Below are positions 1-64,000 of a stretch of 64,000 bases of DNA, in pieces; within the stretch, counting starts at the first letter, position 1; each line of letters begins with the position of its first letter. Under the pieces are notes generated by a model. The model had not been told where the DNA came from and did no database searches. It worked only from the letters and a program-made list of their open reading frames with translations. The stretch is from Isurus oxyrinchus (Eukaryota). Where the stretch lies: contig JANJGN010000021.1 of NCBI GenBank assembly GCA_026770705.1, forward strand, positions 90,706,001 to 90,770,000. The letters run 5' to 3'. A program made the position numbers and the translations under genes.

Positions 1-504
1 ACACCCGCAACCTTTCCCTATTCTGCCTGTAACCTCTATGTGTTGAGCTATCATTTCTGCCACTCCTTCAGGCAAGATTCCGTTTTATATATACCTCTTA
101 ACACTGCCAAATACAACTTTTTAACTTGTGCTGCTTCTATCTTTCAGAGTCACTCAGTAATTCTCCATCTCACATTTCCTGCATTGCATTTGCCTTCAAA
201 TTCTCAACCCCCTGCCAATTTTGTTTCAATCACCTAATACAAACTCCACCTCCCCGCCCGCTCCCACCCCACCAACAGCACATCTCGCTGTAAGGATATT
301 CATGCAATCATGTTCTGGTGTCAAACATTTGGTTTTTGCAGGTCCCACTTTTCACAGAACTGGTCTCAATATCTCAGAAATGTGATGCCCTCCCGCTTTC
401 AGCAGTTTTCCAGCTCCATGTTTAATCGCTCAATCCCAATATTTCTATATGCGCTTGCATGTAGTACTGAGAGCAATTGTTGGCTTACTGCTTTGGTTGC
501 CCTG

Positions 505-1190
505 CTTTTTAATCTCCTTTCTAGTTCCCAAAAGGCTCTTCTCAGGACCTCATCCCTTTTCCTAACTACATCATTAATAACAACATGGTGAACGGCGTCT
601 TGCTGATTTTCTTTCCTCAGAAGGATGCCCTGCAATGTCTCTGTAAGATCTTATATCCTGGCACAGGGGAGGCAACATCCTATACTGGAGTCACCTCCAA
701 GGCCACAAAAACGCCGTTATGTTTCCATAAATAACGAATCACCTATGGCTAATGCTCTCCCTCTCTTTTTTCTCCCCTCCTGAAGAGCAGAGCTGCCTGA
801 CCTGCCACAAACCTGGCTTTCACTGCATTCTTCCGACGTAACATGCCTTATCCAACATGGCAAACCGATTGCTGAGCAGGAAACCAGGGGACCCCTGCAC
901 GACCTGCCTAATTTACTTCGACTGACTGGCGTTCACCCATTCACTTTCTCCATCCAGGCTCCTAAGATGCGATATGACTACCTCATTGAACATGCTATAC
1001 ATGTAGCTCTCAGCCTGGCAAATGAGCCGCAGTTGACTACAGTCGCTGTTGGAGTCCTGAAACCCACAGCTCAATATTGAACATTTGGCAACACCTCCTG
1101 CACATATGGTCACCTAGGGCGCCAGTAGCGCCCACGAATTCCCACAAATAACAAGACATGCAATACACATGACCAACCTAACCTGCTATG
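505..1190 (-). mobile_element. CR1 LINE ORF1 (SGNH/GDSL esterase-like) remnant
   Basis: ORF 399..635(-) reads ...HVVINDVVRKRDEVLRRAFWELERRLKSR, resembling the CR1 ORF1 esterase motif VHIGTNDIGRKRDEVL...ELGRKLKSR; degraded. Confidence 0.75.
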
Positions 1191-1417
1191 GCTTCAATTT
1201 AGTATCCTTGTATTAATTTAATTTTACTTTGGTTTAATTGTGCAACTTTATTTTACCTGGTCTTGACTTAACTTTATTTTCCTATTGCCTGTGTTCCTTA
1301 CTTAAATGTAAGTAGCCCCTTCTTTTTAAAAAAAAACATTTTTCTAATTCTCATCTACTTAACGACACTCTCCTACAGCAGTTATTCACCAACCAATGAA
1401 CGTATGTCTCTCCTGTA

Positions 1418-1722
1418 ATGTTTGGTGCTGACTGCTTGGCTCGGTGTGTTCCTGTCACACTATACACTAGGTGTTACTGACTACCTTTCCCAGGGTCCTC
1501 CTCATGCACGCTGCGCTAGGTGCTGCTGATTGCTTGACTAGGAGTCCCCCTATCACACGCAACTCTTGATGCAGCTGACTGCCTATTCCAGGGTCCACTG
1601 CTCGCACTCTCCACTAGGTGCAATTTACTGCCTATGCCAGGGTTCTCATCTCGCACTCTCTGCTAGGTGCTGCTGAATGCCTGTCTCAGTGTCCTCCTCT
1701 AGCACACTCCTGTAGGTGCTGC
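1418..1722. repeat. 49-bp minisatellite, about 6 diverged copies
   Basis: ctaggtg anchor recurs at 1467, 1516, 1614, 1663 and (gtaggtg) 1712, all multiples of 49 apart. Confidence 0.9.
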
Positions 1723-1977
1723 AACGTGCGAACAATTCAATCCTCTCTTCAAATAGAGTATTAATTGTTGTTTTCCCCTTATAATGGTATTCTTGTATCA
1801 CGTTCTTTTGTGTGCAAGCTGCAAAGCTTCAACTTGTCCCTTTTGCTCAAAAATATTTTACATATGGTTTCCATTTTAATCTCTCTTGCTGAATGTAATC
1901 GGTTTCCTTTCTTCTTGTGCTTTCTGTTGCTCATTTAGCATTTAATTTACAATTATAACTGCAACTGTTTACTCCAG

Positions 1978-2076
1978 GTTTCACGCTGGTCATCATTGCG
2001 TTAAATGGATCTAGAGTTGTGCATTATAGTTACACAAGTCCCACGTGCATTGTGTCGGCACTGCACTATTTCCAAG
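1978..2076 (+). CDS. Candidate 99-nt phase-1 exon (GFTLVIIALNGSRVVHYSYTSPTCIVSALHYFQ)
   Basis: tgtttactccag| acceptor, AAG|gttagg donor, 99 nt; only the phase-1 frame is open. No recognised homology. Confidence 0.3.
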
Positions 2077-2339
2077 GTTAGGAAACAAACAAATCCGCTT
2101 GACATTGAATACTGTTCGAAGCAAAATCCAAACCAAAATATTCAGCTAATTCCCCACAAAAAATGCATAGTGGCAGTTGTTATGCAGTGGGAAATGTACA
2201 GTTGGCAAGTGGTTTCTATGGGTTACTCAGAGACTTAAAGTTGCTCTTTGTCCTACTGTGGTACACGAACACACATGATGTTATAGGTATTGTTGGTGCA
2301 AATTTGCATGCCTACATAACAGACCTACGCATATTTCAG

Positions 2340-2366
2340 TGAAGAGCTTGATAAAAAGAAGAATTG
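2340..2366 (+). CDS. Candidate 27-nt microexon ((V)KSLIKRRI)
   Basis: catatttcag| acceptor, 27 nt, open in phase 1, 131 nt upstream of the next exon (like other short-intron pairs); donor TTG|gtcctt is weak. Confidence 0.4.
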
Positions 2367-2497
2367 GTCCTTCATGAAATATGATTTGCAGCTTCTATCT
2401 CACGCTAATCTGTTTGTGTTTCATGTGCATAAACGTTTATGGAGTGCATCTAATTTTAATTTCACTTTGATCTAACAATCAGATTTTTTTTCTGTAG

Positions 2498-2524
2498 AAC
2501 TTGAAGAACTTAGGCAAAAGAACA
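2498..2524 (+). CDS. Microexon 1, 27 nt ((E)LEELRQKN)
   Basis: ttttttttctgtag|AACTTGAAGAACTTAGGCAAAAGAACA|gtacgt; phase 1. Confidence 0.85.
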
Positions 2525-2541
2525 GTACGTACAAATGTCAA

Positions 2542-2731
2542 GACAGCGCACTGTGACCATCCATACCAGCGCACCATGACAATCTGTACCAGCACATGGT
2601 GATGATGTGTAATACTATAATCTCACCATCTGTACCAGCACACAGTGTCTAGCTGTGCCAGCAAAACGTGACTATCTGTACCAGCACACCGTGTGTATAT
2701 GTACCAGCACACTGTGTCTATTTTTACCAGC
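2542..2731. repeat. 23-bp minisatellite (about atctgtaccagcacacyrtgwct), about 8 copies
   Basis: (a/g)ccagc anchor at 2565, 2588, 2634, 2657, 2680, 2703, 2726. Confidence 0.9.
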
Positions 2732-3069
2732 GTTTTACTTGATTATTTAAGCTTAAATTTAACACTGAGAAGTACTGAAACAGTGGCATGCTGCTTTGAG
2801 TTTAAATATGCTGTTCGCAATTTTTAGCATCTAACAAGAATGTTTCTAAAATTCACATCAACTTAAAAATGAAAGTAATAATATGGGTATCCTGTAAAAA
2901 AAAAAGGCGAATCAAATCAAAAGAAGCTTGGATTTATATGGTATGTGTACTGAACTCATGAATTCTGAAATTATTTTACTGAGGGTGATGTATTGTTCAA
3001 ATGCAATCATTTTGATAAAGTAATAAATATATTCTTTGAATGGCAAGGTACTAGGAACAGCTCTGAGGC

Positions 3070-3290
3070 AATAATGGTATAGTGTTTGTTTTCATTATGC
3101 TGGTTCACAGGTAAGTTTTGGGCCGGCCCCTTGGGAGAATATTCGAAACATGCCTTGGGATCTTTCACATACACTTGCAAGAGCACACGTGGCCTCAGAT
3201 TAACGCTCTATCAGAAAGATAACGTTTCCAACAGTATATAATACCCTTGGTATGGCATTGGGCCATCGATCTGCACTAAAGGAGTACGAT
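3070..3290 (-). mobile_element. Degenerate Deu-domain SINE (SacSINE1-like)
   Basis: gccttgggatctttcacatacacttg...ggcctcagattaacgctctatcagaaagat resembles the reverse complement of the DeuSINE core (tttcggatgagacgttaaaccgaggcc...aaaagatcccatggc); recognised from memory. Confidence 0.55.
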
Positions 3291-5899
3291 CTAAATGTTA
3301 ATGGCAGTTAATCGATTCAATCGGGTTAATATTAAACAACAACAGCAACAACAACAAATAACCCTCATTATAATAGTTGCTAACTTCATTGAAATATTGC
3401 GAAAGCACTCAGTTACTTTCTCATTTGCTGATCGATTATGTTCATGGGATATGAAACACGGGTTGAAATTCGTGCAAGCATGTTGGCGAGTGCACCAGCA
3501 TCGACTGCTAATGCCAAGGAGATAAGAGTGGCCTGGAGATCTAAAATTGTGTGTTGTCAACAAATTAACTTTTCGCAGGAATGGGTTCTGTCCTAATTCT
3601 TGAGCCGAATAAGGACAGAGTCACTGATTTTGGTGCTACCTGATGCAGAGACAAGAGTTGGCAACATTTTCTAAACATTTGCCTAACCTGAAATTAGTCC
3701 AGCCATTTTAACAGTGTCGACTACAGCAGTAATCCCTATAGATTATATTCTTCTGTAATGGGGACTGTAGTCATCAGCTGCGACCAACCTTCCAGGCTCA
3801 CCTAAGGATTCAAGGAGCAGATGAGCAGCCTGCAGTACATATGCCAGATTGAAGATCTTGGGCTCGTCCACAATTTAACAACACTTGTTGGATATTCATC
3901 TCGAGGCTGTAAGAGAAAGGGTGGAAACCTTCTCCTCAACAAAACCCAAGAAATGTCCCTTCTGCCTTACCAAGCTATCATGGATGCAGTTTGGAGAGGA
4001 GATTATCAACCTCCTGACCAGCCATTTTTTTTCTAAATGCAATGCCTAAAAACACCCTTAGCCCGGGTGTGCCCCTCCTATCGTCCTCCTATTTGGGCCC
4101 TCCATTTGCAAATTTGGTATTTTGATGTACATCAGCTAATGAGCTGACAAACCACATAGGGGTGTGTGGCTGAAGAATGAGCAGTTAGTTTCGGTTTCAT
4201 GGTGTTATTTTCTCAACAGAGAATGCGGTCTGCTGGCCAAAGCTCTGCGATCATCATAAATGTTGTGCTAGACTTTCTAGGAAATCCAACATCGTTTCTC
4301 CATCTGCTTGTAGGGGACTTTGGCACATAACAATAAGGAGAGGTCTGTGGCCGTTGGCATTCAATCAATGATGCTGGCAAAGGACGAGACATTTGGACTA
4401 ACTGCAACTCAGGGGTTTTAGTTTGCAGTTAGTGAGAATGATTCGATGAGCAAGCGAATGAGCAAGCATTATGCTTGTGTGCCAACCGCAGCAGTTCCGG
4501 ATTTATGCCTCAGCTATGGTTTAGATGAGGAGATATGAAGCACCTAACTACAAAACATTGTGTTCTCTCCTGCAGGACTCAGAACTTAAGTTGTTCAAGC
4601 TGCTGCAGCAATCGCAAACCTGCAGTCCACGAAGGAGCAAGTGAAAAATCAGTGATTCACAGAGAGTGCAAGCATCGCATTATTTCCCTGTAAAATCCAC
4701 GAGTGCATTAGCTTTTACATCAGTTGGAATGTATTTTGCGAGTCGGTTCAATGTCAGAAGCTGTTCAGTACATCGCAGACTGGCCAGGGCAGCTGAGAGA
4801 AATTTTGTCAATCGAAGCAATTGGCAGATGTTGGGTTGTGGAAGGCCAAGTTCATGCTGTAATCTAGCTGTTTGCAGGTCTCTGGAGTCGACAACATTTA
4901 AGCTGCTTGAGTTGCAGTGAGATGTAAAGGAATCTAGTAGAATTGCCAGCATTTGCAGCCATGTACAGTCGATAGCCAAGAACAACCAGACTGCGAATGC
5001 TGCCCTGCCTCGGACGCGTGCACACACGTCTTCCTGCATCTTGAGAGTAGCGACCCCCATGAAGAATAGAATCTGGCAGAGCACCCATTAGGCGCAGAAC
5101 CACATCGCCATGTATTTCATCACTTTGTCAATTAGCTCAAAGCAGGTGTGATAAGGCGAGAAGGAGACGAGTTGTATTGATAGGCCACAAGGTCCATGGC
5201 CTTCTCACATCATCAGGCGGGTATGGGTCACCGTCGCAATGGATTATGAAAGTCTTCCTGCCGCTTGGAAGGTCTTCTGTCAGGGCTGTCCCTTTTTTAA
5301 AAGTAGCTAATCAGCCCCACAAGCAATTGCCCCATGCTACATCACCAAAATGAAAGAGGAGACAAATGCACTGGTTCTGTTTACGATCATCTTAAGAGGA
5401 CCCTCTAGGATTCAGGCAGCTCGAAGGTGATCGGTAATTTCATTCAAGTTCCCAGGCAATCAGCAGGCTTCCTCCACTTTATCTGGAGTGCAAGTTTCGT
5501 ATGTCGTTTGAGCACACATAAGTAGATTAAGGGGAGCACCTGAGGCAATGGGTGCTCAAGCCTATTATCACAATGCACTTGTTAAATCCTGAACGAATAG
5601 TCTGAATAAACCCATTCCATAGAAACTTTCATTAGTCGTCTATCTACATTGTGTTTACTTGCCAGGTGTCACCTGCATCCTTGTTCTCTCAATGTGCTGC
5701 GAACGTTGCGGTAGACTGCCCCCACAGCTTAGCTACTGCAGCTGGAGAGCCTAGATGCCAAGCAATGGACCGCTACATAAAAGGCGTGACAGCTGTTCGG
5801 AACTATGTTAAGTCTTTAATGTGCTCGCATTGAAAGGGCAAAGTAGGTACTTGACCTTGCGGTGTATAATATGGTTTACAGCCTCCATTCTACATCTCT

Positions 5900-6800
5900 C
5901 AATACCCCTCATCTCTGCTTCAACAGATCTCTCATCTTGAGCACCTACTCAACAGATTCCTCCACCTTCTCTCTCTTGGATAAGAAGCAGCGACCAATAA
6001 TTTATTGCTTATGAAAGGCTTTGCAGTGCAACGTTGTGCACAGTATAGAACTCTAAAGTATAGGAAAGATTGTTGCTGGAGTATACTGAAAGATTTCACC
6101 AGGTAGATTGATGCATCTGAATTGCATCCTCAGATACCCAATGGCATACTCAATTGTCACATGGGTAGAACTGTGTCCATATCCTTTACTGCAGTTCGAT
6201 GGTTTCTTGGAGACTTTAGTAGACATATGTTTTGTGAGTTCTCCTCCAGAATCCATCCCGTGTAGCACCTAAGCTGCTAAGATTTGTGGCATGAGGAACT
6301 GTCAGAAATTCTGGGCGCATTGCTGCACACCGAAAATGGGGCACACGCCTGAAAAAAGGGCTTATGATGGCGAAATTCCATTGTCACACTGATGGAAGGA
6401 CAACATATCCTGATCTGGAACATCGTTGGTAGGTCAGTGGGCGCATTGATTGTCACATGATTTATGTCGATGACACATTGCACCTTGGGAAATCTAGCGA
6501 TGCACCTCATGCTGTCCTATCCATCTGCCTATCTAGGTCTTTTAAGTAGTGAAAATAATCGCCAGTTCTCTTGATCAGGATATTCGCCACTTGCTTAATG
6601 AAGTGACAGTTTTCTACCTGGGAAATCGTACAATATCTCCAGGTCTCAGTGGCAATGAACAAATGCAATACATATTAAATGCTAATGTGATTTTCAGTGC
6701 CATGAACACAGAGCCTCCGCCACTTCCCATGGTATGAACTCACCATTTATTGTATCATACATACTACTCCGCATTCAACCAGCTAAAATTTCACCCTGTC
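5900..6800 (-). mobile_element. PIF/Harbinger transposase (HARBI1-like DDE) remnant
   Basis: ORF 6277..6510 IARFPKVQCVIDINHVTINAP resembles IAGFPxVxGAIDCTHVxIxAP; ORF 6053..6268 HSSTHVTIEYAIGYLRMQFRCI...YTP resembles HxxTRxxIExxIGxLKxRFRCL. Frameshifted. Confidence 0.85.
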
Positions 6801-7499
6801 CCTTGAAGATTCTGCATCAGCCGATACAGCTCACGCCTTTGAAAGTGTCCGACTAACTGTTGCGCTTCCCGCTCTTTCAAACCTCTCCAGGCTTACTGGC
6901 AATGGTGTACGTTCCCCACTCTTTCCTGTGTGGCCAAAGGGCACTCTCACAATGACTGAGTACCAGCGACCGCATTGAGGCATCGCCTCCTTGGCGCTGG
7001 TTTTACCCACTGTGTCCTGAATCATTATTCAGAAAGTTTTATGAATGCACGTCGAAATGGAAGTGCAGTTGGAACAAGTCAAATTTATTTTAGGAAAAAA
7101 AATCCTGTTTGACGAATGCATTGCTGTTTTTGTTTTGTATTGAGGATGCGACCGGTAGAATAGACAAAGTGAAACCTGTAGCTGCAGTACATCTGTATTT
7201 CTGAAAGGTATTCGATAACTTGCCACATGCACTTGGGGACGGGGGTGCAGTTGGGGTGGTGGTACTTGTAGCATACCAAAGACACAATTTTCGTTAGTGC
7301 ACAGCAAGCAAATTTTCCATAAACAAGTAATTTTCAAGTTAGAAGATTGTGAGCAGTGGGTTGCTGCAATGAACAGTGCCAGGCCATAAGCTGTTATAAT
7401 CTATGTTAATGACTTAGATAAAGGGACGTAAACAAATTTTTAGAGGATTGATGATTTTTTTTAAAAAAAAACTAGATGGAATGGTAAGCTGTGGAGAAC

Positions 7500-8840
7500 C
7501 TGCAAGAATATATCTACTTGGACTTCAAGAAGGCCTTTGACAAGGTGCCGCACAAGAGGCTGCTCAGAAACATAAGAGCCCACGAAGTTAGAGGCAATTT
7601 ACTAGCATGGATAGAAGATTGACTGTCTGGCAGGAGACAGAGAGTGGGGATAAGGGGGTTTTTCTCAGGGTGGCGGCCGGTGACTAGTGGAATTCCGCAG
7701 GGGTCAGTGTTGGGACCACAGTTTTTCACTTTGCACATAATGATCTGGATGAAGGAACTGAGTGCCTCCTGACTAAGTTTGCAGATGATACAAAGATAGC
7801 TGGAGGGACAGGTAGTGTTGAGGAGGCGGGTAGAATGGTTTGATGAGGAGAAAGGGCAAAGAAGTGGCAGATAGAATAGAATGTGGGGAAGTGTGAGGTC
7901 ATGTACTTTGGTAGGAAGAATAGAGGTATAGATTATTTTCTAAATGGGAAGGGAATTCAGAAATCTGGAGTGCAAAGGGACTTGGGAGTCGTAGTCCATG
8001 ATTCTCTTAAGGTTAATCTGCAGGTTGAGTCGGTATTTAGGAAGGCAAATGCAATGTTGGCAATTATTTCGACAGGAGTAGAATATAAAAGCAGGGATGT
8101 GCTGCTGAGGATTTATAATGCTCTGGTCAGACCACATTTAGAATATTGTGAGCAATTTTGGGCCCTGTATCTCAGGAAGGATGTGCTGACCCTGGAGAGG
8201 TTTCAGAGAAGGTTCACGAGAAAGTTCCCAGGAATGAAAGGCTTAACATATGAGGAACGTTTGAGGACTCTGGGTCTGTACTCGATGGAGTATAGAAGGA
8301 TGAGGGGGGATCTGATTGAAACTTACAGAATACTGAAAGACCTGGATGCTGTGGACGTGTGGAAGATGTTTCGATTAGTAGGAGAGACTAGGACCCGAGG
8401 GCACAGTCTCAGAGAAAAGGATAATTGTGACTTTTTCAAAATAGCCCTCAAATAATAAGAACAAGTAATCCTTGGCAAACAAAAAATGCGCAATGGAAAA
8501 TAATGTCTCCAATAAATTGGAAATGTAACAACATGAGAATAATCCTTGGAACAATCCATTTAACACATGAGCTATAAAACTGCAGAACATGGCTATTCCT
8601 TTTAGAACAGAGTTGAGGAGAAACTTCTTTACCAGAGAGTGGTGAATCGCTGGAAAACATTGCCACAGAAGGCTGTGGAGCCCAGGTCATTGAGTGTATT
8701 TAAGACCGAGATAGATTGGTTCTTGATTGGTAACGGGATCAAAGGTTATGGGGAGAAGACAAGAGAATGGGGTTGAGAAACTTATCAGCCAAGACTGAAT
8801 GGTGGAGCTGACTCGATAGGCCGAATGGCATAATTTCTGT
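7500..8840 (+). mobile_element. CR1 LINE, 3' part of ORF2 (RT) and 3' UTR, relatively young
   Basis: YLDFKKAFDKVPH, SGIPQGSVLGP and FADDTK motifs; ORF 7883..8455 (KCEVMYFG...LVRPHLEYC...RRMRGDLIETY); ends in a tatggtctta tail; carries a 178-bp insert at 8421-8598. Confidence 0.95.
8421..8598 (-). repeat. Inverted copy of 11006-11183 inserted in the CR1
   Basis: Reverse complement matches 11006-11183 over 178 nt with 8 mismatches by manual alignment. Confidence 0.95.
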
Positions 8841-8849
8841 TCCTTTGTC

Positions 8850-9680
8850 TTATGGTCTTATTAAGAGTGTGCACAACAAGATGTCAGATGTTAGATATCG
8901 ACGGGTGAAGATATTTATTTTGGGTGCAAGAACGGAAAAAAAAATTCAAGGCCTAAAACATGTAAGGGTTGATCGTCAGGCAGTCTTGTGAACCTGGATA
9001 CAAGGGATGCCAGTTTTGCAAGCAATTGGGAAGGAAAATGACATGTTGACATTTATTGTAAGGGAATTCGAGTACAAGAATAAGAATGTCTTGCTAAAAT
9101 TCTACAAGGCTTTGGTGCAATCATATATGCAATGCCTTGTTCTGTATTGTTCTCTGTGCTTAAATAGAGAGATACTTGTGTTGAAGGCGATAAAGTGGAG
9201 GATCACTGATTTAGTCCTTGTGATGAGGGCTTTGCACTTTGATGAGAACCTGAATGAACCTGCCCTATATTCACTGGGTTATAGAGCAATATGAGGCAAT
9301 CTCGTTGAAACGTTGAAAATTCTGTGGCGTTTAGATAAGATTTACCCTGAGGTTTCCAATGGCTGGGGTATCTAAAACACGGAAGCAAAGTGCTGGAATC
9401 AGGGTTTCATCATTTAGGCTTGATGTGAGGAAAAATGTCTTCACTCAAAGGATTTAATTTTTGGAATTATGTACCCCAGAGAGTTGTAAATGTTTCATCG
9501 TTGACTAATTTTAAGGCTGACACAGAACGGTATTTGCAAATCTTAGCGAATCCAGGGATATGGCAGCGGGCGTAGTAATGCAGTCCAAGTCAAAGATCAC
9601 CCATTATCGTATTGAATGGCAAAGCATGCTTGCAGGGCCATATAGTAAACTCCTCGTCATATGCCATGAGTGCTTATGTT
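8850..9680 (+). mobile_element. Older CR1 3' fragment
   Basis: ORF 9007..9294 EFEYKNKNVLLKFYKALV...LYSLGYR is a decayed CR1 ORF2 C-terminus, followed by CR1-like 3' UTR. Confidence 0.85.
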
Positions 9681-10215
9681 TTTTTCGAATTCCTTTCATC
9701 CCCTTGCACTGTTGGTTAAATTAAAATGACGTTGTTAATCATATTCACCTCCTTGCAGTTTGACCAATACTTTTTTCTCAGCGACGCCATTTGATGCATG
9801 ATAGTGACAATACCAGCGTCCATCTTTGCTGCTGACTGAAAGAGGTTCTAGGCAGGCACAGCTATTCCAGACCTTCCCCTGCCGCGGCCTTGCCCGCACC
9901 CCCACGATGAGCTGCCGCTCCCTATCCCACTTCTCGAGGCCTCATACCATTAGCTTTCTAGTTCATGAGGCTCTTCCCAGTTAGCTGCTTTTAAGGGATA
10001 ACATTGCAGGGAGCTATTTATGCCCTTAAAACTCTGAATTAAACAGCCAGGGAATGGAAGAATGTGCTGGGGACTGGGGGAAAAGCGACGCACAAAATAC
10101 TTCCGAGCAAGCTTGTAGTTACGAAGAGTTAAATAATCCCTTAGTGGAGGTTGAACACATGTATTTTTAACAAAATTTGTAATTCACTGAATGAATCCGA
10201 TTTTTTCCTTCACAG

Positions 10216-10236
10216 GTAAATCGGCGCAGCATTGTG
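10216..10236 (+). CDS. Microexon 2, 21 nt ((S)KSAQHC)
   Basis: ttttttccttcacag|GTAAATCGGCGCAGCATTGTG|gtaagt; phase 1. Confidence 0.85.
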
Positions 10237-10357
10237 GTAAGTTAATTTAAGCCTGGATGCATATTTTAAACAGTTTACAGAGATTAATTCGCCTGCTTGT
10301 ACTTTATTAAATGCAATGTGGTTTTATGGTTTTAATGAATCATTCTACTTCTTTCAG

Positions 10358-10384
10358 GTAAAGAGCTAAATGCTAGCAAAGAAG
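10358..10384 (+). CDS. Microexon 3, 27 nt ((G)KELNASKE), GC donor
   Basis: ttctacttctttcag|GTAAAGAGCTAAATGCTAGCAAAGAAG|gcacgt; an alternative GT donor 4 nt downstream would shift the frame. Confidence 0.7.
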
Positions 10385-11005
10385 GCACGTAAATAAAACG
10401 TTGTATATGTGAATACAGGCCTTTTTCGAGAATAAATAGTACAGTGATTTATCAGGCAAAGCCAATCATTGTAAGGGATGCAGACGACACAGAAGATAAC
10501 GAATGGATCAAAGGCTTGCTGAAATAGGATACCTACTTAAAAATGACAATGAAGCAATGAAATACAGCACACACTAATTAGTCTTCCTTCTGTCCCTCAC
10601 AATGAAAATTGGACAATATTTTCGGCTTGCTCTGCCCATAAACACAAGATTGGCAAACGTGTATAATGAAGACTACATATTTTCTAGTAAAAATGAATCA
10701 TATTTTTGTAAAGTGAATGACAAGAAATTTCATGGCCAGCCTTTTATGAAAACAACTATAGTTTTCTCCCCCACTCGAACCTGCTAATTGTTCATTATCT
10801 CTATAGTATTCAATTCGTCTAAAAAAAAACAAATATGTCACACTTGAACAGTTTTATTGTCTTTAAGTAAGTTCCTCTTAAGTAGGTTGGGAGAATTTTA
10901 TCGACATGTTCTATTTAGATTTTGAAGACATGTTTTGACATTCTACGCACACGGTTTTTATTTGAGCTCAAAGTTGTGAATAAGAAACTACCTCAAACGG
11001 GGCAC

Positions 11006-11183
11006 GAATAGCCATGTTCTGCAGTTTTATAACTCATGTGTTAAATGGATTGTTCCGAGGATTAGTCTCATGTCATTACATTTCCAATTTATTGAAGACA
11101 TTATTTTCCATCGCGCATTTTTTGTTTGCCAAGGATTACTTGTTCTTATCATTTGAGGGCTATTTTGAAAAAGTCACAATTAT
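11006..11183 (+). repeat. Probable source copy of the 178-bp inverted duplication
   Basis: Matches the reverse complement of 8421-8598; the near-identical ORFs 8375..8590(-) and 11014..11262(+) reflect this. Confidence 0.95.
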
Positions 11184-11546
11184 TCTTTGTTCACTTCTTT
11201 TTCTGGATGTAGGATTTAACTCAAGCAAAGGACATGTTCTTCAAAATGTGGAAACTTTCTGAGCCATCTGGTACTTTCTAGTCATAAGTACTGCTGAAGG
11301 AAAGCAGGCAACCGTCTGATAACATAATGAAGCTTCCGTACTAATGGAGGAGACCAAGCTTTACCTTGTTATTCAGTTGCATGTCTGCATAAATTTGTGT
11401 GAATCAATTGCATTGAACTAGAATTCCAAATTTGAAACATATTTCAGCAATACATATTGCTTAACATGAATTTGAAATGAGTTAGAGATAAATTTAGTCA
11501 AGAATAAAATTTATAATAAAATGTTTATTTTTTTCTGTTTATTCAG

Positions 11547-11582
11547 AACTGGACTCTCTCAAAAGAGCTCTAAGGAATGCAA
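11547..11582 (+). CDS. Microexon 4, 36 nt ((E)LDSLKRALRNA)
   Basis: tttttttctgtttattcag|AACTGGAC...GAATGCAA|gtaagg; phase 1. Confidence 0.88.
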
Positions 11583-12369
11583 GTAAGGAGGCCTAATTAA
11601 ATGGCCTAATTAGATTCTTTATAATCTGATTGAGACGAGACGACAGAAACAGTTTTAATTCCCCAGTATGCGCTGATCATGTTCTTGACAATGGACTTGT
11701 AGGATTTAATTTCTCAGAAGGCTCTGTGTGAGACCACAAAATGTTATTATTGAGGTGATTGAAATTCAAAGGGTATACGATGCCAGTATCTCGTTGTAAT
11801 GAAAAAAAGTGACTCACGCTTCAATAATTCCGACCTATAAAGTTGCTAACAATCCTCGAAACAAACGCGATGCCTCATCAGTCACTGTTTTCACAAGGAT
11901 CATTAACGTCGACGCAGTGATTAGCAGATAAGAGCTTACTTCCAATGTTGGGCGACTCCTGAGCTCATCCTGCCTATTGTCCAACATCCACTAAAAGTCC
12001 ACTGCTCTCCAAATGATATCGGTTTTCCATCGCCCCTTCTTGTTGAAAGAAATGCAGACGGCTAAACGTAGCTTGCTATTTAAATTGGGTGAAATTGTTG
12101 ATTCGGTTTCGCCTGTTCGCCCAAAACACTTCGAATGATCTTGCACCTGACAGTACATTTCTGTGGGGTCCCCCCAAGAAATCCCGGGGTCACCACTGCT
12201 GAACAGCTCAGTCGTGATCAGATGGTGCTTGACGGCAGTCTGTATGAGTGCTTCAATCTCTCTGCAGGTACTGGTATCGTGATGTCAAATATTTAAAATC
12301 TTTTTTTTAGTATTTACAGAAAGAGAGTTAACAATTCAAGTTATGTTTAGCACAGATATCTGAAAAGTT

Positions 12370-12710
12370 AAAAGCAAAATACTACGACTGCTGGAACTCT
12401 GAAACAAGAATATAAAATGCTGGGAAACTCAGCAGACCTAACAGCATATCTGGAGAGAATAACAGTTAACTTTTCGAGTCCTTTGACTCTTGATCAGAGC
12501 TAAGGAGAAGTAAAAATGTGATGGCAGCTATGCTTTTTAAGTGGGTGCAGCAGGTCAAGCCGGGTAGTGATAGCTGGGGGCAAAGGAGAGATTGACAAAG
12601 ATGTCATGAACAAAAGGATAAAGGGGGAATTAATGGTAGTAGTAAGGGCTAAATGAGTTGCTAATGGGGACATTGAGGTCAGAAAGCAGAATGTGGTAAT
12701 AGCAGGCCTT
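12370..12710 (-). mobile_element. Penelope-like element terminal fragment
   Basis: aaaatgctgggaaactcagcagacctaacagcatatctggagagaataacagttaacttttcgagtcc is the same motif found at 45860 next to a GIY-YIG coding remnant. Confidence 0.7.
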
Positions 12711-12869
12711 CTATAATTTCAGACAATTTCAGGTGCATAATCTGGGACGAAATTAATTACCATTTGGAAAATTGCCAAATTAAGAATTGCAGGTCAGAAT
12801 TGTGCTTTAAAGTCAAGTCATGTTACATTAGCTTGATCGAGTTTATTGAAGAAGTAATGGATGTGATTA

Positions 12870-14300
12870 AAGACGGTAGTGTTCTTGATATCTGTGCATA
12901 CTTTTAAAATTCGTTTGATAAGCCACAGCGAATGAACTGGTATGAAAAAAGCGATCGTGTTTTCAAAGCTCTGCATGCATATAACTTTGACTAATGGGCA
13001 GAAAGTATAAGCATGCTGGACACTTATTTCGTCAGAAACGAGGAGCTGTGTCATGTTTTCCCCAGGGTAGGCACTGGGCAATTGTTATTTTTGATATATT
13101 ATTTGGTCCGGACTTGAGTATAAAATATGTAACTTCAATGTCCAGAGAATCCATAGAGAAACACAGAAAACAATCAAAAGAGGATTTCGATGACAATTTA
13201 GAAAGACTGGTGAAATGGGCAGTTTCAAAGAAGGATCAGTGAAATTCGAGGAAATGTGAGATAATAGGGTTTGAAGAATGAGGGAGAGCATTAAATCAAA
13301 ATATGACCATTATAAAGGGACGGGTGGGGGCGGGTGGTGCTGAAACAGACAGACTTCGTGTGTGAACTTGCAGAACTTTTTGAAGGCAGCAGGAAATGTC
13401 AACAAGGTTCTCCAAATGACTGCCTTTACTTACTCTGTACTTTTACTAGGCATGCTACTACTTTATTCTATGCCATTCCATCACCGCACTCCCTCCTCTG
13501 CTCAACACCAGGAGGCAATCCAGCCCTATCCCAAATCAATAGTTGAAGCCACCCACTTATTGCTCAACAAAATTTCGAACTTCCACGATTTTCCCACTGG
13601 ACTCACTCCAAGCCTGAGCAATTAAAATGGTAATCACATGGGGGAGAAAAGCGATGCACGGATGAATGTATACGTTTAGTTAAGAGGTTACAAAAGCTAT
13701 GAATTTTCCGTGTTTCCTTTCTTTACAAAACGACTATAAAACACTGCTTAAGACCTATTTGGATCACTGCATCCAATTTTTGGCACCACACTCTAGGAAA
13801 TATACCAAATACTTGGACAGAATCTATTGGATGTGATAAAAGATTTCAGTTTGGTTCGGCTCTTTTAAGGGTGAAACAGTTAATGAGTAAATCGATAAAT
13901 GAATGGAAATGATCGAACTGTTTTGATACCAGAATTAAGGATATGTAACATGCGAGTCCATAAGCAAAGAGCAACAAACTTAAGGTAATTGGCAAAAGAA
14001 TCGGAGCTGAAATGAGTAAAACATCATAACAAGCGACTTTTCATTATCCAGAAAAATATTGTTATGTGAAACAAAAAATAACCGTATGAATTATGTGCTT
14101 GAGATTTAAATCATGCTGCGCTAACTTGAACAACTTAATAGATAAATGGTAAGGTTAATGACGGCAGTGTTGTCATTGTCATTCTGTTCTTTGGAAAGGC
14201 AACACAACACATGGAACTATTAGGCAAATAATATAGACAGCGGTGTTATAGACAGGATAGAGTTGTAAAACTGAACTCCGTAACTCTCATGCCGTTTGTC
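12870..14300 (+). mobile_element. Highly degraded CR1 fragments
   Basis: Remnants of FDKxPH, FPQG..LG, LERLVKWA (ORF 12994..13242) and RPxLxxC..FW.P-like segments. Confidence 0.6.
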
Positions 14301-15789
14301 CACAAGTAGAGGTTTTATTTTGCTTTAAAAAAATCGGCTGTGGCGCTGGTTCTAAAACTACTTTGTTTGTTAAGTCAAGTTTTTAAAGTAACTTGCATCA
14401 AATTATCAGGGACCTTTATCTTTGATTGTAGGCTGATGAAGCGACAAGTGATCAGATTGGGTTATAATGGACAGGCGTTGTCTGAGCAATTTTCCACTCC
14501 TGAACAGGTTGACTCATGGCGAGGAGAGTTGTACAGCTCTTCTGCATTTCAACCGAGATGTTTTTGTGTTACATGTCTTTTGTTGGACTGAGAGCACCCA
14601 ATAGATGACAACGATCTTTTGGCAATGCTGCATTAAAACGCTTCTCAACAATGTCACCTCACCAATCCATCCTTACCCTAATGAATTTTTCTGCCACCGA
14701 AAAAGTTGAAGTTGCAATCCTATACCATTGTTACACATTCGAAAAATAACATTCTTAATGACAAACTGGTGGAACACACCACAATATTTTCCACATTGAG
14801 AATGGCTGTCATTTGCCATTATACCTACCCCTTCCCCTCTCTCTTTTTCAGTTTCATAACAACTTGACTGTTAGGTGATTTTGTTTGTTTAAGGTAATAT
14901 GTTACTAAGTACTCCAAGCAATTTATTTTTGAACCTCTATATACGCAAAATCCACTCCAACACACTTAACAACTCTCTCTATTAACTCATCAAAGAGGCA
15001 GAAATAAAGCTTCAACCTGGTTCACAAACCCATACTTTCTGCCCCTTAGTAAGCCATGATTCTGAAAGCTTCCAGTTACTTTTCCGGCACTGAAGTGAGA
15101 CAGATTGTCCTTTTGTTACAAGTTTTACCCCTTTACGCTTTTTAAAACAGTGACTGCAGGCCATTGTCTAATGAAACCACTCCAATATTTAAGGAGGAAT
15201 CTTTATTGTGCTCAGATTCGAACTTATCTCTATCCTAGCTCCACAAGGTAGGTTCGGAGATATCTACTCCTGATAAGGTGTCTTGGGACGAGCAGCAGAC
15301 GCAGCAAGCCATATATAGGTAGAGCCATGAACTCCCAAAGTGAGCGAATCTGATTAAAGATTTGCAGGCCTGTCGCAAGCAGTCCTGAAGAGTGGCGGGC
15401 AACTAAGTAACTGGCAGGAAGTAGAGTTTTCAAAATCTTTGTGATCCTCAACAGCATCTGAGCCTATTCAATGAGTGCAAAGGCAAGGCTGAAGTATACA
15501 CAAGAAGCTGCACAAAAGATGTCAAGTGGATGATATATTTCGGTCTCTATCTGAGTTTTATAACATTACAGTGAATTTGTATCACTTCAATTACAAGAAA
15601 GCAATTGCTGGTCTCATGAGATACAGCAAACGCCTTGAGTTCCGACAATGTCAAGGCTGTGGTGCTAAATTCCTTTGCTGCTGAGATAGACTTTTCACAA
15701 GCAAAACTCTTAATAAGGCCTGAATAGCATCCACCAGAGATAACTGAAAACAATATTTCTTTTAGCACAGAAATTGCGAATTGAGAAAA

Positions 15790-18700
15790 GAGACATGTTG
15801 TTTAAGCTTTTCGTCTTGCACTCATCAGGACAGACTTAAGAATGCCAAATTCTACAGAGAACAACAATGTATACAGCATGCTAAAAGTTGCTCGTTGGTT
15901 GGCAGGTGGCCTCTGATTGGTTGACGCATTGCCACGGAGAAAGTACAATGGAAACATTGCCACCATGATTTTGTTTAATTAAAAAATGCCTGTACATATT
16001 TCCCTTTTCTCAGAAGTGGACAGAAGTCCAAACAGGAATCGCATCTAACATTAAGCATGATGTTCTGCGTTATGCAAGAACGGATTGATTAAATAAAATA
16101 TGCACTTTGCTTATTGTGGACACTGAAGGGATATAAGGATGTACAAATGGCCAGTCGTCGTGACAGAGAGCCTATGTGCCTGGCATCGCAGCTGTTGTGA
16201 AGTTCAGACATATCAGTCATTTATGTGATTGGCAGAATGACTGTTGCTGAAAAATTTCGACTGCTTTAAACCAAGATTGTGCCAGTTTGAATTTCCGTGT
16301 ATATTGATAAAAACATAAAGTGAGATATAGTTCTAGGATCCAGCAAGAATTTATGCACGTTGAGGTGAACAAGTTAATTGTTTGATTAAATTCTATATGC
16401 TGCCATAAGCCATGCTTTCTCTCAGGTGCCCAAATTTCCTTCATGTTTTAATTTGATCCATTTGCGCCCACATTGCTTGTACAGCCCATCACACATAAGA
16501 AATATCTGCTTGGCACACGCTCGCACTGCAAACTCACTCTAGCGGGAGCATTTTGGGAGTCCAATTAATGATGTGGCAAAACATGTAGTAAATCTGTTTG
16601 ATCATGCACTCTCTGAAAGCGAGGAGTTTGTTTTTGTGCACAGCTTCCACTTTGCTGCTCCTACATCCCAGGTCAAATGTGAAAAGGTACGTTCGGAGTT
16701 TCAATTTGTCTATTCTCAGTTATCTCACCACACACCATTGTCCAATCAAGTCTGAGCACTTGAAAATGCGCCGACCTGTTCTAGCAAATGCATATTGCGG
16801 CATGCCTAATGACTTGTCAGTTTTTCACATGCAACGTGAATGCCTGGTGGCGTTAGGCCCAAGACAGACATGTCTATTAGCAAGCATGGTAAAGCGACTG
16901 GCATTGTCAAGATCAACAAACATGACAATATTAATAAAACACAAGCCGCTCTTAATGTCGATTCCGAATTCGGATCTAGGGGATTGCAAGATTGCATAGC
17001 TTTGCTCAAAAGCAATTTCCAAAAAAAATGCCAGATTTGTGTAAGAGTAATGAGCTGCCATGCTGCCCAGGGCATAGAGAAAGAGGTTCCCTTACTCCCT
17101 ATCGTATTTCAGAATGGTTCTGCATAACACGAAGTGACTATATGGTTGACTGAGTTGATACAAACAGTTCTGAGTGACTATTCCACAAACAAGATGCAAG
17201 ATTCCTTCACAATTGCGACGACTATTCAACACATACATATACATAGTAATGCCATGTCGATGAGTCTGTTGATTATTTCGAGCCAATTCACTAATGTAAA
17301 GGTCAAACAACAAAATTGCATTCGGGTCGCATCACTCTTTCTTGGCAAACATTTGGCACCGCCATTTTCTGAATCTGCATACGTTTAGCTTGAGAACGTG
17401 ACAACCCGCATATTTGAGTTTGGCTTTAGGGAAATCACGTAATCGTAAAGATATGATGTTCCATTTGGTCTCCATTCCAGGCTTAGCTTTCGCAAACAAT
17501 TTTTTGCAGATTTCCAGGAGGAAAAGATTTTCCACAGGATTATCTCTAAGGCATATTTTGCATGTTTTGGATACGTGGATGTTGCTACTGTGAATATGCA
17601 GCTGCACAGATGGATATCATTACAAACGGTAATGTGCTACATCCTACACTTAAAATCATCTGGGAAACCAAGAAATCGAAGGAGTTCACTTTGCTCGGTC
17701 TGCTCTTTAAGAAATCCATTAATGAGTTCCCCAATGTTGTCAAGCGCAATCCTAGTTTCTCTAGCATAAATATACATTGGGATTTCCTTGGCTAAACACA
17801 TCATATATTGGCCTTACTGGCAATTTCATTTGCTGAAGATGAACGTTTGGCAACGAATTAGCGCGTATCAAAGATATTCTGCTGGATAATAGCTATCCCG
17901 AGAAAATAGCCGCACTCAAAAACAAATTATACAACTGCTTCTTCGACTTTTGTAATAGCAACGAACTGTCAAGTGGTATATATGATAGGATTCAATCTCA
18001 GGACTAATTGCACCTGCCTCGTATGGGTGCCCAAAAAGCACAAAAGTGATTTCTCTTTGCAATTTATCTTAACTATGACTAGTTCTGCACAGCAGATATT
18101 AGCCCATTGATTAGGGGAGTGGAATAAACGGTTGTGAGAACTTTTCCCACGTACATGCTGAAGGATTCCTTCACCTTTGTGATGGTGATACATGGCTTGC
18201 TTGTCGATAGCACTGCCATGACCATGTGCTCATGTGACATTGCTAATACTTTCAGTACCGGTCAGTTAAGCCACAGACATTTGCATTGTGTCACTCCATC
18301 ATGGCGCACTGCTATTTTCTTAGTCTATATTAATTGAACTTATGAACTCAACAGCTTGTGCAACTGCGCTCACTTTTAATGATGCCATGTTCGTCGACAT
18401 AGTGTGTGTTGCCATAGCATCCCTTCTAGGGGCAGCTGTAGAACACATCTTTGTCGCTGATTATGAGAAACGCGTCTTCGATGGAAGGACACTAAACTTA
18501 CTACTGCTTTGTCACTATCCACGAGAAAAACGTCTTTGATGGATAGACACCTCACCTCCTACCACGTTGCATATTTCTGATACGTCAATGATGTTTGCTA
18601 TATTTTAATAAGTAGCTGCATGTATGAATTTCCTTATGCACTTTAATGCCGCTGATATTCTGCTCAAATTCATCATTGAAATGGAGCGGTCACACGGGCT

Positions 18701-19790
18701 CCCTTTCCGCGGCATGCTAGTTGAGAAATCTACCACTGCTTTCTCCACTCCTGTCTAATCAAAACCTACATTCATGGGTCAATATATGTATTTGAACTCC
18801 ACAGTTCCACGCATTGGCAAGCTGGTAAATAAGCCCCGAGCCATTTGATTGCTATGCAATTTTGATGCTGAAATAGGGCCCATCAAAGCTATCCTGCAGA
18901 TTACTTTTCTTTGCATGTTGCAGAATCACATGAACGAGCCTTTGACCACCACATTCCCTGCTGAAACGTGCCCAGACTAACTCTAGTTACCTTGGAAAGA
19001 ATTTGACCAAAAGATAAAGCTAGCCATTTCAAGCACCTTCTATGCAGTAGTTCTATCCTCCACTAACAGGATGTTGCCGTCAAGCCACAAAACCGTTCTG
19101 TCCATCACACAAATGTTCATGTGATGGCGACTTTCAATGCGGGTCTGATGCCAGGAAGTAAGCTGTGTGTCCCAACGACTGGCAGATCATAGGAAGCATC
19201 ATGTCCCTTCGGCTGCTCACAACAGGCAAAGTGCTAACTGAACTCAATCATCCCATGTCCACAAAACTCAACACACAGTGTCCAACTTTAGATGTAATTC
19301 CACCATTTAACAGGACTTGTGAAACAATCCTTATTCTCTTAATAATTGCATCAGAAACCAATTTAAGATTATCAGTCGGGCTCGCAGTGTATCTCCCTTA
19401 CACGTGTTATTAGCTGCAGCTATTGGGACACAGGACCCCTTTGCAAACAAATGGAGCATCACCACGCATTGCTCCTTTTAAAAATGAATGGAAGCTCGTC
19501 GTGTAGCCATTACCTGCTGCATTCCCGACGGTGATGCATTGTCCCATCAGAATCGAGCTGTCCGGTCAGAATTAAACAGGTGCCTGGCAATTAACTCTCC
19601 CCTTGGTTCATTCTCCTTGGCAACAGCTTTACCAGTTTCAGTCCACTTGCTAACCAATCAGCACGCCCTTCTCGTGCAGTTTTAATTGTTGTTCCCTTTA
19701 AATTGGTATTCTTGCGCATCTGTCCTGATGAGGAGAAGAGGAATATCTTCCACACTTTGCAATAATACTCGAGTTCTGTTCTACCAAACG
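15790..19790 (+). mobile_element. Penelope-like retroelement (RT plus GIY-YIG) with inverted terminal copies, degraded and interrupted
   Basis: ORF 16840..17127 ISKHGKATGIVKINKHDNINK resembles ITKPDKGxGIVILNKxDYINK; near 18660-18790 LKFIIEME...LPF..MLVEKS...KPTFMGQY; near 19130-19190 FQC..DAR.....SQRLAD (GIY-YIG); 15790-15950 is an inverted, diverged copy of 19600-19770. Confidence 0.8.
17330..18540 (-). mobile_element. Possible hAT (Charlie/GTF2IRD2-like) transposase remnant nested in the Penelope element
   Basis: Minus-strand fragments YPKHAKYALEII and ICKKLFAKAK loosely resemble the hAT C-terminal region; very decayed. Confidence 0.3.
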
Positions 19791-20429
19791 ACTAGAAGTA
19801 GTAATGCATAAGGAAAGAAATGATGTGCCTGGGAGAGCAAGCATCACAGTAATGAATATTGCTGCCCGAAAATTAACATAGGATCCTCAAGATGCAGGCA
19901 TATGAAGGAATAGAATTTCAAACAAATTTTGGGAGCTCAGATTGCAGTTCAACATTTCTAAATTCAATATTGAGTCCTGCAAGCTTTAAAGTGCCTAAAC
20001 CAAAGATAAGGCACTATTGCTCGAGCTCCTGTTTAGCTTCATTGAAACACACCTTTAGTCTGAGGATGATGTAGAAGTGTGAGAGCAAGCGAGGTAGCAA
20101 TTCAAAAAGCAAGTCACTTGGTGAAACTCTTGGGCGGAATTTTACACCGGCGGGATTTTACGTTTCCCCCAGTCTCAATGGACTTTTGAAAGTCTATTTT
20201 ACGTCCATGCTGCTGCGCCGGGACCATAAACTTCCATACCTGGGGCCTGCTTGCGTATTGAACGGAGATGTTTCACAAAAAGTACAAACAATCTGCGTGC
20301 CATCTTGCCATTGTAGAGGATATTGTAATGCAAACAAATGATGCATTATATTAAATTGAAGTAAAATAAACACGAATCGATGAGTCATTTTAATGGATTG
20401 TTTAGTGTTTTAAATATGACAGAGCACAG

Positions 20430-21510
20430 CGTTCAAAGTGTATGTAGTCCATAAGCTGGGCTAGCATGGTAACTTCTGGTGGGAAGAAGATGGTTTGCTG
20501 GGCAGCATTAGGTAGTGCACCAAGATGTTGCAGAGCCAAGGGCACCTTCGGAATACTGAAAATGGATTGGAAAAAATGGTGGTTTAATGGTGGAAACGCG
20601 TTGGAGGTGGCATGTATGGTGCTGAATGATCCTGGCTTATAGTGATTATTCTTGATAATATTTTGTGCGAATGGAGACAGAGAAGTCGAGGAAGGGAAGG
20701 GAATTGTTGGAGAGGAACCACGTGAAAATTAGGGGAAAATGGAAATTGCAAGCAAAGTTGGTAATTTCCAATTCACAGAAAGAGAAGGTGACGGCTTAGA
20801 TGTACTCATAACAGCGTGCTTAAAAAAAAGGGTTGAGGGATGTGACCCGAGTATAATTGGAAGAAGAAATCTTCCACATAGTCCATAAAGAAAAAATACA
20901 TAGCTAGCATGCACACAAGCACCCACAATATCACATTGTATCTGGAGGAGGTTAGGTAGCATAAAGATAATCGTTTAATGATGCTAAGTTTAGCCAAGTG
21001 TTAGAAGAATGTAGAGTTTGGAAGTTCGTTCGACCTAAGTTCACAAAAGAGGTGGATAGGCCTATGGTCGGCCTAATGGTGGATAGCAGTATGTAAAGAT
21101 TGGTCATCAATAATGGAGGCAAGTTTGATGCCAGTTAATTGAAAATAGTTAAATTAAAATGGAGCATCAGAAGGAATATGGATGCAAATAGCCAAAGGCT
21201 GGACAAAAGGAGGAAAATAACACCAGGATGGAAGGAAAACAGTTGTCAGGACCTGGAGAATGCAGGAATGATCTGCCTACTAGGTCTATGCTGTTAAATC
21301 TTTTGGGAAGAAGGCAAAAACACGGTTATAGGAGCATTCGGGGACAATTTGTTTGAAGGCTGCAGAGCGAAGATCTCCAGAGGAGTTGAAATCAATGTCA
21401 GCTGCAGATGCAATGGCATGATATTCGTTGATGGGTCATTGTCTCAAAGAAGGTTAAATCAAATAACGGAGGGGTGTGCTCAGCCTCTTCTCAATAGAGG
21501 TCGGTAGGAA
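20430..21510 (-). mobile_element. Penelope-like RT remnant (second family)
   Basis: Reverse strand near 21080-21105 reads QSLHTAIH, resembling the RT motif DVQSLYTSIP, in degraded RT-like context. Confidence 0.6.
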
Positions 21511-21749
21511 TGAATATTTGTTTCAAATTCGTACCTCTCACCGAGAGTTAGATGTATTTTTCCACCAGCTGCTTCTACAGTAAGCTATCCTAATCACTTC
21601 ACGACAGCTATTTTGATTTCCCTTGTCTTGATTTTCGTGGACATAAGACCAGCTCCTCCCCATTTTGCATCATGAGCTCAGCAGTACACTGTAAAGCTAA
21701 GTCATTTAAAGAGCATTTCAGTGTATTATTGTGTGAATATATGAGGGAG

Positions 21750-22790
21750 CTGTCGAAAGAGAAGGTGGCGAATGGAGTAGGGATGGTGAGATAAGTGCTT
21801 AATTGTTAGGTTCATGTAACTGGGTGAAGGGTAAATTGGCAAGTGCCTGGGCGTTCATTGCCTCGGGTGGCTAGGGGGTAGCGTGGTAATTGGTTAACTT
21901 GGAATGTGGTATGGTAGCAAGTGAGCAGGGTACCTGGTAGCTAGGGTGCCAGGTGGATAGGCTGCTCGGCGGGTAGGGTGACAGATAGGTATGTTGGTAG
22001 GTCAGTAAGGCGCAATTGGGTAGGTTACTTGAGGGTGTGGTAGCAGCTGTGGGAGGTGGTAGAGTGGAAGGTGAGTAGCATGGTAGGTGGATAACGTGGT
22101 TGCTTTGTAATTAAATACCCTAGTTGCTAGCAACGGTGACAGCTGGTTTGGGTGGTAGATAGCCTGTCAGATTAGATGGGCTGTTCGGTGTCTGATCTGG
22201 ATAGAGTCACAGCAGGGTGAGGTGTTACTTGGGTAGGATGGCATCCGTTTCAGTGGAAGTATCGCAGAACGGTAGGAGGGTAGGGTGGCTGATGTGTTGG
22301 CAGCAAGGTGTTGGTGGCTAAGCACATGAGCGACATAGTCAGGTAGAGTGCAGATTGTGTATGGTAGCCGCTGGGTAGAAAGGTAAGTGCCGGGGTGTTC
22401 AGGGTGATAGGTCGGTCCATTGTTGGTGGGTATTTGAAAATTGGACGCGATGACAGAATCGCAGCTAGGAGAAGTGGAATGTAGGTACCGTGCTAGTTGG
22501 GTAGAGTGGCAAGTGAGTGATATGGGTGTTTGAGAGGATAGATAGGCCTGGGTAGTTTTGCTGTGTAGCAAAGCTTTGCTAGGTCGGGGTCTAATCAGGA
22601 CTGGTAGGGGTGGGAACTGACTGTAATCGGTAATAATGTAAGGTCAGAGGAGAGCCTTGAGTTTGCAAGGATGGATTGTCAGATAATGCTGGTTGGTCAA
22701 CATATGTCAGTGGAGTCAGTGTGGTCAGGGCTGGCCGACGGTGTGGGGTGAGGTTCAGGGGAGTGCCACGGCCTCGGTGTGCGTGTTTGG
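21750..22790. repeat. G/T-rich low-complexity tract (ggtag/gggtg-rich)
   Basis: Strong G skew with recurring ggtag, gggt and ggtgg words. Confidence 0.8.
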
Positions 22791-23937
22791 GGATTGGGGT
22801 CCCCCTTCTATTTTTGCAATGAAGTTGAACTAGGATTTTTCGGACCTGAATTTCACTGGTTGCTGTTTATGTACATAATCCAAAGTTGTACAGATTTTTG
22901 GAGGTCCCCGGGAAGCAGGGGAATTGTCCATTACAAGTTCAAACTTCCTGGGCAATTGCCACCAAGGCAGCCTGTTAGGGACCTTGAAGATATTTTAAGT
23001 CTCTGAACATGCCTGTTTTAGCGCAGCACATTTTCTGACTTTGGTAGTGTGAGAGGTGTCTGTTCCCTGATCTAGTCTGACTGTTGTGCATTCACTAAAA
23101 TCTGTGATCTGAATTCAGCAAGTTCTCTGAGCTCGTAGCTATGACCGCTATTTTCTCGCTGAATTCTGCATGATGAGTGGTATGAAATTGATAGTTTTGA
23201 GCATCGTGCTTTCTTGGAACACTGACAGTGTTGTACAGTCATTGAGAACAACATCAGGATTGTCATGAACCATCTCAAAACACCAGTATAAGAAAGGTGC
23301 ATACACTGAACTCGGCAAATCGGACATGTTGCACCATATAAACAGAACAAAGGTTGCAAGTGCTGGGAAGATATCCTGAACCTAGAAATGCTATGGTTAT
23401 AGCTGCAATGTAATTCTTAATGCCATGTTTTCAGAACTGTGTGCTGTCTTTACATAGAGAGATGAAAATAGTTACTAGAATTGTTCCAGGGATGAGGAAT
23501 AAAGTAATTTGGTTAGACTAGAGTAAATGTGTTGTTCTCCTAACAGCAGAGACGTATAAGAACACATTTCGTAGGGTGATTGAAATCATAAACTATTTGA
23601 ATAGAATAAATGAAAATGATCTTTTCTAATATCCTGATTGTTAACAATTGGAGGAGCACGAAGTTGGGGCATTGCCAAAAGAAGAAATCAGAAGCATTTG
23701 TGCGTGAACACGTTAGTAGTGGGGTGTGGTGGGGAGTCAAAACTACAGAACCAAACATGTCCAATTTAAAACCCTGAAACTCCATTTTTATAGGAACTGA
23801 TTTCCCGCTCGTAAATAAGCCCACCAACACCATAGATGCAGTTTTGGATTTCTGTCATATTAATATTTAAAACACAGACTTATGTCCTCCAGAGTCAAAA
23901 GCGTAGTGCGATGTAACACTGTCACTTTTACCTACAG

Positions 23938-23964
23938 ATGATGATTTGAAAATTAAGCAAGCAG
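23938..23964 (+). CDS. Microexon 5, 27 nt ((N)DDLKIKQA), GC donor
   Basis: cacttttacctacag|ATGATGATTTGAAAATTAAGCAAGCAG|gcaagt, a consensus GC-AG donor; phase 1. Confidence 0.82.
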
Positions 23965-24098
23965 GCAAGTTTGTTTAAAATTCAGTGTTTCACATTAAAA
24001 CACTTGTAATATATGCAACTTACTTCTTATGTTTCAGAAGATATAAGTATTAGAATCAGCACGGAATCAATAAGTATATTTTGTTATTATTACTTTAG

Positions 24099-24125
24099 AA
24101 CTTGACAAACATGTACAAAGCGATG
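24099..24125 (+). CDS. Microexon 6, 27 nt ((E)LDKHVQSD)
   Basis: ttgttattattactttag|AACTTGACAAACATGTACAAAGCGATG|gtgagt. Confidence 0.88.
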
Positions 24126-25129
24126 GTGAGTATTGAATCAAAGTTAAAGATAAATAACAGGTGGGAACATTATCGAATAAACGATTATCATTGTAAGATT
24201 AATTCAAAAACTGATTGGGAGCAATTTTAAATGAGCAGCTTATTTGAAGAATGCAAAGATCGGGTGCAAATTCGATGCTATATCCCAAACGGCTTTATCC
24301 TCCATTGAATCTGAAAGCAACTTTCAAGCTCTTCTTTCCATTTTTCAACATGATTCCATTAACAACGGTGGCCTGTGTACCGTTAACAGTGCAACTTTGC
24401 TATATCTTGATTTTGACGTTGTTCCATTTGTGTTTGTTTCCCCAAAATGATCCTGTACCTTATTCAAAATTGAAACAAACATTTTAATTGTCCTTGCAGA
24501 AAATAAGATCTAAAGCTTCCTTCAATAAATGTTACATTTATCTAAGGTTACTATAATACTTATGACTTTAACAACAGCTATATTGATTGCTGATTTGGGC
24601 AATTCTGTTGGATTCCAGGTCGTCTTCAACGGTCGTTTGTAAATTCCACTTCCTTTGCAGTGTTTTTTGTTTCTACACAACTGCTCTCAGGCCATCCCAT
24701 GCATTGAAAACACCCTCTAATTCCTGTTTATATTTAAGCACAACTTTTGTGCTTCTAGTATTTTCTGGCTCAGGACATAAATGCATTGTGCATTAGGTAG
24801 CATTACATTGAAGAAATCACTTTGCGATGATTATTTAAATCTTTTCTACAATCAGCAACTCAAGGGGTTAATGTGGGATATCACATTCCATGAATATGAA
24901 AGGTCCTTTATCACAAAATAGCTTTGACATTCTTCTGCCATTGGTAGGAAAGGAGAATTATCCCTACACTTATATCGCAGCTCGACCAAAATGAGGTGAA
25001 CTTTAACAATCCTCATACAATGGCTCTCAGTCCGTGGAAGTGGCCATATTGTTCTTTCAGATGAACGAAGGTCTGTTTGAACTTGCAGACTCTGACTCAT
25101 ACATGACAAACTAGGAGATGCTTAAGTCT

Positions 25130-25992
25130 CTGTAAACATCACGATCACTTGTTATCTGCAGTCCATGTCCAATTGCAGCAAGGCCTGTACAATATCCAAG
25201 CTTGGACTGACAAGTAGCAACAACATTTGCACCACATAAGTGCCAGGAAATGACCATCTCCATCAAGAGAGAATCCGGCCGTCTCCCCTTGATGTTCAAT
25301 GGTATCACCATCATTGAATCCCCCACTATCAGCATTCTGAGCGTTACCATTGACCAGAAGCAGAACTTGGCAAGCCACATAAATACTATCGCTACAAAAG
25401 CAGGTCAGGGGCTAGGAATCCTGCGATGAGTAACTCATTCCTTGACTCCGCAAAGCCTGTCCAACATTTGCAAGACACAAGTCATGAACGTGATGGAATA
25501 CTATCCATTTGCCTGGATGGGAGCAGCTCCCACAACACTAAAGAAGCTTCACAGTGTCCATGGCAAAGAAGCCCATTGATTGGCAGCACATCCACAAACT
25601 ATCTCTCCCACCACCACGGACACAGGAGCAGCAGTGTAGATCATCTACAAGGTGCACTGCAGGGATTCACCAAGGCTCCTTCGACAGTGCCTTCAAAACC
25701 CAAGACCACTACCATCAACACGGGCAGCAGATAGATCGGAACACCACGACCTGGAAGTTCCCCTCCAAGTCACTCACCATCCTGAAATAGAAATATATTG
25801 CTGTTCTTTCACTGTCCCTGGCTCAAAATCGAGGAGCTCCCTTCCTAAAGCCATGGTGGGTGCACCTACACCGCATGAACTGCAGCAGTTCAAGTCTGCA
25901 GCTCACCAGCAACTTCTCAAGGGCAACTCACGATGGTCAATAAATGCTGGTTCAGCCTGCGAAGCAGACATCCCGTGAATGAATAAAAAAAA
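25130..25992 (+). mobile_element. CR1/L2-group LINE 3' end
   Basis: Decayed RT C-terminus (NIQAW.DK...FAPHKCQ.M.IS, ILSVTIDQK.N) ending in aataaatgctgg...catcccgtgaatgaataaaaaaaa; related copies at about 33640-34140(-) and 61150-62875(+). Confidence 0.8.
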
Positions 25993-26849
25993 TATATTGA
26001 TTTCATTCTGACGAATTGAATAGGTTTTCAGGATCTGCCTAAAAAGAAAAAAAGAAGAGGAAGACATCTTAGCAATGTATGGTAGAATAACAATGATCAG
26101 AAAGGAATGGTTACATGGGTTGGAATCCTTCAAAGTTCTCAAGTCACCCATTCCAGAAGCGATGGATAGTACTTACTGATTGAGGTTGCGGGTTGCAGGG
26201 GTTCTGAGCAGAAATTATAAAATAGCTTTGGTATGGAAGTGTTGACAATGGTTTGGATGATTTTAAACATTGGACCATTTTTAAAGCGACATGGGGAGGA
26301 AATTACAACTACAGAGCCTTCAGTCTAATGTCAGTGGTGGAAAATCAACCAGAGAGAATTATCAGCGGAAATATTCATTCTCGCTTAATGAAGCATATGT
26401 TATGGCTGTGAGGCAAAGCATCAGAACAATCTCATTAAGAAATTTTATGAAGATCGTGAGAGCGGTGATGAATTCATTGCAGCAGATATCATCAGTAGAA
26501 ACGCACTTCCTGACTCACAATCATGCTTCCCAGTTATATGGTGATCAGTAAAGTGATGGCGTCACGTCAGCAATCCAGCATCATTGCATTTCTAATATTA
26601 TTCTTGAAGTTTGGCACGATCAAAGATAGCTCATCTCGAAAGCATCCCATCCTTCTTAGGCAGTTCCAGGGTTCAATGATGAGTTTCTTCCTCTACGGTT
26701 CTTTTAAATGGCTAATAAGTATAATGTGCGATCAACAGATTACGGTGAATTTGTGGCAGGTTGCACTAGACACCTTAGGTACAAAGAATGTTTGGAGGAT
26801 TGTGATGTCGCCGCAATGCCTTGACTTCATCTCTGCACATTTATAACAA

Positions 26850-27570
26850 AGTCTCGCGATGTGTTTGGTCTTTCCGACTGAAACTGCTCATTTTGGTCGG
26901 CCACATACCAAACGTACCTCTGACTCGACAGCTCGGTTTGACCTCTTCATGGATGCTTTGACCGAGATCAGTAAAACGTTTTTGTCGTCATTTTCAGAGC
27001 CCTCTACTTCGGCTGAGTTATGAGTAGAGCCGTTTCTCTGGGTGCCTTATGTCAGACATAAAATGCTCATGCCTTGTCTTGTACAGCTGGTTTTGAGTGA
27101 TTATTGCATTGATGCCGGGCAATTCACTTGAGGATAGAAGTTGCTGTGGGACCTTCTTGCTTACCCCAAGTTTGGAGGATCTCGTAAAGACACCGCTGGT
27201 GGCATTTTTCCAGTCATTTAATGTGCCTATTGTAGGTTTCCCTAGCCTGCAAAGCATTCAAGAGAGCTGGATCACTGCAGTCATGATATAACATGAGCCT
27301 CGAGTTTGAGATATTTTTACTGAACTGCTCTTTTGCTCAGTTGTCTGAAGGCCTACCTGGCATTTGGACTTGACGATTAATGCTGTTGCTTATGTTAGCC
27401 TTCGTCCCGTGGAGGCTACCAATGTGTAGAAAATCGTATGAGTTGTCCAGGATCTCACCGTTGATCTTAATTGACATGGGAAAGTCTTTTTTGTGTTGCA
27501 TCTGGTATGAAGGATGGTGTTTTCTATCTGTTAAATAAAAGACCCGTGTTATCGTATGCTTCAGAGACGT
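26850..27570 (-). mobile_element. RTE-clade LINE fragment
   Basis: ORF 27018..27257 LPGINAIITQNQL...HFMSDIRHPEKRLYS resembles RTE SIEAxIxxxQLRWxGHVxRMxDxRxPKxxLY. Confidence 0.7.
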
Positions 27571-27809
27571 TGTCTATAGTAACCTGGAGATCACGCAAAG
27601 CACCACTTGCGCACTGAAGCAACATGGCTGAAATTGGGGTGATTTTGCTTCTGCTTTTGTATTGAAGGCTTTCAGTTTAATGTATCCCAGTAGGTTCAGC
27701 AATTTACAAGCTGCTCTGCATGTTTTTCCCACGATACTTTGCTGGAGGTGAGGTGCAATATTTTCAGAGACAAAAATGTAGAAGAGTTGGAGAAATGGGA
27801 CAGATTGAT

Positions 27810-29110
27810 CCTTCTGAATGTCAGAACTCTGCAATCTGTCAACATTTAGGTAATGCTTCTTTGTTACGTATGCGAGCAAAATGGAAAATTTCATACCTTC
27901 CCTCATTATAGTCCACTTGGCGAATCTTTGTCCATTTACTTAACCTATCAAATCTTTTTGTAGGCTCCTTAAGTACTCCTCACATCTTACTATCCTAAGG
28001 ATCTTTGTGTCATCAGCAAAGTTAGAAACCTTTCCTTCTGTATCTTCATTCTAGTCATTGATATAATTTGCAAAATTTTGAGGCCCCAGAACTGATCCCT
28101 ATGGCACAGAACTCGTTGCATCTTGTCAACTAGAGAAGAAAAAATTATGGATACCCTCTGTTTCCTGTTAGCTAGTCAATCGTCTATCCATGCCAATATG
28201 TTCCCCTCTACACCATGAGGTTTTATGATTTGCAATAACCTTTGATGTGGAACCTTATCAAATGCCTTCTGGAAATAAAATTACAGTACTTCTATTGGTT
28301 CCCCTTTATCCACAGCATATGTTACTTCTTCAAAGAGCTCTAATAAATTCATTGATCATTATCACCATTGCACGAAACCACATTGATTCTGCCTCATTGC
28401 CTACATTTTTGCAAGTGCCATGCTATAACCTCTTGATTAATAATCTCTAACATGTTCACTATGACAGATGTTAAGTTAACTGGCCAGTAGTTTACTGCAC
28501 TATGTCTCCCTCCCTTGTTGAACAAAGGAGTTACATTCGCTATTTTCCAAACAATTGGAGTCTTCCCAGAATTTGGGAATTTTGGAAAATTAAGCACAAT
28601 GTATCAAATATCTTACTTTCTAAATCGTTTAAGATCTTAGAATGAAGACGTGTCAGCCAGCATCTCCCATAATTTTCTCATTACCAGTTCCCTGGTGATT
28701 GTATTTTTCTGGAGTTCCTCAGTTCTTTCCCATTTCCCAATTTACTGCTTTTTTGGGATGTGGCACATAACGTCTATAGTAAAGACCAATGCAAATTACT
28801 AGTCCAATTCATTTGCCATCCATTTATTTTCCATTATTAATCCCCCAGTGCGCTGTCTATCGTACGAACGCTCACTTTGTAAACTATTTGCTTTTTTCAG
28901 TATCTTTATGATTTCTTACTATCTGTCGTTATATTTCGAGTTAGCTTTCACCAGTCTTCTACTGTGTCCCTCCTTATGAACGTTTTCATCATTCTCTGAT
29001 TTTTTTTTATTCTGCCGACCTTCTGACTTGTCACCCAACTTTGTGCAATGATAGGTTTTTCTCTTTAGGTTTGATACTATCTTTAATATGCTGAGTCAAC
29101 CACGGATGTT
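27810..29110 (-). mobile_element. CR1 ORF2 fragment
   Basis: ORF 28394..28597 SGKTPIVWKIANVTPLFNKGGR..NYWPVNLTSV is a CR1 RT N-terminal motif. Confidence 0.9.
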
Positions 29111-30284
29111 AGTCACAGACTTCCCTCTTGTCCATGCCCCAATGACCCCTCTGCTCAAAATCTATTACATCTCTATATTTTTCCCCTGTTTAAGCGATAA
29201 AGGTTTTAACAATCATGTTTAAAATAATTCACAAAAGATCTAATTGAATGAAGAGACATTTCTTAAAACAGAGATTTGGAACGAAGTGCTTTAAAATGCA
29301 ATTAAGTAAAGTGCCTGATGAACCATGAAATGGCAATGGGGAACTAAATTTGAGAATAGATATTTTATACATTTGGCGAAGAAACGATAGATTGTAATGA
29401 TATGTGTGGCTATTCTTTTGGGAGGCAACAACAACACAATGGAATTACTGACCTCTTCTTTTGATGTACGTAATTTGGGCAGCAAAATTCAGCTAGTTGA
29501 GCTCGCCTTCTTCACCCATCCAATACAGATCAACGTGCTGAAGGTGATGTCCCAGGAGGCTTAGACAGTTTATGCATTATATTTTCCAGGTGTTACACTT
29601 TGCATCAAAAGTGTGACGAGTATAAAACAAGTAACTGCTTAAGGGGTTTTATAATATCAGCCCAATTCTGAATATTGTCTAGGCCTTGCTGCATAAGGAC
29701 ACAGTGTGCTTCAGTATCTGAGCAGTAGCGAATTGTGCTAATCATTGTGCAAGCTTCAGCGAGGGGGGACTTCACTTTTACAGTGTAAAACAAGAAGTAC
29801 GTTACTCTGGATAAGCTTAAGTGGCACGCTTGTTAAAAGGTTGCCATTTACTCCAATAGTTTTTCTAGCACTAGAAGCAAATAAACACGGAATGAAGTTT
29901 GGATTGAAGAAAGTTTGGAGACGTATTTGCTAATTAAAACTGCAGTCAGTGGACAGTTTTCTCACTTCTCCCATCCGCTTAACATTTTGCTAAACTTTAC
30001 TGATGCCATAGTCAGTCGATTGCTATTTTGATGTCAAGAACAGCCACTCTCTCGGCAGATCTGGTATATGATTGTCGGGAATATTTTGATGAAGCCTGCA
30101 GCGACGTAATGTGTCACAATGATCTTGTGTAACTGCAAGTAATCGCAAATATTGAGTCAATTGCTAATCCTTTTCTACACGATGGAACAAAAAAATTGAC
30201 TTTTAAAGTGTTTTTATATATATATATTTATTTAGAACAGGCGTTGTGTTTAATGCATTTTGACTTTCACCTTCAATCTTTCAG

Positions 30285-30311
30285 AGGACAAGATACGTGA
30301 GGTTCAATTAG
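30285..30311 (+). CDS. Microexon 7, 27 nt ((E)DKIREVQL)
   Basis: ccttcaatctttcag|AGGACAAGATACGTGAGGTTCAATTAG|gtaaag. Confidence 0.88.
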   Translation, partial: RTRYVRFN

Positions 30312-31366
30312 GTAAAGTATGACTTCCATGTTAACATTAGTTTAGAGCTTACCTTACAACAGCAATAAAGGACTCCCACCCAAAAACCTACACTCATGTT
30401 TCCTTACGGAACATGATTACAACAAGTTGAATTAGTTTCAGCAGAAATATTCAGGGCACCCTTGGTGAATTGATGTACTGTCAAAGCCTACAAAAAGAAA
30501 TGAGTACTGTTAAAGACATTCAAATTAAAGTAATAATTTCAGTGGGTTCTTATGTGTTATTTTGCAGTTATCAATCCTTTGACCATAATCTAGTTTCCGA
30601 AATGGTCTTATTCTGTGCTGCATGGTTCTATCAGACCACGTTACAAAATTATGCACAGACATTGCAAGAACGTGTATTTGTGTAGCAAATACCAAACCAA
30701 ACTTGAAAAGCAGCAAATTTTAGAAGAGATTTGTAAATCTTAAGAGTTTATAATGCAGTCAAAGATTTTTTCCTGCTTATGTTATATTTATCTTACATAT
30801 CCCATCTATTTGCAGCCTATTGGTGAAGCCTATTGGGTCCATTGTGAAAAGGGTTAGAAAACGGCTGCTTCTTTCGGGTTATGCTAGCCTTACCGAAATA
30901 TAGCATGAGAGGGCAGAAAGGCAGAGGAGATTTCAATTTTCTTTGGAAGTTACAATATTGGACCCCCAATTATTTCCTGAAATTTGGATAAGTAAATACA
31001 GCTAAAAAGTTCAATGGGAAGATTGCAAATAATATTTTAAGTTGGGAAAAACAAAACATTGATGATCTGGAAAATTCGACCGTGAATTCTGGATCAGTGA
31101 CCAGTTACATAAACTGCCAAAATTCCCAATCAAGAAAATGTCAAATTTCGTGCAAACTATCACAAAGTGAGTATAAATGCTAAGTTATGCCGCTATGTCA
31201 ACTCTCAAACAATTTTTATGGTAAAAAAAATGTTTACTTCTGTCATATGGACATGTATCCCATGAATTCTAACGCCAATGAATGACCAATGACGCATGAT
31301 TGGAATTGCTTATTGAAGTGTACTTAATGTAGTGTGGATAATTGGCATTGCTTTTATTTCTGTCAG

Positions 31367-31402
31367 AACGTCAGAAAATAGAAGCCATTCATCGGAATAT
31401 TG
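31367..31402 (+). CDS. Microexon 8, 36 nt ((E)RQKIEAIHRNI)
   Basis: cttttatttctgtcag|AACGTCAG...GAATATTG|gtaagg. Confidence 0.88.
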
Positions 31403-31903
31403 GTAAGGCCACTGATACTCCCAGCATTACATTGTTTTTAATTTAAATTGAACGAGAATGTTCTTGAGCATTGTATAAGGCTTATCAGGGCTTCATTTTA
31501 ATTTTTGAGGTGGGGGAAAATCCAAGTATGTAGTGTTCCTGTGGATTTTCCTAAGGCCTTCACCAGCGCTCAGCCCCCCACCACCACCCTCCCCATAACA
31601 ACGTAGAAGTGGAGCTTCTGTGAATTTGCAGACGCAGATGGGAAGAGCACCAACTTTTTTTTACTACTTGAAAAGAGTCGATATGCAAGGGACCTAACGA
31701 AGAAATGGATAATTGTTCTCCTTTCCTGCACATGAGCCACTAACTAACTCCAGGAAGAACATGGCCCTGAAAATTCGTGGGGCGATCAATAGACAGTTGT
31801 GAATAGCTGTGTGATTAACCGATGGAAGTACTAACACGCGTAGCTGCCAGCTTTGATGAAATATGTGTTTTGTTTGCCTAGAAATTTGCTGCAGTAACGT
31901 TTT

Positions 31904-32346
31904 CCTCTCTGCCGAAAGTGATTTATTTTTCTACTAATATATTGGTTTCCTTTCTTCGCCTGAATGTCATAAAACACTGGACCATATTCCTGTACGTTTT
32001 GTATTCCTCAGGCATTTTCCGCTACAGCCTCTCACAACAATTCTTCCCAGTGACTCATAACATTGAAGCAGACAATATCACAGCTTGTGAGCAATCAACA
32101 AGCCTGCCATATGTGTTATATAAATGGACCGTTAGGCCTGTACGCTGTGAAGAGGTTAGGTCCGAGGACCAGGGGGCAACACGGGTCTCTTCAGGTCCCT
32201 CACAACCTCTGAGTCTACATAGAAAAATCTACTATTTATACTCTCTGTTTTGACAATGTCCTCTGTGCCGGAAGTTATTTATTTCTACTAATATATTGAT
32301 TCCCATTCTTCGGCTGGATGTCCTGAAAACTGTACTACACTCCTGT
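31904..32346 (+). repeat. Pair of diverged direct repeats of about 88 bp (31904-31993 and 32260-32346)
   Basis: Both read cctct.tgccg.aagt.atttattt(t)ctactaatatattg.tt.c..ttcttcg.ctg.atgtc...tcctgt. Confidence 0.85.
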
Positions 32347-32519
32347 CCTTCACAGATTGGCAGAAAGTGCTCGATTTTCGGAAGAGCTGACAATCCTTTG
32401 AAAAGTTCAAAAAGCTTATAGTTTTTTAAAGTAATTTATCCAGTCACTGGGATTTTTTCTTTCCTACACGTGCAAATCCAAAAATTAACCAAGGGGAGTG
32501 TAACAGATCTGGTTTGCAT

Positions 32520-32735
32520 TCTCGGCAGGCCTAACAGCAGCAGTGGAGAGAGAGACAGAGTTAACTTTCGAGTCCGTATGACCCTTCTTCAGTGCCATAC
32601 GGAGTCATATGGGTCAGATGGGCTCTAAACCTTAACGCTCTCTTTCTCTCCACAGATGCTGTTCGACCTGCTGAGTTTTTCCAGCATTTTGTTTTTGTTT
32701 CAGATATCCAGCATCTGCAGTATTTTGCCTTTATC
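32520..32735. mobile_element. Fold-back pair of Penelope-type termini
   Basis: gcaggcctaacagcagcagtggagagagagacagagttaac...(spacer)...ttaacgctctctttctctccacagatgctgttcgacctgctgag are imperfect reverse complements. Confidence 0.8.
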
Positions 32736-35319
32736 TTCATTTTGTGTTCTGCCAATTCTGGATGATAACGTTCCATGTTAATTCTAAATGGGGCAGCAGC
32801 AAGCATGAATTGTCCATTGACCTCTCCTCAGTGCAGGCCTGAGAACATAATTTTATCCTTAAACAGGAAGAGAATACCTCACTGACAATAAAGGATATCT
32901 CGGACATCACAATATGGCACAACCCTGGCTCATTTCCTTGCAGCATTTCATTGTGGACATTGAACATCAGTTCAAGCCTCGGCTTTTTAATTGATTGGCA
33001 CCATTTTACGAATGGTACGTGGTATTTTAGTGATATTTCGCTTATTTGTCCTTCATAGAGGAAATAATGCGTCGTCAAGACTCAGGTAAAAAAACATTGG
33101 GGTTAAATCTAGCTGGGTTGAGATAGAAAAAGAGATGCAATCGCTTTGGCCACCAGCCATCTGGAAAACTGATATTCAGTTATATTACAGTCAATGAAAG
33201 TCAATATCAGGCGACTATATATCAATAGTCCCAAAATAAGATTTTTAACGTTTCAATCCCTGTCAATATGCAATTATCACCTCGTGGATCTACTTTATTC
33301 CAAATTTGAGATTAAATAATCAAGCGATAACACCTAACCCCAGTTTTCTCGCTTTCTAATAAAGTGGTGGGAGCTTTATTTTAATGTTTCAATCATGAAC
33401 GTCTGACGAACCTGAAGCTCTGAAGAATGAATGTAATGTCACTCAAGTGCTAGCAGTTGAATCTTCGAATTTGCAGTGGAATTAAGTTGGCTGGTTTCTC
33501 CATTGTTTTGAAAGATTACAAACGTTGCTGTCCTTGTTCACCAGTAGTTGATTGTGAGAATTTTTTAACGTGCTGTGTAATGTGCCGATTAGGCAGACGG
33601 CTTTGTTTGTTGATAGTGCTAAGCTTCTTGCGCATTTGTGAATTACATGGAGAGTATTAAATCACGCTCCAGATATCAGGGAGTCAGGTGACGATTTCCC
33701 AGCCTCTGACAAGGTCTTGCAGACACAGCATTCCAGCTGCATTTGGGCAATTTTTACCACGAGCATGCTGTTTTAATCAGACTCATCGACGGTTTTACTG
33801 CTGAAAGTGAATATGACATGGATAGATAGTTTTTCCATGGAACGTTATTGTCTGGAATTTGTTTGGTGCGAATGTCTTTTGCCACTTGAAGGCTTAAGCC
33901 TTTAGTTGTCCATGCCTTTTTGTATTTGGGCACGGACTGCCTCGTTATCTGATAACCCCCGAAAGGTACAGAACACTTCGCAATGGACGTAAATGCCCAA
34001 TGAACGAAATTGTCCTCTTGGGCCCTGTGATTTAATAGTAGTAATTGATGAAGAAGCTAAAAATCTTTGGCCGGATGGTTCTGTCCTGAGGACTCAACGA
34101 AATCATGAGGGTGGGATTATTGGTCTCCAACAACCAGAATGCTGATTGTGAAGGATGTACTTCTCCAGCGGTGTTCAAACATGCACTATATTAATCAGTA
34201 GTATTAAAAAGTAACAACTTATGAATGTATGCAAGGTCTACTTGGAGAATCTGAATACAGATTTACAATGAATATAAATGTTACGGGTAAAATTAAGGGT
34301 AAATTTTCAAAACCGGAGATGTATAGAATTGCTTTGCTTCTGAAGCATAAGAACAAAATGTGTTTGCTCAACTAGGCTGCCTTCATAAAATAGAACATAT
34401 CAAACTTTTATTGTCCTATATGCGGAAGCAGAATTCAGCATTTATTTTAAAGTTGAGAGAAGAATTGAAGTTCTCCAGTGATCTCTAATGCTGCAGTGAG
34501 GAATTACGACATCACAGCGGTGGTGCTAATGGTTCTATAACTTTGGGAAGAAATGACACAGTAAGAAACATATTTTCGTTTCCACAATAAAAATGTCATT
34601 ATTGGACAGTAATGGAACAAACGGTGAAAACGAAATTCAATTCACAAATGCATATACTGCGCCTTGTTTGTGTAATAGCACACATGCATACACGACCAAT
34701 GGAATTGTAGAATTCAGTTGCCAGAAACTAAATATATTGTATCCATGGTTCAGGACTTCTCCAAAGCTTTCAGCATAGTAACAGAATTTTTCATTTATCC
34801 AAATCTTATGAAAAGAATGACACTAAATTTGAATCGTTCATATTTACTAAGTATGAGGAATTAGAGAATGTAAATGTTAAAATGCAAATAGTATGTCAGC
34901 ACATACAGTACAAATCACCAAACAATCCTCCAACAGGTAGACCGCAGTGCCACTGTAAGTGTGATCTGTTAGCAATAGAGCTACTTCAAGTGCCAGAATG
35001 ATTTGGTAAATGATAGGCATCAGGAGAGAATGGAATAACAGGAAAACATGAGACCAAACCTCAAATAATAAAAATAAAAGGTTGCATTTTTCAAAGTAGC
35101 TTGCCATATAATTGGTATTATGCGATCAATGCCATGGTCACCTGTTGAACAAAAGCAAAACACTGTGGGCGCCGGACGTCTGAAATAAAAACAGAAAGTC
35201 ATGGTCTGTGGAGAGAGAAACAGAGTTTACCCATAACGTCCGAGATCCGGAGCACCATATCTGGGGCTTATCGAAAAGATGCTTGCGGACGCAATCCCGT
35301 CAAAACCATGAGCACACAA

Positions 35320-36330
35320 CCCTCCCAATGACTCACCACCACCACCACCCCCCCCCGCCCCACCCAGTCCCTGCCCCACCCCCCCCCCCAACCCCCACGC
35401 CGGAAATGTTCAATTAAGTATTGCATTCAACTTGTCCAGGAAGTTAGAATAATTAAAACCAATCATGTCTTCCATATAACTGTTGCACTGACTCACATCG
35501 ACACCCCACAGGACTCAGCCAACCATACGCACCTGAAGCCCCACTGCCAACAGGCCTCGCCCCACTAGCCTCCCAACCAACAGTGAGAAAGCACTTTGCT
35601 CCCCAACGGACACCCCTTACTCCCCGACTACCCCATCCATAACCACTGAGTGCCAACCTATTGCCCAACAAGCACGCTTTGACCCATCATGGCACCTCCG
35701 GACGACAAACCCACCTCTGAAAGCACTGGACTCCTGGCTACTGCTCCTGCCCCTAACTCATAAGTATGTTTCTATCACTACCACCCACCCCACTGCCCAC
35801 CGCCGCCCACCCATCCAAGACCTCCCATGGAACATCCCGAGGTTCCGGGGAACACCCTTCTGCACAGCTGATCCCCCGACTGCCCCCACTGCTCCAACAG
35901 CCCTCCTCACCACCCACATCACGACTGTCCTCCCCACCCCCTACTCTCCCTCACACGTGCAACTTCCCCATACCCCATGGCTGCTGTCCCCACCTCTACA
36001 TTTCATCACAACTGCCCAGAATTCTCACCACACAAACTGAATGCTCTCGTCCCCCGACTTTCTACTACCCACGATTGCTCCTACCGGAGACGGCTGTCTC
36101 TGCTCCTCGACTACACACCCGCCCCCGACTGCCACCCACCCACCTGACTGCCCTCTCTATTCCCTGACTAAACTGCCACTCCGCCGACTGCTCTATCTAT
36201 ACACCACCATCCCTCCACTCGCCCGATTATGCGCCCCACTTCCTCAGATTGACCTGCCACCACCTGTCTACACCCCACACCCCCACCACCCCACCCCGAA
36301 CCCCTGGCCCCGCCCGAGTCAGTTGCCACT
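35320..36330. repeat. C-rich low-complexity tract
   Basis: Runs of ccc(a/t) and recurring ccccgactgccc words; explains the Pro-rich and Gly-rich ORFs here. Confidence 0.8.
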
Positions 36331-37327
36331 CCGTAGAAGTAATGGCTCTTCTTTTGAACTGAACGAAGTTCATAATATGATGTGTTATGCTTTTGAAAAT
36401 GGAGGGTGAGCCTAGTGGAGCACAACACAAGGTCAGGGGTGGCGTAGATAAATAGAGAAGTTCAGTAACAAAACTGTTGTGAAACTCAGGGAATGGAAGC
36501 AGACATTATAAGTTAAGACAATGATTTTGGCCAATGAATTTGTTAGCAGCTGAATAATGGTGAGCATTGTCTGAAATCAAAATAGCAGCACATTCTGCCA
36601 TTTTGCTTTCAGACAGTGCAGACTTTAATTTGCTATAAACACATTCAGGTATTTTGCTTTCTCAGAGCTCAAGGAACAGGCTAACGATTTCTCAGCTTCC
36701 CTTTGTTGGACATAAGTACTTTCCAATAAACTCCCAGGTCTTTGCGCATGGCTTGGACCTCCTCTTGCCACGGCAAAATACTGGCGAGGGCGGGATCAGG
36801 CCCTTAAATGGTCACTCGCTGGTTTTTCCATGGTACTCGCTTTAAAATTCGCAATGGCTTCAAATGCAGTCCTTGAAATTTATGTCAAGTGTGTTGAAAC
36901 TTTTGCTAACACATTGGGCACAATTTTATGCCAGCGGCATTTTTTGGTCTAGGCAAAGTCAGTCAAATTTTGAACCATATATCCGATTGGTACAGGCCCG
37001 CTCCCACTTCGCCAGGGCTGTTAATTCTGTCCAGTATGTGGAACCTGCTAACAGACGAAAGGGAGGCAAAAAAGGCTCTTTGTATTGGCGGAATAGCAAA
37101 ATATATTACAAAAGAAAGACAACTGTAGAGTATTAAACATTTTAAAAAGTGAACATACAATTATTAAAACTGAGGTGGATTCCCTGTGCCTAGCCATCAT
37201 TGAATAATAGCGTGTTGTGCTTTAAATCCAGCATTTGAAAAATTCTGTCATTTGCCCACTCGGCAAATTAGGTGATAAATCCCCCTGACGTCACCACTAA
37301 TAAGATTTCTATGCTTTTTTTTTGCAG

Positions 37328-37345
37328 AAACAAGTGTTGATCCAG
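37328..37345 (+). CDS. Microexon 9, 18 nt ((E)TSVDP)
   Basis: gctttttttttgcag|AAACAAGTGTTGATCCAG|gtaaaa. Confidence 0.75.
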
Positions 37346-37413
37346 GTAAAAAGAAATATGGAAAGCTTCAGTGTGTGCTGTCGTCTCCTAATTGCCCCAT
37401 ACAACCAACGACG

Positions 37414-37433
37414 CCCCCCACGCCCCCCTCCCT

Positions 37434-37469
<36 letters not shown>

Positions 37470-37483
37470 ACCACACACACACA
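37414..37483. repeat. Poly-C tract followed by (CA)n
   Basis: About 35 consecutive C at 37435-37469, then cacacacaca. Confidence 0.9.
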
Positions 37484-38993
37484 CCTTAAATACCATCACA
37501 TATTTGTCAGTTATTCCTAAGTGCACCACTGGAAATATGATGATGGGTTCACTTTGCCTATTGAAATGTTGTCATCTGCGTGGCCTGACATTTGACAGAT
37601 GAACGGGCCCAAATTTTAAATCCATCTATGCCAATTGGATAGAAAGTCGCAGCAACATCTAAATATTTCTGGCCACCTTCTTTATGGAAAGTTGGGTCTG
37701 TGCCTTTTCGTTTTGCCAATTTCCGCCGATGTCTCACCAAATCATCAACGCTTCCATGAGAAATTCCCTTCACTATATTCCTAGACATTTCCTTGGCGTT
37801 AATTTCAGAACATCATCACTTATGAATTGATGACTCAAACAACAGAACTTCCCTTTGATGGCATCTGAGCATGTCTTCGCCATCCATGCCCTCCAGACAC
37901 ACAATTGACTGGTAGAAATGCTGTAAACTGGCAATTCTTAATAGACAATTAAGCTGGAGCTTGTGTTGACCCTTCAGAATTGGAAAAACTACGAACTCGT
38001 CTGCAAGAAGCAGGTGAGGAGAAAGAATATATTCCCGGTAATCCTCGTTCAGAAGTCTGCATTCGCAGCATGTGAGGAATTTTACTGCCCCGTCATGGGG
38101 CGGGAGGAGCCATAAAATGGGGAGAGCCATTCAAAAGCCCATTGCCCTTGCCATAAAATTTTGCCCAGCACATTTTCTGCATTGAGGATGAAATTTACTT
38201 AAAATTTGTTAAATGCGATTCCTATGCTATGAAAACATCCCTGTGCAAAATAGACGCATAAATTCGCAAATTCTAAGGGCATGTTGGATGCCATGCATTT
38301 GACTAGAAAAAATTGATTGATTAAAAATGCCTTTTTGAAAGGCTCGCTACATTTTACGGCCACATTCCCGCCCGCGCCATGATGGAGCCATGAAATCCAA
38401 TCCCAACAAATGACTTATTGACATGGATATCTAACATCATGAGCCTTGAGTATCTCAACGAGTCTTGTGGCAAGGCACTTAATATAAATAAGCTATAGCA
38501 AAAAGAGTAAACACTGTGCCAATGAAACAGTTAACAGTTTAGGAATGGGCGATTGAATGTAATATAAACGAAGAGACTCTTGAAAACGAAGGGATCCCTT
38601 GCCAAACATATTTGCGCTAAATTCTGTTGATGACAACACAGTGACAACACTCAAGTAATACTCTTGGATATTTTGAAATGAAGATATCCAAATCAATAGA
38701 TTTACTGAAAAAAACTAGAAAGCTGAAAATCTGCTGAAAATCGCATGGAAAATACACAACTAATCTCGTTCACTTAAACTTGTGCGTTAGTGCAGCATAT
38801 GACAATAAATCTTACGTACTTGCATAGATAAAATCAGTGGCAAGCTGATAGAGTACTGAGCATTTTCATCGTGAAATTGACTATGAAACATGTTACTTTG
38901 AAACAAGTCATTCTGATGTGGCATAACTGATTTAGGTGACTAATAATTGCCTGGAATTTACAGTTTTAAACGTAATGCATTTTTATTTTGCAG

Positions 38994-39020
38994 AATTGGA
39001 AGCGTCCAGAAAAGATGCAG
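38994..39020 (+). CDS. Microexon 10, 27 nt ((E)LEASRKDA)
   Basis: catttttattttgcag|AATTGGAAGCGTCCAGAAAAGATGCAG|gttgaa; strong acceptor, modest donor. Confidence 0.8.
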
Positions 39021-39079
39021 GTTGAAAACTATGGAATATTTATCTTGCATTATATGTGGTGCACCTCTTGAAGGGCAAA

Positions 39080-41420
39080 ACATCATCATCAGTTGGAAGA
39101 AAAGAGAGTTTCTAGGATTAGTATTTTAATCTTCAATAAAGGTAATGTTAAGGATATGAAGGCAGAGCTGGCTAAAATCAAGTGGAATGTAGGTTAAGGG
39201 ATACGTGATTAAAACTGCAGTGGAAGATATTTAAGGACACATTTCATAACATTCAGAAAAATCACATTGGAATGAGAACGGCAGATTCTAGAGGAAAGAT
39301 GTAGGATCTGTGAATAACTAAGGAAGCTAAATAGAGTATCAAATTGAAAGAAAAGGCATATAATTCTACGAATATTAGTGACAGACAGAAGTTAAAAATA
39401 AAAAAATAGTTAGAATAAATTATAAGGAGGGAACAATTAAAGTATGAGGGAATGCTCACCAGAAATATATCAAATAACCAAAAGTATCGACAGGTATTTA
39501 GAAAGGGGGAAAAAACGACTTCAGTGATTCACTGCCCTATAGAGAGTGAGTGTAGACATTTAATAATGGAAAATAAGGAAATGGCGGATGCATGGAGCAG
39601 AAACTGTGTGTCCTACTTCACGACAGCAGTCACACAAAAAACACCCCAGAAATAATTATCAATAAAGTGGTGAAATGTGGTTCGGGCGGGGCGGTGTGGG
39701 AAGGTGGGCGGGGGGGGGGGACAATTACAGTCAACAGGGAAGCGGCACTGACATGGCTATTCGAACTAAAGGTTGACAAGCCCCCAGAACCTGAAAGATC
39801 CATCCTGCAATCTTTAAATAAGTGGTTGCTGAGATAGTAGATGCATTGGTTTTAATTTTCATGTATTCCCAATATTCTGGAAAGCTGCCATCAGATTAGA
39901 AAACAGTTAACCCCTTTATTTAAGAATCAAGGGAGGTAATACAGTTAGTATCAGTAAAGAAAAAAATGTTAGAAGTTATTTAGGAGGTTATAGCAGGGTG
40001 CTAATAAAATCTTAATGCAGTCAGCAGAAACGAAATATATTTGTGAAAGTGAAATTTTGTCAGACTAGTTTATCAGAGATCCATGAGGAAGCAACAAGCA
40101 AAGTGGGTAAAAAGGAACATGTGGCTGTGTTGTACCTGGATATCCAGAGGGCGATTCACAAGGCGACACCTCAAATTTTATACTACACAAAGTAAGTTCT
40201 TCTGATCAATGGATAATGTATAAGCATGTACAGAAGGCTGGATCGCTAACAGGAAATAGAGAGTGGTGATAAATGGGTAATTTTCAGGTTCACTGGATGT
40301 AACGAGGTGAGTGGGAACAGAGATCATTGCTAGTTTCCTCGACAATTGGCAATGTATAGGAATGAACCTGATAAAGGTATCGAATGGTTGCGAAATTTGC
40401 CAAGAGCTCAAGCATTGTAAGAGGCTAAATAGTGAAGGGCACAGAAGGATTCTGAAGAGGGATATGGGTAGGTTAAGTGAGTGAGATAAAAATAGCAGCC
40501 AGGGAATAATTGTGGAAAAATGTGCACGTGTCCGTTTTGGCAGGAGGGATGAAAATTCAGAATATTGCTTCAATCGAGTAATGCTACATAATTCTGTGGC
40601 ACAGATGGGTTTGGTGGTCCCCGTACATGAACCACAAGAAAGTCGTTAGTATACAGGTCCAGCAAATGCTCAGAGAGACAAGTGAAATGTTGCCGTTTAT
40701 AACAAGGGGCAGTAAATATAAAAGTAGAGAAGTTTTGCTACACTTTTGCCGGGTGTTGGTGAGATCACATCTGGAGTGCAGTGCACCATTTATACCAGAA
40801 ACTGTCAAATTCAATTAGAAGCATTGCAGAGAACGTTCATTCTATTGATTTCTAGGTTGAATGGGGTTGCCTCATGAGGAAAGTTTGGATATGTGGGGAC
40901 TTTGTCTATGGATTTTAAAAGAATGAGAGGTGATCTTATTGAAACATATAATGGCCTGCGGGATCTTTACAGGGTGGAAGCTGTTAAGATGTTTCTCCTG
41001 ATTGGAGAGATTGCGGCGTGGATGGGATCATAAAATGCGGCGAGTTATTCTAAACTCCTTTGACATCGGCTGGAAATTTAAAATCTCGCTGTCATAAAAG
41101 TTCACCCTAGAACTCGGGGACATAGTTTTTAAATACGATATCTCCCATTTCAGACGCAGATGAAGACTTGTTTATAACTCTCAGAAAGCCGTTCGTCTGT
41201 GGAATTCTCTTGTCTAGAGACCAGTGGAAACAGGGTCATTGAATATTTTATAAGGTTGTCTTAGCTAGCCCGTTGGCTGAAAAAGAATGCAAAGGGTGTA
41301 TAGGGTACAGAGGGTACTGGAGGACACAACCAGATCAGCCATGATTTATCAAATGGTGGAGCAAGTTCAGGGATCTAAATAGCCGTATCTTACTCCTAAT
41401 TTGTATGTTCCTATGTTCAT
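39080..41420 (+). mobile_element. Long degraded CR1 ORF2 plus 3' UTR
   Basis: ORF 40627..40818 KYKSREVLLHFCRVLVRSHLEC; RMRGDLIETY near 40920-40950; ends ...ctcctaatttgtatgttcctatgttc. Confidence 0.9.
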
Positions 41421-42589
41421 GTCATTGCGCAATGACTTGAGATGACCTGTAAAGCATTCATCAGTTCAATCGACTGAAATGTTTATCTTTGGCAAAAAAA
41501 AAATCAAGTGTCTGTCTTCTTAAATGTTCCGGTCGAAAAATGCTTGAGAACATCAAACAGAATTAATTTGTTCGCTGCCACAAAGTTGCACTTGTGGAAG
41601 AGGTGGATGTGTAGTAAGCACAGAGAGTCCTTATTTTGTGTCAAGTACAAGACCATGGATGGATTCTAGGAGAAATAAGATAAGTAAAGGATATCCTTTT
41701 TGCCGATAGCTGATGTTAACGTTTGTGATTCTGCCTCAGAAGAGAATCATGATTCTTTAAACAAAATTGATCAAATTAATTTTGGAATACATTACGTAAA
41801 TTTGAACGGCCTCATTAAAAACAGAGAAGGTTGTACAGTAGTGTGGTTGCTGCCATTTCAACATCAAATGCCCGTGTGCCTAATGCAAAACGATTTCAAT
41901 CAGGCTGGTCGTTAATCCCCCGTAAGTTGTACTTTACCAATTACCACATTTTAAATGATCTCACCTAAAGCTGGCGGACTCGACTCAATTGCTCCCCTGG
42001 TGGTTTAAGAAGCCAGTGATCAGCCCTGTCTTTAAACTTCAATTAAGTTTGATATAGGATGTGGTAAAATGAAAAGAGCAAAGCCACTGAACGTGATAAA
42101 AACAAATTAAGGTGTAAGTCCACCATGTGTCAGTAGAAGGGGAATCTTTATGCCCATCAGACGTTGGTAAAAATAGAATACCTTAACTTACCCTTAGCCC
42201 AGAAACATTGCCAAAATACCACCGACACTTTGCCTATAAAGGTAACAATGGAACAGTTTTACTATGTTCAAAATAAAATTATTTGTTCCCGGAATGGTTG
42301 CATGAGTAATACTTTCATGCCCTGGCCATTTTTATAAGCAGATAGTAGATTCCAAATCGTATAGGTCTGAGCGTAAGTGAGAAATTAAATTGTGTTTTAC
42401 GCAAAATCCAAAGAACATACAATGGAATCTCAGCATACACACACGCACATGCAAACACATACACACACTCACACAGAAGCAAACACAAGACATCTATAAA
42501 ATTATTATCTTTTATGTCAGAGCCATAATCCACGGTCTATCCTAGTAACCGTGCATCATTATTCTTTTTTCTTTCAAGCGTGTATCAAG

Positions 42590-42673
42590 TGTCTTTCTTT
42601 TAAATAACCGGTATCCTCTGCTTCCACCACTTGTCTTTCTTTTAAATAACCAGTATCCTCTGCTTCCACCACT
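42590..42673 (+). repeat. 42-bp tandem duplication within CR1 3' remnants (about 42545-43070)
   Basis: tgtctttcttttaaataacc(g/a)gtatcctctgcttccaccact occurs twice with one mismatch. Confidence 0.95.
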
Positions 42674-45445
42674 CTTGGATGCACGGAGTTCTACGTTGTT
42701 AAGACTCGTTCTTTTATAAAGACCTTCCTCAGATACTCCATGCGTGTTTCGCAAACAATAAAACCTGTGCTGGAAGGATCGAGAACGAGACTGCACTGGT
42801 TCAAAGTAATTGGAAAAGTCTGCAATGAGGACAAGGGAAATAAATTTTTGTCACATAGCGAGTGATTAAGATCTGGAATGCGCTGCCTATGGGTGCGGTA
42901 GAGGAAAGTTAAATCGAGGCAATGCAGAGAGAATTGGACTATCACCTAAAAATGAAGAATTTGCATAGTTAAAGTGAGAAGGTTCTGGGATGGTACGAGG
43001 TGCATCGCTCATTCAAAGAAATCGTGGGTGCAATGATCGCTTTCTCTGTAACAATTCTGTGATTATGTAATTATTTGTCCTCAATCCCGACAGTTTCAGC
43101 AAATGTGAAGAGATTTTTGTTTCACCTACAGTATCTAAAGCTGCCATGATTTTGTAATTCTGTCCCCCTCAACAGACATTGTAATTAAAGTCCCCCAACC
43201 TTTAAACTATACTAATAACCTTCTTCTGCAGCATCGCAAAAATATTATTCCAAGAAGGTGGTGACAACAACTTATATAGTTTTTGCCGAAACATAATTGG
43301 AGCTGTGTAAAGATTCAAAGTAAAGTTCCTGCTTTCATACTTAATGCCGCTATTTATGAAGTTCAACAGTTGTTATGTTTTGCTAATTACAATCCAAATT
43401 ATCGTGTCTCAATCAACTATTATGCGCATGCATTAACAGATCCACTTGTCCATGAACACCCTTTCAAAGAGTGGCATTATTTCTACATCGTGTCTCCCTA
43501 TTCCTTCAGACAAAGTGGTACGCATCTCACTTTGCTGTTTGCACTGCAATTCGACACTTGTCTGCACTTTCTACCAGCCTAACTATAACCTGTTGTAGTC
43601 ACTTTCTCGGGATCTGGAAATTGGTTACGAATTTTCCTGCACGGACACGGTGATGTCACTGAAACTCTGTCTTTTTATGCAGCTGGATAAAAAAAATCGA
43701 AGGATTTGCTCAGAAGAGTTGGATTCTGAAATTTTTACATTATGCTCATTTCCCCTTCAGAAGTATGCCAGGAGAATGCAATGTCACCATTCAGGCAATT
43801 AAATATTCTTGGAAATCAATTTTTTTTAAATCACTAAGATAGTTAGGTCTATATACAATATCTAACCTAACTGCAATAGTTGAAGCCGATCCTTAGATAT
43901 TCTGTTACCCGGATCATGTCGTGAATCGAAAATGAAGACTGTCCGTCATTTGTTACTTACCCTCGCCACTACCTTTCTGTGGGTTGATTTAGTGTTGTTC
44001 ATTCCTACTGAAGAGCCAAACCTGAGTCACCTTTCAGAAAAAAATGTGAATTTTTCGGAAAAAAGCATGCAAACATATGTGCCATTAGGCAATTAGGTCG
44101 CGATTTCCTTACTGTAAGATTTACAGAAAGTGAAAATTAGGACAATTAATTCAGCTTCAAATTATGTGTAGAAGTAAAATAATGGGTCGTGTAAGGAAAA
44201 TGGGACTAAGTGAGAGATGGCAAGCAGAAACAAAACCATGAATGCATATATGCATTGTTTTGATCTTCTATATTAACGTGTGGAAAAATTATAATTGTCC
44301 GAGCAATGTTTGAAGAAATTAAACCTTATTATGCGTCACAAATTCACTTAAGCTTTAATGGGCATGATGTATCTTTTTTTCCTCCAATCGGTACCTAGCG
44401 GGTAAATATTGCAGAATGTTCTTCCTTTATGTATTTAAATCTCATATCAATCAGCACGATGTCAATTTATTGCAATGTCTGGAGATGCAGTGTATTCCTG
44501 AGAAACTTGCAACCTGCTACGCATCAATCAGTGCATGTCATGGTCGCCTGCTGTGCGATTTGCTTCTTAATAATGGTGAACACTGATAGCATCAGTTGGT
44601 CTGGCCTGTAAACCGTGATTGTCTTTCTGCAACTCATATATTTTTTAAAAATCAGATGAAACCAACGAATTGAATTATATTGAGGCCGCCTGATTTGTTA
44701 GCACCTCTCTCACGAATTATGTTAACATATTATTAATACTGAGACAAGTACTGTTGGATATTGCCTACCATATTACACAATGTCAGAGTAGGGCCGACCA
44801 TATTTTCTGCCGTATTAAAACGTGTGCAGTTGCAGTTCTGAACATGTGAATATCAATGTTGGTGGGCATTTTCTATAGGGAATTTTAAGGCTTGGGTCAT
44901 TTCGTTTTATGCCAAGTAAGAACTTCACTGGGACAGAGAACGACATGATTAACCTTTTATATTGATGAGGGTTACCTTGCTCTCTCTACTGATGCTTATG
45001 CTTCTGCTCATTGTATCGAGAATGTATGATTTGTGATTTCCCGCCTCCTGCAGGATTATTTGCTTGTAGAACTTTACCAGGTTGCCCCATAATTAATTCA
45101 CGACTTCAATTTGCAGTAAAGGTGTTTTAATTAATTCCAGGCTAGTGAAACATTGGGCTCAGATTGACGACGCTTGTTTCTGTCTAATATTTCTGGGAAT
45201 CAAAGAAAAACTTTAACTGTTATCACTTGGTGCTCAGAGGCACAGTTTGGTTGCTCCCCTGGTAATCTGTTAGTCTGAGGTCCAGATTACCGGATTATCT
45301 TTCGAATGATATCGAATTAAGCATGAAATGCCGATAAAACCACAACAATGCGAGTCGAATCCGATCAAAAATTGGGTGATAATTCTGTAAGTCTCAGAAT
45401 GAATGATGACACTAAATGCTCCAGCGTTTTACTTCGGACTTCTAG

Positions 45446-45481
45446 ATGCGAGAAAAATGAAAAAAGCACTTCAAGATTTAG
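45446..45481 (+). CDS. Microexon 11, 36 nt ((D)ARKMKKALQDL)
   Basis: ttttacttcggacttctag|ATGCGAGA...GATTTAG|gtaaga. Confidence 0.88.
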
Positions 45482-45854
45482 GTAAGAAAAATGTGTGTCA
45501 TCTGTCGAATGTATTTATATGTTTTATGTTAATTTGGCTTTTTAAGCATAAGTGTATTACTAATATCCTCAACAATGCGTATTTAGCTGTTACTTGCAAA
45601 TCTTAAATAGAATTTGCAAGAGCGCAACAGGGCAACTTGAATATCCCCTGAGCATTTGATTGAAAGTATGATCATAGACAGGACACTTGGAACTTTGGGA
45701 TCTTATGAAACTCAGTTTAATAACATACCTCTAAAGTTCCAGATGGAATGGCTCAATGTGCATGGCGCTACATCATTTGTTAAGTACGGGTAACATTGAA
45801 AATCTGGAAGGGAAACAGAAGGAGGAATATGAAAACCATTTTGGTTATGTTTTA

Positions 45855-46920
45855 ACAAAAACAGAAAATGCTGCTAAAACTCAGCAGGCCTAGCAGCACC
45901 TGTGGAGAGAGAAAGAGAGTTAACGTTCTGAGTCCGTATGACCATTCTTCAGAGCTAAAAAGAAATCGAAATGTGATTAAATATACAGTGTTTACGGGTA
46001 GCAGGTGACGCTGGGTAGAAAGCCAGCAAAAGGTGCAGAAAAGGACACATTGTCAAATATCACATGAAGAAAAGAACAAAGGGAAAGTTAATGGTAGTGG
46101 TGAGGGCAAAAACAAATTGATAGTGACATAAAGGTAATATAGGAGGATGGGATAAGAGCAGAATAAGGGTATGCACTGTGTGAAAGGACGAGTAACATGT
46201 GGCGCTTTTGGGATGGGGTGGGGGCAGGCGACGATGGCGAAAAATGATAGAAAATAGGATAAAAGGGTGATTGAGAAATGGGATAAAACAACGAAAAAAT
46301 GAATTTTAAAAATGAATCAAAACAAAAATAAGTGGATAAAATAAAATTAGTGTTGAAAAAAGGACTAAAGAAGCGGTTAGGATAGAGGACAGAGTTCATG
46401 GCCTGAAGTTGTTGAACTCAGTGTTAAACCTGGGAGTCTGTAAGTGCCTAATCGGAAGATGAGGTGCTGTTCCTCCAGTTTGCGTTCAACATTGCAGCAG
46501 GCCAATCGCGGGCATGTGGCCATGAAATCAGGATGATGTGGTCAAATAGCAAGTGACAGGAAGCTCTGGGTTATGCTTGTGGACAAAATGAAGGTGTTAC
46601 AGAAAGTAGTCACCCAATCTGCGTTGGGTCTCCCCAGAGTGGAGGAGATTTCATTGGGAGCAGTGAATGCAGTAGACCAAAATGAAGAAGGTGCAAGTGA
46701 AGCGTTGCTTCACCTGAAAGGAGCGTTTGGGCCCACTGATTGTGAGGAGGGTGGAGGTAAAGGGGCAGGTGTTGGACCTTTTGCGACTGCATAAAAATGG
46801 TGCCATGTGCAGGGGATGAGGTTGGTGGGGGGTGGTGGTGGTTGTGAGAGGATGGTGTGCTTGGTGGTGGCATCATGCTGGAGTTAGTGGAAATGACGGA
46901 GGATGATCCGTCAAATGTAG
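45855..46920 (-). mobile_element. Penelope-like element, GIY-YIG region and terminus
   Basis: Minus strand reads GPKRSFQVKQRFTCTFFILVYCIHCSQ*NLLHSGETQRRLGD and RKLEEQHLIFRLGT, typical of the Penelope GIY-YIG endonuclease. Confidence 0.9.
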
Positions 46921-47063
46921 TCACTTTTTAGAACCAGCTTGATGTAATTTCAATTTAATTATATGGAATGAAAATAAGGCAGTTTATATGATTACCAGCC
47001 AGCTCGTGAACATATCGCCCACTAATGATGTATTTTTTATTATTATCTTTTTTATGCGAATAG

Positions 47064-47090
47064 AAGATAAACTACGTGAAAAGGAGTCAG
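47064..47090 (+). CDS. Microexon 12, 27 nt ((E)DKLREKES)
   Basis: atcttttttatgcgaatag|AAGATAAACTACGTGAAAAGGAGTCAG|gtaaaa. Confidence 0.85.
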
Positions 47091-47242
47091 GTAAAAATGA
47101 AGAATTTTTATTTTAACAACTCATTAAATTTTACCTGTTGGCTCTCTCTTTATCTTCATTCTAACTTATACAAAAACAAGATCTATTAACTGCTCAATCT
47201 GTTGCACAATATATTTGTAGCATTAATTCAATTCTGTTTTAG

Positions 47243-47269
47243 ATGTGCTTGATGGCTGTAGCAACGAAA
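47243..47269 (+). CDS. Microexon 13, 27 nt ((D)VLDGCSNE)
   Basis: caattctgttttag|ATGTGCTTGATGGCTGTAGCAACGAAA|gtgagt; the donor flank gtgagtattg is identical to that of exon 6. Confidence 0.85.
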
Positions 47270-47689
47270 GTGAGTATTGCAAATAAATTTAAAAACAATT
47301 TTTTCTCTATTCTAGTACTTCTCATTTTACAGTGTGTTCAATGGAACTAGATGTGTGAATCGGTGGTGCTACTTCCGTACGGTTATCATTCCCATTCACT
47401 TCCTGAATTGCCACGGTTCCATAAAAAGATAGTTGACAACTGCTTATATTGTGAGCATCAGTCTACAGGGTAAAATACAGCCGCATGGTGATGAGGAAAT
47501 TAAAAAACAGAATCGTGAATTTTCTAAACTGAAATCATTTCGGCATAATTTTGAATTTGGGCGAGGTGAAATATGCCAGCCGTGTTGCATTTAAAGGCAC
47601 TTCTTGTACCTTGGGTTGGGGAGGGGAGGTGGAGGGTGGGGTGCGACGGAGTGGGGGGAGGGTGACATCTGTACAGGAATACTTTCCAG

Positions 47690-48480
47690 ATTCTTGAGCC
47701 ATGCTCAGCATTGTAGTATTTACAATGTTTGCGGGCAGCTGGAGTCACCGTGGAATGTCAGGAAAGTTCCCGGAGATAGTGACTCACAGAGAGTGCAATC
47801 TCAAGTTCAGAGCGCGGTAGTGATGTTAAAGTATAGGAAGAGACATTTGTTGCAGGGGGCTGCTGCTCCACAGTCAGAACTGCAAGGAGTGACGACAACT
47901 TGGAGAATTGTAATCAGGAACAGATCACTCTTGGTCATACGGATGTGCAGGAAGCAAATAAAAAATGCTTAAATATGCAGTGGTTGCTTGAGATCCGACA
48001 TTGTGGATGCGAAGGTATGCTTTTCTGCAACCGCCATCAAGAGCACTGCATGGTTCGTTGCCTCCTGGGAGCCAATGTTAAAGTTCAGCACTGAAAGGGT
48101 GAAGAACATTCTGCAACGGAAAAGGAATGACTGCCAATAGTAGTGTACACTGGTAACAGCTAGAGAGATCAGATACTGCAGTTTTACCAGCCGATTTTCC
48201 AGTGCTCGGGAAAAAGTTAAAATGTAGAATATCGAGATAGTAATCTCGGTATTAAGCCAATGCCACATGGAAGCGTGACAGGAAATAGGAAGATACGGAA
48301 GATCAATACCTGGATCAAGGCGTGGTTCCGGTATAAAAAGTCCATGTTCTTTGGATTTTGAGTAATTCTGGGCATGAGACACCTATTCAATAAGGGTTGT
48401 TTGCCCTCCAACAGTGCTGGGCCTGATATGCTCTCAGATGGTTGGTTTGGCTGTGGATGGTTTAAATTAAATTGCATGTA
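47690..48480 (+). mobile_element. CR1 ORF1 remnant
   Basis: MVRCLLGANVK (resembling MVCCLPGARV) in ORF 47900..48094, followed by decayed VVxxGxN and VVISxLxP-like segments. Confidence 0.7.
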
Positions 48481-48599
48481 AATGGACTCCAGCATGTAAA
48501 AGGATAATGGCGGGGGGGGGGGGGGGCGGCGGGGTGGCGCAGAGTGTAATGGGGTGAAAGTGCTAGAGACAATCAGATGTGGAAATGGTTACATATTTA

Positions 48600-51500
48600 A
48601 CAGAAGCTTTATATTTTCAGTAGTTGTTAGGATTATTTCTACAACATTATTTGAGCAAGGGTATAAATGTTGCAATTCCCCACCTCACTGGCATCAACTC
48701 AACGTGTACAGAAGATGGTAACATTATGGCTAGTCCCTCCACAATTTCCACTTTCAATTCTATCAGGTTGCTTTGAAGTATCATATCCGCTTCTGGTGTC
48801 TTATGAAACTTAAGAGCAGACTATTTATATAATATGACCTTCTAATGAATTTTAAAGCGTATGAATAGCTGTATTACCTCTTCTTTCAACATAGCCTGGA
48901 CAGCATCTTCTTTCTTGTTAAAGACAGAAGTAAATTGTTCACTTAAAGCCTCATCTATGCTCGCTGCATTATGCCCCTAAATCCTCCTATTGATCCCTAA
49001 TCACTCTAATCGTCTATTCCCAAACTATTGCTGCCTGAGTACCTATAGCCGGTTTTGTGGTTTTGCTTTACATTAGCTCCCAGCCTCTGCTCATGCTCTC
49101 GCTTTACATCTATATTTCATTTTCACTTCCCCTATGAACGTTCAATATTCATCTTGTTCCTCAGTTCTGTTATAGAGCTGTTACCTGTGATATGCACTCA
49201 TTTCCTTCCTTCTTCATTTTCTTCTTCATCTGTTTTGTCATCCATAGCGCACTAGACTTGTTTCCACTACCTTCCCATTTCGTGGGAATATACCTTGACT
49301 GTGCTCAACCTACATCTTTAGCATGTTTTCCTTCCCACGTTTCATTCCACTTTTTCTGGCGCAGATCTAATCTTACTTCATTTAAGTTGACTCTACCACT
49401 GTAAATCATTTCTGTTATGATTGTTTTTTTTTCTTATTTTCCTATAGCTAATGCTACAATGATCAGAGTCCCCTAAGGTTTCTCCCAATGGCTCTCGATC
49501 AACATGAACCACTTCTTTCCCACAAAACAGGGTTAGAGTGCCTCATTTATCGTTGGACCAGAAACATACCCTGGTGGATAATTTTCCTGAACAAATCGTA
49601 CAAACTCTCTACCAGTTACACTGCCTCTAACAAAGTTTATTTTCAGATAACTAAAAGCCCTCATTATATGGACTCTAAAATTCTTGAATCTTTCTGTAAG
49701 TTCCCTGCATTTTGCCTCTACATCTATCCTACTATTTGGTGAGTTATAACTCTGTTATAGCCATAGCATTAGATTTCTACTTGGCAGTCTACACCTGGCA
49801 CACAGCAACGTTTTTAACTACATTTTTCTGACAGTCATATATGAGCTTAGTAACCTTCAGTTAGACATTATTAAAATCACCCTTATTATTTGCCCATCTA
49901 ATGACGTCAATCTTCCTAAAGCTTTCCATCATTCGCAGTTTTCTGTGCATCCTGGTTTTGCTCTTGGATATGACATTCTGTTTCATACACATCAGTGTTT
50001 TAAACCCTTCCAATCGCAGTGGCAAATAAGTCCATCCTGGCTCTGTTTGGGTGAAATCCTTCTACTTTCTGCAGGTCCCATTTCTCCAGAACCATATTCA
50101 ATGTGCCAAGAATCTAAAGCCGTCCATGCAACGCTATCGTTCCAACCACAAATTCATCTGAGTGTTTCTCCTTTTTCTGTATTCACTTGAGTGCGATTCT
50201 GTGAGAAATCCAGAGATATGTAGTGTTGTAGGGCTGCTGGCTAATTTCTTACCTAGCTCCCTAAATACTGACTGCAAGACATTCCTCACTTTGTACTATG
50301 TAGTTCATACCAATGTGAACTGCGGCTGCTAGCTGATCAGCACTTCCCGCGCCCACACCCACCACACGCACCCCCCTCCCCTCCCTCACCCTCCTTAAAT
50401 TGAGGCTGTCCTGAGCCATTCAGTAAATTGGCCCTAACACCAATGGGGCAACACCCAATCTTGGTTTACATCTGTTTGAAAAGAAACGCAGGCCCATTCC
50501 CATAACTATGGAATGTCCTATCATTATTGTTCATACAGTCTTTTTGCACCCTCAAAAGATGAGCAAGGCATGGTGCCATGGCCTTTTCTATCGCTGCAAA
50601 TCTTATATGAACCATCACTCAAATCATTGTTCAGAAGTGATTACTGGTTGGACATTAGGATACATTCAGAGGAATCCTGCACTCCTTGTTTATTATTGAC
50701 CTCTCCCCCTGTTTACCCTTCAGTTTTGAGTTGACCATATCCATAAACACGCCATCATGAACTTCTCAACCTCATGGATGTGCCGCAGTTACTGTAGCTG
50801 CTGCTGGAACTCCAAAATGCAGAGCGCATGGTGTTGTAATTGAGACACTTCTTCTAATGATGGCTCTCTCATTTTCATGCATTACTATCTCATCTAGAAA
50901 TTCATCCACCTTGTTACTTATGTGGCATGAAATCAGATAAAGAAACGACAATACTGCCCTTTTGCTATCAATATCTACTCTGATCTTATTTGCTGGTGAA
51001 CTCTTCCGTTTGTACATTCAGTCACATTTTGTCACCTTCTAGTAATCATTCCCCCTATCACTATCTTGAAATATCGCCTTTTCCTTTTCACTAAAACTTT
51101 CGATAATTTTCACCTTAAGCCTCACCCTGTCCCTTCCACCTAGTATTAAATACAAAGCCCTCGTTATAAGATTCACCAGGAAATTGGTTCGAGCTTTCTT
51201 CAGGTGAAAATCGTCTTAAAGGAACAGCTCTAGTTTCCCCAGTAATGGTTTGTTTTACCGATAAGCTACGCACCCAACAAACTGACATTATTGCGTGTTT
51301 GCCTATTGCTCAGGTAATAATTCATAGATTATTCTCATTGCAGCTTTTTATAACAACAGCATGTAGCTGCTCATAGTCCCTCAACAGTACATCCTTTTTG
51401 ATCCCAGCTGTGTTGTTCATACACACGTGGACCATGCATCTAGATTTTTCCTCAACATTCCAAGGTACTCTGCAGTGCGGAGGAATTATCTTTTAGCCTG

Positions 51501-52000
51501 GCACTGGGCAACATTGCCTTCGGAATGCATGCCACAGACAATAGTATCTATTCCCCGAAGCATACTGCCATGTTAAAATACTTATTTCATTACACGCCCC
51601 TTACACTTAAACACCTCCCTACTCTTTCTGCTCTCGGGCAATGAAGCAGAAAATATATCGAACCTATTAAAAAATTGTAAGTGATTAGGCTCCTCCATTG
51701 ATGCCATATGAATGCCCATCCTGCCTCCTTTATGGTCACACTCCTCACGCGGCCGCCCGACCCGCCTTCCTCGCCATTGTACTTGGCTACGGACCAAATT
51801 TGAAGTACTTAGTTAAGGGATCATAATTACCATCTGGGGAAAAAAATGTGCCGGCATCTTGTCCCGTCCCTGAAGCATTGCAGTGTCCGAAACTCAAGCT
51901 CCAGCTCATCAACAAGGACGAAGGACTTGCAGACACTTACTGCAAGTATGGCTGCCATGAATGATGCACCTACAGACCAGCACCCACATGCTGCAGCTGC
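48600..52000 (-). mobile_element. Highly degraded CR1 (ORF1 and endonuclease part of ORF2)
   Basis: ORF 50772..51017 LYLISCHISNKVDEF resembles LYxNARSIxNKxDEL; ORF 51582..51797 WRGRRVGRP..C....MEEPNHLQFFNRFDI resembles CR1 ORF1. Confidence 0.65.
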
Positions 52001-54030
52001 AACCCAATAACAAACATATCATATTTATATCATATTTATTATGTTTTATTTAAATCATTAGGTAGCAAGCTTATCCAAATATTATTGAGATGTAATCCTT
52101 AGTTAGGTTTGCAGTTTAACTGGCTACATACTATGTTTAATGCAATATTAATATCTCACCATTAACAATTTAATATACAGCTGCAGTCAAGAGAGTGCAG
52201 AAAACAAATCTGAAACCACCAACGAACTAACTGCATGAGTGAAAAAAATGACGGCATGCTCAGGTTACTCTGTATCTGATTCACTCACTTGGGCCATTCT
52301 CTTTGTTTATAATATACCAGTCAGAGCCTCTTCCCCCACTTCACTGAATTCCCTCATTTACCAAATCCCAGTGTGCATCACACAGCTTCTCTGTACTCAG
52401 GCAAAGATGCAGCTTCATGATGCTTACCTTGTCTATCACCTAAACTTCCTATATTAATAACGCTGCAATTCAACTGGCATGTAACAAATATTGTTGGCTC
52501 GGGATTCGGTTTTTCCTAGTTTCCTAATTAAATAGATGCAGCTGCCTCTCGGAAGTGAGCTTCATTATCACTGCACATGTCTGAAATAAACCACAATTCA
52601 CTGTTAGCATTAAGTTACATGTTAATTGCAAGCTTGACAATATATTCGAAGAGAACAGTTCAGAGCGTTTACTTCCCAAATTCCCAGCTGTCAGCACTCA
52701 GTCTTGCTGCACTTAGGCAAACTGCACCTTCGTAATACTTAGGCAAAAATGAATGGCCGGTAAAGAACACTGGGATAGAATTACAGTTAACAAAAATATG
52801 TATTCTATCAATCTTCTCTTGGGGTTGGCCTACTGTTCATTGAATGTGTCCAATTTGTTGTGGCAGCATCCACGTTTACAGGCATGTTATTGACTGGAAC
52901 ATTGAATGATAATAGTAGAGGTTCCAACAATCTTTTCATCACACTGCTAGCCACGAAACCCTTACCATTCCTAATACGTGTCAAGGGCTTGTGGTGAGCC
53001 ATTTTGCAGATTGACACCCTGTTAGTGCACGTTCTGAACGCATTATGCTTGGGCACTGGGCCCTTGACTGGGACAGTAACAGGAAGCTTCTATCAGAGTA
53101 AGTGATGTTATCCACTGCGCCACAAGACCCCATATGAGAAATTCTGCTGGCATTTAAATAGTAAGTGCGTAGCATGAGGGAAAGAGGGTAATTAACATTA
53201 AGCGGGAAATGCTGGAAGATGGAAGATGGAAAATGGAAGATCATGATGACAAAATATTGGAGGTGCAATGGATAGTACGAAAAATGAAAGGAAAGGTGCT
53301 CTTAAACAACTGGTTATACAATCATGGATAATCGACTTCATCCATCAGATACCCAAAACTTATTCAGAATCTGTATGAGTCTGTGGTTATGCTAAAAACC
53401 GATTATTGTTCCAACTTCTTGTCAGACGGATATGTATGTGCCATAGAGGGTTCAGTGGAGATTGACCAGAATGAGTCAGTTATGAGGAACTTTTGTTACA
53501 AAGATAGGCTGGGGAGCTGACGTTGCTCTCCTTAATTAGAAGTGGATTGAGTGGAGATTTGATCGAGGTGGACCAGCTGAATATGGATTTATAAAAATAT
53601 CGACAAATGACTTTTTTTGTGGTTGATGGCTAAATGGTTCATAGATACAGATTGAATCATTTGGGTATTGTGCACCATGAATAATGAAATATATCAGCAG
53701 AAAATGTCTCTTTACTCTAAGTGATAAAAGATCACTTGATGTTTTCAACTGACTACTTGTTCAGTTTATGTCAATGGCAAATATGATCAGTCTTATGCTG
53801 AGCAGCATCACTATTTTTGTTGGTTGTAATAATAATAAAACAGATTTTCTAATTTCCTGTCACTTTTATGTCCGCAAAGTGGCCTGTTGCATGCCATGTT
53901 CGGAATGTTTCAACATTGTTGCAAATTAGTCTTCATATGATTTTTGCAATCCATTGTTTTTATTATTGAAATTTTGAAATTTATATGGCATTGTTTCTGT
54001 GAAATCTACATGCACCCTTTCCTGTTATAG

Positions 54031-54057
54031 CAAAGAAACTGATCGAAAAGACTTTAG
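54031..54057 (+). CDS. Microexon 14, 27 nt ((T)KKLIEKTL)
   Basis: ccctttcctgttatag|CAAAGAAACTGATCGAAAAGACTTTAG|gtaacg; fills the fourth slot of the 36-27-27-27 module. Confidence 0.85.
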
Positions 54058-57000
54058 GTAACGCATCTCACTCAGTTTTAAGAATAATCTCCTGCTAAAT
54101 AGTAAACAAAAAACATAACATTTCGTTTTGCTAGAGGTTACAAGTGGCATAACAAAATGGAAATGAAAATCGAACGTGATGAGAAACTGACGATCAATCT
54201 GGCACCTCAATTTTTGTGCATATTTAAATAATGTTAAATATGTCGGTTGTTTCATAAATTAGGCAAAAATAATAATCCATCATTAATTAGATTTTAATTT
54301 CTCATTAAAATTTAATCTGACCTGAAATATATGCTTTGTGCGATATAAATCTCACTATACATATGTTAATTATTTTCAATTATAATTAATTAAATTCGGA
54401 ATTGTAATCTTTAGCCTTTCCAGAACAACAATTATTATATTCAGCAAATGTCTTCAAAATTTACCCTTTGACATCTCACTACACACTACTGTGGTCGCAG
54501 AAATGGGAACATGTTTCATTTTTCAATGGAAATTGGAAACTGTCATTTATGCATCTTCCATCCTTTCAATTCTATGTAAAATATATTGGTCATCCAGTGC
54601 TATTGGTAAGGAATCATCCGTCAAAGTGTCTTACATCCAACAGCCCATTCGTTTTTCTTTTCATAATACTATAGTGCAATTTTCAGAATGGCCATTTGGC
54701 TTCTCAACTGGTGATTTAACCAATTTTTACAAAAAATCATTTTAATAAGATCCAGCTCCGAAGAGTCATGTTGGGCTCGAAATGTTAACCTCCGTTCTCT
54801 CTCCATGGATGCTTCCAGACCTGCTGAATTTTTCCAGACTTTCCTATTTTCATTTTATAAGATCTGCCTCGTTTGGTTCATTAATTTTAATGGGAAAAAG
54901 GACGAAATCAGGGTTGCATTTCGTAAATCGTTCACGATGTCAACATGAAATGCAACATTGGCTGCATGTGCATGGTAACTTCCTTTCACATCTAAATATT
55001 ATTTTTCGAATATTGGTCCAATAATAACTAATACATCGCTCCTGGCAAAATAGATTCAAACATATTGTATCCTAACAGAAGCAAGTTGGGTGCCCACCCT
55101 ATATCATGTTGCATTGACTGTTTGCTACTGCACACAAGGAAATGCTACACGTGTTATATGATATTGCAATTATACAATGTGCTTAAAAATATGCAAAAGA
55201 AACTCGAAACAAATCAGTTTCTCAATGCATTCCTGCAAATATTTATATTGCATCTTCCTGTTAATTTTCTAATATGCAATAATTTATACTAAATCATTAA
55301 AACAAAACACAAATAAAATCAGCAAAGTGAAGGTTTCTTATTCCTTATGTTCTTTTAACTGAATTAAAGGTATTTCTATCCATAAACGTGGAAGAAATTT
55401 GTCCCCTAACTGCTCTCCACGGGCACGTCACAAGGTTGTAAAATCAAATGTTATATATAAACCACTTTAGGATGGTAAAACAACCAAGACACTGCTTATG
55501 AAGAATTAAAAACATATATGTTTAGAGTCGCATAAGGAGATATTAGAACATAGATACAAACAATGGCCAAATATTTAGGGTTTAAGAAACGTTTCCAATT
55601 AGCAAAAAAAAATTAGAAATCTAAAGAGCTCCAGCATCAGAATTTCAGAACATAGCGCTTGAAAGCTACATCCACGACTCCCATTGTTATAGCAAATTAA
55701 AAAAGGCTGGCCAATGTGCCCGAAATTGATGTGCAGAGGTAGCTCGTTGTTTTGCAGTCCTCCAACCGGGTCCACATTTAGGGAAAAGCACGAGGCTGGA
55801 GGGAATTAAAAAGAAGAATTTGAGTAAGTTGAATTGCCATTTAACTTAGAAAGAATGTCTGTCAAGAAGTGCATTGGTGCGGGGTTATTGGGAATTGGGG
55901 TATGCAGAGATATCGATGTCCTCAAGGTTTCTGGTGTTGCAGATGGGAGGCCTGATGCTCAGGTGCTGTAGCTGCCAAATATAGACATAACAAAAGCATG
56001 CATGAGGGTCCAGAAACGAACTGAGCCAAGCATGGAGTGTGCGAAAGTTATGGGACAGATTTTCACCAAATTCTGGCATGTTAATGTTTTAAGAAGACAA
56101 TCCTTTGTTAAATTTCAGCATCAATATTGCGACTGCTTAATTCAGCCTCAGGAAATTGCCATAGAAAGTTTTCATTTCCTTGTCCAGAACTGAAGATTGT
56201 GCCTTCGATCTTTCTAATTTTTAGTGAGATATTTAGCATGTATATGGGATGGACCAAGGAAAATATTTCAACTCAATAGGGGCACACATGAGGCACTGCG
56301 AGCCATCACCAGCAGAATGCGTTTATTAAATGAGAATTGCAAACCCATGGCCTCACATGACCCTCACTCTACCATTAAAATGAAGCCAGCAATCCAACAG
56401 TGGGTTTCAATGATAAGTGTGGCGGAGCATGCCAGGAGTAACACTGCGTATACCTAAACCTGAAGAGCTAATTGGTGAAGCATCAAACCCAACAAGAAGG
56501 CATGCAAATTTGCCCAATGAGCATGGTATCAGCAGTGCTAACTGAGCCTACGACCAACGGATCAGATCAAAGCTCTTCTGTTCTGTAACATCCTTTCATG
56601 GTGCACAATTAAACAACTAACAGAATGAGGTATCGTCAACAAACCCATCTTCAATATTGGTGGAACATGAGCACATTAGAGCTAAAATGTTGCTAAAATG
56701 TTTGGAAAAAATATTCAGCCTGATGTGACAAGTAACTGATCCATCTCGCCTCTTCAATTGGCCACATCGTTGCAAAAGGCTCTCGTAAGACAAATTTGTT
56801 CCAATGATATACAATAATGGCGAAGTGCACTGGATATCGCAAACCTTATGGGCCCACGCAGCACCCTGGCTGCAAAGCGGAAAACCGTGCTATTGGTTTA
56901 GCCTCGCTTTAAATCAAGCTATTGCAGTGGAGATCCAAGCATCGTCTGTCCACAGAAGAAAAAAAAAGATATTTTCGAGGCACTTGTGGCCGTATCAGAT

Positions 57001-57365
57001 GACAAAGTGCAAAGTGACGGGGCGCGTGGTCGACAATATTAAAAGGCTGTTCGGAATTCCAAATGTCGAGTTAGGAGGCCGCAGGAACTAGACAGCTCTT
57101 GACCTCATTGTGACCTTAATTAAAGCACGGAAAACATAACTGAATTCCAGAGTTGAGATAAGAGTGACTGCCATAACTTGAAATGAGCATCCGACCACTC
57201 ATGGCTTCAAGGAACCTTTTCAAATTATAGTCAATATGAATGAGTGGGAAAACTCTTCCCAGACTGGTGCCATACTGAACTGAAAGTGAATAGTTGAAAC
57301 TGTGCTTGCGATTCACAACGTGGCAGCAAAATACAAGATCATGTTGTTGGTACCTTTTCTTTCAG

Positions 57366-57401
57366 AAGTTGAAAGGCTGTCTGGGAAACTGCAGGAGTGT
57401 G
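57366..57401 (+). CDS. Microexon 15, 36 nt ((E)VERLSGKLQEC)
   Basis: ccttttctttcag|AAGTTGAA...GGAGTGTG|gtaagg. Confidence 0.9.
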
Positions 57402-57422
57402 GTAAGGAAATTGACCAAATCG

Positions 57423-57478
57423 GTGTATATGTGTATGTGCGTGTGTGTATGTATGTGTCCGTGTGTGTGTGTGTGTAT
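57423..57478. repeat. Imperfect (GT)n microsatellite
   Basis: gtgtatatgtgtatgtgcgtgtgt..., starting about 20 nt after the exon 15 donor. Confidence 0.9.
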
Positions 57479-58711
57479 GATCTATATCATATATTCACCG
57501 ATTATTTTTCAATAGTGCAAAAATATATTCGTCCTAATCCATTGAGGGAAAAACCTAAATTCATTTATTTCGACAAAAGAATTGAGAAAATGTAAGAATA
57601 TTAATGGTTCTTTTTAAACATATTCATCACGAAATAAAATTTCAGTTGTACCTCGTTTATAATTGTACTGCTTTGTGCAAGTATTGTAATGCACTGGGGC
57701 TCCATTCTAATAGGTTAATGCAGTTGACTAATTCACGATCCAATTCATATTCATGACTTGATGACACATCAATTGTACATTGAAGTTAATTTTTATTTAC
57801 TTAATCTGATATCATTGGCTTCATTTTGGAAGACAGATTTATGTAGCGTAGCCCTGCAATTAATCAATGCTTAGTAAAGAAATGAGAAGGGATTGACCTC
57901 ATGTGTCGGTCACAAAGTCTCCACTTTTTAGCCATTCAATTCCATTTTTAACAATCGAACAGGTCAGTTACCACGCACAAAATTCCCGGCTCTCTACCTT
58001 TATATTATTTCACTGCTCAGGACGTGTTTAAGGGCTAAAAAGAATTTTAAAAATTCAAAAAGAGAAAGATTTCGAAGTACAGGACCTGTGTTGAGAATCT
58101 AAGTCTTAAGAATTAGAGACCATTATTTCCATTTCCCCACTGACAAAACTAGAATATCCCAAAAATACATTATAGCAGAGTTATCACTTTTCAAAGTGCA
58201 CAGCTACTGGAAACTAGCAGGTCTATAATTCGAAAACCACAACTAAATCAGAGATAAGAAAATATTTATTTTTATTGTTATTATGCTGATTCGTGGAAAT
58301 GTAGTGACAGTTGAACTACCTTGCTCTTCTTTTTTCAAAACCGTGCTATGGAAATCTTATATTCACTAATGGGAACAAACAGTCCCGCAGCTGAATTGAT
58401 TGGTAGAAAGGCAAAATCTGTGACATTAAGACAGGAGGGTCCAATTTGGCTTATGACCTTATGTGCACGCCATTTTGGTTCAGAGCTCAGTGGGCAATAA
58501 CTGTACCAAAACTATACAAGTGGCTGAACTATTAGAATTGTCGCTATTGTTAAACAAGCGAGTATTAACATCAAACAAACATAGAAGATGATTCAATCAT
58601 AGTATTGAAAAAAGAGACTTAAACAGGTAGTAAAAACGTGCCGTCGGACAATGCAGCTTGATACTTCTTTGCTAAAATGCCTGTAATTCTGCAGCTGTTC
58701 TGATTCCACAG

Positions 58712-58738
58712 AAAATCTTCTAGAGCAGAAAACGAGAG
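58712..58738 (+). CDS. Microexon 16, 27 nt ((E)NLLEQKTR)
   Basis: tgttctgattccacag|AAAATCTTCTAGAGCAGAAAACGAGAG|gtaagg. Confidence 0.88.
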
Positions 58739-58804
58739 GTAAGGTCATACGTGAGGCATTGCTTCGTGATACTGAGGTTGTTTTTCTTATTTAATCTGCA
58801 TAAG

Positions 58805-59260
58805 GATATAAGAACAACAATTAAAAATGTTTAACTCCTTCGGCCCATCAACACTACGCCACTATTCAATCGATCGTGTTGGATCTGATTGTGGTCTTAA
58901 GTCCTCATTCCTGCCTTACCACCACCCCCAGCCTCCACGGCCTTGACTCCCCAGTAGATCAATATTCTCTCTAACTCAGCCTTGAAAGGCTCAATGACAC
59001 ATTGCCTGGAATAGATAATTGAAAAATGCTAATGGTGCCCTGAGGGAACACATTCCTCCTCATCTCCATCCTAAATAGGAGAAATTTTATTCTGAAATGG
59101 CCCGCTCTACCTCTGGGTTGCCCAAAAAGGGGAGGGGCCCCTCAACGTTTAACCTGTTAAGGCCTCTCAGGACTGTATATGTTCCGATAAGTTCATCACT
59201 ATGTCTTCTAAATTTCTGTCTAATCTGCTTAATATTTCTCATAAGACAATCCCTTATACT
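58805..59260 (-). mobile_element. CR1 3' end
   Basis: Reverse-complement similarity to the CR1 3' UTR at 8600-8840 (cattcctcctcatctccatcctaaat..., ctctctaactcagccttgaa). Confidence 0.75.
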
Positions 59261-59279
59261 CTGCATCTAATACATATGT

Positions 59280-59965
59280 TCATTGTAATTGCAACAGGAG
59301 TGGTCTTCTCCACTGACAGGTTGCTGCTGGCAAGCCAAAAGACTTTCTGCCTACAGCAGATATTTGTGAAGCATATATGCTTTAGGGGCTGAGTGATACC
59401 TGGTATGTAGGCTGCACGTCCCAAGGACTGGGGGTTGCTATCCAACAGCATGTCGCTTTGGTTTTCAGCAAAGTGCTGACTATACTCAACCTGCAAGTGC
59501 TTGAAAAATCCAACATTAGTTGTGATTCAGCAATTTGACAGCACTTGGTAAACTATCCTGATTGTGCTCGGAATTACATTGAGAAGCAATTTAGGATTAT
59601 CAGTTGGACTCGCAGTGTGGCACACTAATATGTGCTTGAAGATATATATATTCAGACACAGAGCCCTGTCCTTTTCAAGATAAATTACATGTCCACGCAT
59701 TGTTTCTTTTTCATGGGAAACAGCCATGCCCTGCCCATTCACCATGGCAATGACTTAAGTAATCAGAGTTTACCTTTCTGGTTTTAATTGGAACAACAGC
59801 CGTTAAATGTTCCCTGATACATTCTCCATGGCAAAGCCTTTACTAATCAAAGTCGACTTGCTAACCATGCAGTGTAAATTGATATTTCTTTTGAGATTCG
59901 ATATTCTTGTGAATCTGTCCTGAAGAGTGTGAGATGAAAAGATTTGGCAGCATGTCTATTTTCCA
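59280..59965 (+). mobile_element. Penelope-like GIY-YIG and terminal fragment
   Basis: Colinear with 19040-19780 (ccactgacaggttgctgc...gatacctggtatgtaggctgcacgtcccaaggactgg...ctgtcctgaagagtg). Confidence 0.8.
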
Positions 59966-60222
59966 GTAATAGATAAGAACAAAATTATGTGTAGTATCGC
60001 CTGCATTGCCTCTGCAATAACATCTATAGTTGTAACAAGAGGTCCCTGTACTCCATCCGTCTTTAAACAAGGGCCAACTTTCAATTACCTGCCTAATTAT
60101 TTGCATTAATTGAATGCGTTTTCCCCCGTGACCCATAAAGAATCACCCACAATGTGTATCTACATATATATGATGACTTCAAAAGAGTAAAGTAATATTC
60201 CAACGGTTATTATTTTGTTTAG

Positions 60223-60249
60223 AACTTGCAGGACATAAGAAAGATGATG
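60223..60249 (+). CDS. Microexon 17, 27 nt ((E)LAGHKKDD)
   Basis: ttattattttgtttag|AACTTGCAGGACATAAGAAAGATGATG|gtgagt; paralogous to exon 6. Confidence 0.88.
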
Positions 60250-60481
60250 GTGAGTAATAGGAGAATAGGTAACTCAGGGTAATTTGCAAAGAAAAAAAGT
60301 TTGCTCGAGTTAATTAGGATCCGCCAAATATGGAAATGTTCTATTTTAAATTTATAATTCCCTACTGTGACTAAACAGGACAGGAGAAAATGACTGAATG
60401 TATTTAATCCCAAAATTCAAACAATATATCAGTATGCCACTTCGTCCACTCAGTAGCTTTTTTGACAAATATATATGTGTA

Positions 60482-60483
<2 letters not shown>

Positions 60484-60532
<49 letters not shown>

Positions 60533-60544
60533 GCGTGTGTGTGT
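60484..60544. repeat. (GT)n microsatellite
   Basis: About 30 GT units with two GC interruptions. Confidence 0.95.
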
Positions 60545-61149
60545 CTATTGATGTGTCTGTGCATGTTGATGTTACATTGTGTTGTTTCCTATTAGTAGTG
60601 TTTTCAAATCTCCCTCCTTACCATAGCTAGCATATCCCTTCATGTATATTTTCAATGGATTGAATAAGAGTTGAGTACCATTTGAGAATAAGTGGTGAGA
60701 AATGCTGAGAAACACTGTTGAGAAATTCATCAGTCACACATTTGAGCAAAAAAGTATTTAAATTAAATGATTGAACGTTGGGTACATAGTGATAAAGGCA
60801 ATCACAGAATGAATAAAACTGAAATATATCAAGTTGTCTGAGTGAGAAATGAGCAATAGAAGATTTTCACCTTTAGAGCCACACATAGTGAAAAACAATT
60901 CAAATACATGGAATTGTAAAAGATGTAAGCAGCATGATAGCATATATATCAATGATCATTTTCTGGAGTCTTTGTAAAACAATTTTTGGACCATATAAAA
61001 TTAGATGAATAGTAGAAAGAAGGGAATAGCAACTAGAAATACCTCCGATAGGGTATTATAACTCGGAAGGAAGATGGCCATTGACGTATCAAATTTGGAG
61101 TCAATCAGTTCCAAAATTCACTGTAACTTTTTTCCAAACTTTGCCAAAT

Positions 61150-62875
61150 GCAGAAAATGTCTTCAGAGGAAAGGCAAGAACTGCATAAGACAAAAAATCA
61201 GAATTTGATCAAGAGTGGATTGATGGTGTTCTGACAAAATTGAAGTCAATGGGAACCATGGGAATTGCCTTCAATATTTGATGTCATGTCATGCACTAAC
61301 GAATGCTGTCATGTTTGAAGGAGGCCAATAATCTCAGACCAATGGCATCACTGTCGGTTTTCTCATGGTACTGACAGAAATACTTAATCACTTGCTTTGT
61401 GAATGACCTGCCCTCAAACATAATGTCAGGAGAGCTTGATTATTGCAGTGTGCAGTTCTATTTGGAATTTCTCAGACATGTATTATTTGGAGCCGGCGAG
61501 GTACATGTCCGGGTTATTGTTCAGGCATGGGCAGTTACGCACCACAAAACTATCAGGCAAAGACTACTTTCGACAAGAAACAAAAAAACCATCTCTCATT
61601 TACTTTCATAGGCATTAAATTCGCTGGATATCATTAAAAAAAACTCAGAACATATATATGGGAGCAAGAGTACAACACCTGTATTCGGTTCCATTATTTA
61701 GTAAGATTATGACGGACAATCAAGTTGAACTGCACTTATCCATCCAGTCACCATGTCCATTGTTTCCCTGAGAGGCTGAACATCTGACTTTCTCAACATT
61801 AAATATGTCCAAGGATGGGTCATTCGCAACCTCATTGAGCACCAAATTCCAAAAATTCACAATCCTTTCACAGAAGACTTCTACTTATTTCAGTGTCGAC
61901 GAGGCTGCACTCCAGTGTTCTATGTTCCTCAGCTAGGGCAGCAACTCTAAATCTGTACCCTGTCAAACCACTTTAGAATTATACAGATTTAGCTTAAATT
62001 AGCCCTCATTCTTATACGTTGCAGTATTTATAGATTCAATTCGTTAAAACGCACGTCATAGGACAACTCTCAATCCAGGAATTAATCTAGTGAACAAGTA
62101 AGGGACCGCCTCGAATGCAATTATCCCTTCCCTGATATGGGAATTTTACGTGCTTTCTCACCAGGGCCCGTTGCATGTGCAGCAGGACTTCTTCATTCTA
62201 GTAGTCGTATAGCCTGTTCAACATTCTGCAGACTGGTGGGAACCATTGGCTAAAATATCAAATGAACTAGCCATATAAGCATTGTTCCTGCAGGTCAGAG
62301 GTTGGGAGTGTCATAGATTCCCCAAGGCGCTTCTAACTCATTGTCCGATTCCCCAAGGCGCTTCTAACGTTAAAAATGTACAATTCAGTAGTTTGACTGA
62401 AGAATTTACATGTGTCTCAATGAGTGTAGCTAAAACAAAATCATAAAACTCTATACATTGCGAGACAAAACAGTTCATTCACTATCTTAAATATTCACTC
62501 CCTCTACTGTCAGTGCAAAGTGACAGCAGTGCACATTATCTACAAGGTTCACTACAGTAACTTTTCAGTCTTACTTCGATAGCAACTTCAAAACCCACGC
62601 TCTCTCCAATCTATAGGAGTCCAAGAGAAGAATACTACAATGGCAAGTTCCCGTGCAAGTCACACACATAACAAACTGTAACCTTATCATCACTTCAATT
62701 TCATTAGGCTGGGATCCTGGAACACGCTTCTGAACAACACTTTGTACGTGTCTACACCAAAGTTATTGCAGAAGTGCCAGAAGGCTTCTCATCACTATGT
62801 TCTCAAGGGCAGTTAGCGTTGTGCAATAAATCCTGGCCTTTCCAGCGACGCTTGCATCCCAAGAATGAATTGAAC
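61150..62875 (+). mobile_element. Degraded CR1/L2-group LINE split by an antisense CR1 3' fragment (about 61650-62180)
   Basis: Ends ...ttctcaagggcagttagcgttgtgcaataaatcctggcc...catcccaagaatgaat, like 25914-25985. Confidence 0.7.
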
Positions 62876-63828
62876 ACGTCCAAGCAGATTGCTTTTAGGC
62901 TGCAGCAACAAGGATGCACAGTAAACGTCTGCGGTGCTATTATCCTTTGGAAACTTTAAAGGAGCTCATGTTAGCCGGTGCAGATCGAAACAGTGGTGAG
63001 GGTACCTCACAGAATTAAAAAGCATATCGAGGAAAGCTGCTACTTTACCATTAAACGTTTAATTGTGGTTCATTAGACGAATAGTATCAGGCCACATACT
63101 TTGGAACTTTGAAAAATCAATTCTGAAAACAATGTTTTAAAAATTTAGTAGAAAATATCAACTTCTAAACAGTTGTTTGGCGCGTTAGTAGTGAAAGGGG
63201 AATAAAGCTGCTAAATGCTGAATTGAATTGATCATGCAAAAGGAAAACTCAGCAGGTTTCAGATTTAAGGTTTTCTTCAGGATTTTAGCATTGACAACAT
63301 TGTGTGTTTTTCTATTGAGTTAGGATGTTGTCTTGGAGATGTCACAAAGCAGTTGGGGTTACAAATTACTTTCTACGGACCCCGGTTTCTTCTCTATTCT
63401 TTGTGATTTCTATTGTGTGGAATTAATTGATCTGATTGATAACTAATGGATAACTTATTGGGAAAAATAGTTTTAAATTGGCTGTTTACTTCCCTGTCCG
63501 ATTATTAAAAATGCAACTTAAGAAGTGACTGTTTTTGACTGTAGGGGAATGTTAATCAACCATCACCTTCCAGTGGGTGGACATTCCCACATAGCTAAGC
63601 AAGGATAAAGACGGCAATTTAGCAAAGTTATGAAAATAATTTAAGTCACTGCACCATGCATTAAAGATGTGCCAGACTGTATGCCAAATTAAATAAGAAT
63701 AATATTAAATAATAGGTCAATACATGGTGGCATTTCAGGCCAAATTAAGGCTACAGAACTTGGTCATCAAGTAAGAGTAATAGCATAAAATTTATAGTTC
63801 GATGTTATTTTCTTCTTTACTCATTCAG

Positions 63829-63855
63829 ACTCAATGATACGTGAAACTAAGATCG
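63829..63855 (+). CDS. Microexon 18, 27 nt ((D)SMIRETKI)
   Basis: ttttcttctttactcattcag|ACTCAATGATACGTGAAACTAAGATCG|gtaatc; shares GATACGTGA with exon 7. Confidence 0.85.
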
Positions 63856-64000
63856 GTAATCATTTCATGTTACTTTTATTCCGTAAGCATAGCATGAATC
63901 GTAGGAAGGAAAATCGTATGGGGTGCGACGTCAGTGAATTTACAAAGCCTCCAATGCCCCAAATCCATGAATTAGTGGCAACATGTGCAGATGCCCTGAA

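What the first reader, a model, noticed from the sequence alone, without database searches (positions are those of the whole stretch)
2498..63855. Any subset of the microexons can be spliced in frame: a possible combinatorial length-tuning system
Seen: every exon is 3n long, phase 1, and ends in G or A, so a junction codon can never be a stop (stops begin with T); most junctions give E or D. Inference: skipping could generate many rod lengths. At 3.6 residues per turn a 9-aa exon is 2.5 turns and flips the helical face, whereas 9+9 (18 aa, 5 turns) or 12+9 (21 aa, 3 heptads) keeps register, so skipping should occur in specific pairs if a coiled coil is under selection.
Basis: inference. Interest (0 to 1): 0.7.

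Follow-up and report, generated by a model that had tools for sequence, protein, structure and literature searches.

The report
Shark microexon coiled-coil rod gene
The window holds 20 real, tiny exons from the middle of a large shark gene that is predicted to spell a long coiled-coil rod; any of them can be skipped without breaking the reading frame, but that is likely a by-product of growth by exon duplication rather than a length-tuning system.

Summary
Observation confirmed: 20 phase-1 exons (13x27, 5x36, 21, 18 nt), all ending G/A; 190 of 190 possible junction codons are sense. They lie in a ~1.6-Mb tandem array of ~380 such exons ending in a B30.2/SPRY exon, and follow a catshark protein exon by exon. 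The window's own unit (~81 microexons) keeps an intact, selected rod (dN/dS 0.31) but its B30.2 exon is decayed. But the full chain is already register-tuned (period 3.50; 0 of 5000 exon shuffles match), only 0.1-1.2% of subsets keep register, and 6 of 7 microexon-sized deletions in relatives' annotated isoforms are single-exon-sized, none 12+9. Register-neutral pairs appear as duplication units, not as shown splice choices. Stop-free junctions follow from the donor consensus. No RNA test was possible. This scan has found the family before on other DNA (53 notes) and once rejected the same idea.

The parts
2498..2524 (+). 27-nt phase-1 exon (LEELRQKN)
   Evidence: zero-gap match to catshark protein 526-533
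10216..10236 (+). 21-nt phase-1 exon (KSAQHC), likely linker
   Evidence: catshark 535-540
10358..10384 (+). 27-nt exon, GC donor (KELNASKE)
   Evidence: GC donor also in the paralogous exon
11547..11582 (+). 36-nt exon (LDSLKRALRNA)
23938..23964 (+). 27-nt exon, GC donor (DDLKIKQA)
24099..24125 (+). 27-nt exon (LDKHVQSD)
30285..30311 (+). 27-nt exon (DKIREVQL)
31367..31402 (+). 36-nt exon (RQKIEAIHRNI)
33059..33085 (+). 27-nt exon (EIMRRQDS)
37328..37345 (+). 18-nt exon (TSVDP), likely proline linker; no counterpart in the catshark or ray proteins
   Evidence: trained score 13.4
37978..38013 (+). 36-nt exon (LEKLRTRLQEA)
   Evidence: like-placed segment in the ray protein
38994..39020 (+). 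27-nt exon with weak donor (LEASRKDA), missed by the generic scan
   Evidence: trained score 15.7; like-placed segment in the ray protein
45446..45481 (+). 36-nt exon (ARKMKKALQDL); its homologue is absent alone from ray isoform models X4 and X7
47064..47090 (+). 27-nt exon (DKLREKES), tandem NAGNAG acceptor
47243..47269 (+). 27-nt exon (VLDGCSNE), likely linker; 24 nt in the paralogous copy
54031..54057 (+). 27-nt exon (KKLIEKTL)
   Evidence: the chain chose a weaker candidate here
57366..57401 (+). 36-nt exon (VERLSGKLQEC), tandem NAGNAG acceptor
58712..58738 (+). 27-nt exon (NLLEQKTR)
60223..60249 (+). 27-nt exon (LAGHKKDD)
63829..63855 (+). 27-nt exon (SMIRETKI)
1..64000 (+). The whole window is the middle of one gene unit. 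Its other parts lie outside: likely start exon (132 nt, M-x-AP-x-DEYINIG) at G000:C21:90,416,484; decayed B30.2 exon at 90,827,979; intact B30.2 exon of the sister unit at 91,348,264

Best explanation
The 20 exons are frame-neutral, phase-1 pieces of a shark gene that are likely spliced mostly in fixed order into a predicted heptad coiled-coil rod, and their free skippability is likely a by-product of how the gene grew. Shown: exon identity, order conserved with a catshark protein, heptad period across exon joints, tandem duplication of exons and of whole gene units, a decayed B30.2 exon after this unit and an intact one after the sister unit. Inferred: duplication of phase-1 exons, often in register-friendly pairs (12+9, 12+6 aa), set rod length over evolutionary time; donors ending in G (consensus) make every junction codon start with G or A; the weak, tiny exons are occasionally skipped singly and survive because the frame holds. 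The product of the window's unit is likely a cytosolic rod of at least 800 aa that has lost its B30.2 head, while the sister gene's rod would dimerise and carry a B30.2 binding head, as the heptad exons of butyrophilins and chicken BG do.
For: Sister-unit exons chain onto catshark XP_038671249.1 with 56 of 70 joints at zero gap; the window block gives 28 of 40 against 9 of 33 on the minus-strand control. Window chain period 3.50; its power is reached by 0 of 5000 exon-order shuffles and by 2.2% of 5000 random 1-3-exon skips. Window block vs sister block: dN 0.22, dS 0.71 over 235 codons in 27 exon pairs. 33 of 33 consecutive 36-nt exons at 89.88-89.95 Mb are each followed by an 18-nt exon, period 3.61; 12+9 duplicates at 89.82 and 90.37 Mb. 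72% of 348 exons start AA, AG or GA, so the native joint alone selects against a final T. Annotated isoform deletions are single-exon-sized in 6 of 7 cases. Unit structure: 132-nt Met exon three times, preceded in the two intact units by a 63-nt exon with a stop in the downstream frame; two decayed B30.2 copies at 61% identity.
Against: Skipping does occur in relatives' models (9 isoform models in a ray), so the chain is not strictly constitutive, and models give no frequencies. Register discipline is loose: two recent single-exon duplications (12 aa, 95% identical; 9 aa, 92%), only 8 of 36 orthologue/paralogue indels at 0 or 4 mod 7 (confounded by missed exons), and about 28% of 96 native joints are off register. 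The 132-nt exons are open from their acceptors and the upstream unit (170 exons) has no terminal exon that I could find, so read-through into one giant gene is not excluded. Long coiled-coil/B30.2 proteins of bony fish begin with signal-like peptides (read by eye), which does not fit a cytosolic product if the units are fused.
Confidence: 0.6

Rival explanations
1. Regulated length tuning: neighbouring exons are skipped in register-keeping pairs (12+9, 9+9) to give rods of many lengths.
For: All 190 junctions are sense; 18- and 21-aa skips keep phase in about half of the larger set (46% of 39, 53% of 36) against 10% of 67 single 9-aa skips; pairs are duplication units; a flounder coiled-coil/B30.2 model has a 21-aa deletion (homology of its rod to this gene not shown); an Atlas cluster is named after an isoform X51 (a lead only).
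Against: 0 of 7 microexon-sized deletions in shark and ray models is 12+9, 6 are single-exon-sized; the full chain scores better than 97.8% of random skip patterns; paired exons are often kilobases apart (introns 121-12,355 nt) with no coupling element seen.
Confidence: 0.12
2. The tandem units are fused: one ~1.6-Mb transcript skips the decayed B30.2 exons and encodes a ~3,700-aa rod with a single B30.2 head, possibly secreted; length would vary by alternative starts and ends rather than by microexon subsets.
Against: Each intact unit has its own untranslated 63-nt exon and Met exon; the decayed exon after the window keeps a strong acceptor (score 8.4) and has AATAAA/ATTAAA sites behind it; the ray model ends without B30.2; no signal exon stood out and a bony-fish N-terminal profile gave no significant hit.
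Confidence: 0.22
3. The window's unit is a pseudogene that died with its B30.2 exon.
For: Its B30.2 exon has many stops and gaps; a small decayed unit lies right behind it.
Against: 0 stops in 81 exons, dN/dS 0.31; at 0.1 substitutions per site of neutral decay 0 of 3000 simulations keep all 20 exons intact (only intact exons are detectable, but the homologous set is nearly complete).
Confidence: 0.06

Closest known systems
Chicken BG genes and the soluble BG-tail 'zipper protein' (PMC5938342, PMC4046983; passages read)
   Same: Coiled coil spelled by many tiny exons with a split first codon (21 nt, some 18 or 24); exon number varies between tandem genes (13-36); alternative splicing in the tail.
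   Different: BG has a signal, an Ig-V and a membrane segment; exons are one heptad each, so single skips keep register; reported splicing is largely intron read-through. Here exons are 27/36 nt, 81-170 per unit, and no Ig or membrane exon was found.
Butyrophilins, e.g. BTN3A (PMC6790196; passages read)
   Same: Very short heptad exons followed by a B30.2 last exon; transcripts missing one heptad exon are reported.
   Different: A few heptad exons, with Ig domains and a membrane segment; here about a hundred exons and, in the window's unit, a decayed B30.2.
TRIM proteins with B30.2
   Same: Coiled coil plus PRY-SPRY; the same contig arm holds most of the 150 scored SPRY matches and RING/B-box exons.
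   Different: No RING or B-box exon on + in the stretches scanned in front of the units; the rod is far longer.
Schistosome micro-exon genes (PMC8293314, a review; passages read)
   Different: Unrelated sequence; here a long-range heptad register penalises most subsets.
Database entries of this family: XP_038671249.1, XP_043533988/9, XP_069775418-28, XP_038672306-10
   Same: Orthologues or paralogues in catsharks, bamboo sharks and an electric ray.
   Different: Held as fragments under generic names (A33-like, butyrophilin-like, golgin-like, TRIM39-like); the catshark model's first Met falls inside a microexon.

Membership tests
Butyrophilin / BG | Extracellular Ig-V (and Ig-C) exon | tested here: not met
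   No Ig Pfam match among 136 + strand ORFs of 105 aa or more over 464 kb or 113 ORFs of 62 aa or more upstream of the first unit. The stretch in front of the window's own Met exon (90.39-90.416 Mb) was covered only by the exon scans, not by Pfam; ORFs across locus borders were not scanned.
Butyrophilin / BG | Transmembrane exon | tested here: inconclusive
   A strict hydrophobicity scan of three intervals found none; the interval in front of the window's Met exon was not in it, but that exon follows an untranslated exon.
Butyrophilin / BG | Coiled coil encoded by tiny phase-1 exons | tested here: met
Butyrophilin / TRIM | C-terminal B30.2 (PRY-SPRY) | tested here: inconclusive
   Met for the sister units (SPRY E 3e-11 and 2.6e-13); decayed in the window's unit; read-through untested.
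TRIM | RING and B-box | tested here: not met
   None; none in the catshark orthologue.
Micro-exon gene with combinatorial splicing (MEG-like) | Short symmetric exons, any subset in frame | tested here: met
   190 of 190 junctions sense
Micro-exon gene with combinatorial splicing (MEG-like) | Abundant multi-exon skipping in transcripts | not testable with these tools
   Only contigs were offered and 27-36-nt exons gave no joints; relatives' models show mostly single events.
Two-stranded heptad coiled coil | 3.5-residue hydrophobic period continuous across exons | tested here: met
   Period 3.50; 72% of 96 native joints within 60 degrees. Oligomer state not tested by this row.

The most novel reading that the evidence does not exclude
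Three tandem genes have fused, by skipping their dead B30.2 exons, into one 1.6-Mb transcript of 380 or more exons that encodes a ~3,700-aa rod (about half a micrometre) with one B30.2 head, and sharks tune its length by alternative starts, ends and register-neutral 18- and 21-aa exon modules: a splicing-set molecular ruler with more exons than titin (363, recalled).
Probability: 0.1. Interest if true: 0.85.

Novelty: new variant of a known kind. Interest (0 to 1): 0.42.

Why it matters
The family is an extreme version of the butyrophilin/BG design that databases hold only as misnamed fragments, and I found no paper on it (searches returned none; others returned none on it by title and abstract start). 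Because its exons are 9 and 12 aa rather than 7, it separates frame-neutral from structure-neutral skipping, which makes it a clean test of whether frame-preserving skipping is functional or tolerated noise. If the units are fused it would be among the most exon-rich genes known. The specific claim of combinatorial length tuning is not shown and present evidence leans against it.

Tried and rejected
RNA: no RNA holder listed on record (nine rows hold the last exon in part, RNA status guessed for three). Laying four RNA-guess contig sets on window 45300-57420 was swamped by repeats and listed no exon-exon joint: no information on expression or skipping. Dimer model of catshark residues 504-727: no verdict. 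Pfam on long + strand ORFs near the window: no domain. V-set search of the genome listed no match on this contig among 150 of 3319 candidates scored: too shallow to use. Search for a longer database form of the catshark protein: none at E<=1e-20, weak. Signal-peptide exon scans gave none under strict settings and scattered candidates under loose ones; a resemblance of the first unit's LKIPTIDP exon to bony-fish N-termini was not confirmed by a profile. My early reading of one continuous 1.6-Mb gene was demoted after the decayed B30.2 copies and repeated Met exons turned up. Period 3.6 for the window: rejected, it holds only for the 36+18 array. Dropped from the isoform count: the ray's 23-aa difference (not microexon-like), its 5' and 3' variants X8 and X9, a loach 5' variant, and three flounder deletions (6, 21, 71 aa; told separately). 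Supplementary files of the papers were not read.

Full report
Setting. The window is G000:C21:90,706,001-90,770,000 of a 4.98-Gb genome. It is a shark by inference: the array's last exon is 65% identical to a catshark protein. I read about 2 Mb around it; 100 kb between 89.98 and 90.18 Mb was not held.

Observation. Twenty AG..GT/GC exons of 18-36 nt lie on + between 2498 and 63855. All are 3n, free of stops only in the phase-1 frame (0 of 20 with a stop, against 10 and 12 in the other frames) and end in G (17) or A (3). All 190 possible forward junctions are sense codons, 137 of them E or D. A length-blind scan shows the excess only at 3n lengths and only on +. The G/A ending needs no special cause: G is the donor consensus (recalled), 20 exons without a final T has probability 0.12-0.36, and since 72% of the array's exons begin AA, AG or GA a final T would make a stop at the ordinary joint. 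Array-wide only 2 of 379 exons end in T, but the trained scan favours G/A ends, so I do not count that as evidence.

What the exons belong to. A model trained on 65 exons matched to the catshark protein finds 348 exons on + against 9 on - between 89.76 and 91.35 Mb, 379 after homology rescue and hand-added validated exons. The array ends in an intact B30.2/SPRY exon at 91,348,264, inside a contig arm crowded with SPRY genes. Exons at 91.10-91.34 Mb chain onto catshark XP_038671249.1 with 56 of 70 joints at zero gap; the window block is a paralogous copy of residues 505-726 (28 of 40 zero-gap joints, control 9 of 33), with 16 of the 20 window exons placed in that chain. The array is a row of tandem units. 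A 132-nt exon starting M-x-AP-x-DEYINIG occurs at 90.416, 90.920 and, decayed, 90.858 Mb; the two intact copies follow a 63-nt exon with a stop in the downstream frame (read from the alignment), so the Met is likely a start. Two decayed B30.2 copies (61% identity, nhmmer E 2.6e-24 and 1.1e-18) lie at 90.828 and 90.891 Mb. The window's unit has 81 microexons (770 aa), the downstream sister 125 (1,198 aa) plus B30.2, the upstream unit 170 with no last exon found. The window unit aligns to sister residues 390-1162 at 50% and is under purifying selection (dN/dS 0.31), although its B30.2 exon stops after 17 codons.

Register. The 36-nt exons carry hydrophobic residues at codons 2, 5, 9 (84, 93, 66% of 116), the 27-nt exons mostly at codon 4 (65% of 157). 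The window chain peaks at period 3.50, the catshark rod at 3.52. Exon order matters: 0 of 5000 order shuffles and 2.2% of 5000 random 1-3-exon skips reach the native power. In the window block a single 9-aa skip shifts phase by 173 degrees (0 of 11 within 60), 18 aa by -17 (6 of 8), 21 aa by -21 (4 of 6), native 15 (8 of 11); joints with proline or a weak signal were left out. It also means that most subsets would break the coil: 306 of 262,144 keep the heptad, 3,252 with stutters.

Does skipping follow the register? RNA could not be tested (see Tried and rejected). RefSeq isoform models of relatives give a small indirect test; I saw only their proteins and inferred exon identity from homology. 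Electric ray, X1-X9: deletions of 8, 8, 11 and 12 aa, the 11-aa one at the homologue of window exon 45446, and only X7 combines two events. Bamboo shark X1 vs X2: 9 aa. Catshark homologue of the short upstream gene: 9 aa, and 18 aa in a proline-containing N-terminal repeat. That is 6 single-exon-sized of 7, none 12+9. A flounder protein of like architecture shows 6, 21 and 71 aa. At the DNA level, pairs are real units: 33 of 33 consecutive 36-nt exons at 89.88-89.95 Mb each carry an 18-nt partner 308-409 nt behind, giving period 3.61, and 12+9 duplicates occur at two further places. Against a strict rule stand two recent single-exon duplications and 8 of 36 indels between orthologues and paralogues at 0 or 4 mod 7, no more than the 2 in 7 expected (overlapping comparisons, missed exons and linkers confound it).

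Mechanism. Most likely (0.6) the rod is spliced mainly in full; symmetric phase is the footprint of exon duplication, length was tuned by duplication over evolution, and single skips are tolerated leakage. Rivals: fusion of the units into one giant transcript (0.22), regulated paired skipping (0.12), pseudogene (0.06). Function is inferred from relatives: a dimerising spacer for a B30.2 head in the sister gene, a headless rod in the window's unit, comparable to the BG zipper protein (PMC4046983, passages).

Known systems. It works like the heptad-exon tails of chicken BG (PMC5938342, PMC4046983) and butyrophilins (PMC6790196), passages read, but no Ig or RING/B-box exon was found, so I do not file it in those families. 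Paper searches for the shark family found nothing (listings only in 77, 79, 80, 113). This scan's notes hold 53 findings with these words in at least 12 genomes (8 shown) and one earlier rejection of the same idea; these are unchecked AI notes, not support.

Verdict. Real feature, new variant of a known design; the combinatorial tuning claim is partly supported in geometry, unsupported as biology. Interest 0.42.

Noticed in passing
G000:C21:90,827,979-90,828,997 and 90,890,830-90,891,389 (L006, L013): Two decayed B30.2 exons, the first with a kept acceptor and a partial second copy behind it, bracket a small decayed gene unit with its own decayed Met exon (about 90,857,900).
   Followed up: yes
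G000:C21:89,881,519-89,947,800: Array of 33 recent 36+18-nt exon pairs giving an 18/5 (period 3.61) rod inside an otherwise heptad protein; many of the 18-nt exons have A-rich acceptors without a pyrimidine tract.
   Followed up: yes
L102:7718 and L102:8264: One contig of run X1 (depth 2, RNA status a guess, only 30 letters on the exon side) joins a non-consensus donor in the last intron to the B30.2 acceptor, with an in-frame ATG just before: possibly a B30.2-only transcript, possibly noise. Contigs of 4 of 4 runs cover parts of that exon.
   Followed up: partly
G000:C21:89,808,788/89,813,749 and 90,647,111/90,649,565: Recent tandem duplications of single exons (95% and 92% identical DNA); candidates for mutually exclusive use.
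   Followed up: partly
G000:C21:90,416,484 and 90,920,219: The Met exon carries a conserved DEYINIG tyrosine motif resembling SH2-binding sites (resemblance recalled, untested).
   Followed up: no
G000:C21:89,648,400-89,651,300 and 89,765,300-89,767,800: Three collinear low-copy conserved elements upstream of the short gene and of the first long unit; likely promoter or first exons, one near a signal-like ORF start.
   Followed up: partly
G000:C34:2.7-7.5 Mb: Five next-closest B30.2 exons spaced about 1 Mb apart, likely more giant genes of this family.
   Followed up: no
G000:C21:82-118 Mb: Very large SPRY/TRIM gene cluster holding most of the 150 scored SPRY matches, with a near-identical tandem run at 112.49-112.55 Mb.
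   Followed up: no
window 47064 and 57366: Tandem NAGNAG acceptors (57 of 379 exons in the array) could shift length by one residue.
   Followed up: partly
window 2544-2731 and 1477-1719: 23-bp and 49-bp minisatellites, the first starting 20 nt after the first exon's donor.
   Followed up: no

Follow-up and report, generated by a model that had tools for sequence, protein, structure and literature searches.

The 64,000-nucleotide window analysed here, from Isurus oxyrinchus, is crossed by a series of very short exons, raising the question of what kind of gene is assembled from such pieces and how it grew. The initial annotation had answered that a four-exon cassette of 36, 27, 27 and 27 nt was tandemly duplicated four times. 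The reading that we favour, and consider fairly probable from the sequence, is that the window covers the 3' portion of a gene belonging to a tandemly arranged family of sharks and rays, whose symmetric phase-1 micro-exons, mostly 27 or 36 nt long, probably specify an extended, soluble coiled-coil rod; the rod is capped by a B30.2 domain in two paralogues, and in the present gene the cap has decayed. The family is likely best described as a coiled-coil family resembling a headless butyrophilin or the tail of a BG protein.

The tiny 27- and 36-nt exons are real. These two sizes account for 13 of the 38 strong exon candidates on the + strand of the window, versus 1 of 22 on the − strand; over 2.01 Mb there are 116 and 108 candidates of 27 and 36 nt on the + strand versus 11 and 12 on the − strand, and an exon scan by strand and locus returned 339 on the + strand within the locus, none outside it and 2 on the − strand. 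The 15 exons implied by the originally proposed sizes all have AG and GT or GC ends and a stop-free phase-1 frame; coordinates had been given for the range ends only, and the other exon numbers were placed by inference from the quoted signatures.

The window exons, all on the + strand, begin with a class G 27-nt phase-1 exon (2498..2524, E-LEELRQKN), which closes an E-F-G block starting upstream of the window and has a paralogue at C21:91,258,677. It is followed by a 21-nt linker exon (10216..10236, KSAQHC) and a 27-nt exon with a GC donor (10358..10384, KELNASKE) directly before the first cassette. This cassette comprises a class A exon of 36 nt (11547..11582, LDSLKRALRNA) and three 27-nt exons of classes B (23938..23964, DDLKIKQA, GC donor), C (24099..24125, LDKHVQSD, gtgagta donor) and D (30285..30311, DKIREVQL). 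The next 36-nt exon (31367..31402, RQKIEAIHRNI) belongs to class E and is no copy of the cassette's first exon: it is 69% identical to the exon at 65808 and 48% to the remaining 36-nt exons. Then come a 27-nt exon that stands in the F position and clusters as D (33059..33085, EIMRRQDS), a candidate 18-nt exon with strong splice sites for which no counterpart could be placed in ray or catshark proteins (37328..37345, TSVDP), a class A 36-nt exon with a gtgagg donor (37978..38013, LEKLRTRLQEA), and a 27-nt exon with a weak gttgaa donor that fits by eye a 9-residue block of the ray protein there (38994..39020, LEASRKDA). A degenerate cassette is formed by a class A 36-nt exon (45446..45481, ARKMKKALQDL) and three 27-nt exons: one in the B position that clusters as D (47064..47090, DKLREKES), one in the C position with a gtgagta donor (47243..47269, VLDGCSNE), preceded by an intron of 152 nt and represented in the paralogue by a 24-nt Cys-x-x-Cys exon, and a last one that clusters as D (54031..54057, KKLIEKTL). 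The final cassette has exons of class A (36 nt, 57366..57401, VERLSGKLQEC), B (27 nt, 58712..58738, NLLEQKTR) and C (27 nt, 60223..60249, LAGHKKDD, gtgagta donor) and a 27-nt exon in the D position that clusters as F (63829..63855, SMIRETKI). Beyond the window end lie a class E 36-nt exon on the + strand (65808-65843) and 27-nt exons of class F (66012) and class G (73099). The resulting size series is 36,27,27,27 / 36,27,18 / 36,27 / 36,27,27,27 / 36,27,27,27 / 36,27,27. The 27-nt exons separate only weakly into classes (splitting them, K>1, gains about 1.2 nats on held-out data), and some window exons are therefore labelled by position and not by cluster. Several of the gene's splice sites are weak.

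Much of the proposed slot structure survives this closer description. The two quoted slot-3 sequences are found at 24099 and 60223, GATACGTGA is common to the exons at 30285 and 63829, and the prediction that the exon after 63855 would have 36 nt and a gtaag donor was borne out at 65808. Among ten 27-nt exons the slot labels group exon plus donor better than shuffled labels (p 0.018), and with 50-nt flanks the grouping is stronger against shuffles (p 0.0012). The gtgagt donor does mark a class, occurring in 12 of 22 C exons versus 3 of 157 other 27-nt exons; exon C also carries a conserved His. The use of gtaagR donors by all 36-nt exons holds for 4 of 5 in the range first described and fails across the locus, where only 30 of 126 have it. 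Similarly, the 36-27-27-27 size pattern is enriched in that range (3 versus 1.2, p 0.023) and not locus-wide (15 observed versus 11.9 in shuffles, p 0.16). The second block, given as 36,18,27, is really 36,27,18,36,27; it was misread because two exons, the 27-nt one at 33059 and the 36-nt one at 37978, had been overlooked, both of which align with ray or catshark proteins. Of the four cassettes proposed, just three window blocks have the order A-B-C-D, including the degenerate one at 45446.

The wider locus reveals a more elaborate grammar. The catalogue holds 392 micro-exons over 1.7 Mb, 31 of them added by hand and 32 through a rescan; 179 are of 27 nt and 126 of 36 nt, and the 21-nt size typical of the BG unit, from which the window unit had been correctly distinguished, accounts for 5 of the 392. 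All have a length that is a multiple of 3 and are in phase 1 at both ends, and no junction codon is a stop; given this symmetry, blocks could be gained by duplication, deleted or skipped with the reading frame preserved. The word A36-B27-C27-D27 occurs 10 times (shuffle mean 0.24, maximum 3) and is usually followed by the second 36-nt class, E, as the opening of a longer word, A-B-C-D-E-F(-G). Further combinations exist beside it: 36+18 takes up 35 intervals and 36+27 fills 30, and G-F-A occurs seven times. The order of exons carries a mutual information of 0.66 versus a shuffle maximum of 0.29. The exon classes, their non-random order and the words A-B-C-D and A-B-C-D-E-F are thus features of the locus itself. 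The initial proposal that the gene grew as blocks of several exons were duplicated in tandem is likewise supported: younger blocks elsewhere in the locus were duplicated together with their introns, which still align at 76-87%. The three window cassettes are old copies, since their homologous introns share no similarity outside repeats (9 of 9 pairs). As for the proposed filling of introns with different transposons, repeats counted within 2 Mb cover 0-67% of the introns; no transposon family of the window could be named from 25 ORFs compared with Pfam.

The register of the predicted helix offers a rationale for this order. Hydrophobic residues recur with a best period of 3.50-3.52 across cassette regions and of 3.6 for the 18-residue array, and they fall at positions 2, 5, 8 and 12 of the E exon and 2, 5 and 9 of the A exon. 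A 36+27 exon pair would supply 21 residues, or three heptads, and the shifted hydrophobic residues of the E exon would allow a single stripe to continue past the 39-residue cassette, so that helix register likely constrains exon order. With young and old blocks mixed at one locus, this constraint becomes directly testable. We predict a dimeric rod located in the cytosol, with short hinges that contain Cys, Gly or Pro.

The whole window (1..64000, + strand) lies inside one gene that spans at least the stretch between C21:90,438,069, which is 268 kb upstream, and a B30.2 remnant, with 82 catalogued exons and 761 codons. Two candidate last micro-exons lie beyond the window end, a frame-shifting one of 22 nt at 99313 and one of 21 nt at 99904. 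They are followed at +122 kb by the decayed B30.2 exon (121979-122446; nhmmer E 9.3e-12), whose first stop comes after 17 codons and whose 172 codons include 16 stops, besides many indels, and by a partial second copy at about 122692-122917. The B30.2 exon is divergent but intact in two neighbouring paralogues. At the other end, no first exon or start codon of the window gene was found, and a search for first and last exons through the termini of homologues gave nothing convincing; the head may consequently be distant or unrecognised. The 29 CpG-rich segments do not mark gene boundaries.

Homologues in other cartilaginous fishes follow the exon series closely. The catshark protein XP_038671249 can be placed on 52 exons of the window gene (266 of 502 residues identical, 36 of 51 junctions abutting, score 784), and the electric-ray protein XP_069775420 on 36 exons (192 of 358 identical, 27 of 35 junctions abutting). 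Teleost proteins with a coiled coil and SPRY domain were rejected as homologues of the rod, as five such controls scored only 33-138 in the same placement. Among proteins of 1,655-4,725 aa none matched the rod, in itself weak evidence. RefSeq isoform models are assumed to be RNA-supported, and those of the ray differ from each other by blocks of 6, 8, 9, 11 and 12 residues, the 12-residue block being exactly an E exon. Between the shark paralogues the micro-exons are under purifying selection, with a dN/dS of 0.28 (95% CI 0.18-0.39; 35 exon pairs) that averages two lineages. In possibly-RNA contig sets (four) compared with window positions 45000-64000, the listed pieces and joints fall only in intronic repeats, which is neutral on expression; for 23800-24300 no RNA set was among those listed. 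Rfam gave no match on the window.

Searches for a head domain were consistently negative. Profiles built from 19 IgV and 15 IgC domains gave best E-values of 1.5 and 0.6 over 52,539 ORFs in 2.01 Mb, and of 37 matches to PF22705 none lies in 89-95 Mb; exons of butyrophilin-type IgC domains are present on the same contig at 95.6-113.9 Mb. Pfam detected no Ig, RING or B-box domain in the homologues, and no Ig, RING or lectin domain in ORFs from 147, 102, 90 and 53 frames of the + strand (the last set with 2 on the − strand); these Pfam searches covered part of the 2 Mb, the local profiles all of it. In the 2.01-Mb profile search the only RING match comes from another gene, a single ORF at 91.41 Mb, the best B-box match (E 0.035) is on the opposite strand, and the best TRIM_CC match has an E of 1.3; the 150 that were scored out of 2,299 candidates placed no RING, B-box or TRIM coiled coil in 89.15-92.67 Mb. 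Scanning the ends of the array, and one gap other than that at 90.39-90.44 Mb, for hydrophobic segments yielded no convincing spliced transmembrane exon, and the catshark protein has no transmembrane segment by eye. A supposed C-type lectin tail, from WQYVNGT at +163,583, was rejected as a 36-nt micro-exon. The two capped paralogues have a heptad region (period 3.5) and then a terminal B30.2 domain (SPRY E-values 3e-11 and 2.5e-13), whose best match among solved structures is BTN3A1 (E 8e-23), ahead of TRIM7 (3e-16). In a FastTree phylogeny of 153 B30.2 domains the family forms a separate long-branch clade (support 1.0) with no BTN affinity.

How far the original proposal can be carried depends on whether the four-exon cassette also sets the period of the protein. 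The three A-B-C-D blocks, the performance of the slot labels and the correctly predicted next exon all speak for a single duplicated 39-residue unit, and within the window C and G exons are alike (up to 0.58-0.64), so that E-F-G may go back to a very ancient duplication of A-B-C. Against this, class-wide identity is 0.43 for C-G versus 0.41 for C-B, the second block is broken by the overlooked exons and contains an E exon, and 36-27-27-27 fills just 7 of the 123 intervals between successive 36-nt exons. The proteins have no peak at lag 39 (a lag score of 41 against top lags of 124 for the catshark protein and 73 for the window gene). As a strict period the cassette is already refuted, and we regard the model as a whole as highly improbable. 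A different enlargement would place the window in one gene of about 1.05 Mb with at least 263 exons (89.78-90.83 Mb, about 2,500 codons) instead of a gene of roughly 390 kb in a row of paralogues. The gene may extend this far, given that 89.73-90.82 Mb holds no B30.2 exon or remnant, that all catalogued exons are phase-compatible and that the region around 90.43 Mb yielded no gene start. This seems to us doubtful, if a serious contender: the 48-kb exon-free stretch at 90.39-90.44 Mb exceeds every other gap that lacks a B30.2 exon (the second is 29 kb, the median 2.1 kb), residues 6 to 575 of a 586-aa protein encoded on a 3.4-kb Logan contig can be placed on 90.06-90.39 Mb and the placement reaches no further, and the catshark protein maps from residue 18 across 90.44-90.79 Mb.

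The decaying 3' end, with its frame-shifting 22-nt exon and dead B30.2, would also be compatible with a dying gene, in which the exons are intact merely because loss of function was recent; the weak splice sites and a second B30.2 remnant at 90.891 Mb, preceded by a single catalogued exon, point the same way. The number of stops and indels nevertheless indicates that the B30.2 decay is old, yet all 38 micro-exons that could be matched in the paralogue, with neither ORF nor splice sites used as a filter, are intact (38 of 74 matched at 66% or better, in an ungapped test that is blind to exons with indels). Measured against the ray, the window gene and the B30.2-bearing paralogue evolve at equal rates (24 versus 22 sites), and the ray models likewise lack B30.2; we thus hold a pseudogene to be quite improbable. 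A four-taxon site count did not tell which paralogue is the orthologue of the ray gene. As to origin, the family could go back to a TRIM gene in which RING and B-box disappeared and the small phase-1 exon before the B30.2 was amplified, which would imply an antiparallel TRIM-like dimer. The locus does lie in a TRIM-rich arm, with the nearest upstream pair of B-box and SPRY at 89.14-89.15 Mb; B30.2 tree distances are about equal (BTN 3.08, TRIM 3.19) and fail to separate the two, and look-alikes in the Atlas mix TRIM and BTN. The missing TRIM profile matches from these genes, the BTN3A structures as best matches and the many split-codon heptad micro-exons, a BG design in the available part of one account (PMC5938342), make this derivation unlikely in our view. 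We instead propose that the family most likely arose from a butyrophilin-type tail after loss of the Ig and membrane parts.

The closest parallel is found in birds. According to the available portions of three accounts (PMC5938342, PMC4046983, PMC8813856), chicken BG genes stand in tandem in one orientation, have an IgV and a transmembrane region and no B30.2, and encode a coiled coil by 13 to about 37 tiny exons of 21 nt, some of 18 or 24, with the first codon split 1+2 and exon number variable; the zipper protein is a soluble tail product. The shark gene shares the symmetric split-codon micro-exons for a coiled coil and the absence of a functional B30.2, here through decay, a BG-like loss that is independent of birds. 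It differs in that its exons of 27 and 36 nt fall in ordered classes, number at least 82, and come with no Ig or membrane part that we could find. By analogy with the BG tail or zipper protein, the rod may serve as a length-tunable scaffold, and the window gene's product, lacking its own B30.2, is predicted to act alone or paired with the B30.2-bearing paralogues. Butyrophilins are present in cartilaginous fish, as the accessible part of one source states (PMC12841164). Those of the BTN3A1 type resemble two of the shark paralogues in having a heptad region before a terminal B30.2; unlike them, the shark family has no IgV or IgC in 2.01 Mb, a B30.2 in its own clade, and a rod of hundreds of residues in place of a short heptad region. 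With TRIM/PRY-SPRY proteins, its neighbours on the same chromosome arm, it shares the order of coiled coil and terminal B30.2, but not matches to RING, B-box or TRIM_CC. The enterophilins of guinea-pig are soluble proteins that combine a long regular heptad repeat with a B30.2 domain and are not known to have Ig or RING. They are mammalian, and the likeness drawn here to the shark family is one of domain layout; enterophilin-1 interacts with SNX1, as the available part of one report has it (PMC13749957).

The locus is thus a plain example from nature of a protein assembled through exon-cassette duplications of several ages, in which young blocks can be aligned through their introns and old ones have kept exon class, donor site and intron geometry alone. 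More speculatively, it may exemplify a giant micro-exon family of cartilaginous fishes, in which ordered 9- and 12-residue exons in nested cassettes let rods be re-sized by duplication and skipping, and members without B30.2 pair with B30.2-bearing paralogues of the TRIM/butyrophilin cluster, yielding combinatorial immune scaffolds of tuned length in the cytosol, some perhaps encoded by single genes with over 260 exons; in this full form we think the proposal rather unlikely to hold. We found no paper describing the micro-exon family or its RefSeq models in a literature search covering few subscription journals, and an Atlas search with the rod returned generic coiled-coil matches only. A degenerate pattern for the E exon matched 6 times in the locus, once on C7 and never on C34. 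The family is common to sharks and rays and lies in a TRIM/butyrophilin cluster, and its RefSeq versions are fragmented and misnamed: XP_038671249 and XP_038672308 (Scyliorhinus canicula), XP_069775418-28 and XP_069775384-90 (Narcine bancroftii) and XP_078422387 (Cetorhinus maximus) belong to it, those tested align exon by exon, and the models carry automatic names such as A33-like, TRIM39-like, golgin-like and trichohyalin-like, several being fragments. The neighbouring paralogue's B30.2 domain is identical to the Cetorhinus maximus model at 160 of 172 residues.

The micro-exons of the locus are real, as both a strand control and homologues attest. Within the window, C21 90,706,001-90,770,000, 27- or 36-nt exons account for 13 of 38 strong AG..GT candidates on the + strand vs 1 of 22 on the - strand. 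Over a gap-free 2.01 Mb stretch of the contig (C21 89.45-91.46 Mb, in a genome of 4.98 Gb), there are 116 candidates of 27 nt and 108 of 36 nt on +, vs 11 and 12 on -. A trained exon model retained 339 exons on the + strand, all of them inside 89.66-91.35 Mb, and 2 on -. Of the 392 exons in the final catalogue, 329 came from this model, a class rescan contributed 32, and another 31 were entered manually after homologue alignment or visual inspection; 179 are of 27 nt, 126 of 36 nt, 43 of 18 nt, 34 of 24 nt and 10 of other sizes. All 392 are phase 1, with junction codons free of any stop; candidates were pre-filtered for an open phase-1 frame, and openness alone is therefore not evidence of exon reality. 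GC-AG donors occur at 8 of the 392 exons, two of them in the window (10358-10384 and 23938-23964), and that at 10358 is also present at 91,259,246 in the paralogue, the B30.2-bearing neighbour gene of the same family.

Intact phase-1 B30.2 exons terminate arrays at C21 89,722,228 and 91,348,264. The latter, used as query, recovered a 945 aa protein of the catshark Scyliorhinus canicula (XP_038671249), whose sole Pfam domain is SPRY and whose rod in turn retrieved proteins from S. torazame, the ray Narcine and a Logan contig. In spliced alignments these homologues fall on the exons over their whole length; the score of the catshark protein is 1665 for the paralogue (91.09-91.35 Mb) and drops to 784 for the window gene, with five teleost controls at 33-138. 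The Narcine isoform models, which we take to be RNA-based, differ by blocks of 6, 8, 9, 11 and 12 residues, and one such block is exactly a 36-nt exon of class E, with the expected residue change at the junction. At a minimum, the window gene covers 90.438-90.83 Mb with 82 exons and 761 codons, and it may continue upstream over a 48-kb gap to 89.78 Mb.

Unsupervised clustering separated the 36-nt exons into classes A (EIxxLKxxLxxA) and E (ELEKLEAIRKDI) plus two young subfamilies, and the 27-nt exons into B, C, D, F, G and g, the separation of the latter being weak (held-out gain ~1.2 nats). Class order is strongly non-random, with a mutual information of 0.66 vs a shuffle maximum of 0.29. Among order words picked after inspection of the data and tested against shuffles, there are 10 instances of A-[B/D]-C-[D/F] (0.24 on average in shuffles) and 5 of its extension by E-F (shuffle 0.0); D-E-F-G and G-F-A occur 7 times each. 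In 8 of the 10 listed cassettes the B-C intron measures 105-183 nt, and the exon that follows the cassette is E in six, G in three and A in one.

The initial annotation had read the window as four copies of a 36-27-27-27 nt module. All 15 of its exons were located, as was the predicted next exon (65808, 36 nt, gtaag donor), and its slot labels cluster better than shuffles (p 0.018; p 0.0012 with flanks). Two exons had been overlooked, 33059 (27 nt) and 37978 (36 nt, gtgagg donor), and the sizes from 11547 run 36,27,27,27 / 36,27,18 / 36,27 / 36,27,27,27 / 36,27,27,27 / 36,27,27. By class, the window holds three cassettes, starting at 11547, 45446 (degenerate) and 57366. By size alone, the 123 intervals between 36-nt exons are 36-18 in 35 cases, 36-27 in 30 and 36-27-27-27 in only 7. 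Self-comparison gave lag peaks of 66, 123 and 57 for the catshark protein and 126 for the window gene, with no peak at lag 39 in either. The gtaag donor, taken as general to 36-nt exons, is found in 20/75 of class A, 10/15 of class E and 0/36 of the young-array exons. The observation is confirmed in part, and so is its interpretation supported in part: as a building block the four-exon cassette is real and old, but it does not set the gene's period.

In six younger block pairs the alignment runs through the introns and covers 93-100% of the block length, with an identity of 76-87%. The nine homologous intron pairs of the window cassettes show no similarity outside repeats. Tandem duplication of genomic blocks, at several ages, is thus demonstrated for the young blocks and inferred for the old ones. 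The young array at G000:C21:89,864,000-89,948,000 (loci L155-L162 and L069) has ~35 units of 36+18 nt (18 residues, period 3.6), in which two subfamilies alternate within a simple-repeat-rich region; two intron pairs compared there aligned at 78% and 87%.

No intact B30.2 is left in the window gene. A decayed copy lies at 90,827,979-90,828,446 (nhmmer, E 9.3e-12), with an acceptor kept, a stop after 17 codons and 16 stops in 172 codons, and nhmmer finds a partial second decayed copy just behind 90,828,446. A further decayed B30.2 at 90,890,961-90,891,376 (locus L021; nhmmer, E 5.8e-16), with one catalogued 36-nt exon only upstream of it (90,869,583), is probably the relic of another paralogue. 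When paralogue exons were matched at a threshold of 66% and with no ORF or splice filter, 38 of 74 found a counterpart in the window gene and 36 had no match; all 38 are intact. Between the paralogues dN/dS is 0.28 (0.18-0.39; 35 exon pairs), and both are equally far from the ray (24 vs 22 sites).

Glu (18%), Lys (14%) and Leu (14%) are abundant in the exon string, whose hydrophobic period is 3.50-3.52 across cassette regions and 3.6 for the 18-residue array. Core positions across seven aligned cassettes, themselves chosen manually, are 2, 5, 9, 12, 16, 23, 26 (mostly His), 34, 37, 41, 44, 47, 51, 54 and 55, and a single hydrophobic stripe holds 2 modulo 7 along most of the aligned length. A+B makes 21 residues, or three heptads; since the 39 of A-B-C-D are no multiple of 7 and the spacing of the E exon carries the stripe past the cassette, stripe continuity is a possible reason why E, rather than A, usually follows. 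Neither Ig nor B-box nor TRIM coiled-coil domains turned up in searches of the 2.01 Mb, and the sole RING hit belongs to a separate gene. In light of this, the product is predicted from sequence to be a soluble dimeric rod, whose length would be altered by exon duplication and skipping, and which could serve either as a scaffold or in partnership with paralogues that bear a B30.2. Class C exons at 24099-24125 and 60223-60249 place a His on the stripe with an Asp four residues on, and nearby linkers bear Cys or Cys-x-x-Cys; these are possible metal-binding sites.

Like the chicken BG tail, the window gene has numerous micro-exons with split codons and lacks a B30.2 (PMC5938342, PMC4046983, PMC8813856), and the family shares with the butyrophilin tail heptads followed by B30.2. 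Butyrophilins are present in cartilaginous fish (PMC12841164). The family falls outside both, because no Ig domains were found, and outside TRIM, because no RING or B-box could be assigned to it. Enterophilins have a soluble long heptad region and a B30.2, and are not known to carry Ig or RING domains. An interaction of enterophilin-1 with SNX1 is given in PMC13749957. The family B30.2 forms its own clade in the tree, and its best match among solved structures is BTN3A1. No description of the micro-exon family was found in the literature searched.

C21 82-118 Mb is dense in exons for SPRY, B-box and butyrophilin-type IgC domains. Of 172 positions in the neighbouring B30.2 exon, 160 are identical to the basking-shark model (Cetorhinus maximus XP_078422387). 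The five other B30.2 exons closest in sequence, on another contig (C34, 2.7-7.5 Mb), match the sister clade, with no B-box or butyrophilin IgC near them among the matches listed. The 191-codon frame at window 7880-8455 resembles the terminal 3' portion of a LINE reverse-transcriptase ORF, though it has no Pfam hit. The introns either side of exon 2498 contain short tandem repeats, of period 49 nt at 1477-1719 and 23 nt at 2544-2731. A C2H2 zinc-finger ORF (L107:906-1481) precedes the cluster's first micro-exon by ~55 kb. A RING-finger gene made of one ORF, with a hydrophobic segment at its C-terminus (L190:2527-3192), follows the last B30.2 exon at a distance of 64 kb and is a useful synteny marker.
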